The notes under the pieces are model-generated. The model ran no database searches and had not been told where the DNA came from. It was given only the letters and a program-made list of their open reading frames with translations. 64,000 nucleotides of DNA from Macrostomum lignano (lineage: Eukaryota). The stretch lies in the NCBI GenBank assembly GCA_002269645.1, contig NIVC01000305.1, positions 434,001 to 498,000 of the forward strand. Direction: 5' to 3'. Numbering within the stretch: position 1 is the first letter of the stretch; each line of letters opens with the position of its first letter. Of the stretch, positions 1-64,000 are shown one piece after another. The translations under genes were made by a program, and so were the position numbers.

Positions 1-299
1 AACCGAGCTGCCATTGTTGATAAGGGAGGCTGTTCTACATGACCAGGGGGCACATTACAAGTTAGGTAGTTAGATTCCAAGATAAAATTAACATTTTACA
101 CTTTCTACTTTTTAAAAGTAGACTTTAGAACAGGGTTCGGCAAACTCCGGCTCGAGGACCGCATGCAGCCTGCGAAGCATCCGGCCCTCGGGTCCTTTGA
201 AACTTGACAAGCAATTCGGTCCCGCTCAAGGTTTGTGTCGCTTTGCAGCTCTCCTCTAATAATCTCTTCTCTGTAATAAATCTCTTATCTGTAACAAAT

Positions 300-700
300 C
301 TCTTCTCTATTAAGTCTCCTCTCTAATAATCTTTTCTCTTCCTTCTCTCCTCTTCTCTTTTTTCTCTTCTCTTCACTTCTTTCACTTCTCTTCCCCTCTC
401 GCTTTTCTCCTCTCTCTGCTCTCTCTTCTCTCGTCGCTACTCTCCTCTCTCGTCTCTACTCTCTTCTCTCTCCTCTCTCGTCTCTACTCTCTTCTCTCCT
501 CTCTCCTCTCTCGTCTCTCGTCTCTACTCTCCTCTCTCGTCTCTACTCTCTTCTCTCTCCTCTCTCGTCTCTACTCTCTTCTCTCCTCTCTCCTCTCTCG
601 TCTCTACTCTCTTCTCTCCTCTCTCGTCTCTCGTCTCTACTCTCTACTATCTTGCCTCCTCTTTTCCTCTGACTCTCTTCCCTATCCCCTCCTCTATCTG
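300..700. repeat. CT-rich low-complexity/microsatellite tract
   Basis: Runs of ctct, ctctcgt and ctctact. Confidence 0.9.
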
Positions 701-844
701 GCAGTCATGCACTATGACTAAATTCTCTACCCTAGAAAAAAAACAAGCCAAACTTGCTAAGTACTTGGTAAGTCAACAATGCAACCTCGTGGCAAGTACC
801 GCCTAAGTACTTTCTAAGTTTTCCAAGTACACTCAATAAGTATT

Positions 845-1325
845 TTCCAAGTATGCAATGTTTTCTCCAGTCACTTCTCAAATACTTTCCAAGTATGCAA
901 TGTTTTCTCCAGTCACTTCTCAAATACTTTCCAAGTATGCAATGTTTTCTCCAGTCACTTTTCAAATACTTTCCAAGTATGCAATGTTTTCTCCAGTCAC
1001 TTCTCAAGTACTTTCCAAGTATGCAATGTTTTCTCCAGTCACTTCTCAAGTACTTTCCAAGTATGCAATGTTTTCTCCAGTCACTTCTCAAGTACTTTCC
1101 AAGTATGCAATGTTTTCTCCAGTCACTTCTCAAATACTTTCCAAGTATGCAATGTTTTCTCCAGTCACTTTTCAAATACTTTCCAAGTATGCAATGTTTT
1201 CTCCAGTCACTTCTCAAGTACTTTCCAAGTATGCAATGTTTTCTCCAGTCACTTCTCAAGTACTTTCCAAGTATGCAATGTTTTCTCCAGTCACTTCTCA
1301 AGTACCTTCCAAGTATGCAATGTTC
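845..1325. repeat. 42-bp minisatellite, about 11.5 copies
   Basis: Unit TTCCAAGTATGCAATGTTTTCTCCAGTCACTTCTCAAATACT. Explains the repetitive ORFs at 732-1361. Confidence 0.95.
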
Positions 1326-3464
1326 ACAAGAGCTATAAATACTTATCACATTTCAAAGTGATTTAGGTGACTTAAAAATGTTGATACTCATACCATGGAC
1401 TTGCAAAAGTTACAAAGAACAAAAAATAATTCCATCATACAGAATTTCACTTGTTAAAGAAAAATTCAACAAGCAATTAGGAGCTTCAAAATAATTGTAA
1501 AGTGTACTGTTATATTGTATTCAAAGTATTGATGCACATAAAAGTTGCAACTTAACAAACTATTCAGATGATCACAGGCAGAAAAATGCAAGACAAAGAA
1601 AAAGCAGCATAAAAAATAAATAGCTTAGTCAGGTGCCAATTTTTTTGAACAAAATTAGTAAAAAATAGACAATTATACAGCTAACAAATCTTCATTGTGT
1701 TCAGCAGGTTTTTTAAATGTAGATGATGACATTTGTAGATGGTAGCATAAATGGAGATTTAAGTGAATATGAATAATTATATTTCACAAAAAAATTAAAC
1801 CATGTAAATTTTACCCAGGTAATAGTTCTTAATCTAAAGAAATGCTAAGTAAATGCACTTTATAATATAATTACTATTTTGAGACTAATAGCAATCTTTT
1901 TTGAATGTAATCAATAAGTCTTTAAATATTTTTATAGAGATATTATAAAATGTAGAAAATATTGAAATCTAAATATATTCCAAACAAAAATATTACTTTG
2001 CTTTTAAACAAAAATTTAATTTAGGCCTTGTCCTTAATAGACCAATAATACAACATAGTTCATAAATATACTTATTTTTTATTATAAATTGCTTAATTTT
2101 CTGTCTTAAAATCAAAAATCATCAAATATACTAAAAGTAAAAATATTCTATAAACTAAAAATAAAATTTTAAGTCTAAATACTTCTAGGCTTATAATTAA
2201 AAACTAACTAGGCTTATATTATATTTATAATAAGCTAAAGACAATTTATTAGAATGATTATAATTACAATAGGGCCTAATCAACAGATATCCTAAGACTT
2301 AATAAAACAATATTATTACTACTAATCTATTATCAATAATAAAAGTCAAAAATTTGCAATCAAAATTAATAACATAGCCTGGATAATTCTATTCCAGCTG
2401 TCTAAAAGTAAAAAAACAAAGTATTTTTACTCTGAAGCATTTTTTGCACAGTTTTTACAATGACATTAAATCTGAAACCGAAGATTAAAAGCAGAAGCTA
2501 AAAGGCAAAACTGTAAACAAGGTCAAGGTTAGATAAGGGAGGCCAGATGATTTTTCCTATATATATACTAACCATTATGCAGATCAAGACAACTCACATT
2601 CTTAATTCACAACTCACAAAAGTCAGTTTTAAAATTTTATCTATATTTATATTCTGAGTCAGTATCAGTATTATACTAAGCCATTATGACTATAATATTA
2701 GCCCCCTAAAAAACTTCTAGATCTAGTTAAAGAAGCCAAGAAGGCAGGCCTATGCCTATAGGGCATAGTGGGTAGGCTGGCCTACTGGGCCATATAAAAT
2801 GTCAATTACAATAACTATAGTCAGCCAATTGTTGAGCGACAAGGTATATCAACTACTATATGAAATAAAATCGGCAACAAATAATTGCTATAAGGCCTAT
2901 CTAACTAAAGCCTAATTTTAAAATAAAGATAAAAGGACAATTTTACACAAACATATGCGAAAGCGAAAATTAGAATTTTCGTTTTAAATTTTGACAGTTT
3001 AAACAAATTAGATAATAATCATTTGCCCAAAACAATATAAGATGTAATATTTATTTCATTTGTTAATGAAACAAACACTCAAGAATCAGTAAATACTGAT
3101 ATTTTAGCAGAACTTCCTAAAATTTTTATCATAGTAGATTAGTATAAGAATTAAAGTCTTGCAATGTGCAATTGTGTAATGTATTTATAGAGTCTTTTCA
3201 TGTAAATTATGCAATCCAAAAGAATGTTTGCCTTTTACGGAAAACTAGCTTTGATGATGCAGCTAGCCAAGCTCATAAATCTTCCCAAAGAAAAATACAG
3301 ACACCTTCAGGATGTATTGCTGTAGCTGTATTCAGCTGTATTCAGGAATACAAAAATTCCGAGGAATAGCCATATAATCATTTTTGTGAGCGGGAGCGAT
3401 GTCAGCTAAGTAAAAGCTGTTATCCTGCTAGTAAAAAAGGTGTAAATGTACGGATTTTGCAAAC

Positions 3465-4050
3465 TTGGAAAGTCAACCAAGTAGTAGGCTCTACTTTGGA
3501 TACTTTCTAAGTACTTGGATGTAGACATCGGAAGTGTACTTTACCAACTTGGAAAGTCGAACCAAGTAGGCTCTACTTTGGATACTTTCTAAGTACTTGG
3601 ATGTAGACATCGGAAGTGTACTTTGCCAACTTGGAAAGTCGAACCAAGTAGGCTCTACTTTGGATACTTTCTAAGTACTTGGATGTAGACATCGGAAGTG
3701 TACTTTGCCAACTTGGAAAGTCGAACCAAGTAGGCTCTACTTTGGATACTTTCTAAGTACTTGGATGTAGACATCGGAAGTGTACTTTACCAACTTGGAA
3801 AGTCGAACCAAGTAGGCTCTACTTTTGATACTTTCTAAGTACTTGGATGTAGACATCGGAAGTGTACTTTGCCAACTTGGAAAGTCGAACCAAGTAGGCT
3901 CTACTTTGGATACTTTCTAAGTACTTGGATGTAGACATCGGAAGTGTACTTTACCAACTTGGAAAGTCGAACCAAGTAGGCTCTACTTTGGATACTTTCT
4001 AAGTACTTGGATGTAGACATCGGAAGTGTACTTTGCAAACTTGGAAAGTC
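3465..4050. repeat. 82-bp minisatellite, about 7 copies
   Basis: GTAGGCTCTACTTTGGATACTTTCTAAGTACTTGG... recurs at 3484, 3566 and onward (period 82). Confidence 0.95.
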
Positions 4051-4889
4051 GATTGAAGTTGGGTAAAAACATTGCATACTTTTTAAGTACATGACAATGA
4101 TACTTTGCAAACTTGGTAAGTCAACAATGTCATCCAAGTACATGGTTGACTTGGAAAGTTTAGCATTTTTTTTCCCGGGTATCTATAGCCCTTGAGGCAA
4201 AAAAGTTTCCCAACCCCTGCTTTAGAAAATATGATTTCTTTAAAATCAGCTAAAATCGTACAAAAATTGAAATCATACCTGACTCGCGATGTGTCCGACT
4301 CCGGACGGCTAAAGTAACTCCGTTATCTGTCTAGAAAAATACACACAGGAGCAGCACTGTTAAGTAAACAGCAAATTCGACTCAGCATAAGAGTTAAATG
4401 TATTAGCAATGTCCACACCAGAAAGTCAGGTCTTACTGTCACACGCAGGTGCACACTGCTTGTAGGACGTACATGTATGCACATGTGCGAGTAGTTTGAA
4501 CAGAAATGTTTACTCGTAGCGTCCAAAGCACACAAAAGACCCAGGGAGGGAACCTAGCTGCATATCAGATATATGGATATGTATTCACCGCGACTCCATT
4601 TCTATCTACCTAATAAAGCACTGTTTAATTCTTGCAAACAAAAGCTGCCAAAGCAGTCGCCTTGTCATTCGATACAATCACGCAAATGAAATGGTTGATC
4701 ACGGTAACTACATTAAGTCTCTTGTAAACAATTTCGTCCCTATACCCGCTGCTTGGATTGGTTCGGCATGAAAGGATTTATTACCAGCTAATATTAAACG
4801 CTGGTGGACGACGCACAACAGTAGGTAAAAAGCCCTGACTATCTAGAAAGCTTATCAAAACTTCAAGACGTTAACAGCACAATATCCAA

Positions 4890-6221
4890 ATGAATACGCC
4901 CTGGCAACTACGGCCTGCCGCGCTCCTTCTGCTGACGTTTGCGTTTGGCGGAATCCAACAGGCTCAGTCGAGAGGCTTTGAAGCTGAACTGCTCAAGTAT
5001 CTGAAAAACAACATCACCGATTTCAGCCGAACACTTCGACCAAACATCAATCCCGAGAAGGTAGTTGAAGTGTCAATAATGGCGTTTCCTTTCCAAATTG
5101 TGTCAGTGAACAGCGTTAAACAAAGCATGACAATAAACATAATTTTGCAACTCAGCTGGTTCAATGAGCATCTGGTTTGGGATCCTGCGAAATTCGGACG
5201 TCTGTCTGTCATAGAATGGGAAAACCAGCAGATTTGGACTCCTCCGATTGTGATTTTTAATGGCATCGGTCAAAACCAGTTCCCCGTGCTTCGGTTCCCT
5301 TTGCACTTATTATCAACTACAAGAAACCTTTCAATAGTGGCCACCTCCTGGAGAGATGAAGTGGAATTCTCTTGCAAGCTCGACATGCGCCGTTTTCCAT
5401 TTGACCGACACAGCTGCGACCTGGAGCTGTACATAGAGGACCAAGCCCACATGTACAATTCAACAGTTCCTACAGTTAAAAATCTGTGGAACGAATCAAA
5501 AGAATTCAATGAAAAAAGTGCCTACCAAGAGAGCAGTGAGTGGAGAATGTTGAACTTGAGCACACGCGTGCACATGCGACAGTTTCAAACATTCAAAAAC
5601 TCACCGCCGATTCTTCTACGGATCTACACGATGCACATAGAGATCGAGCGGGTGTCCACTTACTATGTGTTAAATGTGGTGACTCCCCTGCTGCTGCTCA
5701 CGCTGCTCCAGGTGCTCGTCTTCTTCGTGCCAGTCGAGTCTGGAGAGAAGCTGGGCTTCGGCATCACCATCATGCTGAGCTACACGGTGTTCCTGCTGCT
5801 GCTGGACGGCCTGCTGCCCAAGTCGCAGTCGATGCCGGCTGTGGCGTCGTTCATCACGGCGGCCATGGTGCTGTCGACGTCGTCTCTGCTGCTGACGTCG
5901 GTGTCGATTCGGTTCCACTTCGCTGCGGAGTCCCAGCCGATGCCGTCGTGTCTCCGGTTCGTGTTCGTGAGCTGCCTGGGCCGCGCGCTGCTGTGCGGTG
6001 AGAGGCGAGGCGGCAGCAGGACGGCACCTGAGGAAGACGCCGACGACGCCGCGGTGAGCAAAGCGGGCCATGAAGACGAGAGGCCCGTAGAGACCTCCGG
6101 AGACCCGAGGCGCTCGGAGTGGCAGGTCGCAGCGGTCGCTGTGGAACGGCTGATGATTTTCTTGGGCTGTCCGACTGCAGGGGCCATTTTGGTTGCATTC
6201 GTCATTGTTCCTCTGCTGTGA
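4890..6221 (+). CDS. Cys-loop ligand-gated ion channel subunit, nAChR-like non-alpha (gene A), single coding exon, 443 aa
   Basis: Signal peptide; RP motif; WDP; Cys-loop CKLDMRRFPFDRHSC; SEW; TM1-TM3 with SGEKLGFGITIMLSYTVF; short intracellular loop; TM4. No vicinal CC in loop C. Confidence 0.95.
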   Translation: MNTPWQLRPAALLLLTFAFGGIQQAQSRGFEAELLKYLKNNITDFSRTLRPNINPEKVVEVSIMAFPFQIVSVNSVKQSMTINIILQLSWFNEHLVWDPAKFGRLSVIEWENQQIWTPPIVIFNGIGQNQFPVLRFPLHLLSTTRNLSIVATSWRDEVEFSCKLDMRRFPFDRHSCDLELYIEDQAHMYNSTVPTVKNLWNESKEFNEKSAYQESSEWRMLNLSTRVHMRQFQTFKNSPPILLRIYTMHIEIERVSTYYVLNVVTPLLLLTLLQVLVFFVPVESGEKLGFGITIMLSYTVFLLLLDGLLPKSQSMPAVASFITAAMVLSTSSLLLTSVSIRFHFAAESQPMPSCLRFVFVSCLGRALLCGERRGGSRTAPEEDADDAAVSKAGHEDERPVETSGDPRRSEWQVAAVAVERLMIFLGCPTAGAILVAFVIVPLL

Positions 6222-7431
6222 TCAGCTGGCACCGATATGAAATTGTTGAACAAATTATTCGCGTCAGTATAATTAAATTTTGGCTTAGGCACAATGCTTT
6301 AGTCTGACTGCCCGCGTTTCCTGCAACCCATTTTTTGGCCTCTCTGGACGGAAAGCCATGGAGCGGTGCGTGCGCGTGAAGTGTCTGGTCACAGCGCGAA
6401 TATCAACTTCTACTGAAATCAATTTCGTCAGTAGTATCTGCAGTGCATGCATCGGTCTTAGTTTGTTTGAGTAGCTTTTTTAATTCGTGAGAAGTTCTAT
6501 CATTTACTCAAAAAATAGCGTCTATGTCCCTAAGCTACTGAACTCAAAATTTAAGCAACCCATGTCGGCTTTTTTTCTCACAAGTGGCGAAAATCAGCAG
6601 TCCCACTTTTCCTGTTGCCGCCATACAAAGTGGCCTATCTAGGCAAGACATGTGGCCTAGAACACGACTGCGCGTTAGCCCTCCATAATTTTATGACTAA
6701 ACTCAGACGCTTTTAGGGAAAAAAAAGCCTCTTTGTTCTTTTTGGGTGAGCAAGCTAAGTCTAAAAAATCGATTGGAATTCTTTTAGTGTCCCTACCTGA
6801 GGACCAAAGCAAACACTGCAGAGACTTCTCTGTCTCTTGGCTCAAATTCTTTGCAAAATGTAATATTTTTCTCAGCTATAGCAGATCTATAATAAAGAAT
6901 TGATGCAATTTAGTCAACAGTCAGTATCATTTGCTTACCAAGTACATTGGTGCATTCATATACATCCATTTAGTTTAGTTAATTGATTTTTAAGCAGTTA
7001 AAACACTTGAAAGAGGTTTATTTTAATCGCAAGTGAAAAGTACTTGGATTTCTTGGATAAGCGAATTTTATAAGGAATATATCGTGTAGTTGCATGTAGG
7101 AAAGTTGTCGGGAGCAATGACTGTTCAGAGAAAATTTCGTTAAATAAAGGGATTTTCATTATCACTTTTTTGAGGTTCGTGTAACGACAGAAAGATTCGA
7201 ACACTAAGACAAGGTTATGGGGGTTAAAACAAGTGACGCGCAAAGAAATCAATAAACACGTAAAACAGATGAAAAGAAAAGTTATTCTGCATAAAAAAGG
7301 ATCTGAATTTCGCGAGATAATCCGACGATTTTCAAAATCAAAAAATTTTCATTGCTGTTACTTAACAGTAGTAAAATATCACATGCGTATCTAAAAAACA
7401 GCAAAACAAAAGTCGGGCAATCGGAAAGCAG

Positions 7432-8735
7432 TTATTCGACGAAGGGTGGAACCAGAAACGCAAACAAAATGGCGACAATCGCCACGCAGCCCACGACGGC
7501 CATCAGCCGCTCCACGGCGGTTGAAGCTGTTTTCCAGTCCGAGCGCCTCTCGCCGTCGTCACCCGCCTTTCTCACCACAGCGTCGTCGGCGTCTTCCTCA
7601 GGCGCCGTCCTGCCGCCGCCTCGCCTCTCACCGCACAGCATCACGCGGCCCAGGCAGCTCACAAACACGAACCGAAGACACGACGGCATCGGCTGAGACT
7701 CCGCAGCGAAGTGGAACCGAATCGCCACCGACGTCAGCAGCAGAGACGACGTCGACAGCACCATGGCCGCCGTGATGAACGACGCCACGGCCGGCATCGA
7801 CTGCGACTTGGGCAGCAGGCCGTCCAGCAGCAGCAGGAACACCGTATAGCTCAGCATGATGGTGATGCCGAAGCCCAGCTTCTCTCCGGACTCGACGGGA
7901 ACGAAGAAGACGAGCACCTGGAGCAGCGTGAGCAGCAGCAGGGGAGTCACCACATTCAACACATAGTAAGTGGACACCCGCTCGATCTCCAGTCGTACCA
8001 CGTAGGTCGGCAGTTTCATTTTCGGTTGTCCCTTGAAAACCGCATATTCTTTGTAGCGCACGAACGTGCTCAAGTTCAGCAGATTCCATTCGCTGTTCCT
8101 AACATAGGCCCCCACTTCATTGAATTCCACTGATGGGCCATACTGAAGGCTGCCCTTTTTTACAGCAGGTTGTCCTTTCCCCGCCCCTGGTCGTTAGCGA
8201 ACAGCTCCAAGTCGCAGGTGTGCCGATCGAACGGGAACCGACGCATGTCGAATTCGCAGGAGAACTCCCATTCACGCCTCCAGATGGCTGATACCACTGA
8301 CTTGTCTGGTGCCACGGATGTGATGAACGGCGGAAACTGTGGACTTAGCAGCTGGTTGTCTCCGATGCCATTGTACACAAATATCACAGGAAAGTAGATC
8401 TTGCCGATCTCCCAATCCATCACGGTGATGTTGCCAAACTCCTTAGGATCCCAGACCAGTCTTTCCTCATACCAAGTTGCAAACATCAGGGCAGTAATTT
8501 TAATACTCTGCTGTACGCTGTCCACCATCACAATCTGACCCATCACGGTGGACAAGTAGACGCTCATTGACTGACTGTCCAAGGCTGGTCGCAGAGTCGG
8601 GCTGTAGTCCGTGATGTTGTTTTCCAGATACTTCAGCAAAGCCGCTTCGAAATCTTGCTTAGGCATCTTGGAGTAGCAGCTGGTCAGCTGGGTTGCGATG
8701 GCAACAAAAAATAATAATTTGCTGAGTCCTAACAT
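7432..8735 (-). pseudogene. Cys-loop nAChR-like subunit (gene B) with one frameshift near 8156-8162 (pseudogene or assembly indel)
   Basis: ATG at 8735 (MLGLSKLLFF...). The ECD with CEFDMRRFPFDRHTC stops at GRGKDNLL* (8160). The continuation KKGSLQYGPSVEFNEVGAYVRNSEW...TM4 is in another frame (ORF 7432-8130). The break sits at an A6 run. Confidence 0.85.
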
Positions 8736-9376
8736 TTCGGCAAAACTATTAGTCAAAGGCTCGCGTGACGAGTGCATTAATTCCACGAGAGTGAATGTCT
8801 TTTATGCTGCATCTCGACAGTCTCAACTGTTTCTACACAGCCAATGGAAGTGCAGTTTAACAAAAGCTTTTCCCACCGAACAGGTTTGGCAAACATAAGG
8901 TTCAGTTGGGTTGAGAGGGTTGGCTGCATATCGAGTTTCTGGATTGCAAAAGCTACAATTTGGAGCGTTCTACCAGTGCGTTTTACCTTAGGCAAATTTT
9001 ACAAATGTAACTACAACTCAATGCCACTCAAACAATCACACATCGTTGCTGGGAGCTTCCAGTAAGCTTGAAGACAAGAAATTTTACACTCCAAGAGCCC
9101 ATTGCTGAGCCTAGCTGCACATGCCTCTACCACAATGAATCTCTCGAGATCTCTCTCCCATCCCGCGCCGGTAGCTTCAGTCCCAATTACTTCTGTTTTG
9201 CTAATTCAACAGCTGGAAAATCCGTTGTCATGGACGCTAGCGCAAGCTATTTATGGAAAGCAAGTGAAATTTATTATTCATGCAGCTGAGTCCACTTCTC
9301 AACAGTGAATTGGAGGGAGGACAATTTTGCATTTCTTCTGAGGCAGTAAAACACAGGTTCTCGCCGTGCGAGTCAC

Positions 9377-10094
9377 ACCCATTAGGGCCTAACAACCATT
9401 AGGGCCTAACACCCATTAGGGCCTAGCACCCATTAGGGCCTAACACCCATTAGGGCCTAGCACCCATTAGGGCCTAACACCCATTAGGGCCTAACACCCA
9501 TTAGGGCCTAACACCCATAGGGCCTAACACCCATTAGGGCCTAACACCCAATAGGGCCTAGCACCCATTAGGGCCTAACACCCATTAGGGCCTAACACCA
9601 ATTAGGGCCTAACACCCATTAGGGTCTAACACCCATTAGGGCCTAACACCCATTAGGGCCTAACACCCATTAGGGCCTAGCACCCATTAGGGCCTAACAC
9701 CCATTAGGGCCTAACACCCATTAGGGCCTAACACCCATTAGGGCCAAACACCCATTAGGGCCTAACACCCATTAGGGCCTAACACCCATTAGGGCCAAAC
9801 ACCCATTAGGGCCTAACACCCATTAGGGCCTAACACCCAATAGGGCCTAGCACCCATTAGGGCCTAACACCCATTAGGGCCAAACACCCATTAGGGCCTA
9901 ACTCCCATTAGGGCCTAACACCCATTAGGGCCAAACACCCATTAGGGCCTAACTCCCATTAGGGCCTAGCACCCATAAGGGCAGCTAACACCTATTAGGG
10001 CCTAACACCCATTAGGGCCTAACACCCATTAGGGCCAAACACCCATTAGGGCCTAACTCCCATTAGGGCCTAACACCCATTAGGGCCTAACACC
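9377..10094. repeat. 17-bp tandem satellite containing TTAGGG, about 42 copies
   Basis: Unit ACACCCATTAGGGCCTA, period 17 (9431, 9448 and onward). Confidence 0.95.
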
Positions 10095-10290
10095 CAGAGT
10101 ACATGTCTGACGATTAGAAAGTCTGTGCCGCTGTACACGAGTCTAACATAAAGGCTAACTAAGCCGCTCTAACAATAGGAAAAACTTGAAAATGTTCATT
10201 TAGTTACGTTTAAATAAAGTAAAAAGTACAATTTAACAGAAGCGTTGACTATCTGTACGACTGCAAATATTATTGCTTGTTAGTAATGTA

Positions 10291-11030
10291 CGAGGGGTGT
10301 CCCAGAAGTAGTGTCACTTTTGCTTGCTTCCATAAGTATTAATGTGTGTTTAAAAAATCATATGCCTTAAAAGTTAGCGGCTTATTTTAGCTTTCATGCC
10401 ACGAAAGTCCGATATTTATAAGTGCTTCCTGCTGTAAGCAGCATGCATTTGTTCGCATACCCTTAGCCATAGAAATACACACCGCATTGTGCTTCTATGC
10501 TCACTCAGAACAAAGCCACAAGTACAGCTGATCAAGCACAGAGGTGCAAGACAGCGGCTGCAAGATTTGTTCCAGTCATGGACCCTAACATTCACTCTAC
10601 AGAAGGGCGGAGACATGCAATTTTTACACTTTAGAGTCTTGGTCTGAAATGCCCTGAAATTCGCGAAAACTGACCCGCATTCACGGTCCCGATCCAATCA
10701 GTTAACGAACAGTTTACAGGTGGATCGAACAGTTCGAGGCTGGCTGTAGATATCAAAGGCCAACCACCTTTGGGTAAGTTGGCAAAACATACTGCCGGTC
10801 AGCCTCGAGCTGCTGTCTTACAACTCTGTGCTTGATCAGCTCTACTTGTGGCTTTCTTCTGAGTGAGCATAGAAGCACTATGCGGTGTGTATTTCTATGG
10901 CTAAGGGTATGCGAACAAATGCATGCTGCTTACAGCAGGAAGCACTTATAAATATCGGACTTTCGTGGCATGAAAGCTAAAATAAGCCGCTAACTTTTAA
11001 GGCATATGATTTTTTAACACAAATTAATAC
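10291..11030. mobile_element. Foldback/MITE-like element with about 220-bp inverted arms and a mariner-like left end
   Basis: Arms at about 10336-10559 and 10809-11030 are reverse complements with few mismatches. Left end TA-CGAGGGGTGTCCCAGAAGTAGTG resembles a similar end at 37402 (TA-CAAGGGCTGTCAAAAAGTAGTG). The matching right tip was not found. Confidence 0.7.
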
Positions 11031-11069
11031 ACCTTTTCACGTTCAATTTTGATCAATGTCCAGTTCTAA

Positions 11070-11205
11070 AAAAACTAGCGGAAATTCAATTCAGACTGAA
11101 GATGATATTGTGTATGGCTAAACCTTACTTCGGTTAGAATGTTTTGAGCTGGGGTTAGACTGGGCCCCAGTCTAAATTGTCTGAATTGAATTTCCGCTAG
11201 TTTTT
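11070..11205. mobile_element. Small MITE with perfect 27-bp TIRs
   Basis: AAAAACTAGCGGAAATTCAATTCAGAC (11070-11096) and GTCTGAATTGAATTTCCGCTAGTTTTT (11179-11205). Not seen at the paralogous position downstream of gene D. Confidence 0.7.
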
Positions 11206-11369
11206 CCGCTAGAAGCCACAACAGCACAAGATTTCCTACCGAATGAAGGTTGCGAGGGGTACAAGAGGCGAGTTAAAGACCTAGGAACAGAGTAGAGAAC
11301 GTTACCAATCTTAGTTTTTATGTCAAGTTCGATCAGCAGCAGCAACTTATTGAAAAACCTGTTGCAAAT

Positions 11370-12695
11370 TCAGTCAACGAAAGGCCGAACCAGGAACACG
11401 CAGAAGATGGCGACGGTAGCCACGCAACCCACGACGGCCATCAGCCGCTCCACAGCGACCGCTGCGACCTGCCACTCCGAGCGCCTCGGGTCTCCGGAGG
11501 TCTCTACAGGCTTCTCGCCGTCATCCCCACTCGCCTTGCTCACGTTGTCGGCGTCTCCCTCTGGCGCCGTCCTGCTGCCGCCTCGCCGCTCACCGCACAG
11601 CATTGCGCGGCCCAGGCAGCTCACGAACACGACCCGGAGACACGACGGCATCGGCTGAGACTCCGCAGCGAAGTGGAACCGAATCGCCACCGACGTCAGC
11701 AGCAGAGACGACGTCGACAGCACCATGGCCGCCGTGATGAACGACGCCACGGCCGGCATCGACTGCGACTTGGGCAGCAGGCCGTCCAGCAGCAGCAGGA
11801 ACACCGTGTAGCTCAGCATGATGGTGATGCCGAAGCCCAGCTTCTCTCCGGACTCGACGGGAACGAAGAAGACGAGCACCTGGAGCAGCGTAAGCAGCAG
11901 CAGGGGAGTCACCACGTTGAGCATGTAGTAAGCGGACACTCGCTCGATCTCCAGTCGTACCACGTAGGTCGGCAGCGGCATTTTCGGTAGTTCTTTGAAA
12001 ACTTTATAAAAGCGGAAGTGCACGAAGGTGCTCACATTTAGTATTCGCCATTCACTGTTTTCTCTATAGGCAGACAACTCATTGTATTCCAGACCCTGTG
12101 CGAGCATGTTGCCCTTGTGCGGCATCACCAGCTCGTTTCCGCGACCCATGTCGTACATGTAGAGCTCCAAGTCACAGGTGTGCTGATCGAACGGGAACTG
12201 CCTCATGTCGAACTCGCAGGAAAACTCCCAGCTCCGTTTCCAACTAGCGCTTACTACGGTGGAATTCGGCGACACGGAAGTCAGGAATGTGGGAATCTGG
12301 GGCTTCATCAGCTGATTGTCGCCGATACCATTGTACACAAAAATGATGGGGAACCAGATCTGGCTGGTGCCCCAGTCCACGACCGACACTCCTCCGAACT
12401 CGGACGGGTCCCACACCAGGCGCTGCTCCTCCCAGGTGGCCAGGAGCAATGCAGAAATCTTGAAGCTCTGGCTGGCGCTGTCAACAGACACGATTTGATT
12501 TACCATGACGGCCACAGAGATGTTCACAACCTCTGTGTGGTTAAGTCTTGGTCTGACCATCGGGTGATAGTCGGTGATGTTGTTCTTCAAGTACTTCATG
12601 AGCTCGATTTGTGGATCAGATGCGTTGCACAGTGGCAGAGCAGCAACGAGAGCCACTGCTGGCAAAAACAGCAGGTCCACTCTTGGATGAAGCAT
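11370..12695 (-). CDS. Cys-loop nAChR-like subunit (gene C), single coding exon, about 441 aa
   Basis: ATG at 12695 (MLHPRVDLLFLPAVALVAALPLCNA signal peptide); CEFDMRQFPFDQHTC Cys-loop; GEK M2; four TM segments; intact ORF. Confidence 0.95.
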   Translation of the reverse strand: MLHPRVDLLFLPAVALVAALPLCNASDPQIELMKYLKNNITDYHPMVRPRLNHTEVVNISVAVMVNQIVSVDSASQSFKISALLLATWEEQRLVWDPSEFGGVSVVDWGTSQIWFPIIFVYNGIGDNQLMKPQIPTFLTSVSPNSTVVSASWKRSWEFSCEFDMRQFPFDQHTCDLELYMYDMGRGNELVMPHKGNMLAQGLEYNELSAYRENSEWRILNVSTFVHFRFYKVFKELPKMPLPTYVVRLEIERVSAYYMLNVVTPLLLLTLLQVLVFFVPVESGEKLGFGITIMLSYTVFLLLLDGLLPKSQSMPAVASFITAAMVLSTSSLLLTSVAIRFHFAAESQPMPSCLRVVFVSCLGRAMLCGERRGGSRTAPEGDADNVSKASGDDGEKPVETSGDPRRSEWQVAAVAVERLMAVVGCVATVAIFCVFLVRPFVD

Positions 12696-13201
12696 TGCCA
12701 AACTCAAAATAAGAAAGTGTTTGCCGAAACTCAGCCCCTCTCTGGATAAATATCAGCTTTTGTAGGATCTTTTTCCTTAGTTCAACACAATTTATTTTAA
12801 CGTCGATTTTTATCGATCGGCCTTAAATTTAACGAACCAACAGCAAAAATTTCTCAAATTGATTTCTCAACCACCACTATGTAGTTGCCAGAATTCTTCC
12901 CGCTAATTGGCTAGGCACCTAGATACCAATTAAAAAGAGCATGGGATGTGGCACAAGAAATGATTGACACTTGTAGTAAAATCCACTCTCGACAAAAATT
13001 TAGCATTCAGCCAAAAGAGCGAAGCGTGGAAATTGATTCTCAAGATCTGTTTAGCAACTATGTTAACAATTACGTTTTGGATTTGGCAAGGATTCTGTTT
13101 ACCTCAGAGGATAATATTCAGCATTACTTTTAGTAGAAGAGACGATATTTTAATCTCAAAAATGCTTTACGCGAGCAATCTACGTTTTATAATCGTCTCA
13201 T

Positions 13202-15401
13202 TGATGTAACCGTCCTTGTCGCCTGTCCGCTCCGTAGAGAGACGAACGCATGACTAGAGGGGGCAATGATCGTAGGCTGCCTATGACCGGGCAATGACCT
13301 GACGGACCTCCAGCACCAGACTGTCCCGCCCACATGACTAGTAGCTTTGGTAGCGCTTCGTGACCAGAGGGCCAAGGACCCACATGGACCCCACCTGTAG
13401 CCAAGGTGCAATAGTTGGTCACTCGGTCATGGTATGACCGAGTGGCTGCCACCACTCTATGTGACCTGGCGCACCTGGATCTTGCTACCAGACCTCTCGA
13501 GGTTAGAGCCCCGCCTGGGATGGTTACCAGGGGATTTAGGCTAACAGGGGAGACGCATGCAGCCGAGTACAGGGACTCTGCTTGGGGCATGATCGGGAAC
13601 TCTGGGCTCAATCCTGGAGGATTTCTCAGCAGGGGATCCTTTGTGGCTGTGAGCGAGGCTGACTTGCGACTTTGATTACTAAGAGTAGTATGAGGCGAAC
13701 ATGTACTGTCTCTAGTTTAGATTGCTCAGGGCGAAGGGACGCGTTAGCATGGGGTTGCAACCTTCCTACTGCCATTCTGTGCCAAGACTCGCCAATACCC
13801 TCTACTGCACGCACTCACGGACCCGCGGCACGCACTCACACAGGCGGGCGTTGCGCGGGGAGAGGCCATTAGCTTACCCAAACTTCCTTATGCTTTGCCA
13901 CCCCGGGAGAAAGGCTTAGCAAGCCATGAGTGAAATGATGGTGAAAGAGTGAATAATGATGAGGTTAGTTAATAGTTAATAATTAGGCCCTAAGGAAAAT
14001 AATCAGGCAATTAGGCGGCTTCACTATTGAGTAAAAATACAGCAAAAGGTACGGTATCACAACTGGCTCAGCTCTCTAACCAGACAATGGAAAAATAGGC
14101 AAACCCCGGATAAGCAAGGGCAATTAGAGCACAAATTAGTAAAAGGAACTTACCGGCAGCTGCACAGAGAGAGAGAGAGAGGCGGAGTGACCGAGGGCGG
14201 CTGTAGGCTGCAGTCAGGCAGACAGTGAAGCGGCGAGGCGCTGATGTAGATCAGGCAAAGCTGATGATGCTGGGCGGTATCAGACCGCTGGCCAATAGGC
14301 GAGCTCACTTGGGGAGCTGAAGATAACTTGGCGGTAACAGACCACGGACCGGCAGGGATTCGTCTTATAGACGAATGGGTCAGAACTCAGTCTGACGGCA
14401 AGTCTAAAGAAAGACTAGGAGCCCGAAGGTTGAGGATTCTCATGCCGAAAACCGCTTCCTTTTATAGCCTTCCCAGCCGCCGCTCCAAGGTCGTTTCCAT
14501 GACTCCCTCTCTCTGATTGGCTGCCGGCCGAATGACGTCAGAATGAGTCATGATGAGAAACATGAGACCGGCATAGCAACATGAGAAATAGGGAAATTGC
14601 GCAATCCGGAGGTGGGGTTGGGGGGATAATTGGCGCAGCGGGTGGTCGCGAAAGTGTTGCGCAAGCAAACATTGAGAACAATAGGGCCGGGGTCGAGAAC
14701 AAAGGAATTCGAAATCGGGGACAATTGGGGAGAATTGAGAACAATAGAAAAGCAAACATTGGAGAAAAGGTGATAATTAGGTGCAAAAACGAGAACAAAA
14801 GAAAGAGAAAATCGGAGAAAATGTGATAATTGGTGGGGGTAAAGAGAACAAAAGAATCAAAAACGAGAACAATAGAAGCGGAGGTGGGGTGGGTGCCGCA
14901 TGAGAAATTTGGGGAGGAGAAGAATAGCATGAGAAAAGGTTGCGCAAGAGAGGGGGATGAGTCATCGATGAGTCATCGAGGGGAAGAAGGGGTCACACGA
15001 CTTGCGTCACCGTTTGGGAGCTTGGGAAGGGATGGGAGGTCGGTGAGCACACAAAATACTGTAAGTAGACGCAGAGAAAGAGGGGACAGCGCAAGAAAAG
15101 AGTGCAGAGAGAGACAAAAAGAGGGGGGATAGGGAAAGTACAAGAAGAATAGGGTGGAGCGCAGAGGAGATAAGGTAGAGGGGGAGCTACAGAGAGGGAT
15201 AGGGAGCTCCGGAAAGGCAGGTGTGACGGCAGGGGAGACGGAGCCAAGGCAGCAGGGGGGTGCAGCAGAGCGGGAGTCTCTAGGCCTGGTCGGAGACCTG
15301 GCCGAGTCTCGACAGCTCTGTGCAGGGGAGGTGCACGGGATAGGAGGCACTTTCGAAAAAGTTCCCATGCCCTATCCCGCGACCAGAGCGTGGTTACATC
15401 A
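13202..15401 (-). mobile_element. 2.2-kb solo-LTR-like insertion (TG...CA, 4-bp TSD)
   Basis: Perfect terminal inverted TGATGTAACC...GGTTACATCA; TSD TCAT at 13198-13201 and 15402-15405. The paralogous empty site upstream of gene D (about 26625-26640, CTGTCTTATCTGACACTTA) matches the rejoined flanks. No recognisable coding domain. Confidence 0.8.
14458..14550 (-). promoter_or_regulatory. LTR U3-type core promoter (AP-1, CRE, CCAAT, TATA) on the minus strand
   Basis: Minus-strand GGCTATAAAAGG (14458-14469), CCAATC (14515-14520), palindromic TGACGTCA (14533-14540) and TGAGTCA (14544-14550, also 14958 and 14969). Motifs are seen directly; activity is inferred. Confidence 0.5.
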
Positions 15402-15886
15402 TCATCTGATACTTATGTCTTAAACAAGGACGACTTAAGTAGAATGACGGGAAACCTCGTTTCTTGGAAAACTTTTGAAGGCAGTCTTTTCCGAAAAAAT
15501 ACACAACGGAAAAATCTGAATATAATAAGGTTGACGTCATTCATTTTGACGGTTTATTTTGTAAAATTGTTTACCCGAGACTGATCAGAAGTGATATTTT
15601 TATTTATATAATATGACGAAATTGTCGGGCATTAAAAACTGCCTAACCATGCACTTAAATTCTGTGGGACAACTAAAGACTCGGACAATCGAACATGTAG
15701 TCGTCATGTTGCCGTCGAAAGCCATTGAAAAAAGAATGAAAGTTGCTTAGCTTAGCTTAGTAGCTTGAGTAGCTTAGCTCTGTCTGTAGGATAGCAGCTA
15801 GGCTTGTCATTCTCGTCCAGGACCTCTGGACCTCGTCACGCTGCAGGAGGTTTCTATCGTGGCTAAGTGTCTATGGCTACTCTTTC

Positions 15887-16019
15887 TCCTAATTTGTCAA
15901 TTAAGGACCATAGACATTATAGGCATACGTCATTAGATGATGGGTCATAGGTCATAGGGCATATATGTCATAGATGACCTATGCCTATACGTCTATGATC
16001 CTAAATTGACAAATTAGGA
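15887..16019. mobile_element. Small MITE-like inverted repeat
   Basis: TCCTAATTTGTCAATTAAGGACCATAGAC versus GTCTATGATCCTAAATTGACAAATTAGGA: about 40-bp imperfect arms. Confidence 0.55.
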
Positions 16020-16519
16020 AAGCACATGTGGCTCACATGTGGCTCAGTAGAACAGCAGAAACCGACCTAGATTTTGTTGACTCAGTCCAGTGGCTCGCAT
16101 TGCCTCCTGCACTGTTCGGACGAACCTTTCTGCGAGCCCGTTGCTTTTCGGATGGTACGGCGGTGTTGTTACATGCTGGCAACCAACACTCTTGAGCCAA
16201 TTGGTTGTGTCGCGACTTTCCTAGTCATTTCTTTAGTTCACTTTTACTTGTCCGTGTTTACTCCCTTTTCTCTCTCTCTGTCTAGCTCAATCTTGTTATT
16301 CTCATCTCTCTCTCCCTCGCCGCTTCTGATTGGCTCTCCATTCTAGCCTCCCTCTTTAGTCGCGCACACCACCCCTCCTTTTATTAAATTGGAGTCAACC
16401 CCCTCTAAGATAGTCGGATAAATATACTGGTTTGGGCCCTGCGCCCACTTACTTCCTCTCTGCTCTTCTGTCTCTGCAATTTAATTATAGTTTATACTCT
16501 TATTTTCTCGATAGGTTGT

Positions 16520-19500
16520 AACCAACTGCGTCTATTGTCAGTCACCAGAGTCCTAGGAATTCCGAGCTGCGAAAAAGTTCGTCGTAGCCGAGACACCCTG
16601 TGGCTGATTCCCTGTCGTTAGTCAGATGGACTTCTGGGTAGCTTGAGAAAGACTCTACCAACACCAATAAGTACAGCCAATTGATTGGTCCCGCAGTCGG
16701 GACGATTCCATGACTCTGTAGTCTGTGGCCAGGAACTGAGGTGATTCCGGTTGCTCGATTTGACCATCTTGTACATTGTACACCTGCTGATGTAGTCCAT
16801 GACTTTGTAGCGTATTCACTAATATTATAAAAGTATTGCAGCTAGCGTATTATAATTACTGTATTCTAGAAACTTCCGCGTAAACACGCACTTTCCATAT
16901 TTGGCGTTTTGAATTCCCGCGCACCCCCTTTCTAGAAACTGCTTCTCGAACTTTCCGGATTCCGGAATGTTCCATCAACACGAATATAAATATACAGCAC
17001 CCTAGCACGCAATTACTCAAGCCCATTCTCTCTATTCTTTTCCACACGGAAACAATCAAAGAAAAATTAAAGCAAACGAACCACCGCTTTCCACGCCTCA
17101 ATTATTTTCGCTATTCTACAACTGGTCCGGTGAGGCGTCCAAAATTCATCTGAGTCCCCAGCAAGGGGCTAGGCCGTCGAAGTGCGTGTAAATATCCGTG
17201 TAAATACTGCCTGAATGTAGCATAACGCCATCATCGACATTGCCATCAACGCCATGCCTCATCGTCGTCTGCACGCGCCCGTCGTCCACGCCACTACTGG
17301 ATATAGCTACCGGATGCATCATACGTGTACGACACGATATTAACCTGATCGACGTAATTCTACAAACGTGGTATCGAAGTTGACACGGAACTCATCGACG
17401 ACAGACAGACAAATGCCTACACGGGTATTACCAGGCCGTTCGATAGAGTCTTCCGTGAACCCCACCAAATTCTACGCCAAAATAAGCCGAAATATCACCA
17501 GTCAACCAAGCTGCTATTGACCAAGGAACGCGCGGCTGAAACCTTCGGCGATCGTCTTTATATGACACCTTCCACGAGGTGATCGACATCCCGAGGGGCA
17601 ACCCAGCCTGTCAATCGGTTCGCCTTGTGCGCTCCATCAGCCATGCCCAGCAATATTCAGCGACCGCCCGCCGTCGTCCTCATATTAGTCTCGGGAGTCT
17701 GTCTGCAATTCGAAAGGTCGTCCTGCCTGACGATCCGTCGTCCTGGAGTGTGGCTGAGCGTGCCACAAGCATCCCAAGTTCTCCTACCAGAAGCGCGTTG
17801 CGTGTACACCTGCTACGAGATGCCTACCGGAGCAGAGCGACAGCCCGCCTCGACTCACGGTGCACCGATCTTGTTCCGGGTGTCGTCTGTCTGCATCCTG
17901 GCACATTCCGTCTATGTACATTGCTATTCGGCCAACCGGGGGCATCGCAGTAAGGTCTGATTTGCGAAATGACTAATTAATCAAGCAGCTTGACTTCACC
18001 AGTAATAACGTTTCACTTATTATTGAATATGTACATCATCGCCCCTATGCTGTAACAGTTTGAAATCTGCATGTACAAACGTACATGTCCACGCCCCCCC
18101 CCAATTCATCATCTAATGTATATATTTTTTTCCGGTACTTCTCCAGGTGACTCCGTCTCCGGCGGGGGAACTGTTGTAGCGTATTCACTAATATTATAAA
18201 AGTATTGCAGCTAGCGTATTATAATTACTGTATTCTAGAAACTTCCGCGTAAACACGCACTTTCCATATTTGGCGTTTTGAATTCCCGCGCACCCCCTTT
18301 CTAGAAACTGCTTCTCGAACTTTCCGGATTCCGGAATGTTCCATCAACACGAATATAAATATACAGCACCCTAGCACGCAATTACTCAAGCCCATTCTCT
18401 CTATTCTTTTCCACACGGAAACAATCAAAGAAAAATTAAAGCAAACGAACCACCGCGTTCCACGCCTCAATTATTTTCGCTATTCTACAACTTCCTTGTC
18501 CAAAGCTGGCCACCAGTATTGTGAGCGTATTAAAGACTTAGTCCTTTCCATGCTCAGGTGCGTCGAATGAGCTTTCTCCATGATCGTTTGTCTCAACGCA
18601 CGCGGTGGAACTACTCTCAATCCTCTAATAACCATTCCGTGTCCCATAGTTAGTTCGCTGGACACCATCTTGTAAGGCCGTAGGTCCTGGTGGTTGAAAT
18701 TTCCAGTTCGGATCGTTTCTTGGAGTCGTTGTAACTCCGGACATTGCTCGGACTGAATCCGCAACTGCTCAATAGTTGAAGTCGGGTGAGCCAGCTCAAC
18801 ACTGCCAATGCTGAGTGTTTGCCCCTGTCAAAAAATGCAAGAAGTCGAGACAATGCATCGGATTTCATCAGGCCAGACCTCTGATACCTCTGCGGATCAG
18901 GCCGTCCTCCAGTACGAAGCCTAGAAATCGCATCTTTCGCTGAGAGATTTGGCAATTCCTGTCGTTAATTTTGAGATTGTGCTGCTGAAGCCTCGCTCTG
19001 ACCAGCGCTTCCCTTTGTTTCAACTGCTCCTTAGTCTGGTCGCCAATTAGTATGTCATCAATAATAGGCTACGGCTCTTTCAATTCCCTGCACGAGCTGT
19101 GTGTTATCTTTGAAATATGTGGGCGCTTTAGTGATACCAAAAATCAGCCGATTATATTGAAAATTTCCAAATGGAGTCGACATAACAGTCAATGGTTTCG
19201 AGTCGTCCTCCAACTCGATCTGATTATAAGCTGGCTCTAGATCCAGGATAGTATACCAGTGACACCCTGAAACTGCACTGAAGGCTTCTTCGGCCGTTGG
19301 CATAGGATGGCTGTCCCTTACCATCTGGGGGTTTAATGTCTTTTTATAATCGACACAGAGTCTGATGTGTCCATCCGGCTTTGGCCGGAAAATATGAAAT
19401 GGTAGTTCGTGAAGCTTGTCTTGAAACTGGACTGTTCCTTTGAACTGACCAAGCGTCTGGAACTCGTATGTGTCCACGTAACCTGTCAGTTTCAGTTCAC

Positions 19501-20640
19501 TGGTCTGTAGCCGTGGCCTGCCGATTAGTCCAGACTGCATCCGACATCACGGACCCCCGTGTCCAGTTGACACTGAATCGGGATTTTCTTGTCTTCGTGC
19601 ACAAACTGTAGGGTGACGCAGATGGCATCCTGAGTCGGGCCTATAATTGCTCCAATTGTGAACTGGTCTCCATTCATCGCTAGGGACTTGCTGGACACAA
19701 ACTGCACTGAGTCGACACGGCCTGCAGCGTCTATCTTCGTCTGGCACGCCTTTTGAAAGTGGTTCAGCTTGCCGCACTTGCGACAAGCCTTCCCAGTTGC
19801 CGGTCACTGCATTTTTCCATGCGGTGGCCCACATCGAGGACAGGTGGTACTAGTGCTACGTTTGAACTTGCCTCGACTTTGTCCTTTCGACGATTGTCCT
19901 TTGGACTTGAGCACGCCGATCTTCATGACGGCCGTACTCTCTCCTTTCGGTGCGCTCTTCATGATCTCCGTGGCTATTAAGGTGGAATGAGCCTTAGTCT
20001 CGGCAACCGCATCCTTGAAGGTCAAGATATGATGGTCCTTGACCAAAAGCTTGCCTATGATCTGTTGATCCATCAGAACGAAGATTAGTTAGTCCCGCAG
20101 GCGCTCATCCTTGTTATCAAATTTGCATTTCTCCGCCGCCCGCAGAAGCCGTTCAGCGAACGCCCGCACTGACTCTCCAGGCGTGCGCGTGCACTGTTGG
20201 AACGGGTACCGTTTAGCCAATACAAAGGTTGCCGGTACCAACAGTTCCTTTTAGGCAGCCTCCAACACCGCAGCTGACAATTGACTCGGCTTTGCTGGAG
20301 CCACACGATCGGCTACTCGGTCATATAGGGCCGGAGACAGTTTCATGAGCAGCATCTGCGTCTCGGCATCCCAGCGGTAAAATTTTCCGCAATTTCAAAG
20401 CGGTCCAACCATCGGGCGAAATTATTTCCGACGTCCAGCCGCTCGATCTCCATGGAGCCTCCTCCGGTGCGCCTTGCTGCACCAGCAACTTCATAGACTG
20501 GAGTCTTGACAACAGAGACTGCTGTCTTGGTCGACAGGCTAGCCGGTGGACCTGCTCCTGTTTTTGTAGGGGAGCCAAGTGTTTTCTCGCCTTGCCTACT
20601 TATGCCTGTAGCTGATCATGCTTGCGACGCCACTGTTACA
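16520..20640 (-). mobile_element. Degenerate Ty3/Gypsy retrotransposon (gag-pol remnant), split by a nested LTR element
   Basis: PBS-like GTGGCGTCGC near 20625-20634; gag (KCKFDNKDERLRD) and CCHC knuckles CPRC/CRKCGKLNHFQKAC; protease LDTG; RT KPDGHIRLCVDY...PFGNFQYNRL with a frameshifted YIDD; integrase zinc finger AHSTHL...WWP continuing across the insert (DKEV-MDYISRC); core LRRTFSQLGIPRTLVTDN. Many stops and deletions; matching LTRs not identified. Confidence 0.85.
16806..18489 (+). mobile_element. Young non-autonomous LTR element (TRIM-like): two 315-bp LTRs and about 1.05 kb of non-coding interior
   Basis: LTRs 16806-17120 and 18175-18489 (TGTAG...CTACA) with one visible substitution; TSD ACTT (16802-16805, 18490-18493); TGG PBS-like site after LTR1; purine tract GGCGGGGGAA before LTR2. 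Confidence 0.92.
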
Positions 20641-20769
20641 TGTATATTGCGGTCTTTACCAGGGGATTATTAGCTCCCAAGTACTGTTTATTCTCTTTTT
20701 ATTTAACAGCCAGCTTTTCGTTTCAACATAAGCCAAGGAATTTTAAATCTAGAAACTGGAATGACAACT

Positions 20770-21705
20770 GAAATATCAGCTATACAAGATGAGGCAAAGA
20801 TTAGAGATCAAGTAGGCACAGGAGTATGTCAAGCAAGCAAAGCAGCCGGACTCACAAAAAAAGAATATAAGAGAAAACGATCAACTCGGGTGAATAGCGT
20901 CGAGCATGCTTTTCCACATTAACGAGCTTGAGCTGCTCAGTAATAAAAGCCGGGCAAGACGGCGCACTGCCGTCTGACGGACAATTGTCCTGCTGGAGCA
21001 ACTGTTTGAGACTTCTAGAGCAGCTCTTTGTGGTCAAATTGGAATGCATTGGATTCAGTTGCAAGACTTCACAGAGGCCATTTAATTTACAAGCTGCGTG
21101 GCTGAACTCAGAGTTGAGGACACGGGAATGATGTAGCTGTACTGTTTTGGCGATTCTGCCCGACTGCCATAAAAACTAGGACTTCCAGCTTACAATTCAC
21201 GACTATGCTGAGAGTGTCTGCTCATTGATGCGCAGCAAATCCGGACGGCTTCTTCTCTTCGAAAACTTAGCGACCAGATCATCAAGTGAGCGAATTCTTT
21301 CACTGGCAAAATAATCTCTCTTGTTGTTCCACCTGTGCGACATCAATCTCGTGACGCCGTTGCGACGATGCGTTTTCTGATCGCGAAGCTGGTGGAGTGT
21401 TTGTGAAATATGATGGCATGCTGGTCGTGCTGTATTGGGGGAACTGCATCTTCTCCTAATCTTCTTTTTACAAGATTGGCACCTTCTTCGTGTTGTTTCG
21501 TTTTCCGATATGCATTGCTGTCCTGATTCTCAGTAATAAAATCTGATTCCGTGAAGTGAAGAGAGCAAATTCGAGTGGGCTTCGATGGCTTGAAAGTTGC
21601 TTCTCGGGAAATGCTCTTTAACCATTTTCCAGCAGGTCGTCTCGATTCGGAAACTTTTGGAATGAAATCCTCGCTGACCCTGCCGTTGCCGACTTTTTTT
21701 GGCAT
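20770..21705 (-). pseudogene. THAP-domain / P-element (THAP9-like) transposase 5' remnant
   Basis: THAP core W...PTRICSLHF...RLGEDAVPPI (21343-21705), then RRYSPELIVFSYILF and, after a frame change, SPAA...LP, typical of the P-transposase N-terminus. Stops and frameshifts. Confidence 0.7.
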
Positions 21706-23529
21706 GCAGAGGTCTCAAAACTTCTGCAGAGGACGCAGAGACTTGGCTTCAGGAAAGTCACTCTGGCATATTAGTGCTTACAGGCTAAGACAAAATAAGG
21801 CGAACGAAGCTGATTCTTCTTAGTGGCAATTTAAGTTGATGCGGCAAACAAACCCTATGTCTGTGACAATCGCAGTAAGCCTTATCTTGTATAAAAAGTC
21901 ATCACCGCTATTTCAGTTGTCATTCCAGTAGGATTTAAAAATCCTTGGCTTGACGAATAGCCACAGCAGCAGACCCACAGCAGTTGAGCTGCAACATTTC
22001 GCTGAAACTGACAGTTCTGTGGGTAAATTCATTTAATGCAGCTCGCGTGACCAGCAGTAATTCGACGATAGTCAATGTAAAAGTAAAGAACGGATACAAT
22101 TAAGAGCACCAATTTTTTTGGTGTGCCCTCGGTCATAAACATTTGGTGCACGAGTAGCCGTTCTTCACCGGTATTGTATGATTTTGAAGGCGTTTGGACC
22201 GCAGATATTTGAAGCGTGCGGCAATCAGTTTGGGTCAGCGTGCACCAATGATTCATATGATTCAATGATTCAATGATTCAATTCAATGATTCAATGATTC
22301 AATTCTAAATCCTAGATTTAGAATTCCTTGATTCATTGTATTATTTTGGAGCCCGGTTTCTAGGGCTCCACCAATGAAGCCAAATTGCTGCACGCTTCAA
22401 ATGTCTATGGCCAAACCGCACTGAGCAAAACACTTCAGCAAAAATCCAAGGGAGCCAAAATCTAAACTCAGTCAATAGGCCTGCGAGCAAAAGTGGATAG
22501 CTACCAGTAGCACGTAGTACACCTCCTGTTGAAGAATGGATCATTTCGGTCCATTCGGTCCATTTCGGTCCACAAGGGATCACTTCGGTCAAAGTAGCGG
22601 CGTTGCTTTTCCAAATCCTCTGTCTCCAAATCACAGAACGGTTTCAGAGAGCCACCTAACTTGATGAACATTGGCGGCGGTGGCTTTGAATTGAAGATTG
22701 ACCGTTCCGAAACGTTGATCCTAATGATATTGATTCCACAGACACGAAGTAGATAGCGGAATAGACCAGCTCAAGCGGTAATCAATGAAGCAGGCGCATA
22801 AAATCCGCCGTCAATCTTGAGTAAGCGTAGAAGAGCGCAGAAGATGCTCAATCCAGTGACTAGATGTTGAATATCGGCTGTCGCCGGATCGCAGGGGTAG
22901 CTCTTGCTTTGACAGAACCTCGCTAAACATACGAAGCACTAATTTTCTTGCACTTGAACAGACCGGCGTATTGTCCAATTGCATAATATCCATTTCATTG
23001 ATCTCAGAGCTGAGAAGCTTCAACTTCATCGGCGTCCAATTGAATGAGATCGTCAAGCATTCACGGCATTGCGGTTGTTGAATCCAAAATGAAATCCATT
23101 AGCCTTTGATCGCAGTCGTGCGTTTAGCTTAAGCTAGCTATGAACCTTCTGCTACTTGACTTACAACTTCATGTCTACACTTTCTATTTTGGACCATTGA
23201 TATTTCAAACGTGCAGCAATGGTATATTCCTGAACGTGAAGGAATCCCATTGTCGGATGATTCATGGTGTGCAGGAATGCACAAAACCGTGCAGGAATGC
23301 ATTTCTGCGCCTAATGCTTTTTCAGTGAGATTTTACCATAGATATCCATTCCTGCACGCAAAAGAGTGCAAGAATGCCATTCCTGCATGGAAAATCAGCC
23401 GACAATGCCTTTTATACTGCATTTCGACGCTTTCAAATATGCATCTGCACAGCACAGATATCATTAAGTTTAGGCAATTCATAGTCGCCCAACGCTGAGC
23501 TAGATGTAAAAGCATTCTCAAAAGCAGTT

Positions 23530-26500
23530 TTTTTATTTAACAAAAGCTTTTACCAGTGAACAGGTTCAAGTAAACAAGAAGGTTCAGTGCAGAGAGGGTT
23601 GGCTGCATCGATTTTCTGGATTGCAAAGAATACAATTTGGAATGCTTGAAGCTACGCGTCAGTTGACTAAGTTAAGTTAAGCTAAGTTAGACAATGGGAG
23701 CAGTGCACGCGTTTTACTAAGGCTATAATTTTAACTAGAATTTAATTCTTCTTAAACAGTACACACATCTTTTCTGGGAAACTGTCATCACGTTAGCTTG
23801 AAAAACAAAAAATTACTCTTTAAGAGCCCATTGTTGAGCCAACTTTTACATGCCTCTACCATACTACATCGCTATCTCCCTCTTTTCATCCCATCACGCA
23901 CCGGGAGCTTAAGCCCAATTAATTACTTCTTGTTTGCCACATTTCAATAGCAGGAAAATCCGTTGTCATAGACGCTAGCACTAGCTCTTCATTGGACAGC
24001 AAGTGATATCTATAATTCATAGGGCCGAGCTCACTTCTCAACAGTGAATTGGAGGGAGAATGATTTCGCATTTCTTCTGAGGCAGCGCGATGCAGATGAG
24101 AACTAAAAATTGCAACCCGTTTTTGCAAATTTACGGCAAACACACAAGCCATAAACACAGTCATATGAGTGATGTCGTGCGACTTACATCATGACAGCCG
24201 ACACCCAAGTCACAGAGAGTGTACATGCCTGCCGATTAGAGAAAGTCAAATTGGCGCTGTACACCTTGTGGCGAGCGTGTGTGTGACTGCGTACAGTATT
24301 GGTGCTCTTCTTAGTTAGCACTGGTTGTGACATGATGTCACTGAAGGCCTTCGGTCCTGGATGCCCATAATCCACTTGCAACTATTTATAGGTCATTTAA
24401 GCAGTTTTAAAAAAGCGTTTCACATGCCGCAAATTCCAAAGATAAAGACCAGTCTCACTGCGATTGAAAACTTTTATTGAGAAGTCACCTCTTACCAATC
24501 GAAGGACAGAAAGGACGTAGTACATTTAGAGTCTAACTTAAAGGCTAAGACCTTTGCTCTAACTAAAGAAAAAGCAAAACAATTTTTTTTTGTATCGCAC
24601 GGCTTGTACAAGCATTTTTTTCACTTCTAAGTATGAACTTATAATTAATTTGATGACAGAATAAACAAGCCGCAACGGCACAAGATTTCCTACCAAAAAA
24701 GGTTACAAAAGGCAAAACAGCGTGTTAAAACGTAGGAACAGAATAGAGAACGTTGAGAATTTTTGTTTCAATGTTTACGAGCTCGTACTACTACGATCAA
24801 TGAGTCAGCAGCTGCAACTATTCAAAATTCATTGCACGAAGGGCCGAACGAGGAACACGCAGAAGATGGCGACGGTGGCCACGCAGCCTATGATGGCCAT
24901 CAGCCGCTCCACAGCGACCGCTGCAACCTGCCAGTCCGAGCGCCTTGGCTGTCCAGAGGTCTCTCCAAGGCTCTCATCTTCGTCGCCCACCTTGCTCACA
25001 ACAGAGTCGTCGGCGTCTCTCTCCGGCGCCGTCCTGCCGCCGCCTCGCCTCTCACCGCACAGCATCGCGCGGCCCAGGCAGCTCACGAACACGACCCGGA
25101 GACACGACGGCATCGGCTGAGACTCCGCAGCGAAGTGGAACCGAATCGACACCGACGTCAGCAGCAGAGACGACGTCGACAGCACCATGGCCGCCGTGAT
25201 GAACGACGCCACGGCCGGCATCGACTGCGACTTGGGCAGCAGGCCGTCCAGCAGCAGCAGGAACACCGTGTAGCTCAGCATGATGGTGATGCCGAAGCCC
25301 AGCTTCTCTCCGGACTCGACGGGCACGAAGAAGACGAGCACCTGGAGCAGCGTAAGCAGCAGCAGGGGAGTCACCACGTTGAGCATGTAGTAGGTGGACT
25401 CGCGCTCGATCTCCAGTCGTACCACGTAGGTCGGCAGCGGAATTTTCGGTAGTCGTTTAAAAATTTTATAATAGCGGAAGTGCACAAAGGTGCTCACATT
25501 TAGTAATCGCCATTCGCTATTTTCGACATAAGTAAAAAGCTCATTGTATTGCAGACCCTGTGCGAGCATGTCGCCTGTATGTGGCATGACCAGCTTATTG
25601 CCGCGGCCCATGTCGTACATGTAGAGCTCCATATCGCAGGTGTGCCGATCGAACGGGAACTGCCTCATGTCGAACTCGCAGGAGAACTCAAAGTTTCGTT
25701 TCCAGTTAGTGCTTACTATGGTGGAATTCGGTGACACGGAAGTCAGGAATACGGGAAGCTGGGGCTTCATCAGCTGATTGTCGCCGATGCCGTTGTACAG
25801 GAATATGATGGGGAACCAGATCAGACTGCTGTCCCAGTCCACGACCGACACTCCTCCGAACTTGGAGGGGTCCCACACCAGGCGCTGCTCCTCCCAGGTG
25901 GCATATAACAATCCGGAAATCTTGAAGCTCTGGCTGGCGCTGTCAACATACACAATTTGATTAACTATGGCGGCTACAGAGACGTTCACAACTTCTGTGT
26001 GGTTGAGTCTCGGCCAGACCATCGGGTGATAGTCGGTGATGTTGTTCTTCAAATACTTCATGAGCTCGATTTGTGGATCAGATGCGTTGCACAGTGGCAG
26101 AGCTGCAACGAGAGCCACTGCTGGCAGAAGCAGCAGGTCCACTCTTGGATGAAGCATTGCCAACTCAAAATAAGAAAGTGTTTGCCGAAACTCAGCCTTT
26201 CTCTGGATGAACGTCAGTCGATACGCTTTTTCAGTTTGCCTCCAATTTAACGAGCCAACAGGAAAAAATAATTTTTCAACTACCCACTTTGCAGTTGCCA
26301 GACTTCTTTCCGCTAATTGGCTAGGCTCCTACTAGATACCAAATAAAAAAAGGGATGTGGCACAAAAATGATTGACACTTTGACACAAAATTTCACTTTT
26401 GACAAAAATTTTAGCAATTCGTCAAACTTCTCAAGATCTGCTTAGCAACTCTGGGAACAATTATATTTTCGAATTCGGCAAGAATTCTGGCATATTATGT

Positions 26501-26640
26501 AGAATTGACTCGTTGTATCTTCTGTTAGTTAAAATAATATTCTCAGTAAGCGATGCCTTACTTATAGTAGGGAAAATCGTATTTTTAGTAGCAAAATTTA
26601 CTCTAGGCGAGTAACCTACGTTTTCTAACTGTCTTATCTG
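23530..26640. repeat. Second copy of a tandem segmental duplication (paralog of about 8840-13200)
   Basis: Shared non-coding blocks, e.g. GAGAGGGTTGGCTGCAT, AAGAGCCCATTG, GGAAAATCCGTTGTCAT and CACTTCTCAACAGTGAATTGGAGGGAG at 8.9-9.3 kb and 23.6-24.1 kb; also the 3' and 5' flanks of genes C and D. Confidence 0.85.
24829..26157 (-). CDS. Cys-loop nAChR-like subunit (gene D), single coding exon, about 442 aa; recent paralog of gene C
   Basis: ATG at 26157; CEFDMRQFPFDRHTC; GEK M2; four TM segments; intact ORF. Confidence 0.95.
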   Translation of the reverse strand: MLHPRVDLLLLPAVALVAALPLCNASDPQIELMKYLKNNITDYHPMVWPRLNHTEVVNVSVAAIVNQIVYVDSASQSFKISGLLYATWEEQRLVWDPSKFGGVSVVDWDSSLIWFPIIFLYNGIGDNQLMKPQLPVFLTSVSPNSTIVSTNWKRNFEFSCEFDMRQFPFDRHTCDMELYMYDMGRGNKLVMPHTGDMLAQGLQYNELFTYVENSEWRLLNVSTFVHFRYYKIFKRLPKIPLPTYVVRLEIERESTYYMLNVVTPLLLLTLLQVLVFFVPVESGEKLGFGITIMLSYTVFLLLLDGLLPKSQSMPAVASFITAAMVLSTSSLLLTSVSIRFHFAAESQPMPSCLRVVFVSCLGRAMLCGERRGGGRTAPERDADDSVVSKVGDEDESLGETSGQPRRSDWQVAAVAVERLMAIIGCVATVAIFCVFLVRPFVQ

Positions 26641-27269
26641 ACACTTAATCAAACTTTAATCGAGTTTTCAAGCTAGAATTCGTCGTACAAAAAAGCATGA
26701 AAAAATCGGAAGTGCCATATTCGACAGATATCGCACGAGAGTCAGAGGTGTTAAAAAACTTCAATATTCTCAGGAAGGCTGTTGTGGGCACCATGTGGTA
26801 AAGCCTTCAGCAACACGGTCCCACAACCAGCCCATTCCACTGACAACAGAATTATGAATTGACCCATTAGTCGTGGCGTGAAAGACAGACTTATCTCATT
26901 TATAATAAATCTGTGCGTTTTGTATGTAATTCTTAGTGTTCAGCACCGAATGTACGTAGCTTAGCTCGTATATGATACACAATGTCTAATATTATGAATT
27001 TCTTATAGCATAGGAAAGTTGAATTTTCATGTAAAATATGATTTTTGTTTAACCAAAAGACAAAGTCTGGTTAACACATTCTGACTACGCGGATATTGTG
27101 AAAGGAAGAGTCACCAAATATACGATGATTCGAAAAAAGTAAGTCTCAGGAACGTGGTATAAAGTAAGTATATTTGTGCTGTATCACTTTTTATTTGCAT
27201 TTTAAAGACAACAATAAACAAACAACAAAATACGCGAACCCGCATGCAAAGTCACAGTTAGAGCAGGGC

Positions 27270-27545
27270 GCGTCAAATGGCGCGCCGCAGAGCCTGGGAA
27301 CGAACGAAATCCGCTCCTTGGCAGTGTCGGGCGCCCCAGCGTCGCACAGCAGGCAGTCCACGTATCGACGGGTTCGGGCCTGACCCCGCCTGAACAGGGT
27401 GAGCAACAGGACGTCCTGAACAGGTAGGGGGCAGTAGCCCTCGGCCCGGATCACGTGGCCTGCCATTTGAAGTCGCCGCCGGCGCAGGATGATGAACGGG
27501 CGCTGCAGCTTGGCCCGATCGTACAGGGCCTCAGTCCTGACGCTC
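27270..27545 (-). mobile_element. 5'-truncated LINE (RTE-like) 3' end
   Basis: LRRRRLQMAGHVIR...RRGQARTRRYVDCLLCDAGAPD, resembling the C-terminal RRLxWAGHxxR motif of RTE-type ORFs. Confidence 0.65.
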
Positions 27546-28332
27546 TCGCCAGCTCAAAAGGCCGCACGGAGCAGCCATGAGCGCGCCGAGTATTGTTGTT
27601 GCAGTAGCTGGAACTGGAGTGGCTTTACTGCAGAGCAGAGCAACTGACAGGACATTAAAAGCACCATTAAGTTCTTCAGAGTGCCATTTAAGTAGGAAGC
27701 CCGAAGAAAAACGTTTGGAGTAAGGGAATAAAATTGTTGAATCGCAAGCGATTAGCGACGTCGGACTCCATGTCATGCCTGACGATTAGATAGTCAAAGG
27801 GCCGCTGTGCAACCCTGTGTGAGCGCTTGTATGAGTGCGTGTCTGTGTACATACATACTGTGTATTGAATCCGTGATTTTTTATAATTGTCCGCTTTGTA
27901 TCTGTGGAAACAATTTTTTGCGGAGGCAAAATCTCGAATCCCTTTAAACGCAATCAATTGGCTGATGAGTACGCGTACGCATGCAATAAGCTGAGGTGCC
28001 GCTTCTTCTCATTGGGCGAGTGGTTCGCGATTTGCAGACAGCTGGGCTTGCACAGTGACCGGGCGATGGCGCAGGGAGAGGAAGGCGTATCCAAGACGGG
28101 AAGGGAGGTAAAACGGTCTCTGACTGGGAGAGACAGGTGCACAGGAAAATATTTTAGTAGCTAGGTGGGTGAGAGGAGAATTAAATAACAGGACGGCTTC
28201 GGCGGAGCTTCTGATCTCTTCATAGCCATTACAGGAAGCCCATTTGATTTCTAACCCAGCTGACGCTCCAGCATCCGTCCGTACAAGCACGCCGCAACTT
28301 CCACATCAAAGCCAAACAGCACAGATCCTGCA

Positions 28333-31300
28333 ATGTCTGCAGGCAAAGCCGAATTTAGCTCGTCTGGCAGAAGCAATGGAATCACAACTGCAAGTGCTAC
28401 AGTTGGTAGGCACATCGCTAGGACCACCCGGGTTGGTCCCGAGCCTGCGGCGAGTCTTAGCAACCAGCATCAGTGGGAGGAGCAGACAGTTGTGAGTTCG
28501 ATCTGATGGTTCAAAGTTGTTTCATTTTAATCGAAATGAGAAGCATCCATTTTACACAGCGTTAAAATTTTGAAGAATTTCGTGCACGAGATTCAAATGA
28601 TCAGAATGACCCTATAATCGAACCAGCTGGGATTGATTGAAAACCTCATAAACACCTACTTTTACAGAGCAGAGCTGAGGAATTTCAGCTAAGACTTTCA
28701 AATTTGCCTCATCAAAACATTATCGATTTGTTTAAATGCGGCGTTCGAACTTCTGGCTCCCGACCGTGTCTTGGCTGGCGCAAAGACGTTCGGTCACCGT
28801 TCATCTGGCTGAGCTATCAAGAGGTGAGAGAAGAGTGGGTGCTGTGAATTGTGCTATTTTTCGTTTTAATAAAAAAAAATTGACCTTCATAAAAGCTTCA
28901 GGAAACGCTGTAAAAGCCTGAGCGAACTCAACCTGTGGGTGGCATGTTTAGCAAATCAAACAGGTGAATTTATCGTGCACAAAAAGGACTGCGCAGCCGC
29001 TTTGAATTTTGAGCATGCTGAGCTTCCAGGAGAGTCAGTCGTTTGCGAATATTCTCAATAGAAATTAGTTCTAAGATTAGGTTTCTATGGCTATGGCTAG
29101 TCGCATTAGAAAATTTCCTGCTCAACATTGCACGCAACGGCTGCATGCAACTTGAGTAGCCAGGTATAGTTAGACAATCATCTGATCAACGGCTTGCCCA
29201 GGTGCCATGAAGCTAAAGGATATTTAATCCAAGACTAAAGATTGTTGATGAATTCAAAGCTGCAAAGCTCTGAGCATAAGATCAAAGGCTCACTCAATTC
29301 AGTACAAAGTAGCTTAGTTTATAAATCTCGCAGAATCTACAAAAGCGCTGTTGACCAGATTTACGCAAATGGTGGATATTCAGCATGGCTACATTTGGAT
29401 AAAGCTGTTTCAAAGCATTACTTGCATGTTTAAAGCGCTTCAAGCTAGAATTCCTATTTCAGCTCATCGCTTCTCGTCCGCCTCATAAACCTTCTGGGCG
29501 CAGTTTCATAGCCTCAAACTAACAAATTCAAATAGAGGTGAAAATCATCCGTCAGTTTAACAAATTAAATTAAATTAAATTAATTAATATAAAAGCAGCA
29601 ACGCTTCAAGACTCCTGAACTCCTGTCATGCTTTTCTGCGGCAATTCGTGAAAAATATTTACAGCCGAATGCCTGCATGCGGACACGAGTCCAAGGCCAA
29701 GTGAGTGAGCAGGTGCGAATAGATGTACTTATATAGCCAAAAATATGGGCAAATCAGTCATAATGCTAATCTAAGAGAAACAGCACAAGGTCTGTAGGAA
29801 ATACCGTTGGGCTTTCAAATATGAGACCAAGCGGCTGAAAACAATTTAAATATTTAATATCCTCGAATTTAACCACAATAATTAATAAATGAAAACGCTT
29901 GCTAATTCAGCATTGCTTTCGAAATGATATTGTGATATAAACTGAAGTTGCTATTCCGCTAGGAGTGCCAAATATTAAATTTTGTTAACGCGTTGTGATT
30001 GCATTTATCATTGTCGGCAAGATTTGTTTATTTGGAAAGTTAAATAGTTTGTTATAAGTTTATGTACATAAATATTAAAAGATAAATATTTATGTACATA
30101 TAAATAGATAACAAATATAAACTATTTATTATCGACTAGCTAATTATTTAAAAATCTATTAAGGATAATGTATTCGATATTATTCCAAATAAACAAATGG
30201 CCCCAACGATGACTAATGCAGTGCAGTCGACTTGTATCGGAATATTATCATTACTATTTCTATTGCTTCATTGTTCCCTGGAGTATTCGATGTTGCGACA
30301 AGTCTCAATTTTGCTGCAATCAAAGGTTACAGCTGATCGCAGAGATGAGGCCACTCCCATCTAAATTTTCCCCAGGTGCTGACCCAGTCGCACAGCCTCG
30401 GGTCTTACCTGTGCGGCGGTCGGGTGCGCCTGACCTCTGGCGACCGAGTGGCCATCCTGTCCAACCGCGGCAGGCCAGAGTGGTCCATCGCGGAGCTCGG
30501 CTGCTGCTTCTTCAGCCTCGTTCCCGTGGCCATCGACGATGTCAGCCAGGCCAACCAGTCAGACGACTCCGGCCAGCAGAATCTCTCAGAGCTGCACCGA
30601 GCCCTGCTGGCTGTTGGCGGCGTTGCGTCGTTCTGCTGCTGTGCGACACCCAGTCCGAGGTGCAGCTGAGGCGGCTGGCCGCCATCAAAGCACCGCTGCT
30701 TCGCCAACACCTCCGATGCGTCATCGTGGCCGCGGACGACGACGAAGTGCTCAGCAATGGTGAGCGTCGAGGAAGCTTGGGCGAGGCGGGCGGAGTTGCC
30801 GACGATGTTGAGATCGATGGTCTGCCCGTGGTCACCTGGCAGACGGCGCTGCGACACGGCCGAAGGGAGCCGCTCACGCCGGAATTACCGGGTCGGGATG
30901 ACACTGCTGTCATCTGCTTCACCGGGGGCACCTGCGGTGAGTGGCGCTTGAGTTTTGACCGCCGAGATTGAGTCGTGACTTCACTTTCGTGACTTCACTG
31001 ACTCTCCTACGTGACTTCACTGACTGTGACTTCTGACTCTCCTAACGTGACTTCACTGACTCTCCTAACGTGACTTCACTGACTCTCCTAACGTGACTTC
31101 ACTGACTCTGTGACTTCACTGACTCGTGACTTCACTGATTAAACTTCAACACTGCTTCACTGGTGACTTCACTGACGCCTTCGAGTAACGTGACTTCACT
31201 TTTTGGACTGATAGTACGGCTAGTGACTACTATTTTGACTTCATCGTGACTTTGACTACATCCTTGACATGATTCCATGGCGTTGTGAAGAAGCCTTAAA

Positions 31301-34300
31301 GTTAAAAATTAAGTAATTTGACCTTTCGGTTGTTTTAAAATTCTATACATATACTAGAGAATTGGGTAACAGAAATGGACAAGACACTTCTTTACCTCAG
31401 TTGATTACTTTTCTTCTTCCTCACACAGTATTTTAGTTCAAGAGAAACCTTCAACATTGAACCGAAAGTTTTTACGGATGCTACCATATCCTTAAGTTCA
31501 CCAGGGCTTTTGACTAAAGACGGAAAGGCACTTATGAAAGCGTTCGGAAGAACGCATTAGACTTAGGCGCATTAGAAGGTAAAATTCACAGCTGCTCGAC
31601 TCATGCAGCGGCAGGAGTGAAACTGATCACCAGAAAGGTCACCCAAGTAACCGCAAAGGCCAGAGTTCTAATTGGCTAACTCACCCCTCTGCACTTCCTG
31701 ACTACGATGGACAAAGGATACCTTAGGAAATTGTTTATTGAATAATTCGATTTCAGAGACTAATTTAGCTTTGCCTGCTCAGGGGGCGCCACTCAGTAGT
31801 AACACACCTGCAGTCTTTTCAGCAGCGAGGTGTGAGACAGCAAAAGGTCAAACTCGCATTATACAGCTCTGCTCTGGCCAAGTCAGCTTGGTCTGCAATC
31901 GCATGTAAATCTGTTGCGCTTTTTCGCTTCTGGGCTGTGCGAAATGCAGCAGATTATAGAATTAATGCTTTCCAGGCCATGGGTTAATTTTACCGCATGC
32001 CCCCAAAGAGGGTCCGGGGTGCTAGTCTGCATATACTAATAATTTAGCATACTTTAATTTATAATTTAGGCTACGGGTTGTAGCCTAGTGCAGGTTAGAG
32101 CGTCGGACTCACGACTGAAAGGTCGGAGGTTCGATTCTCGACCCATTAGAAACAATTTGTGTCCTTGAGCAAGACAATTAACTCTGCATTGCTTCAGTTC
32201 ACCCAGCTGTAAAATGGGTGCCAGCATTAGCTGGGGTAATTGAGGGTGTGTGTGGCGACCCCCCCCCCCCAGTCCTTGGACTGAACAGCCGTACGCAGCC
32301 TTCAGATGCGCCGCGCAATAGCTGCGGCTGAGCTGCCGGTTGCACATCTGCCTATTCGAACAGGTGCAATCTATTAGCCTACTGAAAGCTATGCTCGAAT
32401 GTCCAGATTAATTCTAAAATATCTGGAGTCTCTTAATGTTTGCAAAGGGATGAATTTTCTAATTACTGTGATGTGGCACATTGTGAAGCTGGAGATTTTC
32501 CTTTCTGAGCATCCGTTTAGTAATCCAAATAATTTCCATAAGAGCAGATTCCATATTTCCCCATTTGTCTAACAATCCATGCCAACCTCAAAGCGCCTAT
32601 ATTTGATCCCGAGTACATTATTTTCCTTTTCAATTAATCGACGCGGTTATCTCTTCCTCCGCAGGTGCTCAAAGGGCGGTGCGCCTGACTCATGGCAACC
32701 TCATCGCTCAGTGGATGGCCATGTGCGACTTCCTCTCGGCTGGCAGGGGAAATGTGAGTCCTCTCTCTTTTTACAGCTTCTCTTTCTCTCTAGCTAGCTA
32801 CCGGTCTCCCAGGTAGGAGATTGGATTTGCTTTTTTCTTGATTAAAAAGCCTACAGGTATTATTAATTGCATTTCCTTGCAAAAGCAAAGGCCTGTCATT
32901 TTTATTTAATAGATTTGCAGGAAAGTGTTACCCAGCGATCAGCTATAAAAAGCAGCCATAAATACCTGCTCTGTAAACTCTTCATTTTTGAATAATCGGG
33001 AAATTATGATAGATTGCTGCTACAAATTGCAATAAAGATGTTTGACAGGTGTTTCACAAAGTATCCTGATACAAACTGGCAGGTGGCATTGCCTCAGAAA
33101 TATGTGGGCGGCAGTGTGCTTGTGCCAGAAGGAAAATTGTCTGAAAATGAAGACGCGGCAACAGGAAAATGTCAAAACAGATCTGCATCAAAATTCAAAG
33201 GTTTCAAAGGAATTAGCAGATTTCCACATAGCTTTATATTCAAATGTAAATAAATAGATAAAACGGTCAGGAATGCACACTCTGTGCCTCGGGGGTTGGG
33301 GGGTTATTATGACTCATCACTAATTGCCACCGAACTCCCTGACCCAACCCCGCCAGTGCTCGCTGCTCCCATCCAGCGAGGACGCCCACCTGAGCCACCT
33401 GCCGCTGTCTCAAGCATTCGAACGCAGCCACCAGCTGCTCTGCTTCTCCCAAGGCGTTCGCGTCGCGTTCTGCCACAGCGCGGCCGGGGACACCGACGCG
33501 CAGGTGCAGTCGCTGCTGCAGGACATGCGCGAATTGCGGCCAACGCTGCTTTTTACAAGACCAGCCGTGCTCAACGGTTTCCAGAGCTGGTCGGCCGAGA
33601 CAGCCCGATCCAGAGGCTGTTTGAGAGGCCTAGTCTACAATATCGCTTTGGGCAGACAGCTGGCTCGAGAAAGTCGAGAGCGTCAGCCGAACGAAATGCA
33701 CGGGTCATGCGACGCCGGCTTCTGGGACCGGTTCGTCTTTGGCGAGCTGCGAGCGGCCACGGGCGACCGGCTGCGGCTGGCCTTGGTGGTTGCCGACCCG
33801 TTGCCAAGCGGGCTGAGGCTGTTCTCCGAGGCGGCCCTGGCCTGCCCAGTGCTTCCGGTCTACGGGCTGGCGGAAACGTCCGGGCCGTGTCTGGTGGACG
33901 GCCGACCCTTGGGTCATCTGGCTGTCCGACTGACTGTGGCGTCCAGTTCACGGACAGACAATGAAGCTGAAGACGTCAGTGAGTCGCCCCAGGAGCTCTG
34001 GCTGAGCGGACCGTCGGTAGCCACTGTCACGAGTGTCGCCGCAAACGCCGACCAAGGAGCAGCCGAGACAGTTGATCTTCAATTCGATGAAGTGTGCGAC
34101 TTCAACGCTGACGAGCAGGACAGGTGGCTGGACACCGGCGACGTTGCGGACTGGCTGTCGGACGGCCGACTGGCCATAGTGGACCGGAGGAGGCACATGT
34201 TCCGTCTGGCCAGCGGGGAGTGGATCTCGCCTGAAAAATTGGAACAGGTGAGTTTGTTGTGCTGTTGCAAAAGTTGGTAAGAATTTTGATTGTACATGTA

Positions 34301-36855
34301 TACACTATTGATGACTTGCTATTTATAGATCTATGGACCAAAAAGGGGATCTGTAGGGCAGCCAGTTTAAGAATTTGGTCGCGGAAGTTGTGCACACAGC
34401 TAGATTGATTGTTACCAAGTGTGTCACCCGAGCATTTTCGGCTGATTTTCCGAGCATGAATGGATGTCTGTGGTAAAATCTCACCGAAACGCATTAGGCC
34501 CAGAAATTCACTCATGCACGGTTTTGTGCATTGCTGAACGATGACTCATCCGGCAAAGGCCATCAGCGAAGCCCCAAAATCCCCTGGGTTAGAGCCACAG
34601 ACACCAGCTGCTGCTGCTAATGCTTGAGAGCAACAGAAGCTAAAGTCTATGGTCTGAACCCGGGGCTTTCGCGGCTGGATCAGCAGAAAACATCAGATTT
34701 CATGAGACAGTAAAACATAGATATGGGTCGCAGTTCGCAGACGAACAAGCTAGCGAGCAGAGCAGTAACAAAAGTTATGCGACGGAGGAGCAGAATCCTG
34801 CCGGACAAGAAGCTGCATGGCAGTGGCCCGCGAAGCTCTTCTATGCCTTTTTCCCCCAATCATCATCGCTTCCTTGCCAGTTCTGTACAGTTTCAATTCC
34901 AATGAAATTCGCATTTTAATTTCTAGAAGCAGAGGCTCTAAGCTGATTAGGGCCGAATAAAGGCACTGGGATTAATATTTCTCCTGCAAAGCTACTCATC
35001 AGCAGGAGAGATAATTACTAAAGATTTTATCAGCACGGCTGATTAATCTTGTTGTTTTTTATACGTGGCTAAGCTTAGACTCCAGCGCTTGAAGATGCGC
35101 AAATCAATGCTTTCGTTCGAACTTCCTGTACTTTGAAGACATTATTTTCCATTGCCAAACGCTATCAGACAATCAGCTATGACAATAACCTCGGCTCCAT
35201 TATTCGGGGGGGGGGGTTGAAACGGACCAATTAAAAAATCCAAAACTACACGTAACTTAACAAAACAGTCGGAGAAAGGGCGGCTCAGCCAGTGGACCGT
35301 GTCTGACTCTCGCGCCGCGACCCCGTGGTTGGTTTGATTCCGTGTCATGGCCACATTCATTTGGGGCGCGTGGGGCTTCCCACCCATGAGGACCAACCCC
35401 CAAGGAGCATAGAGTGTACATGCTTGAGGATTAAAAAGTCTGTGTGAGCGTGTGCATGAGTGCGTGCGTGTGCACAGTATCGGCGCGCTTGTACATGCTC
35501 AGGAATCAGCGGAACGAGCAGACTTGTAGGATAAGGTAGCCGGTTGTGGGACGATGTCACCGCGAAGTTGCGCCAGGGGTGCCCACAACAGCCGCGGCCT
35601 TCCTGCTTCATCGAAAGCAAAGCAAAAGTTTGTTTCTTTTTTGTATTTGATATTTCAAACGAATGATTAAATTTCTGTCAGTTTCAAAACCGGATTTGAA
35701 AGAGCTTTACTCACTTTTGTCACGGCAAAATTCATTATAGAAGACAAAGCTGATTAACTAATCGAACACTAAGTCCCCCATCAAAACAATAATCAAAATC
35801 CTTTACCATACTCAGGTGTACTCAACCTGCAGCTTAGTCCGTCAGGTCTACGTCGATGGCGACGCAGAAGAACGCGGCACCCTGGCAGTTGTGGTGCCCC
35901 AGAGAAGCGCCATCATAGCTTGGTTCAGCGCTCGGAGACATTCGGCAGCAATGAATAGCGTAGCAAATCTCCAACACTGTGCGTCAGCTACAGCTGTTGC
36001 TGCTGTCGATGCACTCAGCATGGAGGCCGCCTGTTGCAATGAAGACTTCAAAGCAGCCGTTCTGAGGCAGATGCTTGATGCTGGGAGAGCTGCCAGGCTG
36101 AGACCGTTCGAACAGGTGCAGTGCTTTGCATAGAGTATACTGGCTTGTGATTTGGGTTTTAAGTGGCACATGTACCACTGCTGTGTACATGTATGTGTAT
36201 GCAGGGTGCTTCACAAGCTCGAAACATCACAATTACCAGTCTCTTGGTTGGCGTCCGTGTCTCTTGGTGGGCGCCCCTGTCTTTTGGTGGGCGCCCCTGT
36301 CTCTTAGTGGGCGCCCCTGTCTTTTGGTTGGCGCCCCTGTCTCTTGGAGGGCGCCCCTGTTTTTTGGTGGACGCCCCTATCTCTTGGTGGGAGGCCTGTC
36401 TCGTGATTGGCGCCCCTGTCTCTTAGTCGGGCGCCACTGTCTCTTGGTGGGCGCCCCTGTATCTTAGTCGGGCGCCCCGGTGTCTTGGTTGGTGCTCCTG
36501 TATCTTAGTCGGGCGCCACTATCCCTTAGCGGGCGCCCAGCTGTCTCGTGGTCAATTGATCGACTTGACCAACTCAACCATCGACTCAACGAAGACATCA
36601 ATCAGTCACTTTATGCGATACCGGCTACTTAATAATCTATGTAAAAGTAGAGCCAAGAGAGTTCTACGCAAAACAAGACACTTCTAACCCCGGATTCTCC
36701 AGGTGAAAGACATTCTGCTCTATCCGACGCCATTCTCCTCCGACAACAGCCTGCTGACCTCCTCTGGCAAACTGCGCCGTTTCGAGCTGCGCAAGCTGTT
36801 CTGGGAGCAGTTCAACAGGATGTACTTCGATCTGAGGCACGCCTCCAGGTGTTAA
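28333..36855 (+). CDS. Divergent long-chain acyl-CoA synthetase (ACSL-like), six predicted coding exons, one frameshift near 30620
   Basis: Exons 28333-28491 (tentative), 30376-30936, 32665-32753, 33357-34247, 35816-36115 and 36703-36855, all with GT-AG introns and compatible phases except exon 2, which is 1 nt short. Motifs: RPEWSIAELGC, ICFTGGTCG, LTHGNL, HLSHLPLSQAFER, YGLAET, WLDTGD, VDRRRHMFRLASGEWISPEKLE, LLTSSGKLRR. Confidence 0.8.
30975..31200. repeat. Degenerate about 23-bp minisatellite in an ACSL-like intron
   Basis: Recurrent GTGACTTCACTGACTCTCCTAAC. Confidence 0.8.
32075..32375 (+). mobile_element. tRNA-derived SINE
   Basis: A-box-like TAGCCTAGTG and B-box GGTTCGATTC, central GTGTCCTTGAGCAAGAC...CACCCAGCTGTAAAATGGGT, poly-C, and a 3' tail shared with the copy at 37.5 kb. 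Confidence 0.8.
36240..36545. repeat. 20-bp minisatellite (GGCGCCCCTGTCTCTTGGTT family), intronic and degenerate
   Basis: Same unit as the arrays at 48.7 and 53.9 kb. Confidence 0.9.
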
Positions 36856-37468
36856 TTACTAGTACATACCGTGGCTGCTAAATTGTAGTGAAATCTTATT
36901 TTTAAATATGACTTTTTGACACTGTGGGCTGCTACATTGCCGACGGAACACAGTCCAATATTGATAACACCTGAACTATATCACCAGCGCGAATCTGTTG
37001 TTTGTCATGCATTTGATGCATAAATAATGGTCCTTTCATAAACTAATTTTGCCTATGAAAACGATGAAAAAAATAAACTGACAAAACATTATTTAATAAG
37101 CGAGTTTAGTGTTCCGCAGGATAAAAGTGGCTGACAATGTTTACAGGTTGCTGAATGCAATATAAATTTTAGAAACATATATAATTGGTGTACCGTATTA
37201 CTGTAATCATCTTTGTACATAGACAAACAAACAAACAAATAGGATTTTAAAATTTACTAACATTCAATCAAAATACATTAACAAACGAAGCTGATAAGTG
37301 AGAAAAGTCAAGGCAGTAGCAGGTAACTTCAAACACGCAATGCACCAATAGAGCGTTTCAATGACTACTCATAGTATTAGTTATTGAACTGAATATAATA
37401 TACAAGGGCTGTCAAAAAGTAGTGGATACTTTTGCCAATCGATTTTTATTAGTCTAAATTGTATTGAT

Positions 37469-37688
37469 TACACCTGCCCCAATTGCGCGGCGTATCTGAA
37501 GGCTGCGTACGGCTGTTCAGTCCAAGGACTGGGGGGGGGGGCTGGCATTTTACAGTTGGGTGAACTGAAGCAATGCAGAGTCAAGTGTCTTGCTCAAGGA
37601 CATGTCTAAATTGTTCCCTAATGGGTCCAGAATCGAACCCCCGACCTTTCAGTTGTAAGTCCTACGCTCTAACTACTAGGCTCCAACC
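37469..37688 (-). mobile_element. Second copy of the tRNA-derived SINE
   Basis: Reverse-complement homology to 32075-32375 (GGCTGTTCAGTCCAAGGACTGGGGG, GTCTTGCTCAAGGACA, GAATCGAACC). Confidence 0.8.
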
Positions 37689-38120
37689 TTCTCTGTGCAA
37701 TTTAAGGAGGGACAGCGACCTCTTTTAGTGTACGCTTTTCAATGACTTCCGAACCTGTTGAATTTCAGGTGCGAATTCAAAACTATCACTGCTTTTTAGA
37801 CGCCCGCCGTATACTTGTAATAATGCATGAACAGTTACAGATTCAAGTAATAAAAATAAACTAGAATTATGATAACAAACTCCACAGAGTAGGCCACAAT
37901 GGAGCTATCATGAAAAAATTACAAATGTTTAATAAGATTCCTAAAGTTTGTACATGGAAATATTCAATGCGAGTTTCAGCAACCTCAGGTTAGCCAGGTG
38001 CCTGTCTGTCAGATCAGAGACCCGAGAGGTCCACCTTCCACAGTCAAGGGGGGTTTGAGACCGTCTTAAATCTGATTCAATAGTCACACTTGTGACTCCC
38101 CAACTGCCACATGTGTGAGG

Positions 38121-38630
38121 GTCAAGGGTCACACCTGACACAGTCAAAGGGTCACACCTGACACAGTCCCAGGGTCACACCTGACACAGTCCCAGGGTCA
38201 CACCTGACACAGTTCAAGGGCACAACTGACAGTCCAAGGGTCACACCTGACACAGTCCAGGACACACCTCACAGTCCAAGGGTCACACCTGACACAGTCA
38301 AGGGTCACACCTGACACAGTCAAGGGTCACACCTGACACAGTCCAAGGGTCACACCTGACACAGTCCAAGGGTCACACCTGACACAGTCCAAGGGTCACA
38401 CCTGACACAGTCAAGGGTCACACCTGACACAGTCAAGGGTCACACCTGACACAGTCAAGGGTCACACCTGACACAGTTCAAGGGTCACACCTGACACAGT
38501 CAAGGGTCACACCTGACACAGTCAAGGGTCACACCTGACACAGTCCAAGGGTCACACCTAAAAGTCCAAGGGTCACACCTGACACAGTCAAAAGGTCACA
38601 CCTGGTAGTCAAGGGTCACACCTGACACAG
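38121..38630. repeat. 22-23-bp minisatellite, about 22 copies
   Basis: Unit CAAGGGTCACACCTGACACAGT. Confidence 0.95.
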
Positions 38631-38676
38631 ATTTACTAACAAGAATGCAGGCACCTGGCAATCAGGCACAGAGGTG

Positions 38677-40033
38677 CTACCTACGCTTGCTGTGCTTCAC
38701 CACTCGGTCAATCAGCAGTGACACAAGCAGGGAGGCACCGGGAGATGATCTGGAATCGTCAGTGAGCATGGCAGATTGCAGACAGTCGGGCAGCTGTAGC
38801 TGCGGCAGCAACAGTCTCAATAATCGAAGGATCCTTCGCCTCAAGCCAGCCGCACATCCGGCCGGATGCGAACACAGCGACACGGTTGGAAGTCGGCGAC
38901 TTCGCTTTCTCAATAGTTTGCGCCGGATTCGCTTGTCGAACTCGGCACGGCACTGATCGACTGCGGAGCGGCTGTCGTCCAGAATTGAGCACAGGGCCAG
39001 CAGCAGGCGGTCGGTCGATCTGGTTGAGCAGTCGAACTCAGAGCGCAGCTCCAGCTGAGGCAGCAGGGCGCACACCAGACGGAAGGCGGCCCGTCGTAGG
39101 TAGGCGATGTCAGCGTCAGCGCGGGCCGCCTCTGCTGCCCAGGCCGACAGACAGGCGGTGCTCCGGGCTGAGGACTCCGGCTGCTGCTGCTGCTGCTGTG
39201 CACGCTTGGAGATGGTGAAGTTCTGATCGCTGATGTCGAAGATGTCGCCGCAGTCTTGGTCCAGCAGCTTTGGGGCGAAGTCGACGGGCACGTCGATAAA
39301 ACCGTTCTCGTCTACGCTGGCCTGGAGGATGAGGGCGAGTTTGAGGATCTGGGAGGCTGGCCCAGCAATTGAGGATCTGGGAGGCTGGCCCAGCAATTGA
39401 GGATCTGGGAGGCTGGCCCAGCAATTGAGGATCTGGGAGGCTGGCCCAGCAACTGAGGATCTGGGAGGCTGGCCCTGCAACTGAGGATCTGGGAGGCTGG
39501 TCCAGCAACTGAGGATTTGAGGCACTCAAACAGAACCGGCCTACCTGGATATCATAGGACGCCTCGTACTGGTCTTCCCCATCATCAATAACGATAGTGT
39601 TGGCATTGGTCAGCAATCCAGACTGGTAGGTCTCAGTCACGTGCAGCACAGTCCTGGTCACGGCGGTGGCTGCTGTATCAGCTGAGGACGGAGCCAAGCC
39701 GGAGAAGTACTCAAAGATGTTGTTATGCAAAGAGGACTCAGAGGAGACCTCAGAGCAGCGACTGTCGGGTCCGCCGCGTCCTTCGTTACCGACGGCTGGC
39801 AGATCTTTGCGAAACCGCTTGCTGACACCGCCGCTAACTGGACAGCCCAGAGTTGAGTCCACCTCGTCGCTACTGGCAACGCACCCGGCGGTTGCTAAGG
39901 GGGCATCGTCTGTGTCTGGTACATCAATTAATAACGGCTCTGGGTCATCTATAGAGCCAATTGTCAGGCCGCAGCCATTGATGGTGGCATGGTTGTGACA
40001 TGGCTGCGGTTGGGAGCGCAGCTGAGATGACAT
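38677..40033 (-). CDS. Hypothetical protein, two predicted exons (40033-39545, 39321-38677), about 377 aa
   Basis: Two GC-rich ORFs join in frame through a GT-AG intron (ATCCAG|GTAGG...CTCCAG|GCCAGC) that contains a 28-bp repeat. Acidic low-complexity N-half and Leu/Arg-rich helical C-half. Termini uncertain; further exons possible. Confidence 0.55.
39341..39520. repeat. 28-bp intronic minisatellite, about 6 copies
   Basis: Unit TGAGGATCTGGGAGGCTGGCCCAGCAA(T/C), period 28. Confidence 0.9.
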
Positions 40034-41449
40034 GATGAGGTTAGGTAAAATCTAAGCGGACAGGTTGTGAGAAATTGTGCAGAGTCAGTGCTAGCGCATT
40101 GTTGAATAGCTGCAATAAGAAAATTGTAGTAAACAAACTAAACTTTATACACATAATATATCCATGCAGCTTATTGTTGTCTTTTATTTGCCCTTCAAGC
40201 AAGTATGTTTTAATGGCTCAAGCCAAATTTAAAGAAATCTAGTCTATATTAAGGACACTAGAACAACTAGATACACCACTCAGGCATTTATACTTTGTAA
40301 AACAGCTTTCTACTTTATGTTCAGTAGCAAAGAAGAATACATAAGCTATTTTATAAAAATAAACTAAAATTAAATAGAATAATAATTGCCAAAAATGTAA
40401 ACTATGTAAGCTTGACTTTACTACTAGCAAATTTGTTACTATTTGAATTGAGTTTGGCTTAAAAATCTAAGCTTTTATAAGATTTAATTCTGCATTTCTG
40501 CTATTAGGTCAGTATAGAAATCTACTAGTCTTGCTAGTACAAGAACAAAGCTCTGCAAATAATAAAGTATTTTACATTAAATATTTATTCTATAATATTG
40601 CTGCAGCAATCTTTTGGATAATGATCACTAAGTGAAATGATCAAAGATTTTAACTTTTCAAGCATACATAGAATAACTGATTTCAGCAGTTTTATAATTT
40701 AGCATCTTGTATATTAAATCAATTTTAGATAACAATCATTTGAATATGAAAATTGCCTTAAAATGATTATGTTATAAAACCATACTCTATAGCATCTTTT
40801 TTATAAATGAGCATTTTATATGGTATATCAATTTAATTACTATTTAAATACATTCATTTAAATACTAAAATTGCTTTAAATGATTTCATTCCCAGGCTAA
40901 AGCACTTTTTGTCTTTGGTGTCTGAGTCTTAAATAACTTGTATATAATTTTTCAATTGAAATAAACCCTTTGCACAGAGGTCTTAGCTTCAATTTAGTAT
41001 ATAATTTGAAGAGAACTGATAATCTAATAATTTGAACAGCAACAACTTTCCCTCATTTTGGAAGATAATCATTTTTAATGTTATTAGTATATACAAAATA
41101 TGATTATTAACCAAGTCTATAATACTGATTAAAGGAAGTTAACAATGTGGAAAAAAATTACAATGGAACTGTATATACAAAACCTAAATTAATGTTCCTA
41201 TTAACAAAAGTATATATTTGTTTTTTCAATAGAATAAAATTGTTCTATATAAAGAAACAATTTAGTAAGTTTTAAAAAGTAACAAATTTAACTTTATTGA
41301 GTTTAGTTTAACAGTTTACTATGAACTGACTTTGATATTATATTTGATAAATACAAAAAGGTTGTTTATTGCTACAATGCCCCATGCTATAGACCCCATA
41401 GGCCTATAGAAAACATGATTATTGGCTATCTACCATGTGTAACTTCTAT

Positions 41450-42130
41450 GGTTGACAGTCATTTTGTCTGCCGCCTTTTTGTCTGCCAATATACGATATA
41501 GTCGTTTTGTCTGCCAATATATGTAATATATAAATCGGAATAACTAATTATGTCATCAAGCTTCGCATGGAAGTGTAATGTAAATGTCTTATTAATTGTT
41601 ATTTATTATAATGCTAGGATTTTTCTGAAAGTTCCAGAGCTAATATGTTGCATATAAATACACAAAGCCAGAAGCAAGTATCTCCAACCGTTTAGTTTCC
41701 ATCCAACTTTCTTTTTACAAATAATTGCAAATTTTTTAAAATAGTAAAATTTTGTAAATTGTAAATTGTAAAATTGTAAAATTGTAAAATGTTTTTACAA
41801 ATTACGCATCAAGGACCACTAGAAGTTACGTTGTAATGGTAACTTCTAGTGGTCCTTGTTACGCATGCGTCCATGGTGAAAAAATTATCGATAACACCAC
41901 TTTCTCAGAAAATAACTTCGCATCGATGCGTCGTAGAAAATGAAGAAAAACAAAATGTATCAATATAAATAAGAAAACATACTTAAAACTTGCTTATACT
42001 AATTTATTTTAATTCCCTACATAAAAAATACTAAATAAGTGAACCAAAATAAACATAAATAAAAAAAGTCGTTTTGTCTGCTAAAATTCTTTGGCAGACG
42101 AAAAGGCGGCAGACGAAATGACCGCAGACC
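41450..42130. mobile_element. MULE-like MITE
   Basis: TIRs GGTTGACAGTCATTTTGTCTGCCGCCTTTTTTGTCTGCCAA and the reverse complement GGTCTGCGGTCATTTCGTCTGCCGCCTTTTCGTCTGCCAA; TSD ACTTCTAT at 41442-41449 and 42131-42138. Confidence 0.8.
41810..41858. mobile_element. 49-bp minimal TIR element with an 8-bp TSD
   Basis: Perfect 20-bp arms CAAGGACCACTAGAAGTTAC / GTAACTTCTAGTGGTCCTTG with a 9-nt spacer; TTACGCAT duplicated at 41802-41809 and 41859-41866. Confidence 0.85.
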
Positions 42131-44354
42131 ACTTCTATGATAGCCAAAAAATGTTCTTGCATAGATGGCACCTCCACAAGGCTATGGTGTCTAGCAAATA
42201 TTTATATATTATGGCAAGTCTATAATCTGGATCATGCTAGGTGCACATTTGATCAAAAATATACACACCAAAAAAATTAATTATGCACCTATTCCTAATG
42301 GCTAAAACTATGTATTGTGACAAAATGACCTTTTTACATTGTCAAAAATAAATGACCTTTTTGAATTGCATAAGAGAACCTTTTTGGTAGATAATTTAGT
42401 TAATTTTTGTTTTTTAGCCATACTATATATAGTAGAAAATTGATATATAAAACTTTATTAAAAAGATTTGTTTAAGATTTCTTTTTATCTTTAAACAAAG
42501 ATTTCCTTTATTATAGGCCTAAGCTTAAAAAACCAGAAGGCTTGAAATTTATGCTTAAAAGAATTTTTTACTCTTTTTCTACTTAACACTTACTTTTCTA
42601 TATAATTCTATAGGCCTAAAGTAAATGCAAGGTGTACACATACACTATTTTCTTAGGACAGGAGTAATATATACCAATTATCAATTTGTATATATTCGTC
42701 AATATATACAACCTAGCCAACTAGCCAACCTAGCCAACCTAGCCAACTACAGCCTAGCTGCCTAGCCAACTATGGCTAGGCCTATGCAGTATGCACACCT
42801 ACTTTTTGCATGCAAGGCCAATACATAACCAAATTTTTGGCATATACTAAGGCCTATATGATCCGGAGTATGGTGGCAAGTATATAATAATGAGTTTACT
42901 ATTACTTAATTTACTTGTTAGTAAGTATGTTTACCCTTACCATTTAATCTCCCAATTTATTTTAACATTTAGGTCAAGATAATAAGTGATAGAGGCCAGC
43001 AAATTTCATATTTTGAATATTTTTGCTTAATAATCCAAGGCCTATTTTGAATTGATTCCTTCACTATAATTTTAATTTTTAAAAATTGGTCAGATTTTAG
43101 ACTGATACTTTTTCTAAAAAAATATACAAAATTTTAATATTGTTAATAAATAGCCCTGCCTGCACAGATAGCACATTGATCGTCTCAAAAAATTCAGTTC
43201 AGCACATGCTGTACCAAGTTTTTGACTAGGGCCTGGGGGGGGTGACGGCGTCCACCTTTAGGCCTAGGCTTTAGGCTATACCTATAATAGAGCAAAAGGA
43301 CAGATAGGGGCCAATTAGTGCAGGCAATTTCTGACGTACACTAGAATTGCCTGTCAAGCATCATAAACAAAGAAAAGGGCCTAAAGTCCTTGTTTTAGGC
43401 CCTACACTATTGTGCATTAAATTACAATGGCGTTGTGTTGACGGACACTAATATTTAGCCTTGGTCGAATGATACGGATACCGTGAACCTTGAGAAAATA
43501 GAATGACATGAAATTTTAAATACATGCCACCTTTCTCTGAAAAAGTTTTATGCTACAGCTTGTTTACTAAACGCCTCAAGCTTTCCTTTTTATATTTTTG
43601 TACGCGTTTTTATTTGTAACAAAGTAAAATAACTTATTTAGATTTTGTACCTATTTTAGAATTATCTTTTGTTTTACTATACAAAGAATAAAATTCATTA
43701 ACTCAAACCGGCAACTGAATTTTAGGTCTTAATTAGGACGGAAAACCTCGTTTTTTGGAAAAATTTAGGAGGCAGTTTTTCCAAAAGAATGCACTACGGA
43801 GATAGGAAGTATTCATTTTTCAGCACAAAATTGTTCTTGCTTTCGATAGGAGACAGACCCAATGCCCATAGTTATAAATGATGTACATGTATAGTATGTT
43901 GTTGTAATTCTCTAGCTTCTAACATGTGTATTTTTTGTATTGATATTCATAAGTCTTTTCGTTCTAAAAATTAAGCTTTCATGTTGACTTTTTATTTTAC
44001 GTACAATAATTCACTTTTAGTGCATGTCATGCCTAAAAAAATAAACCTAATTAAAATGGGACGACTCGATCGGTTCATTTGATTTTATGGATCCGTTTTA
44101 TCATTCTAGGCTAAACGTTTAAGAATATGTGTAACAGCGAGAGGGTGACTAATTTCCTAAACTGACATACAACTAGCGCAGTGTCATGAGCTTTGGATCC
44201 CAAGCCCAGCTGTACATTTCAATTTGTTTTTCTGTTTCCCTGCATGTTTCTGCAGCCCCCTATCCCCAGTGCCCCATCTCGAAAGAACTAGTTTATTTAG
44301 CTTTGTTAGCACAATTTCTAACTTGTCACAACAACAAAAAATGCGCAGTTAGCG

Positions 44355-44570
44355 TCACAGGGCGCGCTTCAAGGCCAGGTCGCGAATGAACGACACGCCC
44401 CCGGCCGAATCCGGGGCGCCGGCGTCAGCCGTTAGGGTGCCTGCAGGCGTAGCGCTAGCAGCAGCACCTCCTGCACCGGCTGTAGGCAGTACGACTCGTC
44501 GCGGATGATGTGGCCTGCCAGCTGGGTGTCGCAGGCTCGGCTCGAACAGCTGCATGGCTGCATGCCCCGC
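44355..44570 (-). mobile_element. LINE 3' fragment, related to the one at 27.3 kb
   Basis: QLAGHIIRDESYCLQPVQEVLLL and LTADAGAPDSAG align with MAGHVIRAEGYCPLPVQDVLLL and LLCDAGAPDTA. Confidence 0.65.
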
Positions 44571-44599
44571 AGGTCAAGGTTGAGCTGCGGCTGCATGGT

Positions 44600-45830
44600 T
44601 GTTCCGGAGCTGGCTGCTCGTTGTGTCGTTGTGTCGACATAGGTTAGGATGTACTTTCTTCATCCGTCCGTCGGTTCTCCAGTGGGGCCTAGGATGTCGA
44701 TCGCGCATCTCCCCAGAGAATTCACAGACCGGAAAGGATTGTACATGCGCCGGAATTCGTAGTCGGCCTTTGTTCTGAGTGCAGATCTGGCAAGAAGCGA
44801 CATACATGTAGTCGGACACTGCTTTAGCCAAGGCAGGTCGCCAGAATCTTTCGCGCATTTTGGCTTGCGTAACGTCTGTTTGTGGACTGTTTGTGGACCA
44901 TCGTCTACGATTTCCAGTTGGTCGTAAAACGCTAATACATTTCGCTCATCTTGAGCAACCCCATTGAGCAAGCGGGGATTTCGGTTGTCCATTTTCGATT
45001 AAATTGATCACCATGGCTGAGTCAGCGCGCTGATGAATCTGAAGCTCCTCGCGGGTGCCTGGCCTCGGGATGTGATCTGTTAAGTTCATTGGTCGGCTTT
45101 TTTCGGTCTGAAGCTCCCTCATAGTCGCTACTTGAACTGGTTTCCGCGATGCCGACGTGCCCGCGAAGGTCGATTATCCTCGGTTGGGCTTTCATCGATG
45201 GCTTCGGCGTCACTGTCGCTAGACTTGGACTCCTCAATTGATGATGACGAGGAACAGGAGCTGTCTGCGTCGCTGCTGAAGCTCACTTTCTTCTTGAATT
45301 TTGAACTGCGAGCAGGTCGGCAGGGGCCATCTCGTTGGCGTAGTGCTGCACTTCTGGCGCTGTCCACGTCGTCTTCAGTTAGTAGGCAGCGGCTCCGTGT
45401 AGGGCAACATGTCGGGCTACTGAACCTGCTTGGTGACACTTGAGAGTCTGCTTCCTTTTCCTTCCTTTTCTTTCGGCAGGCTGACGTCTTCTTGCTCGGT
45501 GGAGGGCCAAGGTTGTCGCTGTTGTGGATCTTCGGCGCCGCGGCGCAGGGTGTCGCTGCTGGCTGCTTACTTTGGTCCTCGTCGGCCTCCTCCAGGCAGT
45601 CGGCGTCGTCTTCTGGCCTTCTTGAGAGACTGTCGGCATTCTGATGCTGTCCTGATTTGCGATGCTGGATCTCAAACAAACTCAAATTCGCTCAGTATCT
45701 TGAGCCATCGTCCGAAGATGGCCATTCGTTGAGTTCTCCTCAGAATCCCAGGTCAGCGCGGAATGGTCGGTCTTGGCCAACAGGTAGAAGTGGAAATGTC
45801 GCATTCCGTCTATGACTGCCAATAGTTCTT
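44600..45830 (-). mobile_element. Gypsy pol fragment (RNase H to integrase N-terminus), degenerate
   Basis: ELLAVI...RHF...TDHSALTW; FEIQHRKSGQHQNADSLSRRP; FWRPALAKAV...VASCQIC; AIDILGP, in broken frames. Confidence 0.75.
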
Positions 45831-45834
45831 GTGA

Positions 45835-45935
45835 GGGGAATTCCTGAAATGTCAAGGCTTACGGGGGGAATTACTGAGATGGCAAGGCTTGGGGGGGGAA
45901 TTGCTAAGGTATAAAAGTTGGAGGTCAGAAGCTGC
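45835..45935. repeat. Degenerate about 29-bp repeat family, with a second copy at about 63615-63810
   Basis: GAAATGTCAAGGCTTACGGGGG units ending in GAGGTCAGAAGCT(G/A)CATCT at both places. Confidence 0.6.
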
Positions 45936-46617
45936 ATCTAGTTTATCTAAAAAAATTGATTACATTCTTTTTTAGCTCTAAAAAGTTAAATGCTAGGCTT
46001 TCCAACAAAATCTGCCTCTGCATCTTGAAGCAAATATGCATGTTTTCTTCAAATGCTACTTTACACAACTCTTTTAATTAATGCAATTTAGCAATTCCAG
46101 GTGATAAATCAATTGAATTGCATCACTAATTCATAAAGAGCCTTCTCGTAAAATATACGGATTACTGAAGTGCATTTTTATGATGCATGTATTTTCTGCA
46201 TACACTGTGCAATTGCAATCAAATAAAGAAAGCTTTTTATACGAATTTAGCTAAAAAACTTATCTTATTTACATGTAGACAGCGACATTCTAATAAAGAA
46301 TTCGGAATCAATTATGATGCACGACGGCTTACAATTTATGCATATCGCGACAGTGTGCAATGGAGAGGATACATATACGCTTAGAATAGCGTTCGCGATT
46401 CATAAAAGCGACGTAGGACAACCGCTAGAGACAATTTAGATGCCAAACAAATGAGCTCATCGCGTAGTACAACCGCAGATTGCGTGTCCTTATAGATGAA
46501 TAATCGCTTAAATTGCACATCTGCACAAACATATACTCAATTCATAATACATTCGTGCTGTACGTGTCTGATCCAATCATTACACAAGTTAATATGTTAA
46601 GTCTAAAGTCCAGAATA

Positions 46618-48333
46618 TTATCTGCCAGATGGCAGAAATTCAACTCCATCAAACAGGACATTCCCGGATGCGACATACTCGCGCAATCCAGCCTTGGTCA
46701 CCTTGCCGGTCGGTCCAGTTGGAAAATGATCCAGAACAGCCCAGTAGCGCGGCACATACGAGACACCGCTTCGGCTTTCACCAATGCTCTGGTCGATGCA
46801 CCACCTAGCCAGCATACCGGAGGTCTCTTCGGGACTCCTGAGCTTGTACGCTGTCTTCAAAATGACACAGGCGGCAATTTCTTCTCCGACTCGCTCGTCG
46901 GGAACGCCGAACACCTGAGCGGCGTGAACTTCGGGATGGCCGAGTAGCACGCGTTCGACGCTGGTTGGTGCAACCTTCTCCGTAGCCAGTATGATTAAAT
47001 CCTTGATACGATTGGTCACTGTTATGTTCCCGAACTCGTCCATGCTGCCGATGTCTCCGGTGCGATACCAACCGGAATCTGTCAGGGCGGCTCTGGTCAG
47101 CTCCGGATCGTCCAGGTAGCCGCGCATCACGGAGAAACCGCGAACAAGCACCTCGCCGTCGGTGCCAATCGGCAGGGGCAGCCAACTTCCACGATCCGGA
47201 TCTGCAATCATCACCTCCATGTGGGGAGCTGCCCTGCCCACCGTGTTCTGTCGAATGGTCGGGTTATTATCCGGACCCCAAGGCGGGCAAATTTCCGAGA
47301 TCATTAGCGTCTCCGTGCTGCCGTAGTAGTTCACCAGGCACGGTAGAACAGTCATAGCGCGCTCCATCTGCTCGCTGGTCGTTGGCGCTCCCGACAGCAG
47401 AGCGCTTCGTAGAGTTGCAGGCGGTTTCCCGCCCTTTTGAAGAATGTCGTGCACCAAATAACCGAAAAAGTCACCGCTGGTCACCCGCTCCTCAGCCAGC
47501 GTGTCCAGCAGCCAGACGGCGTTCTCAGCTCCGCGATTTCCTGCAAACGTGTTGGCTGGCGTGGCCACCAGAGTCAGGCCGTCCAACATCGCCATTAAAA
47601 AGCCGAATGTGCCAACCACGTGGCTTGTTGGTCGATCAGAAAAGAAAATGTCCTCACTGTTTAGCAGGGCGCCTCGAGTTCGGAAGCGAATCGAATTAAC
47701 TAAGGAATGATGCGAATGCGGCACCATCTTGGGCTTGCCTGTGGTACCGGAAGTCAGGTAGATAACAGCTGTCTGATCTGCCGAAATCATTGACTGTCTG
47801 TCACGCAGCAGCTTCCGCAGCTCGTCATCCAGCTTGTCCGCAGTTTCTTTCCCCCGCTGCACTAGCGAGTCGAAGTCGATTCTCACGGCAAACTTGTCAA
47901 CCAGCCACTCTGCCCCAGTCTTGTATATGCCGGAGTTCATGTAGAACAGGGCCTTGCAGTCGGTTCCGTCAGCCAGTCGAATCAAGTCGCTTTGCTGGCT
48001 CGGATGCGCGGACACGATCACCAGGCCGGCCTTGTGCAATCCGGCCAACGTGGCGCAGAACTCCAAACAGTTGGTGCCTAAAACCATCACCAGGCTGCCC
48101 GCGCCCAGCTCCGGTTGGTCCTGTACAATGCGACACGCAATCCCGTCGGTGACCCGATGAAAATCCGCAAAGGTGATAGACTGTCTCGGAGCGTCGGGTC
48201 GGCGGAACACGATCATCTCTTTGTTGGGCGTTTCAGCGGCCCATTTCGGCAGACGGTCGAAGCTTCGCCAGAACTGCAGCGGCTCCTCGGTACTGCCGTG
48301 GCAGTAGCTTTTAGTCAGCTTTGGTATCGGCAT
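46618..48333 (-). CDS. ACSF2: Acyl-CoA synthetase, ACSF2-like AMP-binding enzyme, intronless, about 571 aa
   Basis: ATG at 48333; N-terminal SYCHG...PL; canonical IYLTSGTTGKPK, YGSTET, GEVLVRGFSVMRGY, WYRTGD and C-terminal GKVTK. Assignment is at family level. Confidence 0.85.
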   Translation of the reverse strand: MPIPKLTKSYCHGSTEEPLQFWRSFDRLPKWAAETPNKEMIVFRRPDAPRQSITFADFHRVTDGIACRIVQDQPELGAGSLVMVLGTNCLEFCATLAGLHKAGLVIVSAHPSQQSDLIRLADGTDCKALFYMNSGIYKTGAEWLVDKFAVRIDFDSLVQRGKETADKLDDELRKLLRDRQSMISADQTAVIYLTSGTTGKPKMVPHSHHSLVNSIRFRTRGALLNSEDIFFSDRPTSHVVGTFGFLMAMLDGLTLVATPANTFAGNRGAENAVWLLDTLAEERVTSGDFFGYLVHDILQKGGKPPATLRSALLSGAPTTSEQMERAMTVLPCLVNYYGSTETLMISEICPPWGPDNNPTIRQNTVGRAAPHMEVMIADPDRGSWLPLPIGTDGEVLVRGFSVMRGYLDDPELTRAALTDSGWYRTGDIGSMDEFGNITVTNRIKDLIILATEKVAPTSVERVLLGHPEVHAAQVFGVPDERVGEEIAACVILKTAYKLRSPEETSGMLARWCIDQSIGESRSGVSYVPRYWAVLDHFPTGPTGKVTKAGLREYVASGNVLFDGVEFLPSGR

Positions 48334-48709
48334 TGTTGATTGTTGGGTCAACTGGATTTCTGAGCAAAGATCTGTTTACTTTTGAGGCTGGCTAGTGCTA
48401 AGAACAATGGTTTTATAAGGGTGTACAAACACTCGCAAGCGCTGCACTCGGTAGTTCACACTAAACAAATTGGCACACCGAGTACGCCATATACTATCGC
48501 AGCTGTCTCTCTTTCTTTCTTTCCATTCTGCTTATCAAGTATTATACTGTACAAGATCTCTTGTTAGCCTCTCTTGCTGCCTCAATGTACAATCTGCTCA
48601 ACTTTGTGCTAAGAATTGAGAACGAGGCGAGCTGTGAAGGAGAGATCTGTCTGTCACTTATCTGTCAGTCAAGTTAGTTGAGCTGAACTGCACAAAATTT
48701 TGTCTCTTT

Positions 48710-50000
48710 GGTGTGTGCCCTGTCTTTTTCGTTGGCGCCTTTAGTCTTGGTTGGCGCCTCTGTCTCTTTGGTTGGCGCCCCTGTCTCTTGGTTGGCGCCC
48801 CTGTCTCTTGGTTGGCGCCCCTGTCTCTTTGGTTGGCGCCCCTGTCTCTTGGTTGGCACCCCTGTCTCTTGGTTGGCGCCCCTGTCTCTTGGTTGGCGCC
48901 CCTGTCTCTTGGTTGGCGCCCCTGTCTCTTGGTTGGCACCCCTGTCTCTTGGTTGGCGCCCCTGTCTCTTGGTTGGCGCCCCTGTCTCTTTGATTGGCAC
49001 CCCTGTCTCTTGGTTGGCACCCCTGTCTCTTGGTTGGCGCCCCTGTCTCTTTGGTGGGCGCCCCTGTCTCTTGGTTGGCGCCCCTGTCTCTTTGGTGGGC
49101 GCCCCTGTCTCTTGGTTGGCGCCCCTGTCTCTTTGATTGGCACCCCTGTCTCTTGGTTGGCACCCCTGTCTCTTGGTTGGCGCCCCTGTCTCTTGGTTGG
49201 CGCCCCTGTCTCTTGGTTGGCACCCCTGTCTCTTGGTTGGCGCCCCTGTCTCTTGGTTGGCGCCCCTATCTCTTTGGTGGGCGCCCCTATCTCTTGGTTG
49301 GCGCCCCTGTCTCTTTGGTGGGCGCCCCTGTCTCTTTGGTGGGCGCCCCTGTCTCTTGGTTGGCGCCCCTGTCTCTTTGGTTGGCGCCCCTGTCTCTTGG
49401 TTGGCGCCCCTGTCTCTTCGTGGGCGCCCCTGTCTCTTGGTTGGCGCCCCTGTCTCTTGGTTGGCGCCCCTGTCTCTTGGTTGGCACCCCTGTCTCTTGG
49501 TTGGCGCCAATGTCTCTTGGTTGGCGCCAATGTCTCTTGGTTGGCGCCCCTGTCTCTTGGTTGGCGCCCCTGTCTCTTGGTTGGCGCCAATGTCTCTTGG
49601 TTGGCGCCAATGTCTCTTGGTTCGCGCCCCTGTCTCTTTGGTTGGCGCCCCTGTCTCTTGGTTGGCACCCCTGTCTCTTGGTTGGCGCCCCTGTCTCTTG
49701 GTTGGCACCCCTGTCTCTTGGTTGGCGCCCCTGTCTCTTGGTTGGCGCCCCTGTCTCTTGGTTGGCGCCCCTGTCTCTTGGTTGGCACCCCTGTCTCTTG
49801 GTTGGCACCCCTGTCTCTTGGTTGGCGCCCCTGTCTCTTGGTTGGCGCCCCTGTCTCTTGGTTGGCGCCCCTGTCTCTTGGTTGGCACCCCTGTCTCTTG
49901 GTTGGCGCCCCTGTCTCTTGGTTGGCGCCAATGTCTCTTGGTTGGCGCCCCTGTCTCTTGGTTGGCACCCCTGTCTCTTGGTTGGCGCCCCTGCCTCTTT
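48710..50000. repeat. 20-bp minisatellite, about 1.3 kb
   Basis: Unit GGTTGGCGCCCCTGTCTCTT. Source of the many overlapping repetitive ORFs at 48658-50069. Confidence 0.97.
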
Positions 50001-50809
50001 GTTGGGTTACCTACATGTACTGGATATAAAATTTACCTACTATATCTTGTAGAGTTCCCAAAATCCTAAATGCATGTACAGGTACTTTTTGGTCTCACAC
50101 AAGCTTGTTAATATACTAATATAGACAATTTTAGCGATTTTACACATATTATAAATGCCGGAGTAAATAGCGGCTTGTTCTAAGAAACCAATCTCACAAG
50201 CTGCCAAGAATGTCTGACTCCGTCTGCAGTACGATTGCAGTGTTACATGAATATGTTAGAGTCTGCTTGTATTTTCCTTTTCGTTTATTTTTATCAGCAG
50301 CGCATGTGTACCCAGCTTGTACCCGAATTGTATCCTTCATGCAGTGTTTTTAGTTTTATTAATAGCAGTAGATTACGTCATAGATCTTTGTTCCATACAA
50401 ATTTTATTTGACTACTTTATGATTTTGTAGGTGGTACATCTGCAAAGAGCAGTCTCTTGCACTCTCAGCCAATCACAGCACCGGCCTAGTGGTTGATGCG
50501 ACTGGTTGCTTGCTTAGAAAGTTCGTTTGTCAAGGTCGCTTAAAAACAACAAGCCTTTAATATTTGCAAACTTATGATATATTTGCAACGAGGGGAGGTG
50601 ACGTCGGAGGGCCACGCTCAACTGCTGCAGAGGCGAACTGCGAGACCAAGCGAGTTCAGCAAAGCGAGCGCCGGCGAGTTGAACGTCGGCCTGAGTGAAA
50701 CTGGCGAGGTCGGCAACGAGGTTTCGCCCGTCGAGCTGCTGCCATCTTTGGCCAACCTGATTTTCCGGAGAACGTGAGGCTCACTGCCATCGAGCCCCAG
50801 CCGTTCCAC

Positions 50810-51935
50810 AAGGCACGCTTCGGGTCGGGACGCTGAACTGCCGCACTCTCAAGGACGCCTGTCGGGAGGACTGCTGACTGCTGACTGCTGTCGGGTTGAC
50901 GTCCTGTTTCAACAAATTCGCGGCCGGAACGCTCGCCTGTTCTGCGTGTACGCACCTCCTGCCACCCGGCCGGATGAGGCTCAAGTCTTCTTCGAGCAGC
51001 TCTCGACGCGGATGGAGATCACTCAGTGGTTGTCCTTGGAGACCTGAACGCGGTTTTTCATAGGTCCGAGCGTCGTTGTTTGTACATCGGGCGAGAACGG
51101 CAACAGCGGAGCGCTGGAGAACTTCCTGGAAAGGCAGGAAATGGTGTCGGCCAATACATGCTTCCGCGAGCCACCCGGCAGGATCGCGACCTTCGTGGGC
51201 TGCAAGCTTGTGCGTCTTCGTGAGTGCCGCAGGCTCTGCGTCTGCAACCTGCGTGTACGCGATCCGTTTTAGCGTCCGCCGAAGCGTCAGTACGCCGAGT
51301 ACACCGGGATAATTGTGCCGCGGTTAGAGCCGCGGCAGAGCAAGCAGTCCCGCTCACGCGACTGACCGAAGAGCTGGCTCGAGATCGAGAGGATCCGTCT
51401 GAGCAGGCGGCCAACTCGCGAGGCGGAGGATCGGCTCTGGAGGCTGTCCTGTCCACCTGCAGCGTCAGCAGACCTGATGCCAAAGGGAACGTGGCCTCGT
51501 CCGCCATCAACGCTCTGACCGGGCGGAAGCGGCGCATCCCGCTCAACCTTGCTGGCGGCACTCAGGATGAGCGCAGAGATGAGCTGCGCAAGTTCTTCGC
51601 CGCCATCGTCAACGCGACACCGCCAAACGATCGAGATGCCATTACCGGCAGAAGAGAGTTTCTTCGGGCGGGAAAGCGCTGGATCCAGCGAGGTCGCAAG
51701 TGTGATGAATCACGTGCTTTTCGGTGAGGCGGCACCCAACAAATGGACTCACGAGACGTACATCGTCGCTATTCCGAAGAAGCCGGACACCAAACGGCTA
51801 GAAGCACATTTGAGAAATCCTCTGGGTTGCTTCATGGAGATACGCTCACGTCGCTTCTGTTTCTCCTGGTGCTTGACTGGGTGCTGCGGACTGCTTTGCC
51901 GGACGCCTAGCTGCTCTGTGGACGCTGATCCTATC
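50810..51935 (+). mobile_element. Degenerate LINE (APE endonuclease plus start of the RT region)
   Basis: LRVGTLNCRTLK, CVYAP, VVLGDLNA and IVAIPKKP in broken frames. Confidence 0.75.
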
Positions 51936-53431
51936 AAGGTTTTACAAATTTTGTGCTGAAAAAATGAAAAAGCGCTATAAAAGCTCCTTCATTCTCCGTA
52001 AAACGTTTTTTCGCTAAAAATATGTATTCTTAAAAGTTCCAAGCAGCGTCGTTTCCTGTCCTTCTACTGGGTAGTCCCGTGCACATGATTGTATATTTAT
52101 AGTCTAAAATTTTATTGTTACATGTATACTGTATATACATGTAATAAATTATATACATGTTATTTTATAAGCAAATGTATGCGTATTTAAAAATACTTGT
52201 ACAGTCATTTAAATCAAAGAACGTATCTCAAAGCAGAACTAAGCTCAATAGCTCATATTATTAGCTTTGCATCGTCACCAGACGTCGCTACATGTAAGTT
52301 ATACTTAATTAGTTGTTAAATGGCTTTAAACGGCTTAAAACGTTTTCATTACAGTTTCAAACCTAAAATGTTTATTAACATTGTCCGTAATATTCACAGA
52401 CATGCAAAGAACTGAAAATTTATTTATTAAATCTGCAGACTAATTGCCCTCTGTTGAGAAAACTTGGCTGATAATTTGTTATACTGATTCAATAAAAAGC
52501 TTCTTTAACTACGAATCAAAGCACTCATTCAAAGGTGGATGAGGCAGGAAAATTGACTTTAATTGCCGCATAGAGAAAAAGCATGTAATTCCCTTTTAAT
52601 CCGTATAACGATAAGTCTCTTAAAAAAAGTTATAACTCTAGCTCCTTTTTAGGAAAATTGATTCTGCATTACTTTGAAAAACGCATGGTTTATTAATATT
52701 TTCATTTGCTCATTCTGTGATTTATGCAATGTACGGGACGCACAAAATAAAATAAATTTTACATAAATTTATCTAATTACCTTGATTAAACCGAAATAAA
52801 ATGATTAGCAAAAAATGTAGCATATCTGTTTCAATAATTGACACTAATTAAAATTTTACCTGTAAAAATTATCTACATACTGAGCGAATACGCTCGTACT
52901 AGTAGCACAAACAAAACTAAATTGCATACAGCTGTACCTGACTCTGACTTGTGTTACTGTTGCTTTCTATGGACCCTCGGCCTGACTGAGCCAGTGACCT
53001 GTGTGTTCTAGCGGTGTGAGTCAAGTTTATTATATTTTTTTTTGTTCATATTTATTGTATCAGAACATTGTTAAATTGTATAATTAAAAAATGAAAGTTT
53101 TTTTAAGGATTAAAAATTTTAAGATTATTTTGTATATATCATCAGATCATACATGTTATATGCAATTAACACATATATTATTATAACACAAGCATTTTCT
53201 TAATCTTTAAATTTCATAAAATGTTTCTTGATAAAAAATCAATAACAAAAGTTTTATCTCACATGATTGAAAATATATTTTGTATTTTCACAATCAGAAG
53301 AAAGAAAACTTCATGTTTTCTGTAATTTCAATTTCAGAGTAGTTTATATAATAATTTCCATTAGTATTTGCAAATATTACTCAACAGGAACAAAGTCCAA
53401 CAATCGCTCCAAAGAAGTTGCACACCGGGAA

Positions 53432-54748
53432 ATGCTGGCCAACTGCGCTTCTGCAGCTCTGGTTGCCATAGTAACCGGCGTCTCCGCACGTCGCATAGAT
53501 GGAATGGCAGCGGCGGATCAGCTGTTCCTCTCGGCATCCTCAGCCACCCGCTGGCACGCAACCCTGTGCGGAGCGGCCGTTGCTGGCCTCCTGAGCTTCG
53601 GCGTGCGGGCCCTGCGGCCTCGGGAAGGTCGAACTGGTCAGGCGGAGACGATGGCGCACTCCCAGCTGGTCAGGCACGCCCTGCTGAACGGTGCGGCGGC
53701 GGCGCAGACTTTGGCGGGTGTGGGACTGGCCTGGCTGGCAGCTCGGTCCGAGGTGAGTCACCTTCTGCTGTAGCAGCAGAAACGGCTAGTGGAGGCAGCG
53801 GTTTTGGGAAATTGATCGATAAGAAAGAAAGTTTTCTGTTACTTTCAGCACTCTCAGCTTCAGGACTATACAAGATTGCGTTTTTGGCATAGCGATATAT
53901 GAGGTTTGGCCACAGACAAAACCGTGGTGGTGTTGGTGTGCGCCCCTGTCTGTTGGTTTGCGCCGTGTCTCTTTGGTGGGCGCCCCTGTCTCTTGGTTGG
54001 CGCCCCTGTCTCTTGGTTGGCGCCCCTGTCTCTTGCATGGTTGGCGCCCCTGTCTCTTGGTTGGCGCCCCTGTCTCTTGCATGGTTGGCGCCCCTGTCGT
54101 TTGGTTGGCGCCCCTGTCTCTTGGTGGGCGCCCCTGTCTCTTGGTGAGGGCCCCTGTCTCTTGGTGAGGGCCCCTGTCTCTTGGTGAGGGCCCCTGTCTC
54201 TTGGTGAGGGCCCCTGTCTCTTGGTGAGGGCCCCTGTCTCTTGGTGAGGGCCCCTGTCTCTTGGTGAGGGCCCCGTCTCTTGGTGAGGGCCCCTGTCTCT
54301 TGGTGAGGGCCCCTGTCTCTTGGTGAGGGCCCCTGTCTCTTGGTGAGGGCCCCTGTCTCTTTGTTGGGTTACCTAGATGTCCTGTCCGAAGAGTTGACTT
54401 AAATGTGTCTCCCGCATGATTTGCTCGCAGCCGCCGCACCGTCACGTGACCAGCTGGCACGGCTGCATCGGCATGGCAGCTTCTCTAGCCCTACTCTGGC
54501 AACTGGCTGTCGGCCTGTTCCTCCGCTACTGCCTTCCGGAAGCTTCCAAACGTCGACTTGCAGTGGAATTTCTGCACGCCATGGGCGGCGGAGCGACGTT
54601 CGGTTTGGCGTCAGTTGCGCTTGGTAGCGGCCTCTTCACCGATTGGTTCCTGCGGAGATGCCCGCCTAGCCTGCTATTGGCTGGCCTGATCTGTCTGTAT
54701 CTAATTGGCCTGCGGGTTTTCGCGCAAATCTGGGAGCACTATTTTTAG
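53432..54748 (+). CDS. CYB561D2: Cytochrome b561 domain-containing protein (CYB561D1/D2 type), two exons (53432-53752, 54431-54748), about 212 aa
   Basis: GT-AG intron in phase 0. Four heme-ligand His in expected contexts (RWHATL, VRHALL, VTSWHGCIG, FLHAMGG) and C-terminal GLFTDWF. D1 versus D2 not resolvable. Confidence 0.85.
53930..54362. repeat. 20-bp minisatellite in the CYB561D intron, with a switch of unit variant
   Basis: GGTTGGCGCCCCTGTCTCTT changes to GGTGAGGGCCCCTGTCTCTT from about 54143. Confidence 0.95.
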
Positions 54749-55204
54749 ATACACGGAATTTCGGTGGCTTGATCTGTTTTCTTTTTAGAGTGTTAAATCT
54801 CCCGATCATTTTTACATAGATTCATTCTTCTGAACTGTACATTTATCGTTCAATTTATTTAACTGAATCTAACAAATTTTCCGGTGTTAGTTGTTAATCG
54901 CATATTTAAATCAAATTAGATAACCTACTTTTGGAAATATTTTAACATTACAAAAAATACAATAAGAAATACATAAAAATAAATTTTGTGTTCCTGAAGT
55001 TATCGAGTAGTTTCCAATCTAAAAATGTATTATTGGTTAATATAAACAGTCTTTATCATTGCTACACGTATAAAACATGTTTATTGACAAATGAATTTAA
55101 GCCATAGGCATAATTAAGTTATTCGGTTATAGTTATTACGTTTCTTTTGCACTTTGTCTCTGCTTTAATGGCTTTTTGAAAATTAACTGCTCTGTTTGTT
55201 AGTC

Positions 55205-55228
55205 TCTGTCTGTCTATTTGTTTGTCCA

Positions 55229-55295
<67 letters not shown>

Positions 55296-55306
55296 GCCTG
55301 ACTGAC

Positions 55307-55367
<61 letters not shown>

Positions 55368-55416
55368 GCCTGACTGACTGTCTGTCTGTCTGTCTGTCTT
55401 TCTGTCTGTCTGTCTT

Positions 55417-55455
<39 letters not shown>

Positions 55456-55588
55456 GCCTGTCTGTCTGTCTGCCTGACTGACTGTCTGTCTGTCTGTCTG
55501 TCTGTCTTTCTGTCTGTCTGTCTGTCCATCTGTCTGTCTGTCTGCCTGTCTGCCTGACTGACTGTCTGTCTGTCTGTCTGTCTGTCTT

Positions 55589-55633
<45 letters not shown>

Positions 55634-55718
55634 ATTAGAGTCTGTTGGTCTGTCTGTATTTGTCTGTCCATCTGTCTGTCTGTCTGCCTGACTGACTGTC
55701 TGTCTGTCTGTCTGTCTT

Positions 55719-55759
<41 letters not shown>

Positions 55760-55866
55760 ATTAAAGTCTGTTGGTCTGTCTGTATTTGTCTGTCCATCTG
55801 TCTGTCTGTCTGCCTGCCTGTCTGGCTGTCTGCCTGTCTGTCTGTCTGTCTGTCTGTCTGTCTGCC

Positions 55867-55908
<42 letters not shown>
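55205..55908. repeat. (TCTG)n microsatellite, about 700 bp
   Basis: TCTG runs with recurring interruptions. Confidence 0.97.
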
Positions 55909-55910
<2 letters not shown>

Positions 55911-56504
55911 AGTTGCTGTAAAAAATTGCTGAAAAAATGAAACAAACTAACTTACTCCTATTTTAGTTAACAGTTTCGCGATAATGTGAAATTCCATGTG
56001 ATCATCTGAAGGTGACATGGTGGTCAAATTACATTTATACATATATTTTGGTAAATATTGTGGTCCCGAGAGTGCTACCATAACTGTTAGCTGACTGAAA
56101 TGTAATCACGCCTTTCAAATTATGATTTATGCAAATATCATTCCCAATAAGTATGAGCCGCTGTCCGCCACACTAAACAACACCCACTGTCATCTGCTAC
56201 TCCGACCGCGAGCTCCGGATCAATCTGGAAATATCCGCGTCCTTTGGGATATTCAATCGCCGCCCCCATAATGAGGATCCCATGCGCTATGCGGGGATTA
56301 AGCAACACAAGACTGAGATCGTATGCCATGCCATATAAAAGCCTGCATGATCCGGTACGCTCCAGTTTAGACTTTGCTCTCTACTGTAGTATAAGCTGTC
56401 TGACTCTAACAGTTTACAACCTGAAAGCTTTGGGCCAGAGTCAGTAGTCTTCATTAAGCGCTATACTCACTTTAGAAGCTGAACAAACCCATTCTCATAA
56501 AACT

Positions 56505-58190
56505 ATGATTATCTTCTGCAAGATTTTCAGTCTGCTTTGGTTGGTCGTATTGAGTTTTGCAATCAAAAGTTGTGTCGCTGGTAGCGTCACCATCGTGGCT
56601 GTGCAACATCCAGGCGAACTATCGATTCCAAATTGCTACTCAAGCACTGAGCACTGCTCCAGTTATCAGGACTGCTGCGATCAAGATCGAAAAGTTCAAT
56701 CGAGCAACGCTGGAATAACTTGTGAGGGCGTGTTCTTCTGTACCAATGGTACGTGTGACAGGTTGGGAGGTCGGTACTCTGTCTACATGGTGACAGCATG
56801 TCCAATTGGAAGCAATTCCAGCTCTGAGTGGCACTCACGATGTCAGTCCGCACACGAACCGGTTGCCAGTGATCGAATGGCGCTGCCTGTTTACTCAAAC
56901 CGCACGGGCTTGCTTTACCGCAGTGCCTACTGCGGTCTGTGCCACGGAGAGGCCGCTGCGTCAACAACTGCCCAGGTCGCTGTGTTCTGCAACGATTCCA
57001 CCGCTACAGCCTCAAACTGCCAGTCCGTAGCTGTTATTGCAGCCCATCAAACACACGCGTGCTATCCGGACTTGGCTGATGTCACCGTGTGCAATGGCGC
57101 CTACCCGTCGCTAACCGACTCCTGCGAACGGGTGCCAACTAATTACGAGGTGTGCGAAGGCAGGGCCTACAGGAATTCCTACTGCCGCATGTGCCAGCTG
57201 GGCTGGTACACCCCGCAGTGCCAGCGCACCGACTATCCGTTGTGGCAGCTTCGAGACAGTCTTGACCACGGCCTATTGGGCGTCTACGTCGGTTTTCGCA
57301 ATTTAGCCGCCAACCTACCGGGTAGGGATTTTGGTCGACCAGGCAACAGAACGACGTCTGACAATTGGAGGCTGTCAGTAAGCGTCTGCGCGACTCACGC
57401 AGCCTCCATCGTGGCACTGTTAGTTCTCATCGCAGTGTACTTTAGCGTTCGGAGTCTGCGCAACCGGCCAGGTCTGTGCCTGTGCTGCCATTCGACCTGC
57501 GTTCTCATCTGGGAGGCTCTGGCCGTTACCATGCGATTGACAAAGCCAACAGAGACAGCCTGTCTCAGCCTCCTGTTGCTGAGCTACTTCAGCCTGATCT
57601 CCACCTTCTCCTGGGCCGCCGTGTTTGGCTGCGACCTGCTGCGCAGTTTGGTCTCAAACCTTCCAGCTCCTGGCCGTCTGTCGAAGCGGCTGATGCTGAT
57701 GGTCTGGCTGGCACCGGCCGGTCTCACCGCCTGCGCTGGATGCCTGCACGTTCGACTGGGTCTGTTTGACTTGGCAGTTTGCCAGTTCGCTCCCTGTCAC
57801 AAGTGGCTGATGCTGCTTCTGTCTCTGGCGCCGCTGGCAGCGGTTCTGTTTGTCAACCTGGCAGTGGCGGCTGCGGTCTGCATCGTGCTGCATCGTCGGG
57901 CCAGCAACGCACAGCAGCTGTTGGCAATGTCTACAGCGCGCAGACATGTTGGCGCAACTGTGCGAGTGTCGGTGGCCGCGGGCGCTGCCTGGATGCCGCA
58001 GTTCATCTTGGCCAACCTCGCCGAGTCGGCTGCCATCAATCATCGAGCCGCTTCAGCGGTCGGCGAGCATCTGGCAGCCCTGCATGGCGTTCTGCTGGCC
58101 GTCTGCTTCGGGTGTGCCAGTCATCGAGTGCGTCAGCTGATGGTGAGGCAGCCGAGGCAGCGGCCGCAAGCACCAAGCGCCGTCGTCTGA
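56505..58190 (+). CDS. Methuselah-like / secretin (class B) family GPCR, intronless, 561 aa
   Basis: Signal peptide; Cys-rich ectodomain (CSSYQDCC, two YR-S/N-xYCxxC motifs); seven hydrophobic segments with LRNRPG after TM1 and YFSLISTFSW...DL in TM3. Confidence 0.8.
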   Translation: MIIFCKIFSLLWLVVLSFAIKSCVAGSVTIVAVQHPGELSIPNCYSSTEHCSSYQDCCDQDRKVQSSNAGITCEGVFFCTNGTCDRLGGRYSVYMVTACPIGSNSSSEWHSRCQSAHEPVASDRMALPVYSNRTGLLYRSAYCGLCHGEAAASTTAQVAVFCNDSTATASNCQSVAVIAAHQTHACYPDLADVTVCNGAYPSLTDSCERVPTNYEVCEGRAYRNSYCRMCQLGWYTPQCQRTDYPLWQLRDSLDHGLLGVYVGFRNLAANLPGRDFGRPGNRTTSDNWRLSVSVCATHAASIVALLVLIAVYFSVRSLRNRPGLCLCCHSTCVLIWEALAVTMRLTKPTETACLSLLLLSYFSLISTFSWAAVFGCDLLRSLVSNLPAPGRLSKRLMLMVWLAPAGLTACAGCLHVRLGLFDLAVCQFAPCHKWLMLLLSLAPLAAVLFVNLAVAAAVCIVLHRRASNAQQLLAMSTARRHVGATVRVSVAAGAAWMPQFILANLAESAAINHRAASAVGEHLAALHGVLLAVCFGCASHRVRQLMVRQPRQRPQAPSAVV

Positions 58191-58368
58191 AGAAGAACCT
58201 AAGTGTATACTAAGTGTAACCTCAAGTCTTGGAATCGCGACAAGTACTCGTAAACGTAATGAGGACCCAAAAGCTTAAGAGTGTTATCTAGAACTTATTC
58301 TTGCGCTTATTGATTTTTTTTTGGGTAAAATTTATGTAAGGGTGCTATTTACCAACACTCTTTCTCTT

Positions 58369-58407
<39 letters not shown>

Positions 58408-59541
58408 CTTTCTCTAATTTTTGCACTGATAAAGATTTTAATTTTCAAAATAACAACACTTCTTAGCTTTTTTGTCTCGAAATCTCAAGAGAAAATCTTG
58501 ATTTTACTTTCACAATTATATGCGAAGAAGAAACCCTCGATTTCTGGCAAGAAAAGTTCTTTTTTCATGCCGCCCAATAGTTTGCTTCTTCCACGCTAAG
58601 TGAATAACAGAAATGAGTGAATAGCATTAGAGACAGCAAATTTTACATATTGTCAATCGTACAAGTGGCATCATTCTTATTTTTTTAATATGAGACCATT
58701 GTGTCTCTATGAGCTGGCTACGAGCGTATAGCTATTTCGATAAGTAGAACTTGAGTAAGAACTGTGAATGCTGAAAAAAACTTGCATTTAAAATGTCTGA
58801 AGCGAGGTTTCCGCAATAATAAAAATCGATTAGTGCTTAACAAGTACGAGTATAAGTAGCTAGAGCAAATTTGCTAAAAATATTGTGGAGCGCGGATTCA
58901 ATCGAAAAGCAACAACCAATAGCTAAGATTAATTCATTACGAGTATAAATCGTACGATTAGCAAAGTCAGAGTCAAGACTTTCCCCTATTTAGCGAAAGC
59001 AGCGGAAAAGTTGTAGGGAGCAAAAATATCCATTTACAAAAACAGGGAACAGTTTCTTGTTACTTGTTAGTTACTTGTAGTAAGCTACATAAACACAGCA
59101 ATTAAGAAAAGTTTATCGCATTCTACCAGTAGATACACTAATACATGTAATTGAAATATAATTAGTGTAGTTCATAATAAAACAAATTTAGATTTACGAA
59201 GTCAAATTTCCAACTTTCATTCAACATTCATGATTTCATTTCAATCGAAATTAACGAATCAACTTAGTCTAGTGTTCGGTTTGTTCTTTTTGACTCATTT
59301 AATTATTTAGCTAGCTATTGCTTATTATTCGTCAAAACGTAGGAAAGCTTGCCTTTTAAAATGTCGTTTTTAAGTGCTTTTCAAAGGAAAAAAGTTGTAA
59401 AACTCGAAATAGTCAGGGAACTAAAGGATTTCAGACCTACCTAAAATCGATTGAAAGTTTGAATTATACTTGAACAATAAAATCATACTAGCATGTGTAT
59501 GGCAAAATAATCCAGAAAGTCCTTGATTTTTAGTGTTGAGC

Positions 59542-61752
59542 TCATCCGAATCCCAAAGTGCACGAGAATACTTTTTTAACATAGGCAAGCGACAACGAAG
59601 TCTGCTTAGCAAAAACTTCGAAGATACCATTGATTTGCTTCGCCATTGTTTGGGCGCTGGAGACAACAGTGCAATAGCATTTCTGCACATTTGATTTAAC
59701 CTGCTCCACTAGTCCGCCGACGAGAACAGCGAAGTCGAACTGATTCAGATATCTAAGAAGAGCGGGCAAAACATTTACACTGACGCTTGTGCATAGTGTC
59801 CTAGTAGATGATGCACCAATGCAGAACCTCCAGGCAACTAATTGCGATACGGAAGAAATCAACAGCTTAAACCACTCCGTTTTGGAAGTATTCTTACTTG
59901 ATGCCAAACGATACGTATCGAAGAGAATCAGAGCTACTACGATAGCAAGGCCAATCTGATCGACAGTAGAAAGGCTAGAAAACTTTTTCATCAACGACTC
60001 AACAACTTTAGAGTTTTGTCCAGTCAAGCCAGACAACTGTTCCAAAAGCGGCTTAATATGCGATGCAACAACTTCATGCAAGCCAGGCAACTGTTCCAAA
60101 AGCGGCTTAATAGGCGATGCAACAGCTTCATGCAAGCGTGACAACTGTTCTGAAAGCGGCTTAAAATGCGATGCAACAGCTTCATGCAAGCCAGGCAACT
60201 GTTCCAAAAGCGGCTTAATAGGCGATGCAACAACTTCATGCAAGCCAGACAACTGTTCTGAAAGCGGCTTAATAGGCGATGCAACAACTTCATGCAAGCG
60301 TGACAACTGTTCCAAAAGCGGCTTAATAGGCGATGCAACAACTTCATGCAAGCCAGACAACTGTTCCGAAAGCGGCTTAATAGGCGATGCAACAACTTCA
60401 TGCAAGCCAGACAACTGTTCCAAAAGCGGCTTAATAGGCGATGCAACAACTTCATGCAAGCGTGACAACTGTTCCAAAAGCGGCTTAATAGGCGATGCAA
60501 CAACTTCATGCAAGCGTGACAACTGTTCCAAAAGCGGCTTAATAGGCGATGCAACAACTTCATGCAAGCGTGACAACTGTTCCAAAAGCGGCTTAATAGG
60601 CGATGCAACAACTTCATGCAAGCCAGACAACTGTTCCAAAAGCGGCTTAATAGGCGATGCAACAACTTCATGCACCAACTGCTGTGTGGACCGTTGATAT
60701 TGACTGGTAGCGTGTTTGACAATGTTGTTAAACGAAACACAGACTTTAGTTAATTCTCGTCGCAAAAGCAATTCCGCAAGTTTAAAAAATAATTTGTGAT
60801 TGTCCAACAAATATTCAAGACCCATATGAAACTTTATTGACTGAATCGATTTCAAAGCTTGAGTCGATCTATGTTTAATCGTCTCTGCAATGCTGGCAGT
60901 ACATTTCAAAAGTGCGGGAGCAACTTTAGCTAATTGAAAACTCCAGAATTCGATTTGCGGACTCCTTGGTTCACCGTAAATTAAATAATAAACAAAGTTC
61001 TCGCAGTTGTTTGTACAAAGACAGTAATTTGTTTCTCCTTCCCGAGCTTTGAACCTTTCATCAACTTCACTCGGGTTGATCGGATTTTTGTGCTCAACCT
61101 TCATTAGCTGATTTGGGCCACTCACTCGAAGGAACACCTTTACCTTATTGACTCTCGGCGATGCACATTCTGCTGGGTTCTCAAACGTAACGCCAACTCC
61201 TTTCCGAGAGTCGCTGTCCCACTCGGTCAGTACAAAATGGACTTTAGAAGTTTCACCTTTCACGCCTGTTCGCTCAAGGATGATGTGATCGTATCTCTTT
61301 AGATTGCGAATTTCTTCCATACATATACATGTATTTTCAACCTTTTGCTGATTTTGCTTGATCTCACCAGGACTGGTTGGGAATAGACAAGCGACATTTT
61401 CAAGTTCCTGGTCACTAATTGCATTAGTCTTCAGAAAATAGCAGAAGTCGGAGCTCTGTACCTTAAACTTGCTGTCGTCTAAGAATGAAGCTAGCGAACC
61501 ATTTACGTCGGCATTGGCTTCTAGAAATGTATAGCCCAACAACGTTTCGACTGAGGAGTCTATTGGGTTTTCGCAAGTCTGTTCTGTGTCCGACAACGTT
61601 TCGACTGAGGAGTCTATTGGGTTTTCGCAAGTCTGTTCTGTGTCCGACAACGTTTCGACTGAGGAGTCTATTGGGTTTTCGCAATTCGTTCCTGGGTACT
61701 CCACTCTCTGAACTTTTTCACGGGCGGAAAGATCCAATGACTCTTTTCTCAC
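59542..61752 (-). CDS. LRAT/PLAAT (NlpC/P60-type) domain protein with internal 18-aa repeats and a hydrophobic C-terminus; true start unresolved
   Basis: YDHI...VHF...GETNYCLCTNNCENFV matches the LRAT-family H...NNCEHF signature. The ORF is listed from a GTG and stays open about 70 codons upstream without an ATG, so an upstream exon is likely. Confidence 0.7.
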   Translation of the reverse strand: MRKESLDLSAREKVQRVEYPGTNCENPIDSSVETLSDTEQTCENPIDSSVETLSDTEQTCENPIDSSVETLLGYTFLEANADVNGSLASFLDDSKFKVQSSDFCYFLKTNAISDQELENVACLFPTSPGEIKQNQQKVENTCICMEEIRNLKRYDHIILERTGVKGETSKVHFVLTEWDSDSRKGVGVTFENPAECASPRVNKVKVFLRVSGPNQLMKVEHKNPINPSEVDERFKAREGETNYCLCTNNCENFVYYLIYGEPRSPQIEFWSFQLAKVAPALLKCTASIAETIKHRSTQALKSIQSIKFHMGLEYLLDNHKLFFKLAELLLRRELTKVCVSFNNIVKHATSQYQRSTQQLVHEVVASPIKPLLEQLSGLHEVVASPIKPLLEQLSRLHEVVASPIKPLLEQLSRLHEVVASPIKPLLEQLSRLHEVVASPIKPLLEQLSGLHEVVASPIKPLSEQLSGLHEVVASPIKPLLEQLSRLHEVVASPIKPLSEQLSGLHEVVASPIKPLLEQLPGLHEAVASHFKPLSEQLSRLHEAVASPIKPLLEQLPGLHEVVASHIKPLLEQLSGLTGQNSKVVESLMKKFSSLSTVDQIGLAIVVALILFDTYRLASSKNTSKTEWFKLLISSVSQLVAWRFCIGASSTRTLCTSVSVNVLPALLRYLNQFDFAVLVGGLVEQVKSNVQKCYCTVVSSAQTMAKQINGIFEVFAKQTSLSLAYVKKVFSCTLGFG
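60025..60674 (-). repeat. Coding 54-bp tandem repeat, 12 copies (LHEVVASPIKPLLEQLSG/R)
   Basis: Period 54 (60303, 60357); 12 units counted in the translation. Confidence 0.95.
61539..61684 (-). repeat. Coding 54-bp tandem repeat, about 2.7 copies (TCENPIDSSVETLSDTEQ)
   Basis: Period 54 (61561, 61615). Confidence 0.9.
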
Positions 61753-64000
61753 TGTCTTATGCTGGTGATTGTACTCGTAAATTGTAGCCTGCAGGATATC
61801 ACTTCTTTTAGATAGAACGCGGCTGTCTCGAAGAAACGCTTCGTGATAGTATGGTAGTATTTTCAGAAACGATATGTGACAAGGACAGGCGTCGTTCAGT
61901 TCTTTCGCAGAACGTATCGCAACTCGATTGCTGGCATCCTGGCATTTGGGCGGGAATGTTGCGTGACATTATTCAGAAGAAAAAATTATAGTTTTTCGAT
62001 AACATAAAAAACTCTGTTTTTACACTAAAATGCACATAAAATGTTTATAGTGCATTGCAGGGTTAATGAATTGATTCTTGATGACTTGAAAGCGCAATAG
62101 CTAGAAAGTTCTGGATTATCTTTGGTGTTACGAGCGACTTAAAAAGAAATACAGTTCAACTGCCTACACTGATTCTTGTGAGTTTCCACGCGTCATCACC
62201 TTGAAACAGATCGACGATAAAATTTCGAGAAATATCTGAAATAAGCTTGAATTTAGCCCCACTTGTAAGAGTTTAAAGTGGGGCATTTGCAGCAAATTGT
62301 CTTTTTTTCGAGTCGCCTGTTATATTCTATAAAATATAGTTTAAAAAAATGAAAATAAGCATTGCAATAGTCTTCTGAAAAGCAATTCAAAATAGCATTC
62401 CTAGATAACTCACCATGTTTGCACAGCACCTGACACCATGGGGCTGTTTTTCAGCGTCTTCAAATGCTCGAAATTGCTTTTCTATTAGCTATTTCAAGTC
62501 TTTTCGAATTGTAAGCTACTCGTAGTTGAATTTGTTCGCCTAATGCTAAGTGGATGCTAGCTAGCCGTCTAGAGGCACTACTCTAGTAAAGCATCTTATA
62601 GACTGTCAGATATTGTGTTTGCTTTGGTTTCTCAGCCTTGGAAACCGCAAAAAAACAGTCTGCGCTGCTATTTTGCCCGGGGCAGTAGGCAGAATTGTTG
62701 ATGAGAGCGTAAAATTGCTGCATATCAAAATACAAGCTATTGTACAGCTGTGATGGCGTAGAATTCAACTCTGTACAACAATTTAGAAACAGTCTGCATA
62801 TTTGCTAGACCTTCTCATTAGGGGCGCACTCGGGGGGGGGGGGCAGCCTCTTCGTTGCGCTGGGCCCTGAAGATTTTTTATGCGAGGCTTGGGTGCGGAG
62901 AGGAGCCAAAAATTCCGTTGCCTATTTTTGTTTTTCTTGTTCATTTGTTATCAACGTCAAACCACTGGCCCACCCCCCTTAAGAAATTTCTGGGTGCGCC
63001 ACTGATTCAAATTCACTGTGTAGGCCAAGTACTCTTCTGGCACAAGTAAAGTCACTTTTCAGTCTCATATTAGGGGCATTTGTTTAAGGACTGTGCAAAA
63101 CTGCTTATAGACAAGCACTACACTGCTAAGGAGCCACCCAGAGGGGGGGGGCAAAATGGCTACCATATACTAAAATGAGTTTTCGGCATCTATGTGATCG
63201 ATTTCAGAACAAAAATGGCTCAACCGATTTTCTTCAAACTTGCACCATTCGATCAGAAATTTTCCCTTGACGGTACATGCGTCTTGAAATTGCTCAATGC
63301 TAAAGGGATTAAATATTCTAAAAAACATGCTTCTTTGCAAAGGTCAAGCGGACTTTTCGACCTTGGAACTGTATTGTTCGATAAATGTTATTATAAAATG
63401 TTTTTATGCTTTTATCGAAATTTTTCGTTACATATTAAACTTACACATAAAAGAGACATCATGTAAAACAAAAGAAGCGTCCCGTCGAACAGAAATGATT
63501 CTTTGGGGAATGCTAAGATGTGAAAGCTCAAGGAAAATATCCGAGATCAATACTCGGGAGGAACTCCTATGAATGTTCGTGACTACGAGTATTTGGGGAG
63601 AATGATAAGATATTAAGGCTTACGGGGTATTGCAAAGATGTCAAGGCTTACTGAAGAAATTGCTGAGATGTCGAGGCCTAATGGGGGGACTCGCTGAAAT
63701 GTCAAGACTTACAAGGGGGATTTTTGAGATTCGAAGGCTTACGGGGGAATTACTGAAATGTCAAGACTTATGGTATGGGGCGAAGGGTGCTGAGAGGTCA
63801 GAAGCTACATCTTAAAACAATTAAAAAGGTTGCTAAACCCAGTCAAATTCTCCGATTTTGATAAGCTGATAAAGAGTTCATGATTCAGCATAACGTAAAA
63901 TCGGTCTGGAAGCCAAATATGACAGGTTTTATTTTCCTGTTATCTTCTGCTTGCATGACAGAAAGACTATATTTATGAATCTGAGTCTCACAATTCAAAA

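What the first reader, a model, noticed from the sequence alone, without database searches (positions are those of the whole stretch)
4890..26157. Array of intronless nAChR-like channels without the acetylcholine pocket: candidate chemosensory receptor family
Seen: four single-coding-exon Cys-loop genes within 21 kb. In each, the loop B Trp position (C+7) is E, N, Y or Y. The loop D Trp is absent (NIIL, TALM, SALL, SGLL) and loop C has no vicinal CC, being long and basic/hydrophobic instead. A long segment lies between loop B and SEW. The pore keeps -1' Glu (GEK), 9' Leu and 13' Val. Known: the ACh cage needs Y93/W149/Y190/C192-C193/Y198/W55, GEK marks cation selectivity, and cephalopod chemotactile receptors are intronless, tandem, ACh-insensitive nAChR derivatives. 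Inference: this may be an independent, lineage-specific expansion of cation channels for non-ACh, possibly environmental, ligands.
Basis: partly seen in the sequence, partly recalled or inferred. Interest (0 to 1): 0.85.

Follow-up and report, generated by a model that had tools for sequence, protein, structure and literature searches.

The report
Flatworm orphan nicotinic-like channel gene cluster
Four intronless nicotinic-receptor-like channel genes sit together in a Macrostomum flatworm genome; they have lost most acetylcholine-binding residues, keep a cation-type pore that gene conversion holds nearly identical between copies, and have an unknown ligand.

Summary
One copy (G2, 7432-8786) is broken by a 1-nt frameshift and a TAA stop, so only three are intact single ORFs.

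The window is Macrostomum lignano or a near-identical sibling or homeolog. The genes belong to a clade found only in Macrostomum (100% bootstrap). A second intronless three-gene array lies on another M. lignano contig. By sequence and fold the closest relatives are nAChR alpha1 and alpha7. Octopus chemotactile receptor CRT1 scores far lower, so the loss of the ACh pocket is independent of cephalopods.

New here: a tract of about 320-360 nt encoding most of M1 through M3 is 96-99% identical between all four copies. The ligand-binding domains are saturated at synonymous sites. GC3 in the tract is 0.88-0.93. The sister M. lignano cluster has the same pore protein but diverged synonymous sites. 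This points to domain-restricted gene conversion.

Purifying selection (ECD dN/dS about 0.25, M2 invariant) argues for working channels. A non-ACh ligand is plausible. A chemosensory role has no evidence. This is a new flatworm member of a known lophotrochozoan pattern.

The parts
4890..6221 (+). G1: intact intronless nAChR-like subunit gene, 443 aa, with signal peptide, ECD, M1-M4 and a short ICD. Loop B C+7 is Glu; the loop D motif is NIIL.
   Evidence: ORF; Pfam LBD E 1.4e-27 and TM E 4.1e-18; alignments.
7432..8786 (-). G2: nAChR-like subunit gene, probable ATG at 8735. It is interrupted by a 1-nt frameshift and an in-frame TAA at 8160-8162 beside an A6 run in the loop F region. Either a young pseudogene or a homopolymer assembly error.
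   Evidence: Two ORFs; sequence; frame repair. ECD dN/dS against G3 is 0.25, the same as the intact copies.
11370..12695 (-). G3: intact intronless subunit gene, 441 aa from the ATG at 12695. Loop B C+7 is Tyr; the loop D motif is SALL.
   Evidence: AlphaFold2 model: pLDDT 78, pTM 0.67, canonical beta-sandwich plus four helices.
24829..26157 (-). G4: intact intronless subunit gene, 442 aa, a recent duplicate of G3 (88% aa identity). The duplicated segment 11213-13097 matches 24667-26489 at 83.6% nt.
5671..5986 (+). Core gene-conversion tract in G1, covering most of M1, M2 and M3. Elevated identity extends to about 5640-6155.
   Evidence: 8-11 differences in 316 nt against the other copies; blastn; third-position identity 0.87-1.0.
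7643..7958 (-). Core gene-conversion tract in G2.
11605..11920 (-). Core gene-conversion tract in G3.
25067..25382 (-). Core gene-conversion tract in G4.
   Evidence: G3 and G4 differ at 2 of 316 nt here, against about 12% in the ECD.

Best explanation
The locus is one of at least two tandem arrays of a Macrostomum-specific clade of intronless subunit genes derived from nicotinic acetylcholine receptors.

Shown:
- Each gene encodes a complete pentameric ligand-gated channel subunit.
- The pore sequence is of the cation-selective nAChR type.
- The extracellular domain is under purifying selection, but it lacks the loop B Trp, the loop D Trp, the loop C Cys-Cys pair and Tyr198.
- Loops B, C and F are the least conserved parts of the protein.
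- The segment from most of M1 through M3 is kept nearly identical between the four copies by GC-biased gene conversion, while the ligand-binding domains have diverged to synonymous saturation.

Inferred:
- The subunits form cation channels gated by something other than acetylcholine.
- Different copies recognise different ligands or co-assemble into heteromers.
- The shared pore module keeps gating, conductance and assembly interfaces uniform while the sensing module diversifies.

The ligand and the expressing cells are unknown.
For: Domain content and fold:
- Pfam domains.
- AlphaFold2 model with 10 strands, helices M1-M4 and a short post-M3 helix.
- Foldseek top 50 are all nAChR subunits, TM-score 0.67-0.84.
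- Torpedo alpha1 is the best PDB sequence hit, E 1.6e-44.

Pore: S-G-E-K-L-G-F-G-I-T-I-M-L(9')-S-Y-T-V(13') aligns without gaps to alpha1 M2.

Lost ACh determinants.

Selection:
- ECD dN/dS is 0.23-0.27.
- M2 is 100% identical within each cluster and 96% between them.
- In the second cluster the TM1-3 synonymous p-distance (pS) is 0.53-0.65 and the non-synonymous p-distance (pN) 0.12-0.17, which shows protein-level constraint.

Binding-loop variability: loops B, C and F are 21-26% identical between clusters, against 32-59% for the other ECD segments.

Gene conversion:
- ECD pS is 0.63-0.82, against 0.04-0.115 in TM1-3.
- Third-position identity is 0.87-1.0 across alignment codons about 250-370.
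- Longest identical runs are 63-174 nt, permutation p<=0.0005 for every pair.
- GC3 is 0.88-0.93 in the tract, against 0.52-0.71 in the ECD and 0.54-0.79 in the same region of cluster B.
- G1 and G3 share an identical stretch of about 57 nt in the ICD/pre-M4 region where G4, the sister of G3, differs. This indicates more than one conversion event.

Lineage restriction.

Second array in M. lignano: three intronless copies plus a fragment on L001.
Against: - There are no functional, expression or ligand data.
- None of the four genes is in the 5.8-billion-protein collection, and none is found by exact look-up. They are therefore unannotated, which may mean low or no expression.
- G2 is disrupted as assembled.
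- The Tyr93 and Tyr190 equivalents are retained, and an aromatic residue lies near the Trp149 position in most copies, so a small cationic ligand (choline, betaine, an amine, even ACh at low affinity) is not excluded.
- Subunits lacking binding residues can serve as structural partners of canonical alpha subunits.
- No significant enrichment of G3/G4 substitutions in the binding loops was seen (about 64% of changes fall in about 56% of the ECD). Diversifying selection is therefore not demonstrated.
Confidence: 0.6

Rival explanations
1. These are chemosensory or environment-sensing receptors, a flatworm analogue of cephalopod chemotactile receptors. They would be expressed in epidermal or ciliated sensory cells and gated by food, conspecific or hydrophobic cues.
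For: - They share with CRs, as described in PMC11526382: intronless genes, tandem clusters, nAChR ancestry and loss of ACh binding.
- Loops B, C and F are the most variable parts of the protein.
- A uniform pore with a variable ECD fits a receptor repertoire.
Against: - There are no expression data of any kind.
- The family is small: at least 8 loci were counted.
- ECD dN/dS of about 0.25 gives no sign of diversifying selection.
- The family is not related to CRs beyond the common nAChR ancestry.
- nAChR-clade receptors for betaine and choline (ACR-23, DEG-3/DES-2), which appear among the PDB hits, show that divergent members can be ordinary neuronal or muscle receptors.
Confidence: 0.2
2. These are non-ligand-binding accessory or structural subunits that co-assemble with canonical Macrostomum alpha subunits in ACh-gated heteromers, like vertebrate beta1, beta3 or alpha5.
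For: - There is no vicinal Cys pair, so they are non-alpha by definition.
- The pore and gating elements (Cys-loop FPFD, M2, the M2-M3 Pro) are conserved.
- The ICD is short.
Against: - The complementary-face Trp55 is also missing.
- The clade sits on a very long stem away from all canonical subunits (Kimura distance at least 1.7).
- Several tandem paralogs with diverging binding loops but an identical pore are not expected for a purely structural subunit.
Confidence: 0.15
3. These are decaying retrocopies with no function; the resemblance to receptor repertoires is incidental.
For: - G2 carries a frameshift and a stop.
- The genes are not annotated in public M. lignano protein sets.
- A TM3-M4 fragment lies beside the second cluster.
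Against: - Three of the four ORFs are intact over about 440 codons although ECD synonymous sites are saturated.
- dN/dS is 0.23-0.27.
- M2 is invariant across both clusters while synonymous sites have diverged in cluster B.
- One cluster B member is an annotated protein (PAA92206.1).
Confidence: 0.05

Closest known systems
Lophotrochozoan expanded, intron-poor, tandemly arrayed nAChR-like genes (Jiao et al. 2019, PMC6896357) and orphan members such as Alvinella Alpo4 (PMC10338036)
   Same: - The host is a lophotrochozoan.
- Coding regions are intronless and lie in tandem arrays of 3-4 genes.
- Sequences are highly divergent.
- The loop C Cys-Cys pair is lost and the ligand is unknown.
- The nearest outsiders in my tree are short nAChR-like proteins of Lingula, a chiton, Ridgeia, bivalves and amphioxus.
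   Different: - This is a flatworm clade. The terms flatworm, platyhelminth, Schmidtea, Macrostomum and Schistosoma do not occur in the 2019 paper, which states that intronless nAChR genes were found only in molluscs.
- No orthology to a molluscan or annelid family could be resolved (distance at least 1.7).
- The family is small.
- Alpo4 keeps the aromatic ligand-binding residues, whereas these genes lack Trp149 and Trp55.
- Gene conversion restricted to the pore module is not mentioned in that paper (0 occurrences of the term).
Cephalopod chemotactile receptors (CRT1/CRB1; PDB 8eis)
   Same: Both are nAChR-derived, intronless and tandemly clustered, have lost ACh recognition, and form cation channels as homo- or heteropentamers (CR features from PMC11526382).
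   Different: - They are not the same clade. With the ECD as query, CRT1 scores 41 bits (E 1e-9), against 69 bits for alpha1, 62 for alpha7, 61 for ACR-23 and 50 for 8bx5 (deposited only as 'Acetylcholine receptor'; identified as Alpo4 from my own knowledge).
- CRT1 is absent from the top 50 structural matches.
- CRs have documented sensory expression, hydrophobic agonists and diversifying selection in the pocket. None of these is known here.
Muscle alpha1 and neuronal alpha7 nAChR subunits
   Same: - They are the best sequence and structure matches.
- Shared features: the 13-residue Cys-loop with FPFD, the S-G-E-K intermediate ring, 9' Leu, 13' Val, and Tyr93 and Tyr190 equivalents.
   Different: - Only 22-26% identity.
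- No Trp149, no Trp55, no Cys192-Cys193, no Tyr198, and Asp89 of the WxPD motif is lost.
- Loop F is 8-10 residues longer and loop C about 3 residues longer.
- The M3-M4 loop is short.
- 2' and 4' are Gly.
Regional gene conversion in clustered protocadherin variable exons (fugu Pcdh2, PMC1852091; Noonan et al. 2004)
   Same: - Tandem receptor paralogs have a divergent recognition part and a homogenised part that is more than 95-99% identical at the nucleotide level.
- GC3 is raised in the homogenised part.
- The homogenisation is specific to a lineage or cluster and is absent from a sister cluster (compared).
   Different: - The protein family is unrelated.
- Here the homogenised part is an ion-channel pore module in the middle of a single-exon gene.
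- Two of the copies lie on opposite strands, so part of the exchange is between inverted copies.

Membership tests
Cys-loop / pentameric ligand-gated ion channel superfamily | Neur_chan_LBD plus Neur_chan_memb domains, and a 13-residue disulphide loop | tested here: met
   Pfam hits lie above the gathering scores for all copies. The motif C-x13-C with FPFD is read directly.
Cys-loop / pentameric ligand-gated ion channel superfamily | A beta-sandwich ECD followed by four transmembrane helices | tested here: met
   AlphaFold2 model of G3: strands between residues 57 and 252, helices 254-276, 284-306, 314-341 and 407-440, pLDDT 78. Foldseek probability 1.00 to nAChR chains.
Nicotinic acetylcholine receptor subfamily (ACh-gated) | Closest to nAChR subunits rather than to 5-HT3, GABA or Gly receptors | tested here: met
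   alpha1 E 1.6e-44 and alpha7 E 5e-42, against 5-HT3A E 4e-25.
Nicotinic acetylcholine receptor subfamily (ACh-gated) | Aromatic box and loop C disulphide: Trp149, Trp55, Tyr198, Cys192-Cys193 | tested here: not met
   The corresponding residues are E/N/Y/Y (or Y/F under the gapped alignment), I/L, K/L (G3; the other copies have other non-Tyr residues), and V-F or T-F. The cluster B copies have I/S/A at C+7.
Nicotinic acetylcholine receptor subfamily (ACh-gated) | Tyr93 (loop A) and Tyr190 (loop C) | tested here: met
   Y or F at both positions in all seven copies.
Nicotinic acetylcholine receptor subfamily (ACh-gated) | Cation-selectivity signature (Glu at -1', no Pro-Ala-Arg motif), 9' Leu gate | tested here: met
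   The S-G-E-K...L9'...V13' sequence aligns without gaps to Torpedo M2.
Nicotinic acetylcholine receptor subfamily (ACh-gated) | Gating by acetylcholine | not testable with these tools
   Requires electrophysiology.
Cephalopod chemotactile receptors | Intronless, tandemly clustered, ACh-binding residues lost | tested here: met
   CR features are taken from PMC11526382.
Cephalopod chemotactile receptors | Membership of the CR clade | tested here: not met
   CRT1 (8eis) ranks 60th at 41 bits with the ECD query, below alpha1, alpha7, beta subunits, ACR-23, DEG-3 and 8bx5. The family is monophyletic with Macrostomum sequences only.
Cephalopod chemotactile receptors | Expression in sensory cells and activation by hydrophobic or environmental ligands | not testable with these tools
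   No expression or ligand data are accessible. No paper mentions the M. lignano gene id.
Lophotrochozoan intron-poor tandem nAChR expansions (Jiao 2019) | Lophotrochozoan genome; intronless nAChR-like genes in tandem arrays | tested here: met
   Host identified by 98% aa identity to the M. lignano protein P0198 and by 94-98% nt collinearity with NIVC01003985.1. Arrays shown.
Lophotrochozoan intron-poor tandem nAChR expansions (Jiao 2019) | Orthology to one of the molluscan or annelid expanded families | tested here: inconclusive
   The NJ sister is a single Lingula protein across a very long branch. The nearest distances are at least 1.7, so placement is unresolved.
Regional (domain-restricted) gene conversion in tandem receptor clusters | Near identity at synonymous sites confined to one segment, raised GC3 there, and absence in a sister cluster | tested here: met
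   pS is 0.04-0.115 in the tract against 0.63-0.82 in the ECD. GC3 is 0.88-0.93 against 0.52-0.71. Cluster B has TM1-3 pS 0.53-0.65. Permutation p<=0.0005.

The most novel reading that the evidence does not exclude
A free-living flatworm has independently turned the nicotinic receptor scaffold into a small modular family of environmental or contact chemoreceptors. A common pore and assembly cassette would be actively homogenised by gene conversion, so that any mix of diverging ligand-binding domains can co-assemble into working heteropentamers. This would be a second, convergent origin of CR-like sensory channels outside cephalopods, with a cassette-style mode of evolution not described for pentameric channels.
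Probability: 0.15. Interest if true: 0.75.

Novelty: new member of a known kind. Interest (0 to 1): 0.45.

Why it matters
Lineage-specific, intronless, ACh-pocket-less nAChR derivatives are already documented in molluscs, annelids and cephalopods. Finding them in a basal free-living flatworm widens the pattern and gives a tractable test system, because Macrostomum lignano is an established laboratory model (own knowledge: RNAi by soaking, transgenesis, transparent body). The domain-restricted gene conversion separates the sensing module from the pore module. That offers a way to ask whether a uniform transmembrane domain is maintained to allow free heteromeric mixing of subunits. For annotation, at least six family genes (G1-G4, ML1, ML3) are missing from the protein set searched here or from the gene calls on record for L001.

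Tried and rejected
- **Dinoflagellate origin.** I considered it because of the tandem intronless genes. No spliced-leader relic was found, and the host was later identified as Macrostomum.
- **A very short intron in G2.** The candidate GT...AG is 14 nt. Removing it does not restore the frame, so I rejected it (reasoned).
- **Exact-sequence look-ups** of G1, G3, G4, P0001 and P0002 found nothing. The homeologous copy of cluster A on NIVC01003985.1 could not be fetched, because no gene is called near it and flanks are limited to 10 kb.
- **A profile run of the search for homologous proteins** returned only the two Macrostomum proteins; I did not establish why.
- **Codon bias plus purifying selection as the cause of TM identity.** Rejected: cluster B encodes the same M2 peptide with diverged codons.
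- **An early reading that the window was a different species from M. lignano.** This came from the 50% identity of the receptor genes. It was corrected by the 98%-identical neighbouring gene and by collinearity. G1-4 and ML1-3 are paralogous clusters.
- **Enrichment of G3/G4 substitutions in the binding loops.** Not convincing.
- **Literature searches** for Macrostomum nAChR-like genes, for the gene id, and for pLGIC gene conversion found nothing relevant. The van Giesen 2020 paper was not held.

Full report
**1. What is in the sequence**

ORF listing and Pfam scans show four Cys-loop receptor genes:
- G1: 4890-6221 (+).
- G2: 7432-8786 (-).
- G3: 11370-12695 (-).
- G4: 24829-26157 (-).

tblastn with three of the proteins finds exactly these four copies and nothing else in the 64 kb window.

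G1, G3 and G4 are uninterrupted ORFs of 441-443 codons. They run from a hydrophobic signal peptide to the end of M4 and align collinearly with homologues, so their coding regions have no introns. G2 is broken. A TAA at 8160-8162, beside an A6 run, ends the ligand-binding-domain ORF, and the rest of the protein continues in another frame. A 14-nt GT...AG interval there does not restore the frame. G2 is therefore either a recent pseudogene or a homopolymer assembly error. Its ECD dN/dS (0.25) is the same as that of the intact copies.

**2. The residue claims**

I checked them against Torpedo alpha1 (HMMER alignment) and against six named nAChR subunits (MAFFT):
- The residue seven positions after the second Cys-loop cysteine is E, N, Y, Y in G1-G4.
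- The loop D Trp55 position is I or L (motifs NIIL, TALM, SALL, SGLL).
- Cys192-Cys193 are replaced by V-F or T-F.
- Tyr198 is replaced by K or L.
- Loop F carries 8-10 extra residues, and loop C about 3.
- The pore aligns without gaps: S-G-E(-1')-K(0')-L-G-F-G-I-T-I-M-L(9')-S-Y-T-V(13').

There are two refinements.

First, MAFFT opens a 2-residue gap before loop B, so that the motif Y/F-x-x-D lines up with W149-x-Y-D152. This would place an aromatic residue (Y, F, Y, Y) at the Trp149 position. The AlphaFold2 model has strand beta7 running through C+7 (residues 171-181), which fits the ungapped reading, but I could not inspect coordinates. In both readings the Trp is absent.

Second, the Tyr93 and Tyr190 equivalents are retained as Y/F in every copy. 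The aromatic box is degraded, not erased.

**3. Whose genome this is**

The receptor proteins have only two strong database relatives, at 50% and 47% identity. One of them is Macrostomum lignano PAA92206.1. That first suggested a different species.

The neighbouring acyl-CoA ligase ORF (46621-48333, -) changed this. It is 98% identical to the M. lignano protein BOX15_Mlig021975g3. Window 39.2-59.4 kb is collinear with M. lignano contig NIVC01003985.1 at 94-98% nucleotide identity. The window is therefore M. lignano itself (a homeologous or allelic copy of a genome known to be partly duplicated; that last point is my own knowledge) or a very close sibling species.

The four receptor genes are absent from the protein collection, and exact look-ups fail. 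They are therefore unannotated.

**4. The family**

An exhaustive profile search of 1.84 billion representative proteins gave 12,098 hits. Only Macrostomum sequences (P0002, P0027, P0036) scored well above the general nAChR background. The next-best scores belong to annotation fusions of tandem nAChR-like genes from bivalves, Owenia, Glandiceps and Strigamia, and their totals are inflated by multiple copies.

The M. lignano locus around PAA92206.1 (L001) holds a same-strand array that I call cluster B. It comprises three intronless homologues, ML1 (7863-9188), ML2 (10001-11305) and ML3 (12783-14105), plus a TM3-M4 fragment at 16333-16674. Only ML2 is a called gene there.

In a neighbour-joining tree of 133 sequences:
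- The eight family members (G1-4, ML1-3, P0002) are monophyletic in 100 of 100 bootstraps, on a long stem.
- The nearest outsiders lie at a Kimura distance of at least 1.7. They include Lingula 'alpha-3', Branchiostoma 'alpha-10-like', and chiton, Ridgeia and bivalve proteins.
- With the ECD alone, the window copies still group together (70% bootstrap).

The family is thus a small clade restricted to Macrostomum, with at least 8 loci. It is not a massive expansion.

**5. Relation to known receptors**

By sequence the best solved relatives are muscle alpha1 and alpha7 (E 1e-44 to 1e-41), well ahead of 5-HT3A. By fold, the top 50 PDB matches are all nAChR subunits (TM-score 0.67-0.84).

With the ECD alone as query, the scores are:

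| PDB target | bits |
|---|---|
| alpha1 | 69 |
| alpha7 | 62 |
| ACR-23 | 61 |
| DEG-3 | 55 |
| 8bx5 (deposited as 'Acetylcholine receptor'; I take it to be Alpo4 from my own knowledge) | 50 |
| octopus CRT1 (8eis) | 41 |

The loss of the ACh pocket is therefore independent of the cephalopod chemotactile receptors. Those are described as intronless, tandem, ACh-insensitive nAChR derivatives (PMC11526382).

The general pattern is documented for molluscs and some other lophotrochozoans: intron-poor nAChR-like genes in tandem arrays, highly diverse in sequence (PMC6896357). Orphan annelid receptors such as Alpo4 are a further example (PMC10338036). None of the flatworm terms I searched for (flatworm, platyhelminth, Schmidtea, Macrostomum, Schistosoma) occurs in the 2019 study, which states that intronless nAChR genes were found only in molluscs. 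I found no paper on such genes in Macrostomum.

**6. New observation: the pore module is homogenised by gene conversion**

The two parts of the genes differ sharply:

| Region | Nucleotide identity | Synonymous p-distance (pS) |
|---|---|---|
| ECD, between G1, G2 and G3/G4 | 53-65% | 0.63-0.82 (saturated) |
| TM1-3 region, alignment codons 255-374 | 95-98% | 0.04-0.115 |
| Core tract, most of M1 to just past M3 (316 nt) | 96.5-99.4% (2-11 differences per pair) | not computed separately |
| M4 | 60-89% | 0.23-0.63 |

Across the homogenised segment (alignment codons about 250-370), third-position identity is 0.87-1.0.

A Sawyer-type permutation test gives longest identical runs of 63-174 nt, with p<=0.0005 for every pair. 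GC3 is 0.88-0.93 in the tract, against 0.52-0.71 in the ECD.

The control is cluster B. It encodes an identical M2 peptide, but its TM1-3 pS is 0.53-0.65 and its GC3 is 0.54-0.79. Codon bias and protein constraint therefore cannot explain the identity in cluster A.

In the ICD/pre-M4 region, G1 and G3 share an identical stretch of about 57 nt where G4, the sister of G3, differs at several sites. This indicates at least one further, separate conversion event.

G1 lies on the opposite strand to G2-G4, so exchange occurs between inverted as well as direct copies.

The same signature is the accepted evidence for regional gene conversion in teleost protocadherin clusters: a divergent recognition region, a homogenised region, raised GC3, and presence in one cluster but not in its sister (PMC1852091). 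A full-text search for pentameric channels together with gene conversion and tandem returned two unrelated papers.

**7. Function**

Evidence for working proteins:
- Three intact ORFs persist although ECD synonymous sites are saturated.
- ECD dN/dS is 0.23-0.27.
- M2 is invariant across both clusters.
- In cluster B the TM1-3 non-synonymous p-distance (pN) is 0.12-0.17 against pS 0.53-0.65.

The pore sequence predicts cation selectivity. This rests on established knowledge: Glu at -1' and no Pro-Ala-Arg motif. Loops B, C and F are the least conserved segments (21-26% identity between clusters, against 32-59% for the other ECD segments). This fits divergent ligand recognition. However, substitutions between the young pair G3/G4 are not significantly concentrated in the loops, so diversifying selection is not shown.

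The most likely reading is a set of orphan cation channels gated by something other than ACh, possibly co-assembling through their identical transmembrane domains.

The chemosensory proposal remains an analogy without data. Three rivals are not excluded:
- Accessory subunits of canonical nAChRs.
- Receptors for small endogenous cations such as choline or betaine. There is precedent in ACR-23 and DEG-3/DES-2, which are among the PDB hits.
- Less likely, decaying retrocopies.

**8. Verdict**

- Lineage-specific: yes.
- Independent of cephalopod CRs: yes.
- Cation pore: yes, by sequence.
- Non-ACh ligand: plausible.
- Chemosensory: untested.

This is a new flatworm member of a known lophotrochozoan phenomenon. 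It has one unusual and well-supported evolutionary feature, gene conversion confined to the channel module.

Noticed in passing
window 46618-48351 (-): An intronless 577-codon ORF (571 aa were searched) for an AMP-binding acyl-CoA ligase, FadD3/ACSF2-like. It is 98% identical to M. lignano BOX15_Mlig021975g3. All other hits are only about 30% identical and are mostly bacterial or metagenomic, with tick ACSF2 at 29-31%. I did not examine whether this reflects horizontal acquisition or simply a divergent ACSF2.
   Followed up: partly
window 39170-59383 vs L002 (NIVC01003985.1): The window is collinear with an M. lignano contig at 94-98% nt identity, with indels. This is consistent with a homeologous or haplotype copy or a sibling species. 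By extrapolation, that 66-kb contig should carry an unannotated copy of the four-gene cluster.
   Followed up: partly
L001 7863-9188, 12783-14105, 16333-16674: There is a second tandem array of the family in M. lignano. Two full-length intronless copies (ML1, ML3) and a TM3-M4 fragment are not called as genes on the record; only ML2 (PAA92206.1) is.
   Followed up: yes
window 56505-58190 (+): A single-ORF 561-aa protein with a secretin-family 7TM domain (Pfam 7tm_2, E 1.4e-8) after a Cys-rich N-terminal region.
   Followed up: no
window 59542-61752 (-): A 736-aa ORF with an LRAT domain (E 4.8e-8). It contains twelve copies of a 54-bp (18-aa) tandem repeat, HEVVASPIKPLLEQLSRL, at 60025-60674.
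   Followed up: no
window 838-1324; 3456-4052; 9375-10096; 38121-38630; 48745-50005; 53933-54361; 55205-55910: The window is rich in minisatellites:
- 42 bp x 11.6.
- 82 bp x 7.3.
- 17 bp x 42, between G2 and G3.
- 23 bp x 23.
- 20 bp x 62, which produces long spurious ORFs on both strands.
- A related 20-bp array.
- (TCTG) x 177.

The 42-bp unit also occurs in L001 at 11906-11963, at about 84% identity.
   Followed up: no
window 16805-17123 and 18174-18492; 19058-19540 (-): A 319-bp direct repeat, 99.7% identical, with copies 1.4 kb apart, and a nearby reverse-transcriptase fragment (RVT_1, E 1e-8). Both lie in the 12-kb spacer between G3 and G4, which suggests retroelement insertion into the array.
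   Followed up: no
window 10336-10559 vs 10808-11030: A 224-bp inverted repeat, 96.4% identical, about 340 bp downstream of the G3 stop codon. It may be a foldback or MITE-like element.
   Followed up: no
window 33324-34280 (+): A 318-aa ORF matching the C-terminal half of an AMP-binding enzyme (E 2e-13). It looks like one exon of a multi-exon long-chain acyl-CoA synthetase gene, which shows that introns do occur in this region.
   Followed up: no
window 8856-9346 vs 23536-24085: About 500 bp upstream of G2 resembles, at 70% identity and in the same orientation, a segment about 750-1300 bp downstream of G4. This is either a repeat family or a remnant of the duplication unit.
   Followed up: no

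What the first reader, a model, noticed from the sequence alone, without database searches (positions are those of the whole stretch)
5655..25400. Pore-domain DNA is nearly identical across paralogs whose ligand-binding domains are highly diverged (domain-restricted gene conversion)
Seen: from GEK to LLLTSV (about 165 bp), A, B, C and D differ by only 1-2 nucleotides, synonymous sites included, while the ECDs of A, B and C/D are only roughly 40% identical by eye. Flanking variants are patchwork: SIRF in A+D vs AIRF in B+C; LRFVF in A+B vs LRVVF in C+D; GGSRT and PVETSGDPRRSEW in A+C vs GGGRT and RRSDW in B+D. Purifying selection does not explain synonymous identity or incongruent sharing. Inference: recurrent conversion or shuffling keeps a common pore/assembly module while sensor domains diversify, possibly allowing combinatorial heteromers.
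Basis: partly seen in the sequence, partly recalled or inferred. Interest (0 to 1): 0.72.

Follow-up and report, generated by a model that had tools for sequence, protein, structure and literature searches.

The report
Gene conversion homogenises flatworm receptor pores
Four neighbouring acetylcholine-receptor-like channel genes of the flatworm Macrostomum lignano have old, very different ligand-binding halves but share an almost identical 400-bp membrane-pore segment, because that segment has been copied between the genes (gene conversion), a known process not found reported for this gene family.

Summary
The window is Macrostomum lignano contig NIVC01000305.1. It carries four intronless Cys-loop receptor paralogs: A 4890-6221(+), B 7432-8735(-, frameshifted), C 11370-12695(-) and D 24829-26157(-).

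- **Divergence pattern.** Extracellular-domain synonymous divergence is saturated for the A/B/C pairs (dS ≥1.4) and 0.33 for C-D. A 408-bp block (pre-M1 to the proximal M3-M4 loop) has dS 0.05-0.14 in all six pairs. Divergence returns in M4 (dS 0.8-1.7; 0.4 for C-D).
- **Codon bias fails.** About 75 identical codons are expected per pair and 111-119 are observed.
- **Mosaic.** All three possible two-by-two groupings interleave (at least 7 breakpoints).
- **GC3.** It is 0.87-0.92 in the block and 0.52-0.72 in the ECD.
- **Control.** A second tandem cluster of the same family in the same genome keeps the pore protein conserved but has TM dS 0.9-1.5. Its only tract is a short one in M2.

The best explanation is repeated, GC-biased ectopic gene conversion confined to this cluster. 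The "shared module for heteromers" idea is untested and not required. Regional conversion is well known, for example in clustered protocadherins, so this is a new member of a known kind. Read-level confirmation was not possible.

The parts
4890..6221 (+). Paralog A: intact intronless Cys-loop receptor gene (443 aa), with the most divergent ECD and M4
   Evidence: ORF. Pfam Neur_chan_LBD plus Neur_chan_memb. Cys-loop Cx13C and GEK motif.
5640..6047 (+). A: homogenised block of 408 bp, from pre-M1 (EIERVS) through M1-M3 to the proximal M3-M4 loop. The 5' edge is sharp.
   Evidence: Identity to B, C and D is 96.6%, 94.6% and 95.1%, against 54-56% in the ECD.
6090..6155 (+). A: second short converted patch before M4 (ETSGDPRRSEWQVAAVAVERLM)
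   Evidence: 1 difference in 66 nt from C, with diverged sequence on both sides.
7432..8735 (-). Paralog B: the same gene type, split into two ORFs by a 1-nt frameshift within 8163-8193, with a 9-codon in-frame deletion in the M3-M4 loop. Either a pseudogene or a residual sequencing error.
   Evidence: Three-frame translation. Pfam hits on each half.
7582..7989 (-). B: homogenised block. With A's block it forms a 408-bp, 96.6%-identical inverted repeat 1.5 kb apart.
11370..12695 (-). Paralog C: intact gene (441 aa from the ATG)
11544..11951 (-). C: homogenised block
11439..11504 (-). C: pre-M4 patch shared with A
24829..26157 (-). Paralog D: intact gene (442 aa from the ATG). It is a younger duplicate of C (ECD dS 0.33). 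The duplicated segment is 24667-26489, matching 11213-13097.
25006..25413 (-). D: homogenised block. Its 162-bp core (25150-25311) is identical to C's.

Best explanation
A-D are four old, physically clustered (within 21 kb), intronless nicotinic-receptor-like pLGIC paralogs of Macrostomum lignano. Several rounds of non-reciprocal ectopic recombination (interlocus gene conversion) have overwritten their M1-M3 region, the proximal M3-M4 loop and, for A/C, a patch before M4.

**Shown**
- The tract has diverged sequence on both sides and low dS in every pair.
- It is a mosaic of incompatible variants, so there was more than one event and the pairs have different edges.
- It is GC3-enriched, as expected from GC-biased conversion.
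- It post-dates the C/D duplication.
- It does not extend to an unlinked cluster of the same family.

**Inferred**
- Conversion nucleates in M2, the segment that purifying selection already keeps most alike. This is where the second cluster shows its only tract.
- It spreads outward until homology fails, at the ECD on one side and M4 on the other.
- Conversions reaching the ligand-binding domain are removed by selection or blocked by divergence.

The predicted product is a cation-selective channel subunit of non-alpha type with an unknown ligand.
For: - **Divergence by region.** ECD dS is 1.4 to saturated (0.33 for C-D). The block has dS 0.056-0.136. The M4 tail has dS 0.8-1.7 (0.40 for C-D).
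- **Four-fold sites.** Fisher p is 6e-8 to 2e-11.
- **Codon bias.** Under the block's own codon usage 72-78 identical codons are expected and 111-119 of about 125 are observed. Eight rare A/T-ending codons are shared by all four genes at the same positions.
- **Incompatible sites.** AB|CD, AD|BC and AC|BD sites interleave (alignment nt 800-1253), giving at least 7 breakpoints. GC3 is 0.87-0.92 in the block and 0.52-0.72 in the ECD.
- **Tract tests.** Both the max-chi-square test and the run test are significant.
- **Same-genome control cluster L002.** ECD divergence is comparable, but TM1-3 dS is 0.94-1.5, nucleotide identity 71-78% and GC3 0.55-0.79. In the 42-codon core, which is nearly identical in protein sequence (one residue differs in F3), pS is still 0.26-0.48.
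- **Short tract in the control cluster.** F1 and F3 share an ~87-bp tract in M2.
- **GC direction.** In TM1-3, A-D carry G/C where F carries A/T at 18 sites and the reverse at 2. In the ECD the counts are 11 and 9 (p 0.03).
- **Family identity.**
Against: - No reads or second assembly of the cluster could be examined. The assembly was Pilon-polished with short reads and RNA-seq (PMC5730564), which could blur a few paralog-specific sites inside a ~95%-identical block.
- Only four sequences are available, and no orthologous cluster from another species or subgenome. The classic test of concerted evolution (blocks grouping by species, ECDs by ortholog) was therefore not done.
- Block pS (0.05-0.125) exceeds the 0.022 seen between the two genome copies of a neighbouring gene. 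Outside the 162-bp core, conversion is therefore not demonstrably ongoing.
- The nucleation-in-M2 model is an inference.
Confidence: 0.85

Rival explanations
1. Adaptive constant region. Selection favours homogenisation of the pore and the inter-subunit transmembrane interface, so that subunits with different sensor domains can co-assemble into combinatorial heteropentamers. Conversion is the means and selection is the reason for the domain restriction.
For: The homogenised parts are M1-M3 and a patch before M4. By established pLGIC structure, M1-M3 line the pore and contact neighbouring subunits, whereas the lipid-facing M4 is not homogenised. A's tract edge sits exactly at the beta10/pre-M1 junction.
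Against: - The sister cluster F1-F3 keeps M2 nearly identical at the protein level without DNA homogenisation, and lets M1 and M3 diverge (dN 0.12-0.19).
- The frameshifted B is homogenised too.
- M4 and the ECD are also the most diverged parts in the unconverted cluster, so a simple homology barrier predicts the same edges.
- There are no expression or assembly data, and A-D are not among the annotated proteins.
Confidence: 0.12
2. Assembly or polishing artefact. The near-identity is produced by collapse or consensus of a repeated GC-rich block, or by Pilon correction with cross-mapping short reads.
For: The contig comes from a difficult, redundant PacBio/Canu assembly that was polished with Illumina and RNA-seq reads (PMC5730564). 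The exact-identity runs (63-174 nt) are about the length of a short read.
Against: - The block is only 408 bp and is embedded in unique sequence, far shorter than long reads.
- Each copy keeps private variants, with 30 variable sites in the block.
- Polishing can only cross-map reads between copies that are already about 90% alike or more, so it cannot turn ~55% identity into 95%.
- The raised GC3 and the sharp edges that differ between pairs are biological signatures.
Confidence: 0.04
3. No DNA exchange. The identity reflects purifying selection on the pore plus strong codon bias, or selection on a nucleotide-level element (RNA structure, small-RNA target or antisense transcript) embedded in the block.
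For: The block is very GC3-rich and encodes the most conserved part of the protein. Long antisense ORFs overlap it.
Against: - Codon-usage expectation is ~60% identical codons, against 89-96% observed, and rare codons are shared.
- The same protein segment in F1-F3 has pS 0.26-0.48.
- There is no Rfam match.
- Incompatible site patterns require exchange.
- Antisense ORFs are expected in GC-rich coding DNA.
Confidence: 0.03

Closest known systems
Regional (domain-restricted) gene conversion in clustered protocadherin variable exons (Noonan et al. 2004, PMC353213; fugu, PMC1852091; review PMC3966226)
   Same: - The genes are tandem paralogs of a neuronal membrane protein.
- The N-terminal recognition domains stay divergent while a C-terminal part of the same exon is homogenised at synonymous sites.
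- GC3 is raised in the converted part.
- Homogenisation is specific to a lineage and to a subcluster.
   Different: - This is a different protein family (pentameric ligand-gated channel).
- There are four genes rather than dozens.
- One partner is inverted.
- The tract is internal, and M4 escapes.
- There is no shared constant exon or alternative splicing.
- Identity is ~95-97% rather than >99%.
Expanded intronless, tandemly arrayed nAChR-like genes of lophotrochozoans (Jiao et al. 2019, PMC6896357)
   Same: The genes are intronless nAChR-like genes in tandem arrays in a lophotrochozoan, with highly diverse ligand-binding domains.
   Different: That study covers molluscs and annelids, not flatworms, and does not mention gene conversion (0 occurrences of the word). 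Here the point is homogenisation of one domain.
Nicotinic acetylcholine receptor subunits (Torpedo/muscle alpha, neuronal alpha7)
   Same: - They are the best solved and named homologs (E 1e-44 to 1e-42; 25-29% identity).
- The Cys-loop is present.
- M1-M3 are alignable.
- The SGEK cation-type motif precedes M2.
   Different: There is no vicinal Cys pair in loop C, so these are not alpha-type subunits. The M3-M4 loop is very short, and the ligand is unknown.

Membership tests
Pentameric ligand-gated ion channel (Cys-loop receptor) superfamily | Neur_chan_LBD and Neur_chan_memb domains above the Pfam gathering score | tested here: met
   A, C and D carry both domains (LBD 97-118 bits against a cut-off of 26; membrane domain 65-69 bits against 28). 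The two halves of B carry one domain each.
Pentameric ligand-gated ion channel (Cys-loop receptor) superfamily | Cys-loop: two cysteines separated by 13 residues in the ECD | tested here: met
   C-x13-C is present in A-D and F1-F3, e.g. CKLDMRRFPFDRHSC in A.
Pentameric ligand-gated ion channel (Cys-loop receptor) superfamily | Four transmembrane segments, M1-M3 then a loop then M4 | tested here: met
   M1-M3 align residue by residue with the Torpedo alpha subunit. A hydrophobic C-terminal M4 follows the ERLM motif. No structure was predicted.
Nicotinic acetylcholine receptor family (cationic branch) | Closest named and solved relatives are nAChR subunits | tested here: met
   5-HT3A scores lower (E 1e-25).
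Nicotinic acetylcholine receptor family (cationic branch) | Cation-type M1-M2 linker (Glu at -1' in GEK, no Pro insertion) | tested here: met
   SGEKLGFGITIMLSYTVF is present in all copies. Reading this motif as cation selectivity rests on established knowledge, not on a test here.
Nicotinic acetylcholine receptor family (cationic branch) | Alpha-type subunit: vicinal Cys-Cys in loop C | tested here: not met
   No CC dipeptide occurs anywhere in A-D or F1-F3.
Nicotinic acetylcholine receptor family (cationic branch) | Gating by acetylcholine | not testable with these tools
   This needs electrophysiology.
Interlocus (ectopic) gene conversion / regional concerted evolution | Synonymous divergence collapses inside a tract that has diverged paralogous sequence on both sides | tested here: met
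Interlocus (ectopic) gene conversion / regional concerted evolution | Mosaic, phylogenetically incompatible sites; significant shared fragments | tested here: met
   All three bipartitions interleave. The run test is significant for 5 of 6 pairs.
Interlocus (ectopic) gene conversion / regional concerted evolution | Not explained by codon bias or protein constraint | tested here: met
   and the control cluster F1-F3.
Interlocus (ectopic) gene conversion / regional concerted evolution | GC enrichment of the converted tract (GC-biased conversion) | tested here: met
   GC3 is 0.87-0.92 against 0.52-0.72. The weak-to-strong asymmetry is 18:2 against 11:9.
Interlocus (ectopic) gene conversion / regional concerted evolution | Converted regions group by species or genome copy while unconverted regions group by ortholog | not testable with these tools
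   The second genome copy (NIVC01003985.1) and sister species could not be fetched.
Interlocus (ectopic) gene conversion / regional concerted evolution | Paralog-specific sequences confirmed by spanning reads | not testable with these tools
   There is no access to reads.

The most novel reading that the evidence does not exclude
The cluster works as a constant-region/variable-region system for an ionotropic receptor. Selection keeps the pore and the subunit-contacting helices (M1-M3 and the pre-M4 helix) interchangeable by letting conversion run there. The sensor domains are protected from conversion, so one cell type can assemble many heteropentamers with different ligand sensitivities. This would be functionally analogous to clustered protocadherins, but achieved by conversion between whole genes.
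Probability: 0.1. Interest if true: 0.65.

Novelty: new member of a known kind. Interest (0 to 1): 0.36.

Why it matters
- **A clean example.** It is an internally controlled case of domain-restricted gene conversion in a pentameric ligand-gated ion channel family. My literature searches found no report of this for the family.
- **A practical warning.** In the large, intronless, tandem nAChR-like expansions of lophotrochozoans, full-length or TM-based trees can make old paralogs look like recent species-specific duplicates. ECD-only trees should be used.
- **A natural experiment.** The locus offers identical pores carrying different sensor domains.
- **If the adaptive reading were true.** It would suggest a new way of building combinatorial receptor diversity.
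- **Otherwise.** It is an ordinary consequence of ectopic recombination between linked paralogs.

Tried and rejected
- **Polymorphic-site run test on the four genes alone.** It has little power, because sites homogenised in all four copies become invariant. I replaced it with synonymous-site tests and with a run test that adds F1-F3.
- **Codon bias.** Tested and rejected.
- **RNA element.** No Rfam family matches anywhere in the window.
- **Independent copy of the cluster.** The exact proteins A, C, D and a THAP ORF are not on record. P0002 has no contig on record. The collinear second contig, NIVC01003985.1, could only be read from ~40.8 kb onward (L001). A walk via the 377-aa neighbour led back to the window's own contig.
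- **Hits first taken as orthologs.** I first read P0002/P0003 as orthologs from another species. P0002 is M. lignano, identified through its cluster member PAA92206.1. P0003 carries no taxon label, so its M. lignano origin is presumed. I therefore use them as unlinked controls.
- **Other pLGIC copies.** There are no further copies or fragments in the window.
Full report
**What is there.** The region holds four paralogous, intronless genes. They are A 4890-6221(+), B 7432-8735(-), C 11370-12695(-) and D 24829-26157(-). A tblastn search finds no further copy in the window.
- A, C and D are intact.
- B is split into two ORFs by a 1-nt frameshift within 8163-8193 (a G4CG4A3 stretch). It also lacks nine codons in the M3-M4 loop.
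- All four carry Pfam Neur_chan_LBD and Neur_chan_memb domains, a C-x13-C Cys-loop and an SGEK motif before M2, but no vicinal Cys pair.
- Their best solved relatives are nicotinic receptor subunits: Torpedo/muscle alpha and alpha7, with E 1e-44 to 1e-42. Named homologs are 25-29% identical.
- They are therefore non-alpha, presumably cation-selective, nAChR-like pLGIC subunits. The ligand is unknown.

**Where it comes from.**
- The neighbouring AMP-binding gene is 98% identical to a Macrostomum lignano protein.
- L003, from contig NIVC01000305.1 of assembly GCA_002269645.1 (Mlig_3_7), is 100% identical to window 28677-50033. The window is that contig, positions 434001-498000.
- A second contig, NIVC01003985.1, is collinear at 95-98% identity. 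This fits the redundant, neopolyploid genome described for the DV1 line (PMC5730564; PMC10733133).
- None of A, C or D is on record as an annotated protein.

**Checking the observation.** I used a codon alignment, with an N placed at B's frameshift.
- The 162-bp GEK-to-LLLTSV core has two variable sites among the four genes.
The longer motif PVETSGDPRRSEW is shared only by A and C.
- The homogenised tract is in fact 408 bp, from EIERVS just before M1 to ...EDADD after M3. Its coordinates are A 5640-6047, B 7582-7989, C 11544-11951 and D 25006-25413.
- Every pair is 94.6-97.1% identical in this tract.
- A second 66-bp patch lies before M4. It is almost identical in A and C (1 difference) but not in B.
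- ECD amino-acid identities are 45-46% (A versus the rest), 55-60% (B versus C/D) and 85% (C versus D).

**Is it more than selection and chance?** Nei-Gojobori estimates are as follows.

| Region | A/B/C pairs | C-D |
|---|---|---|
| ECD dS | 1.4 to saturated | 0.33 |
| 408-bp block dS | 0.095-0.136 | 0.056 |
| M4 tail dS | 0.8-1.7 | 0.40 |

- The tract is therefore internal, with diverged sequence on both sides.
- At four-fold sites of identical residues, the mismatch fraction falls from 0.49-0.76 in the ECD to 0.05-0.12 in the block (Fisher p 6e-8 to 2e-11). For C-D it falls from 0.17 to 0.05 (p 0.019).
- Codon bias does not explain this. Drawing codons independently from the block's own usage predicts 72-78 identical codons per pair, and 111-119 of about 125 are observed. 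Eight rare A/T-ending codons are shared by all four genes at the same positions.
- A max-chi-square test on synonymous codon identity finds a significant tract in all six pairs (p<=0.0033, the permutation floor). The edges differ between pairs.
- A GENECONV-like run test that adds three out-cluster sequences is significant for five pairs (p<=0.0005; Bonferroni 0.01). It is not significant between clusters.

**Evidence for several events.**
- Inside the block and the adjoining loop, sites supporting AB|CD (nt 800-833, 1092, 1168), AD|BC (863, 1038, 1208, 1210) and AC|BD (1149, 1205, 1253) interleave. Under infinite sites this needs at least seven breakpoints.
- B is a mosaic. It is C/D-like just upstream of EIERVS and A-like in M1.
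- The C-D block (pS 0.054) is younger than the C/D duplication (ECD pS 0.26).
- Block pS (0.05-0.125) is higher than the 0.022 between the two genome copies of the neighbouring gene. Apart from the core, most exchange is therefore not very recent.

**A same-genome control.** The closest database protein (P0002, equivalent to PAA92206.1) lies on another M. lignano contig.
- That locus (L002) holds a second tandem cluster of three intact intronless paralogs: F1 7863-9188, F2 10001-11305 and F3 12783-14105. It also holds a fragment.
- Their ECDs are as diverged as A versus B/C (dN 0.45-0.59, dS saturated).
- Their M1-M3 region has dS 0.94-1.5, dN 0.12-0.19 and 71-78% nucleotide identity.
- In the 42-codon core, which is nearly identical in protein sequence (one residue differs in F3), pS is still 0.26-0.48.
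- Neither the protein nor any family-wide nucleotide element therefore demands synonymous identity. Homogenisation is a property of the A-D cluster.
- The only tract in the F cluster is a short one (~87 bp, 2 differences) between F1 and F3, centred on M2 (run test p 0.0025).
- GC3 of the M1-M3 region is 0.88-0.93 in A-D and 0.55-0.79 in F1-F3.
- Where the clusters differ at synonymous third positions, A-D carry G/C against A/T in 18 cases and the reverse in 2. In the ECD the counts are 11 and 9 (Fisher p 0.03). This is the signature of GC-biased conversion.

**Mechanism.**
- *Shown:* DNA was exchanged non-reciprocally among four linked paralogs, and the exchange was limited to M1-M3, the proximal loop and a pre-M4 patch. 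A is inverted relative to B-D, and the A and B blocks form a 96.6% inverted repeat 1.5 kb apart.
- *Inferred:* conversion starts in M2, which purifying selection keeps most alike, and this is where the unconverted cluster shows its only tract. It extends until homology fails in the ECD and in M4, the most diverged parts in both clusters. Tracts entering the ligand-binding domain are lost or selected against.
It is not needed, and the control cluster and the homogenised, frameshifted B weaken it.

**Artefact risk.** Mlig_3_7 is a Canu assembly of PacBio reads, polished by Pilon with Illumina and RNA-seq data (PMC5730564).
- A 408-bp block inside unique sequence is far below long-read length.
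- Each copy keeps private variants.
- Polishing might blur a few sites, but it cannot create 95% identity from ~55%.
- I could not examine reads or the second contig's copy of the cluster.

**Comparison with what is known.**
- Regional gene conversion that homogenises one part of tandem paralogs while recognition domains diversify, with raised GC3, is well documented. The clearest case is clustered protocadherins (PMC1852091, PMC353213; review PMC3966226).
- Intronless tandem nAChR-like expansions are known in lophotrochozoans (PMC6896357). That paper does not mention conversion.
- Full-text searches found no report of gene conversion among pLGIC paralogs.

**Verdict.** It is a new member of a known kind and of moderate interest. 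The functional interpretation is unproven.

Noticed in passing
window 8163-8193 (gene B, minus strand): A 1-nt frameshift in a G4CG4A3 stretch splits B into two ORFs, although the rest of the reading frame is clean. Either B became a pseudogene very recently or a long-read indel error survived polishing.
   Followed up: partly
L002 7863-14105 and 16369-16671 (NIVC01000059.1, M. lignano): A second tandem cluster of three intact intronless paralogs of the same family, plus an M3-M4 fragment. Only the middle gene is annotated. F1 and F3 share a short (~87 bp) near-identical tract in M2.
   Followed up: yes
window 4890-26157: None of the intact genes A, C or D is on record as an annotated protein of the GenBank assembly. 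They may be unexpressed in the transcriptome used for annotation, or they may have been filtered out.
   Followed up: partly
window 46618-48351 (-): An intronless AMP-binding (acyl-CoA synthetase-like) gene. Apart from its own M. lignano copy, its best hits are bacterial FadD3-type or fatty-acyl-CoA synthases at ~30% identity, ahead of a nematode hit (Steinernema) and a rotifer hit (Rotaria). It is a possible horizontal-transfer candidate.
   Followed up: no
window 5640-6047 versus 7582-7989: The converted blocks of A and B form a 408-bp, 96.6%-identical inverted repeat only 1.5 kb apart. This is a potential substrate for inversion of the segment between the two convergent genes.
   Followed up: no
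window 9375-10096; 838-1324; 3456-4052: Three large tandem arrays: 17 bp x 42 between B and C, 42 bp x 11.6, and 82 bp x 7.3.
   Followed up: no
window 10336-10559 versus 10808-11030: A 224-bp inverted repeat (96% identical, ~250-bp spacer) about 340 bp downstream of gene C's stop codon. It could be a MITE-like element.
   Followed up: no
window 16805-17123 and 18174-18492; 19061-19540; 21346-21705: Between C and D lie 319-bp direct repeats (99.7% identical), a reverse-transcriptase fragment (RVT_1) and a THAP-domain ORF. These transposon remains probably account for the 12-kb gap between the C and D duplicates.
   Followed up: partly
window 48650-50070: A long GC-rich tandem repeat that stays open in several frames on both strands, giving spurious 300-440-aa ORFs. 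It lies just upstream of the AMP-binding gene.
   Followed up: no
L001 (NIVC01003985.1 40792-62510) versus window 39170-59383: A collinear second copy of the locus at 95-98% identity within the same assembly. It is consistent with the subgenome or haplotype redundancy reported for the DV1 line.
   Followed up: partly
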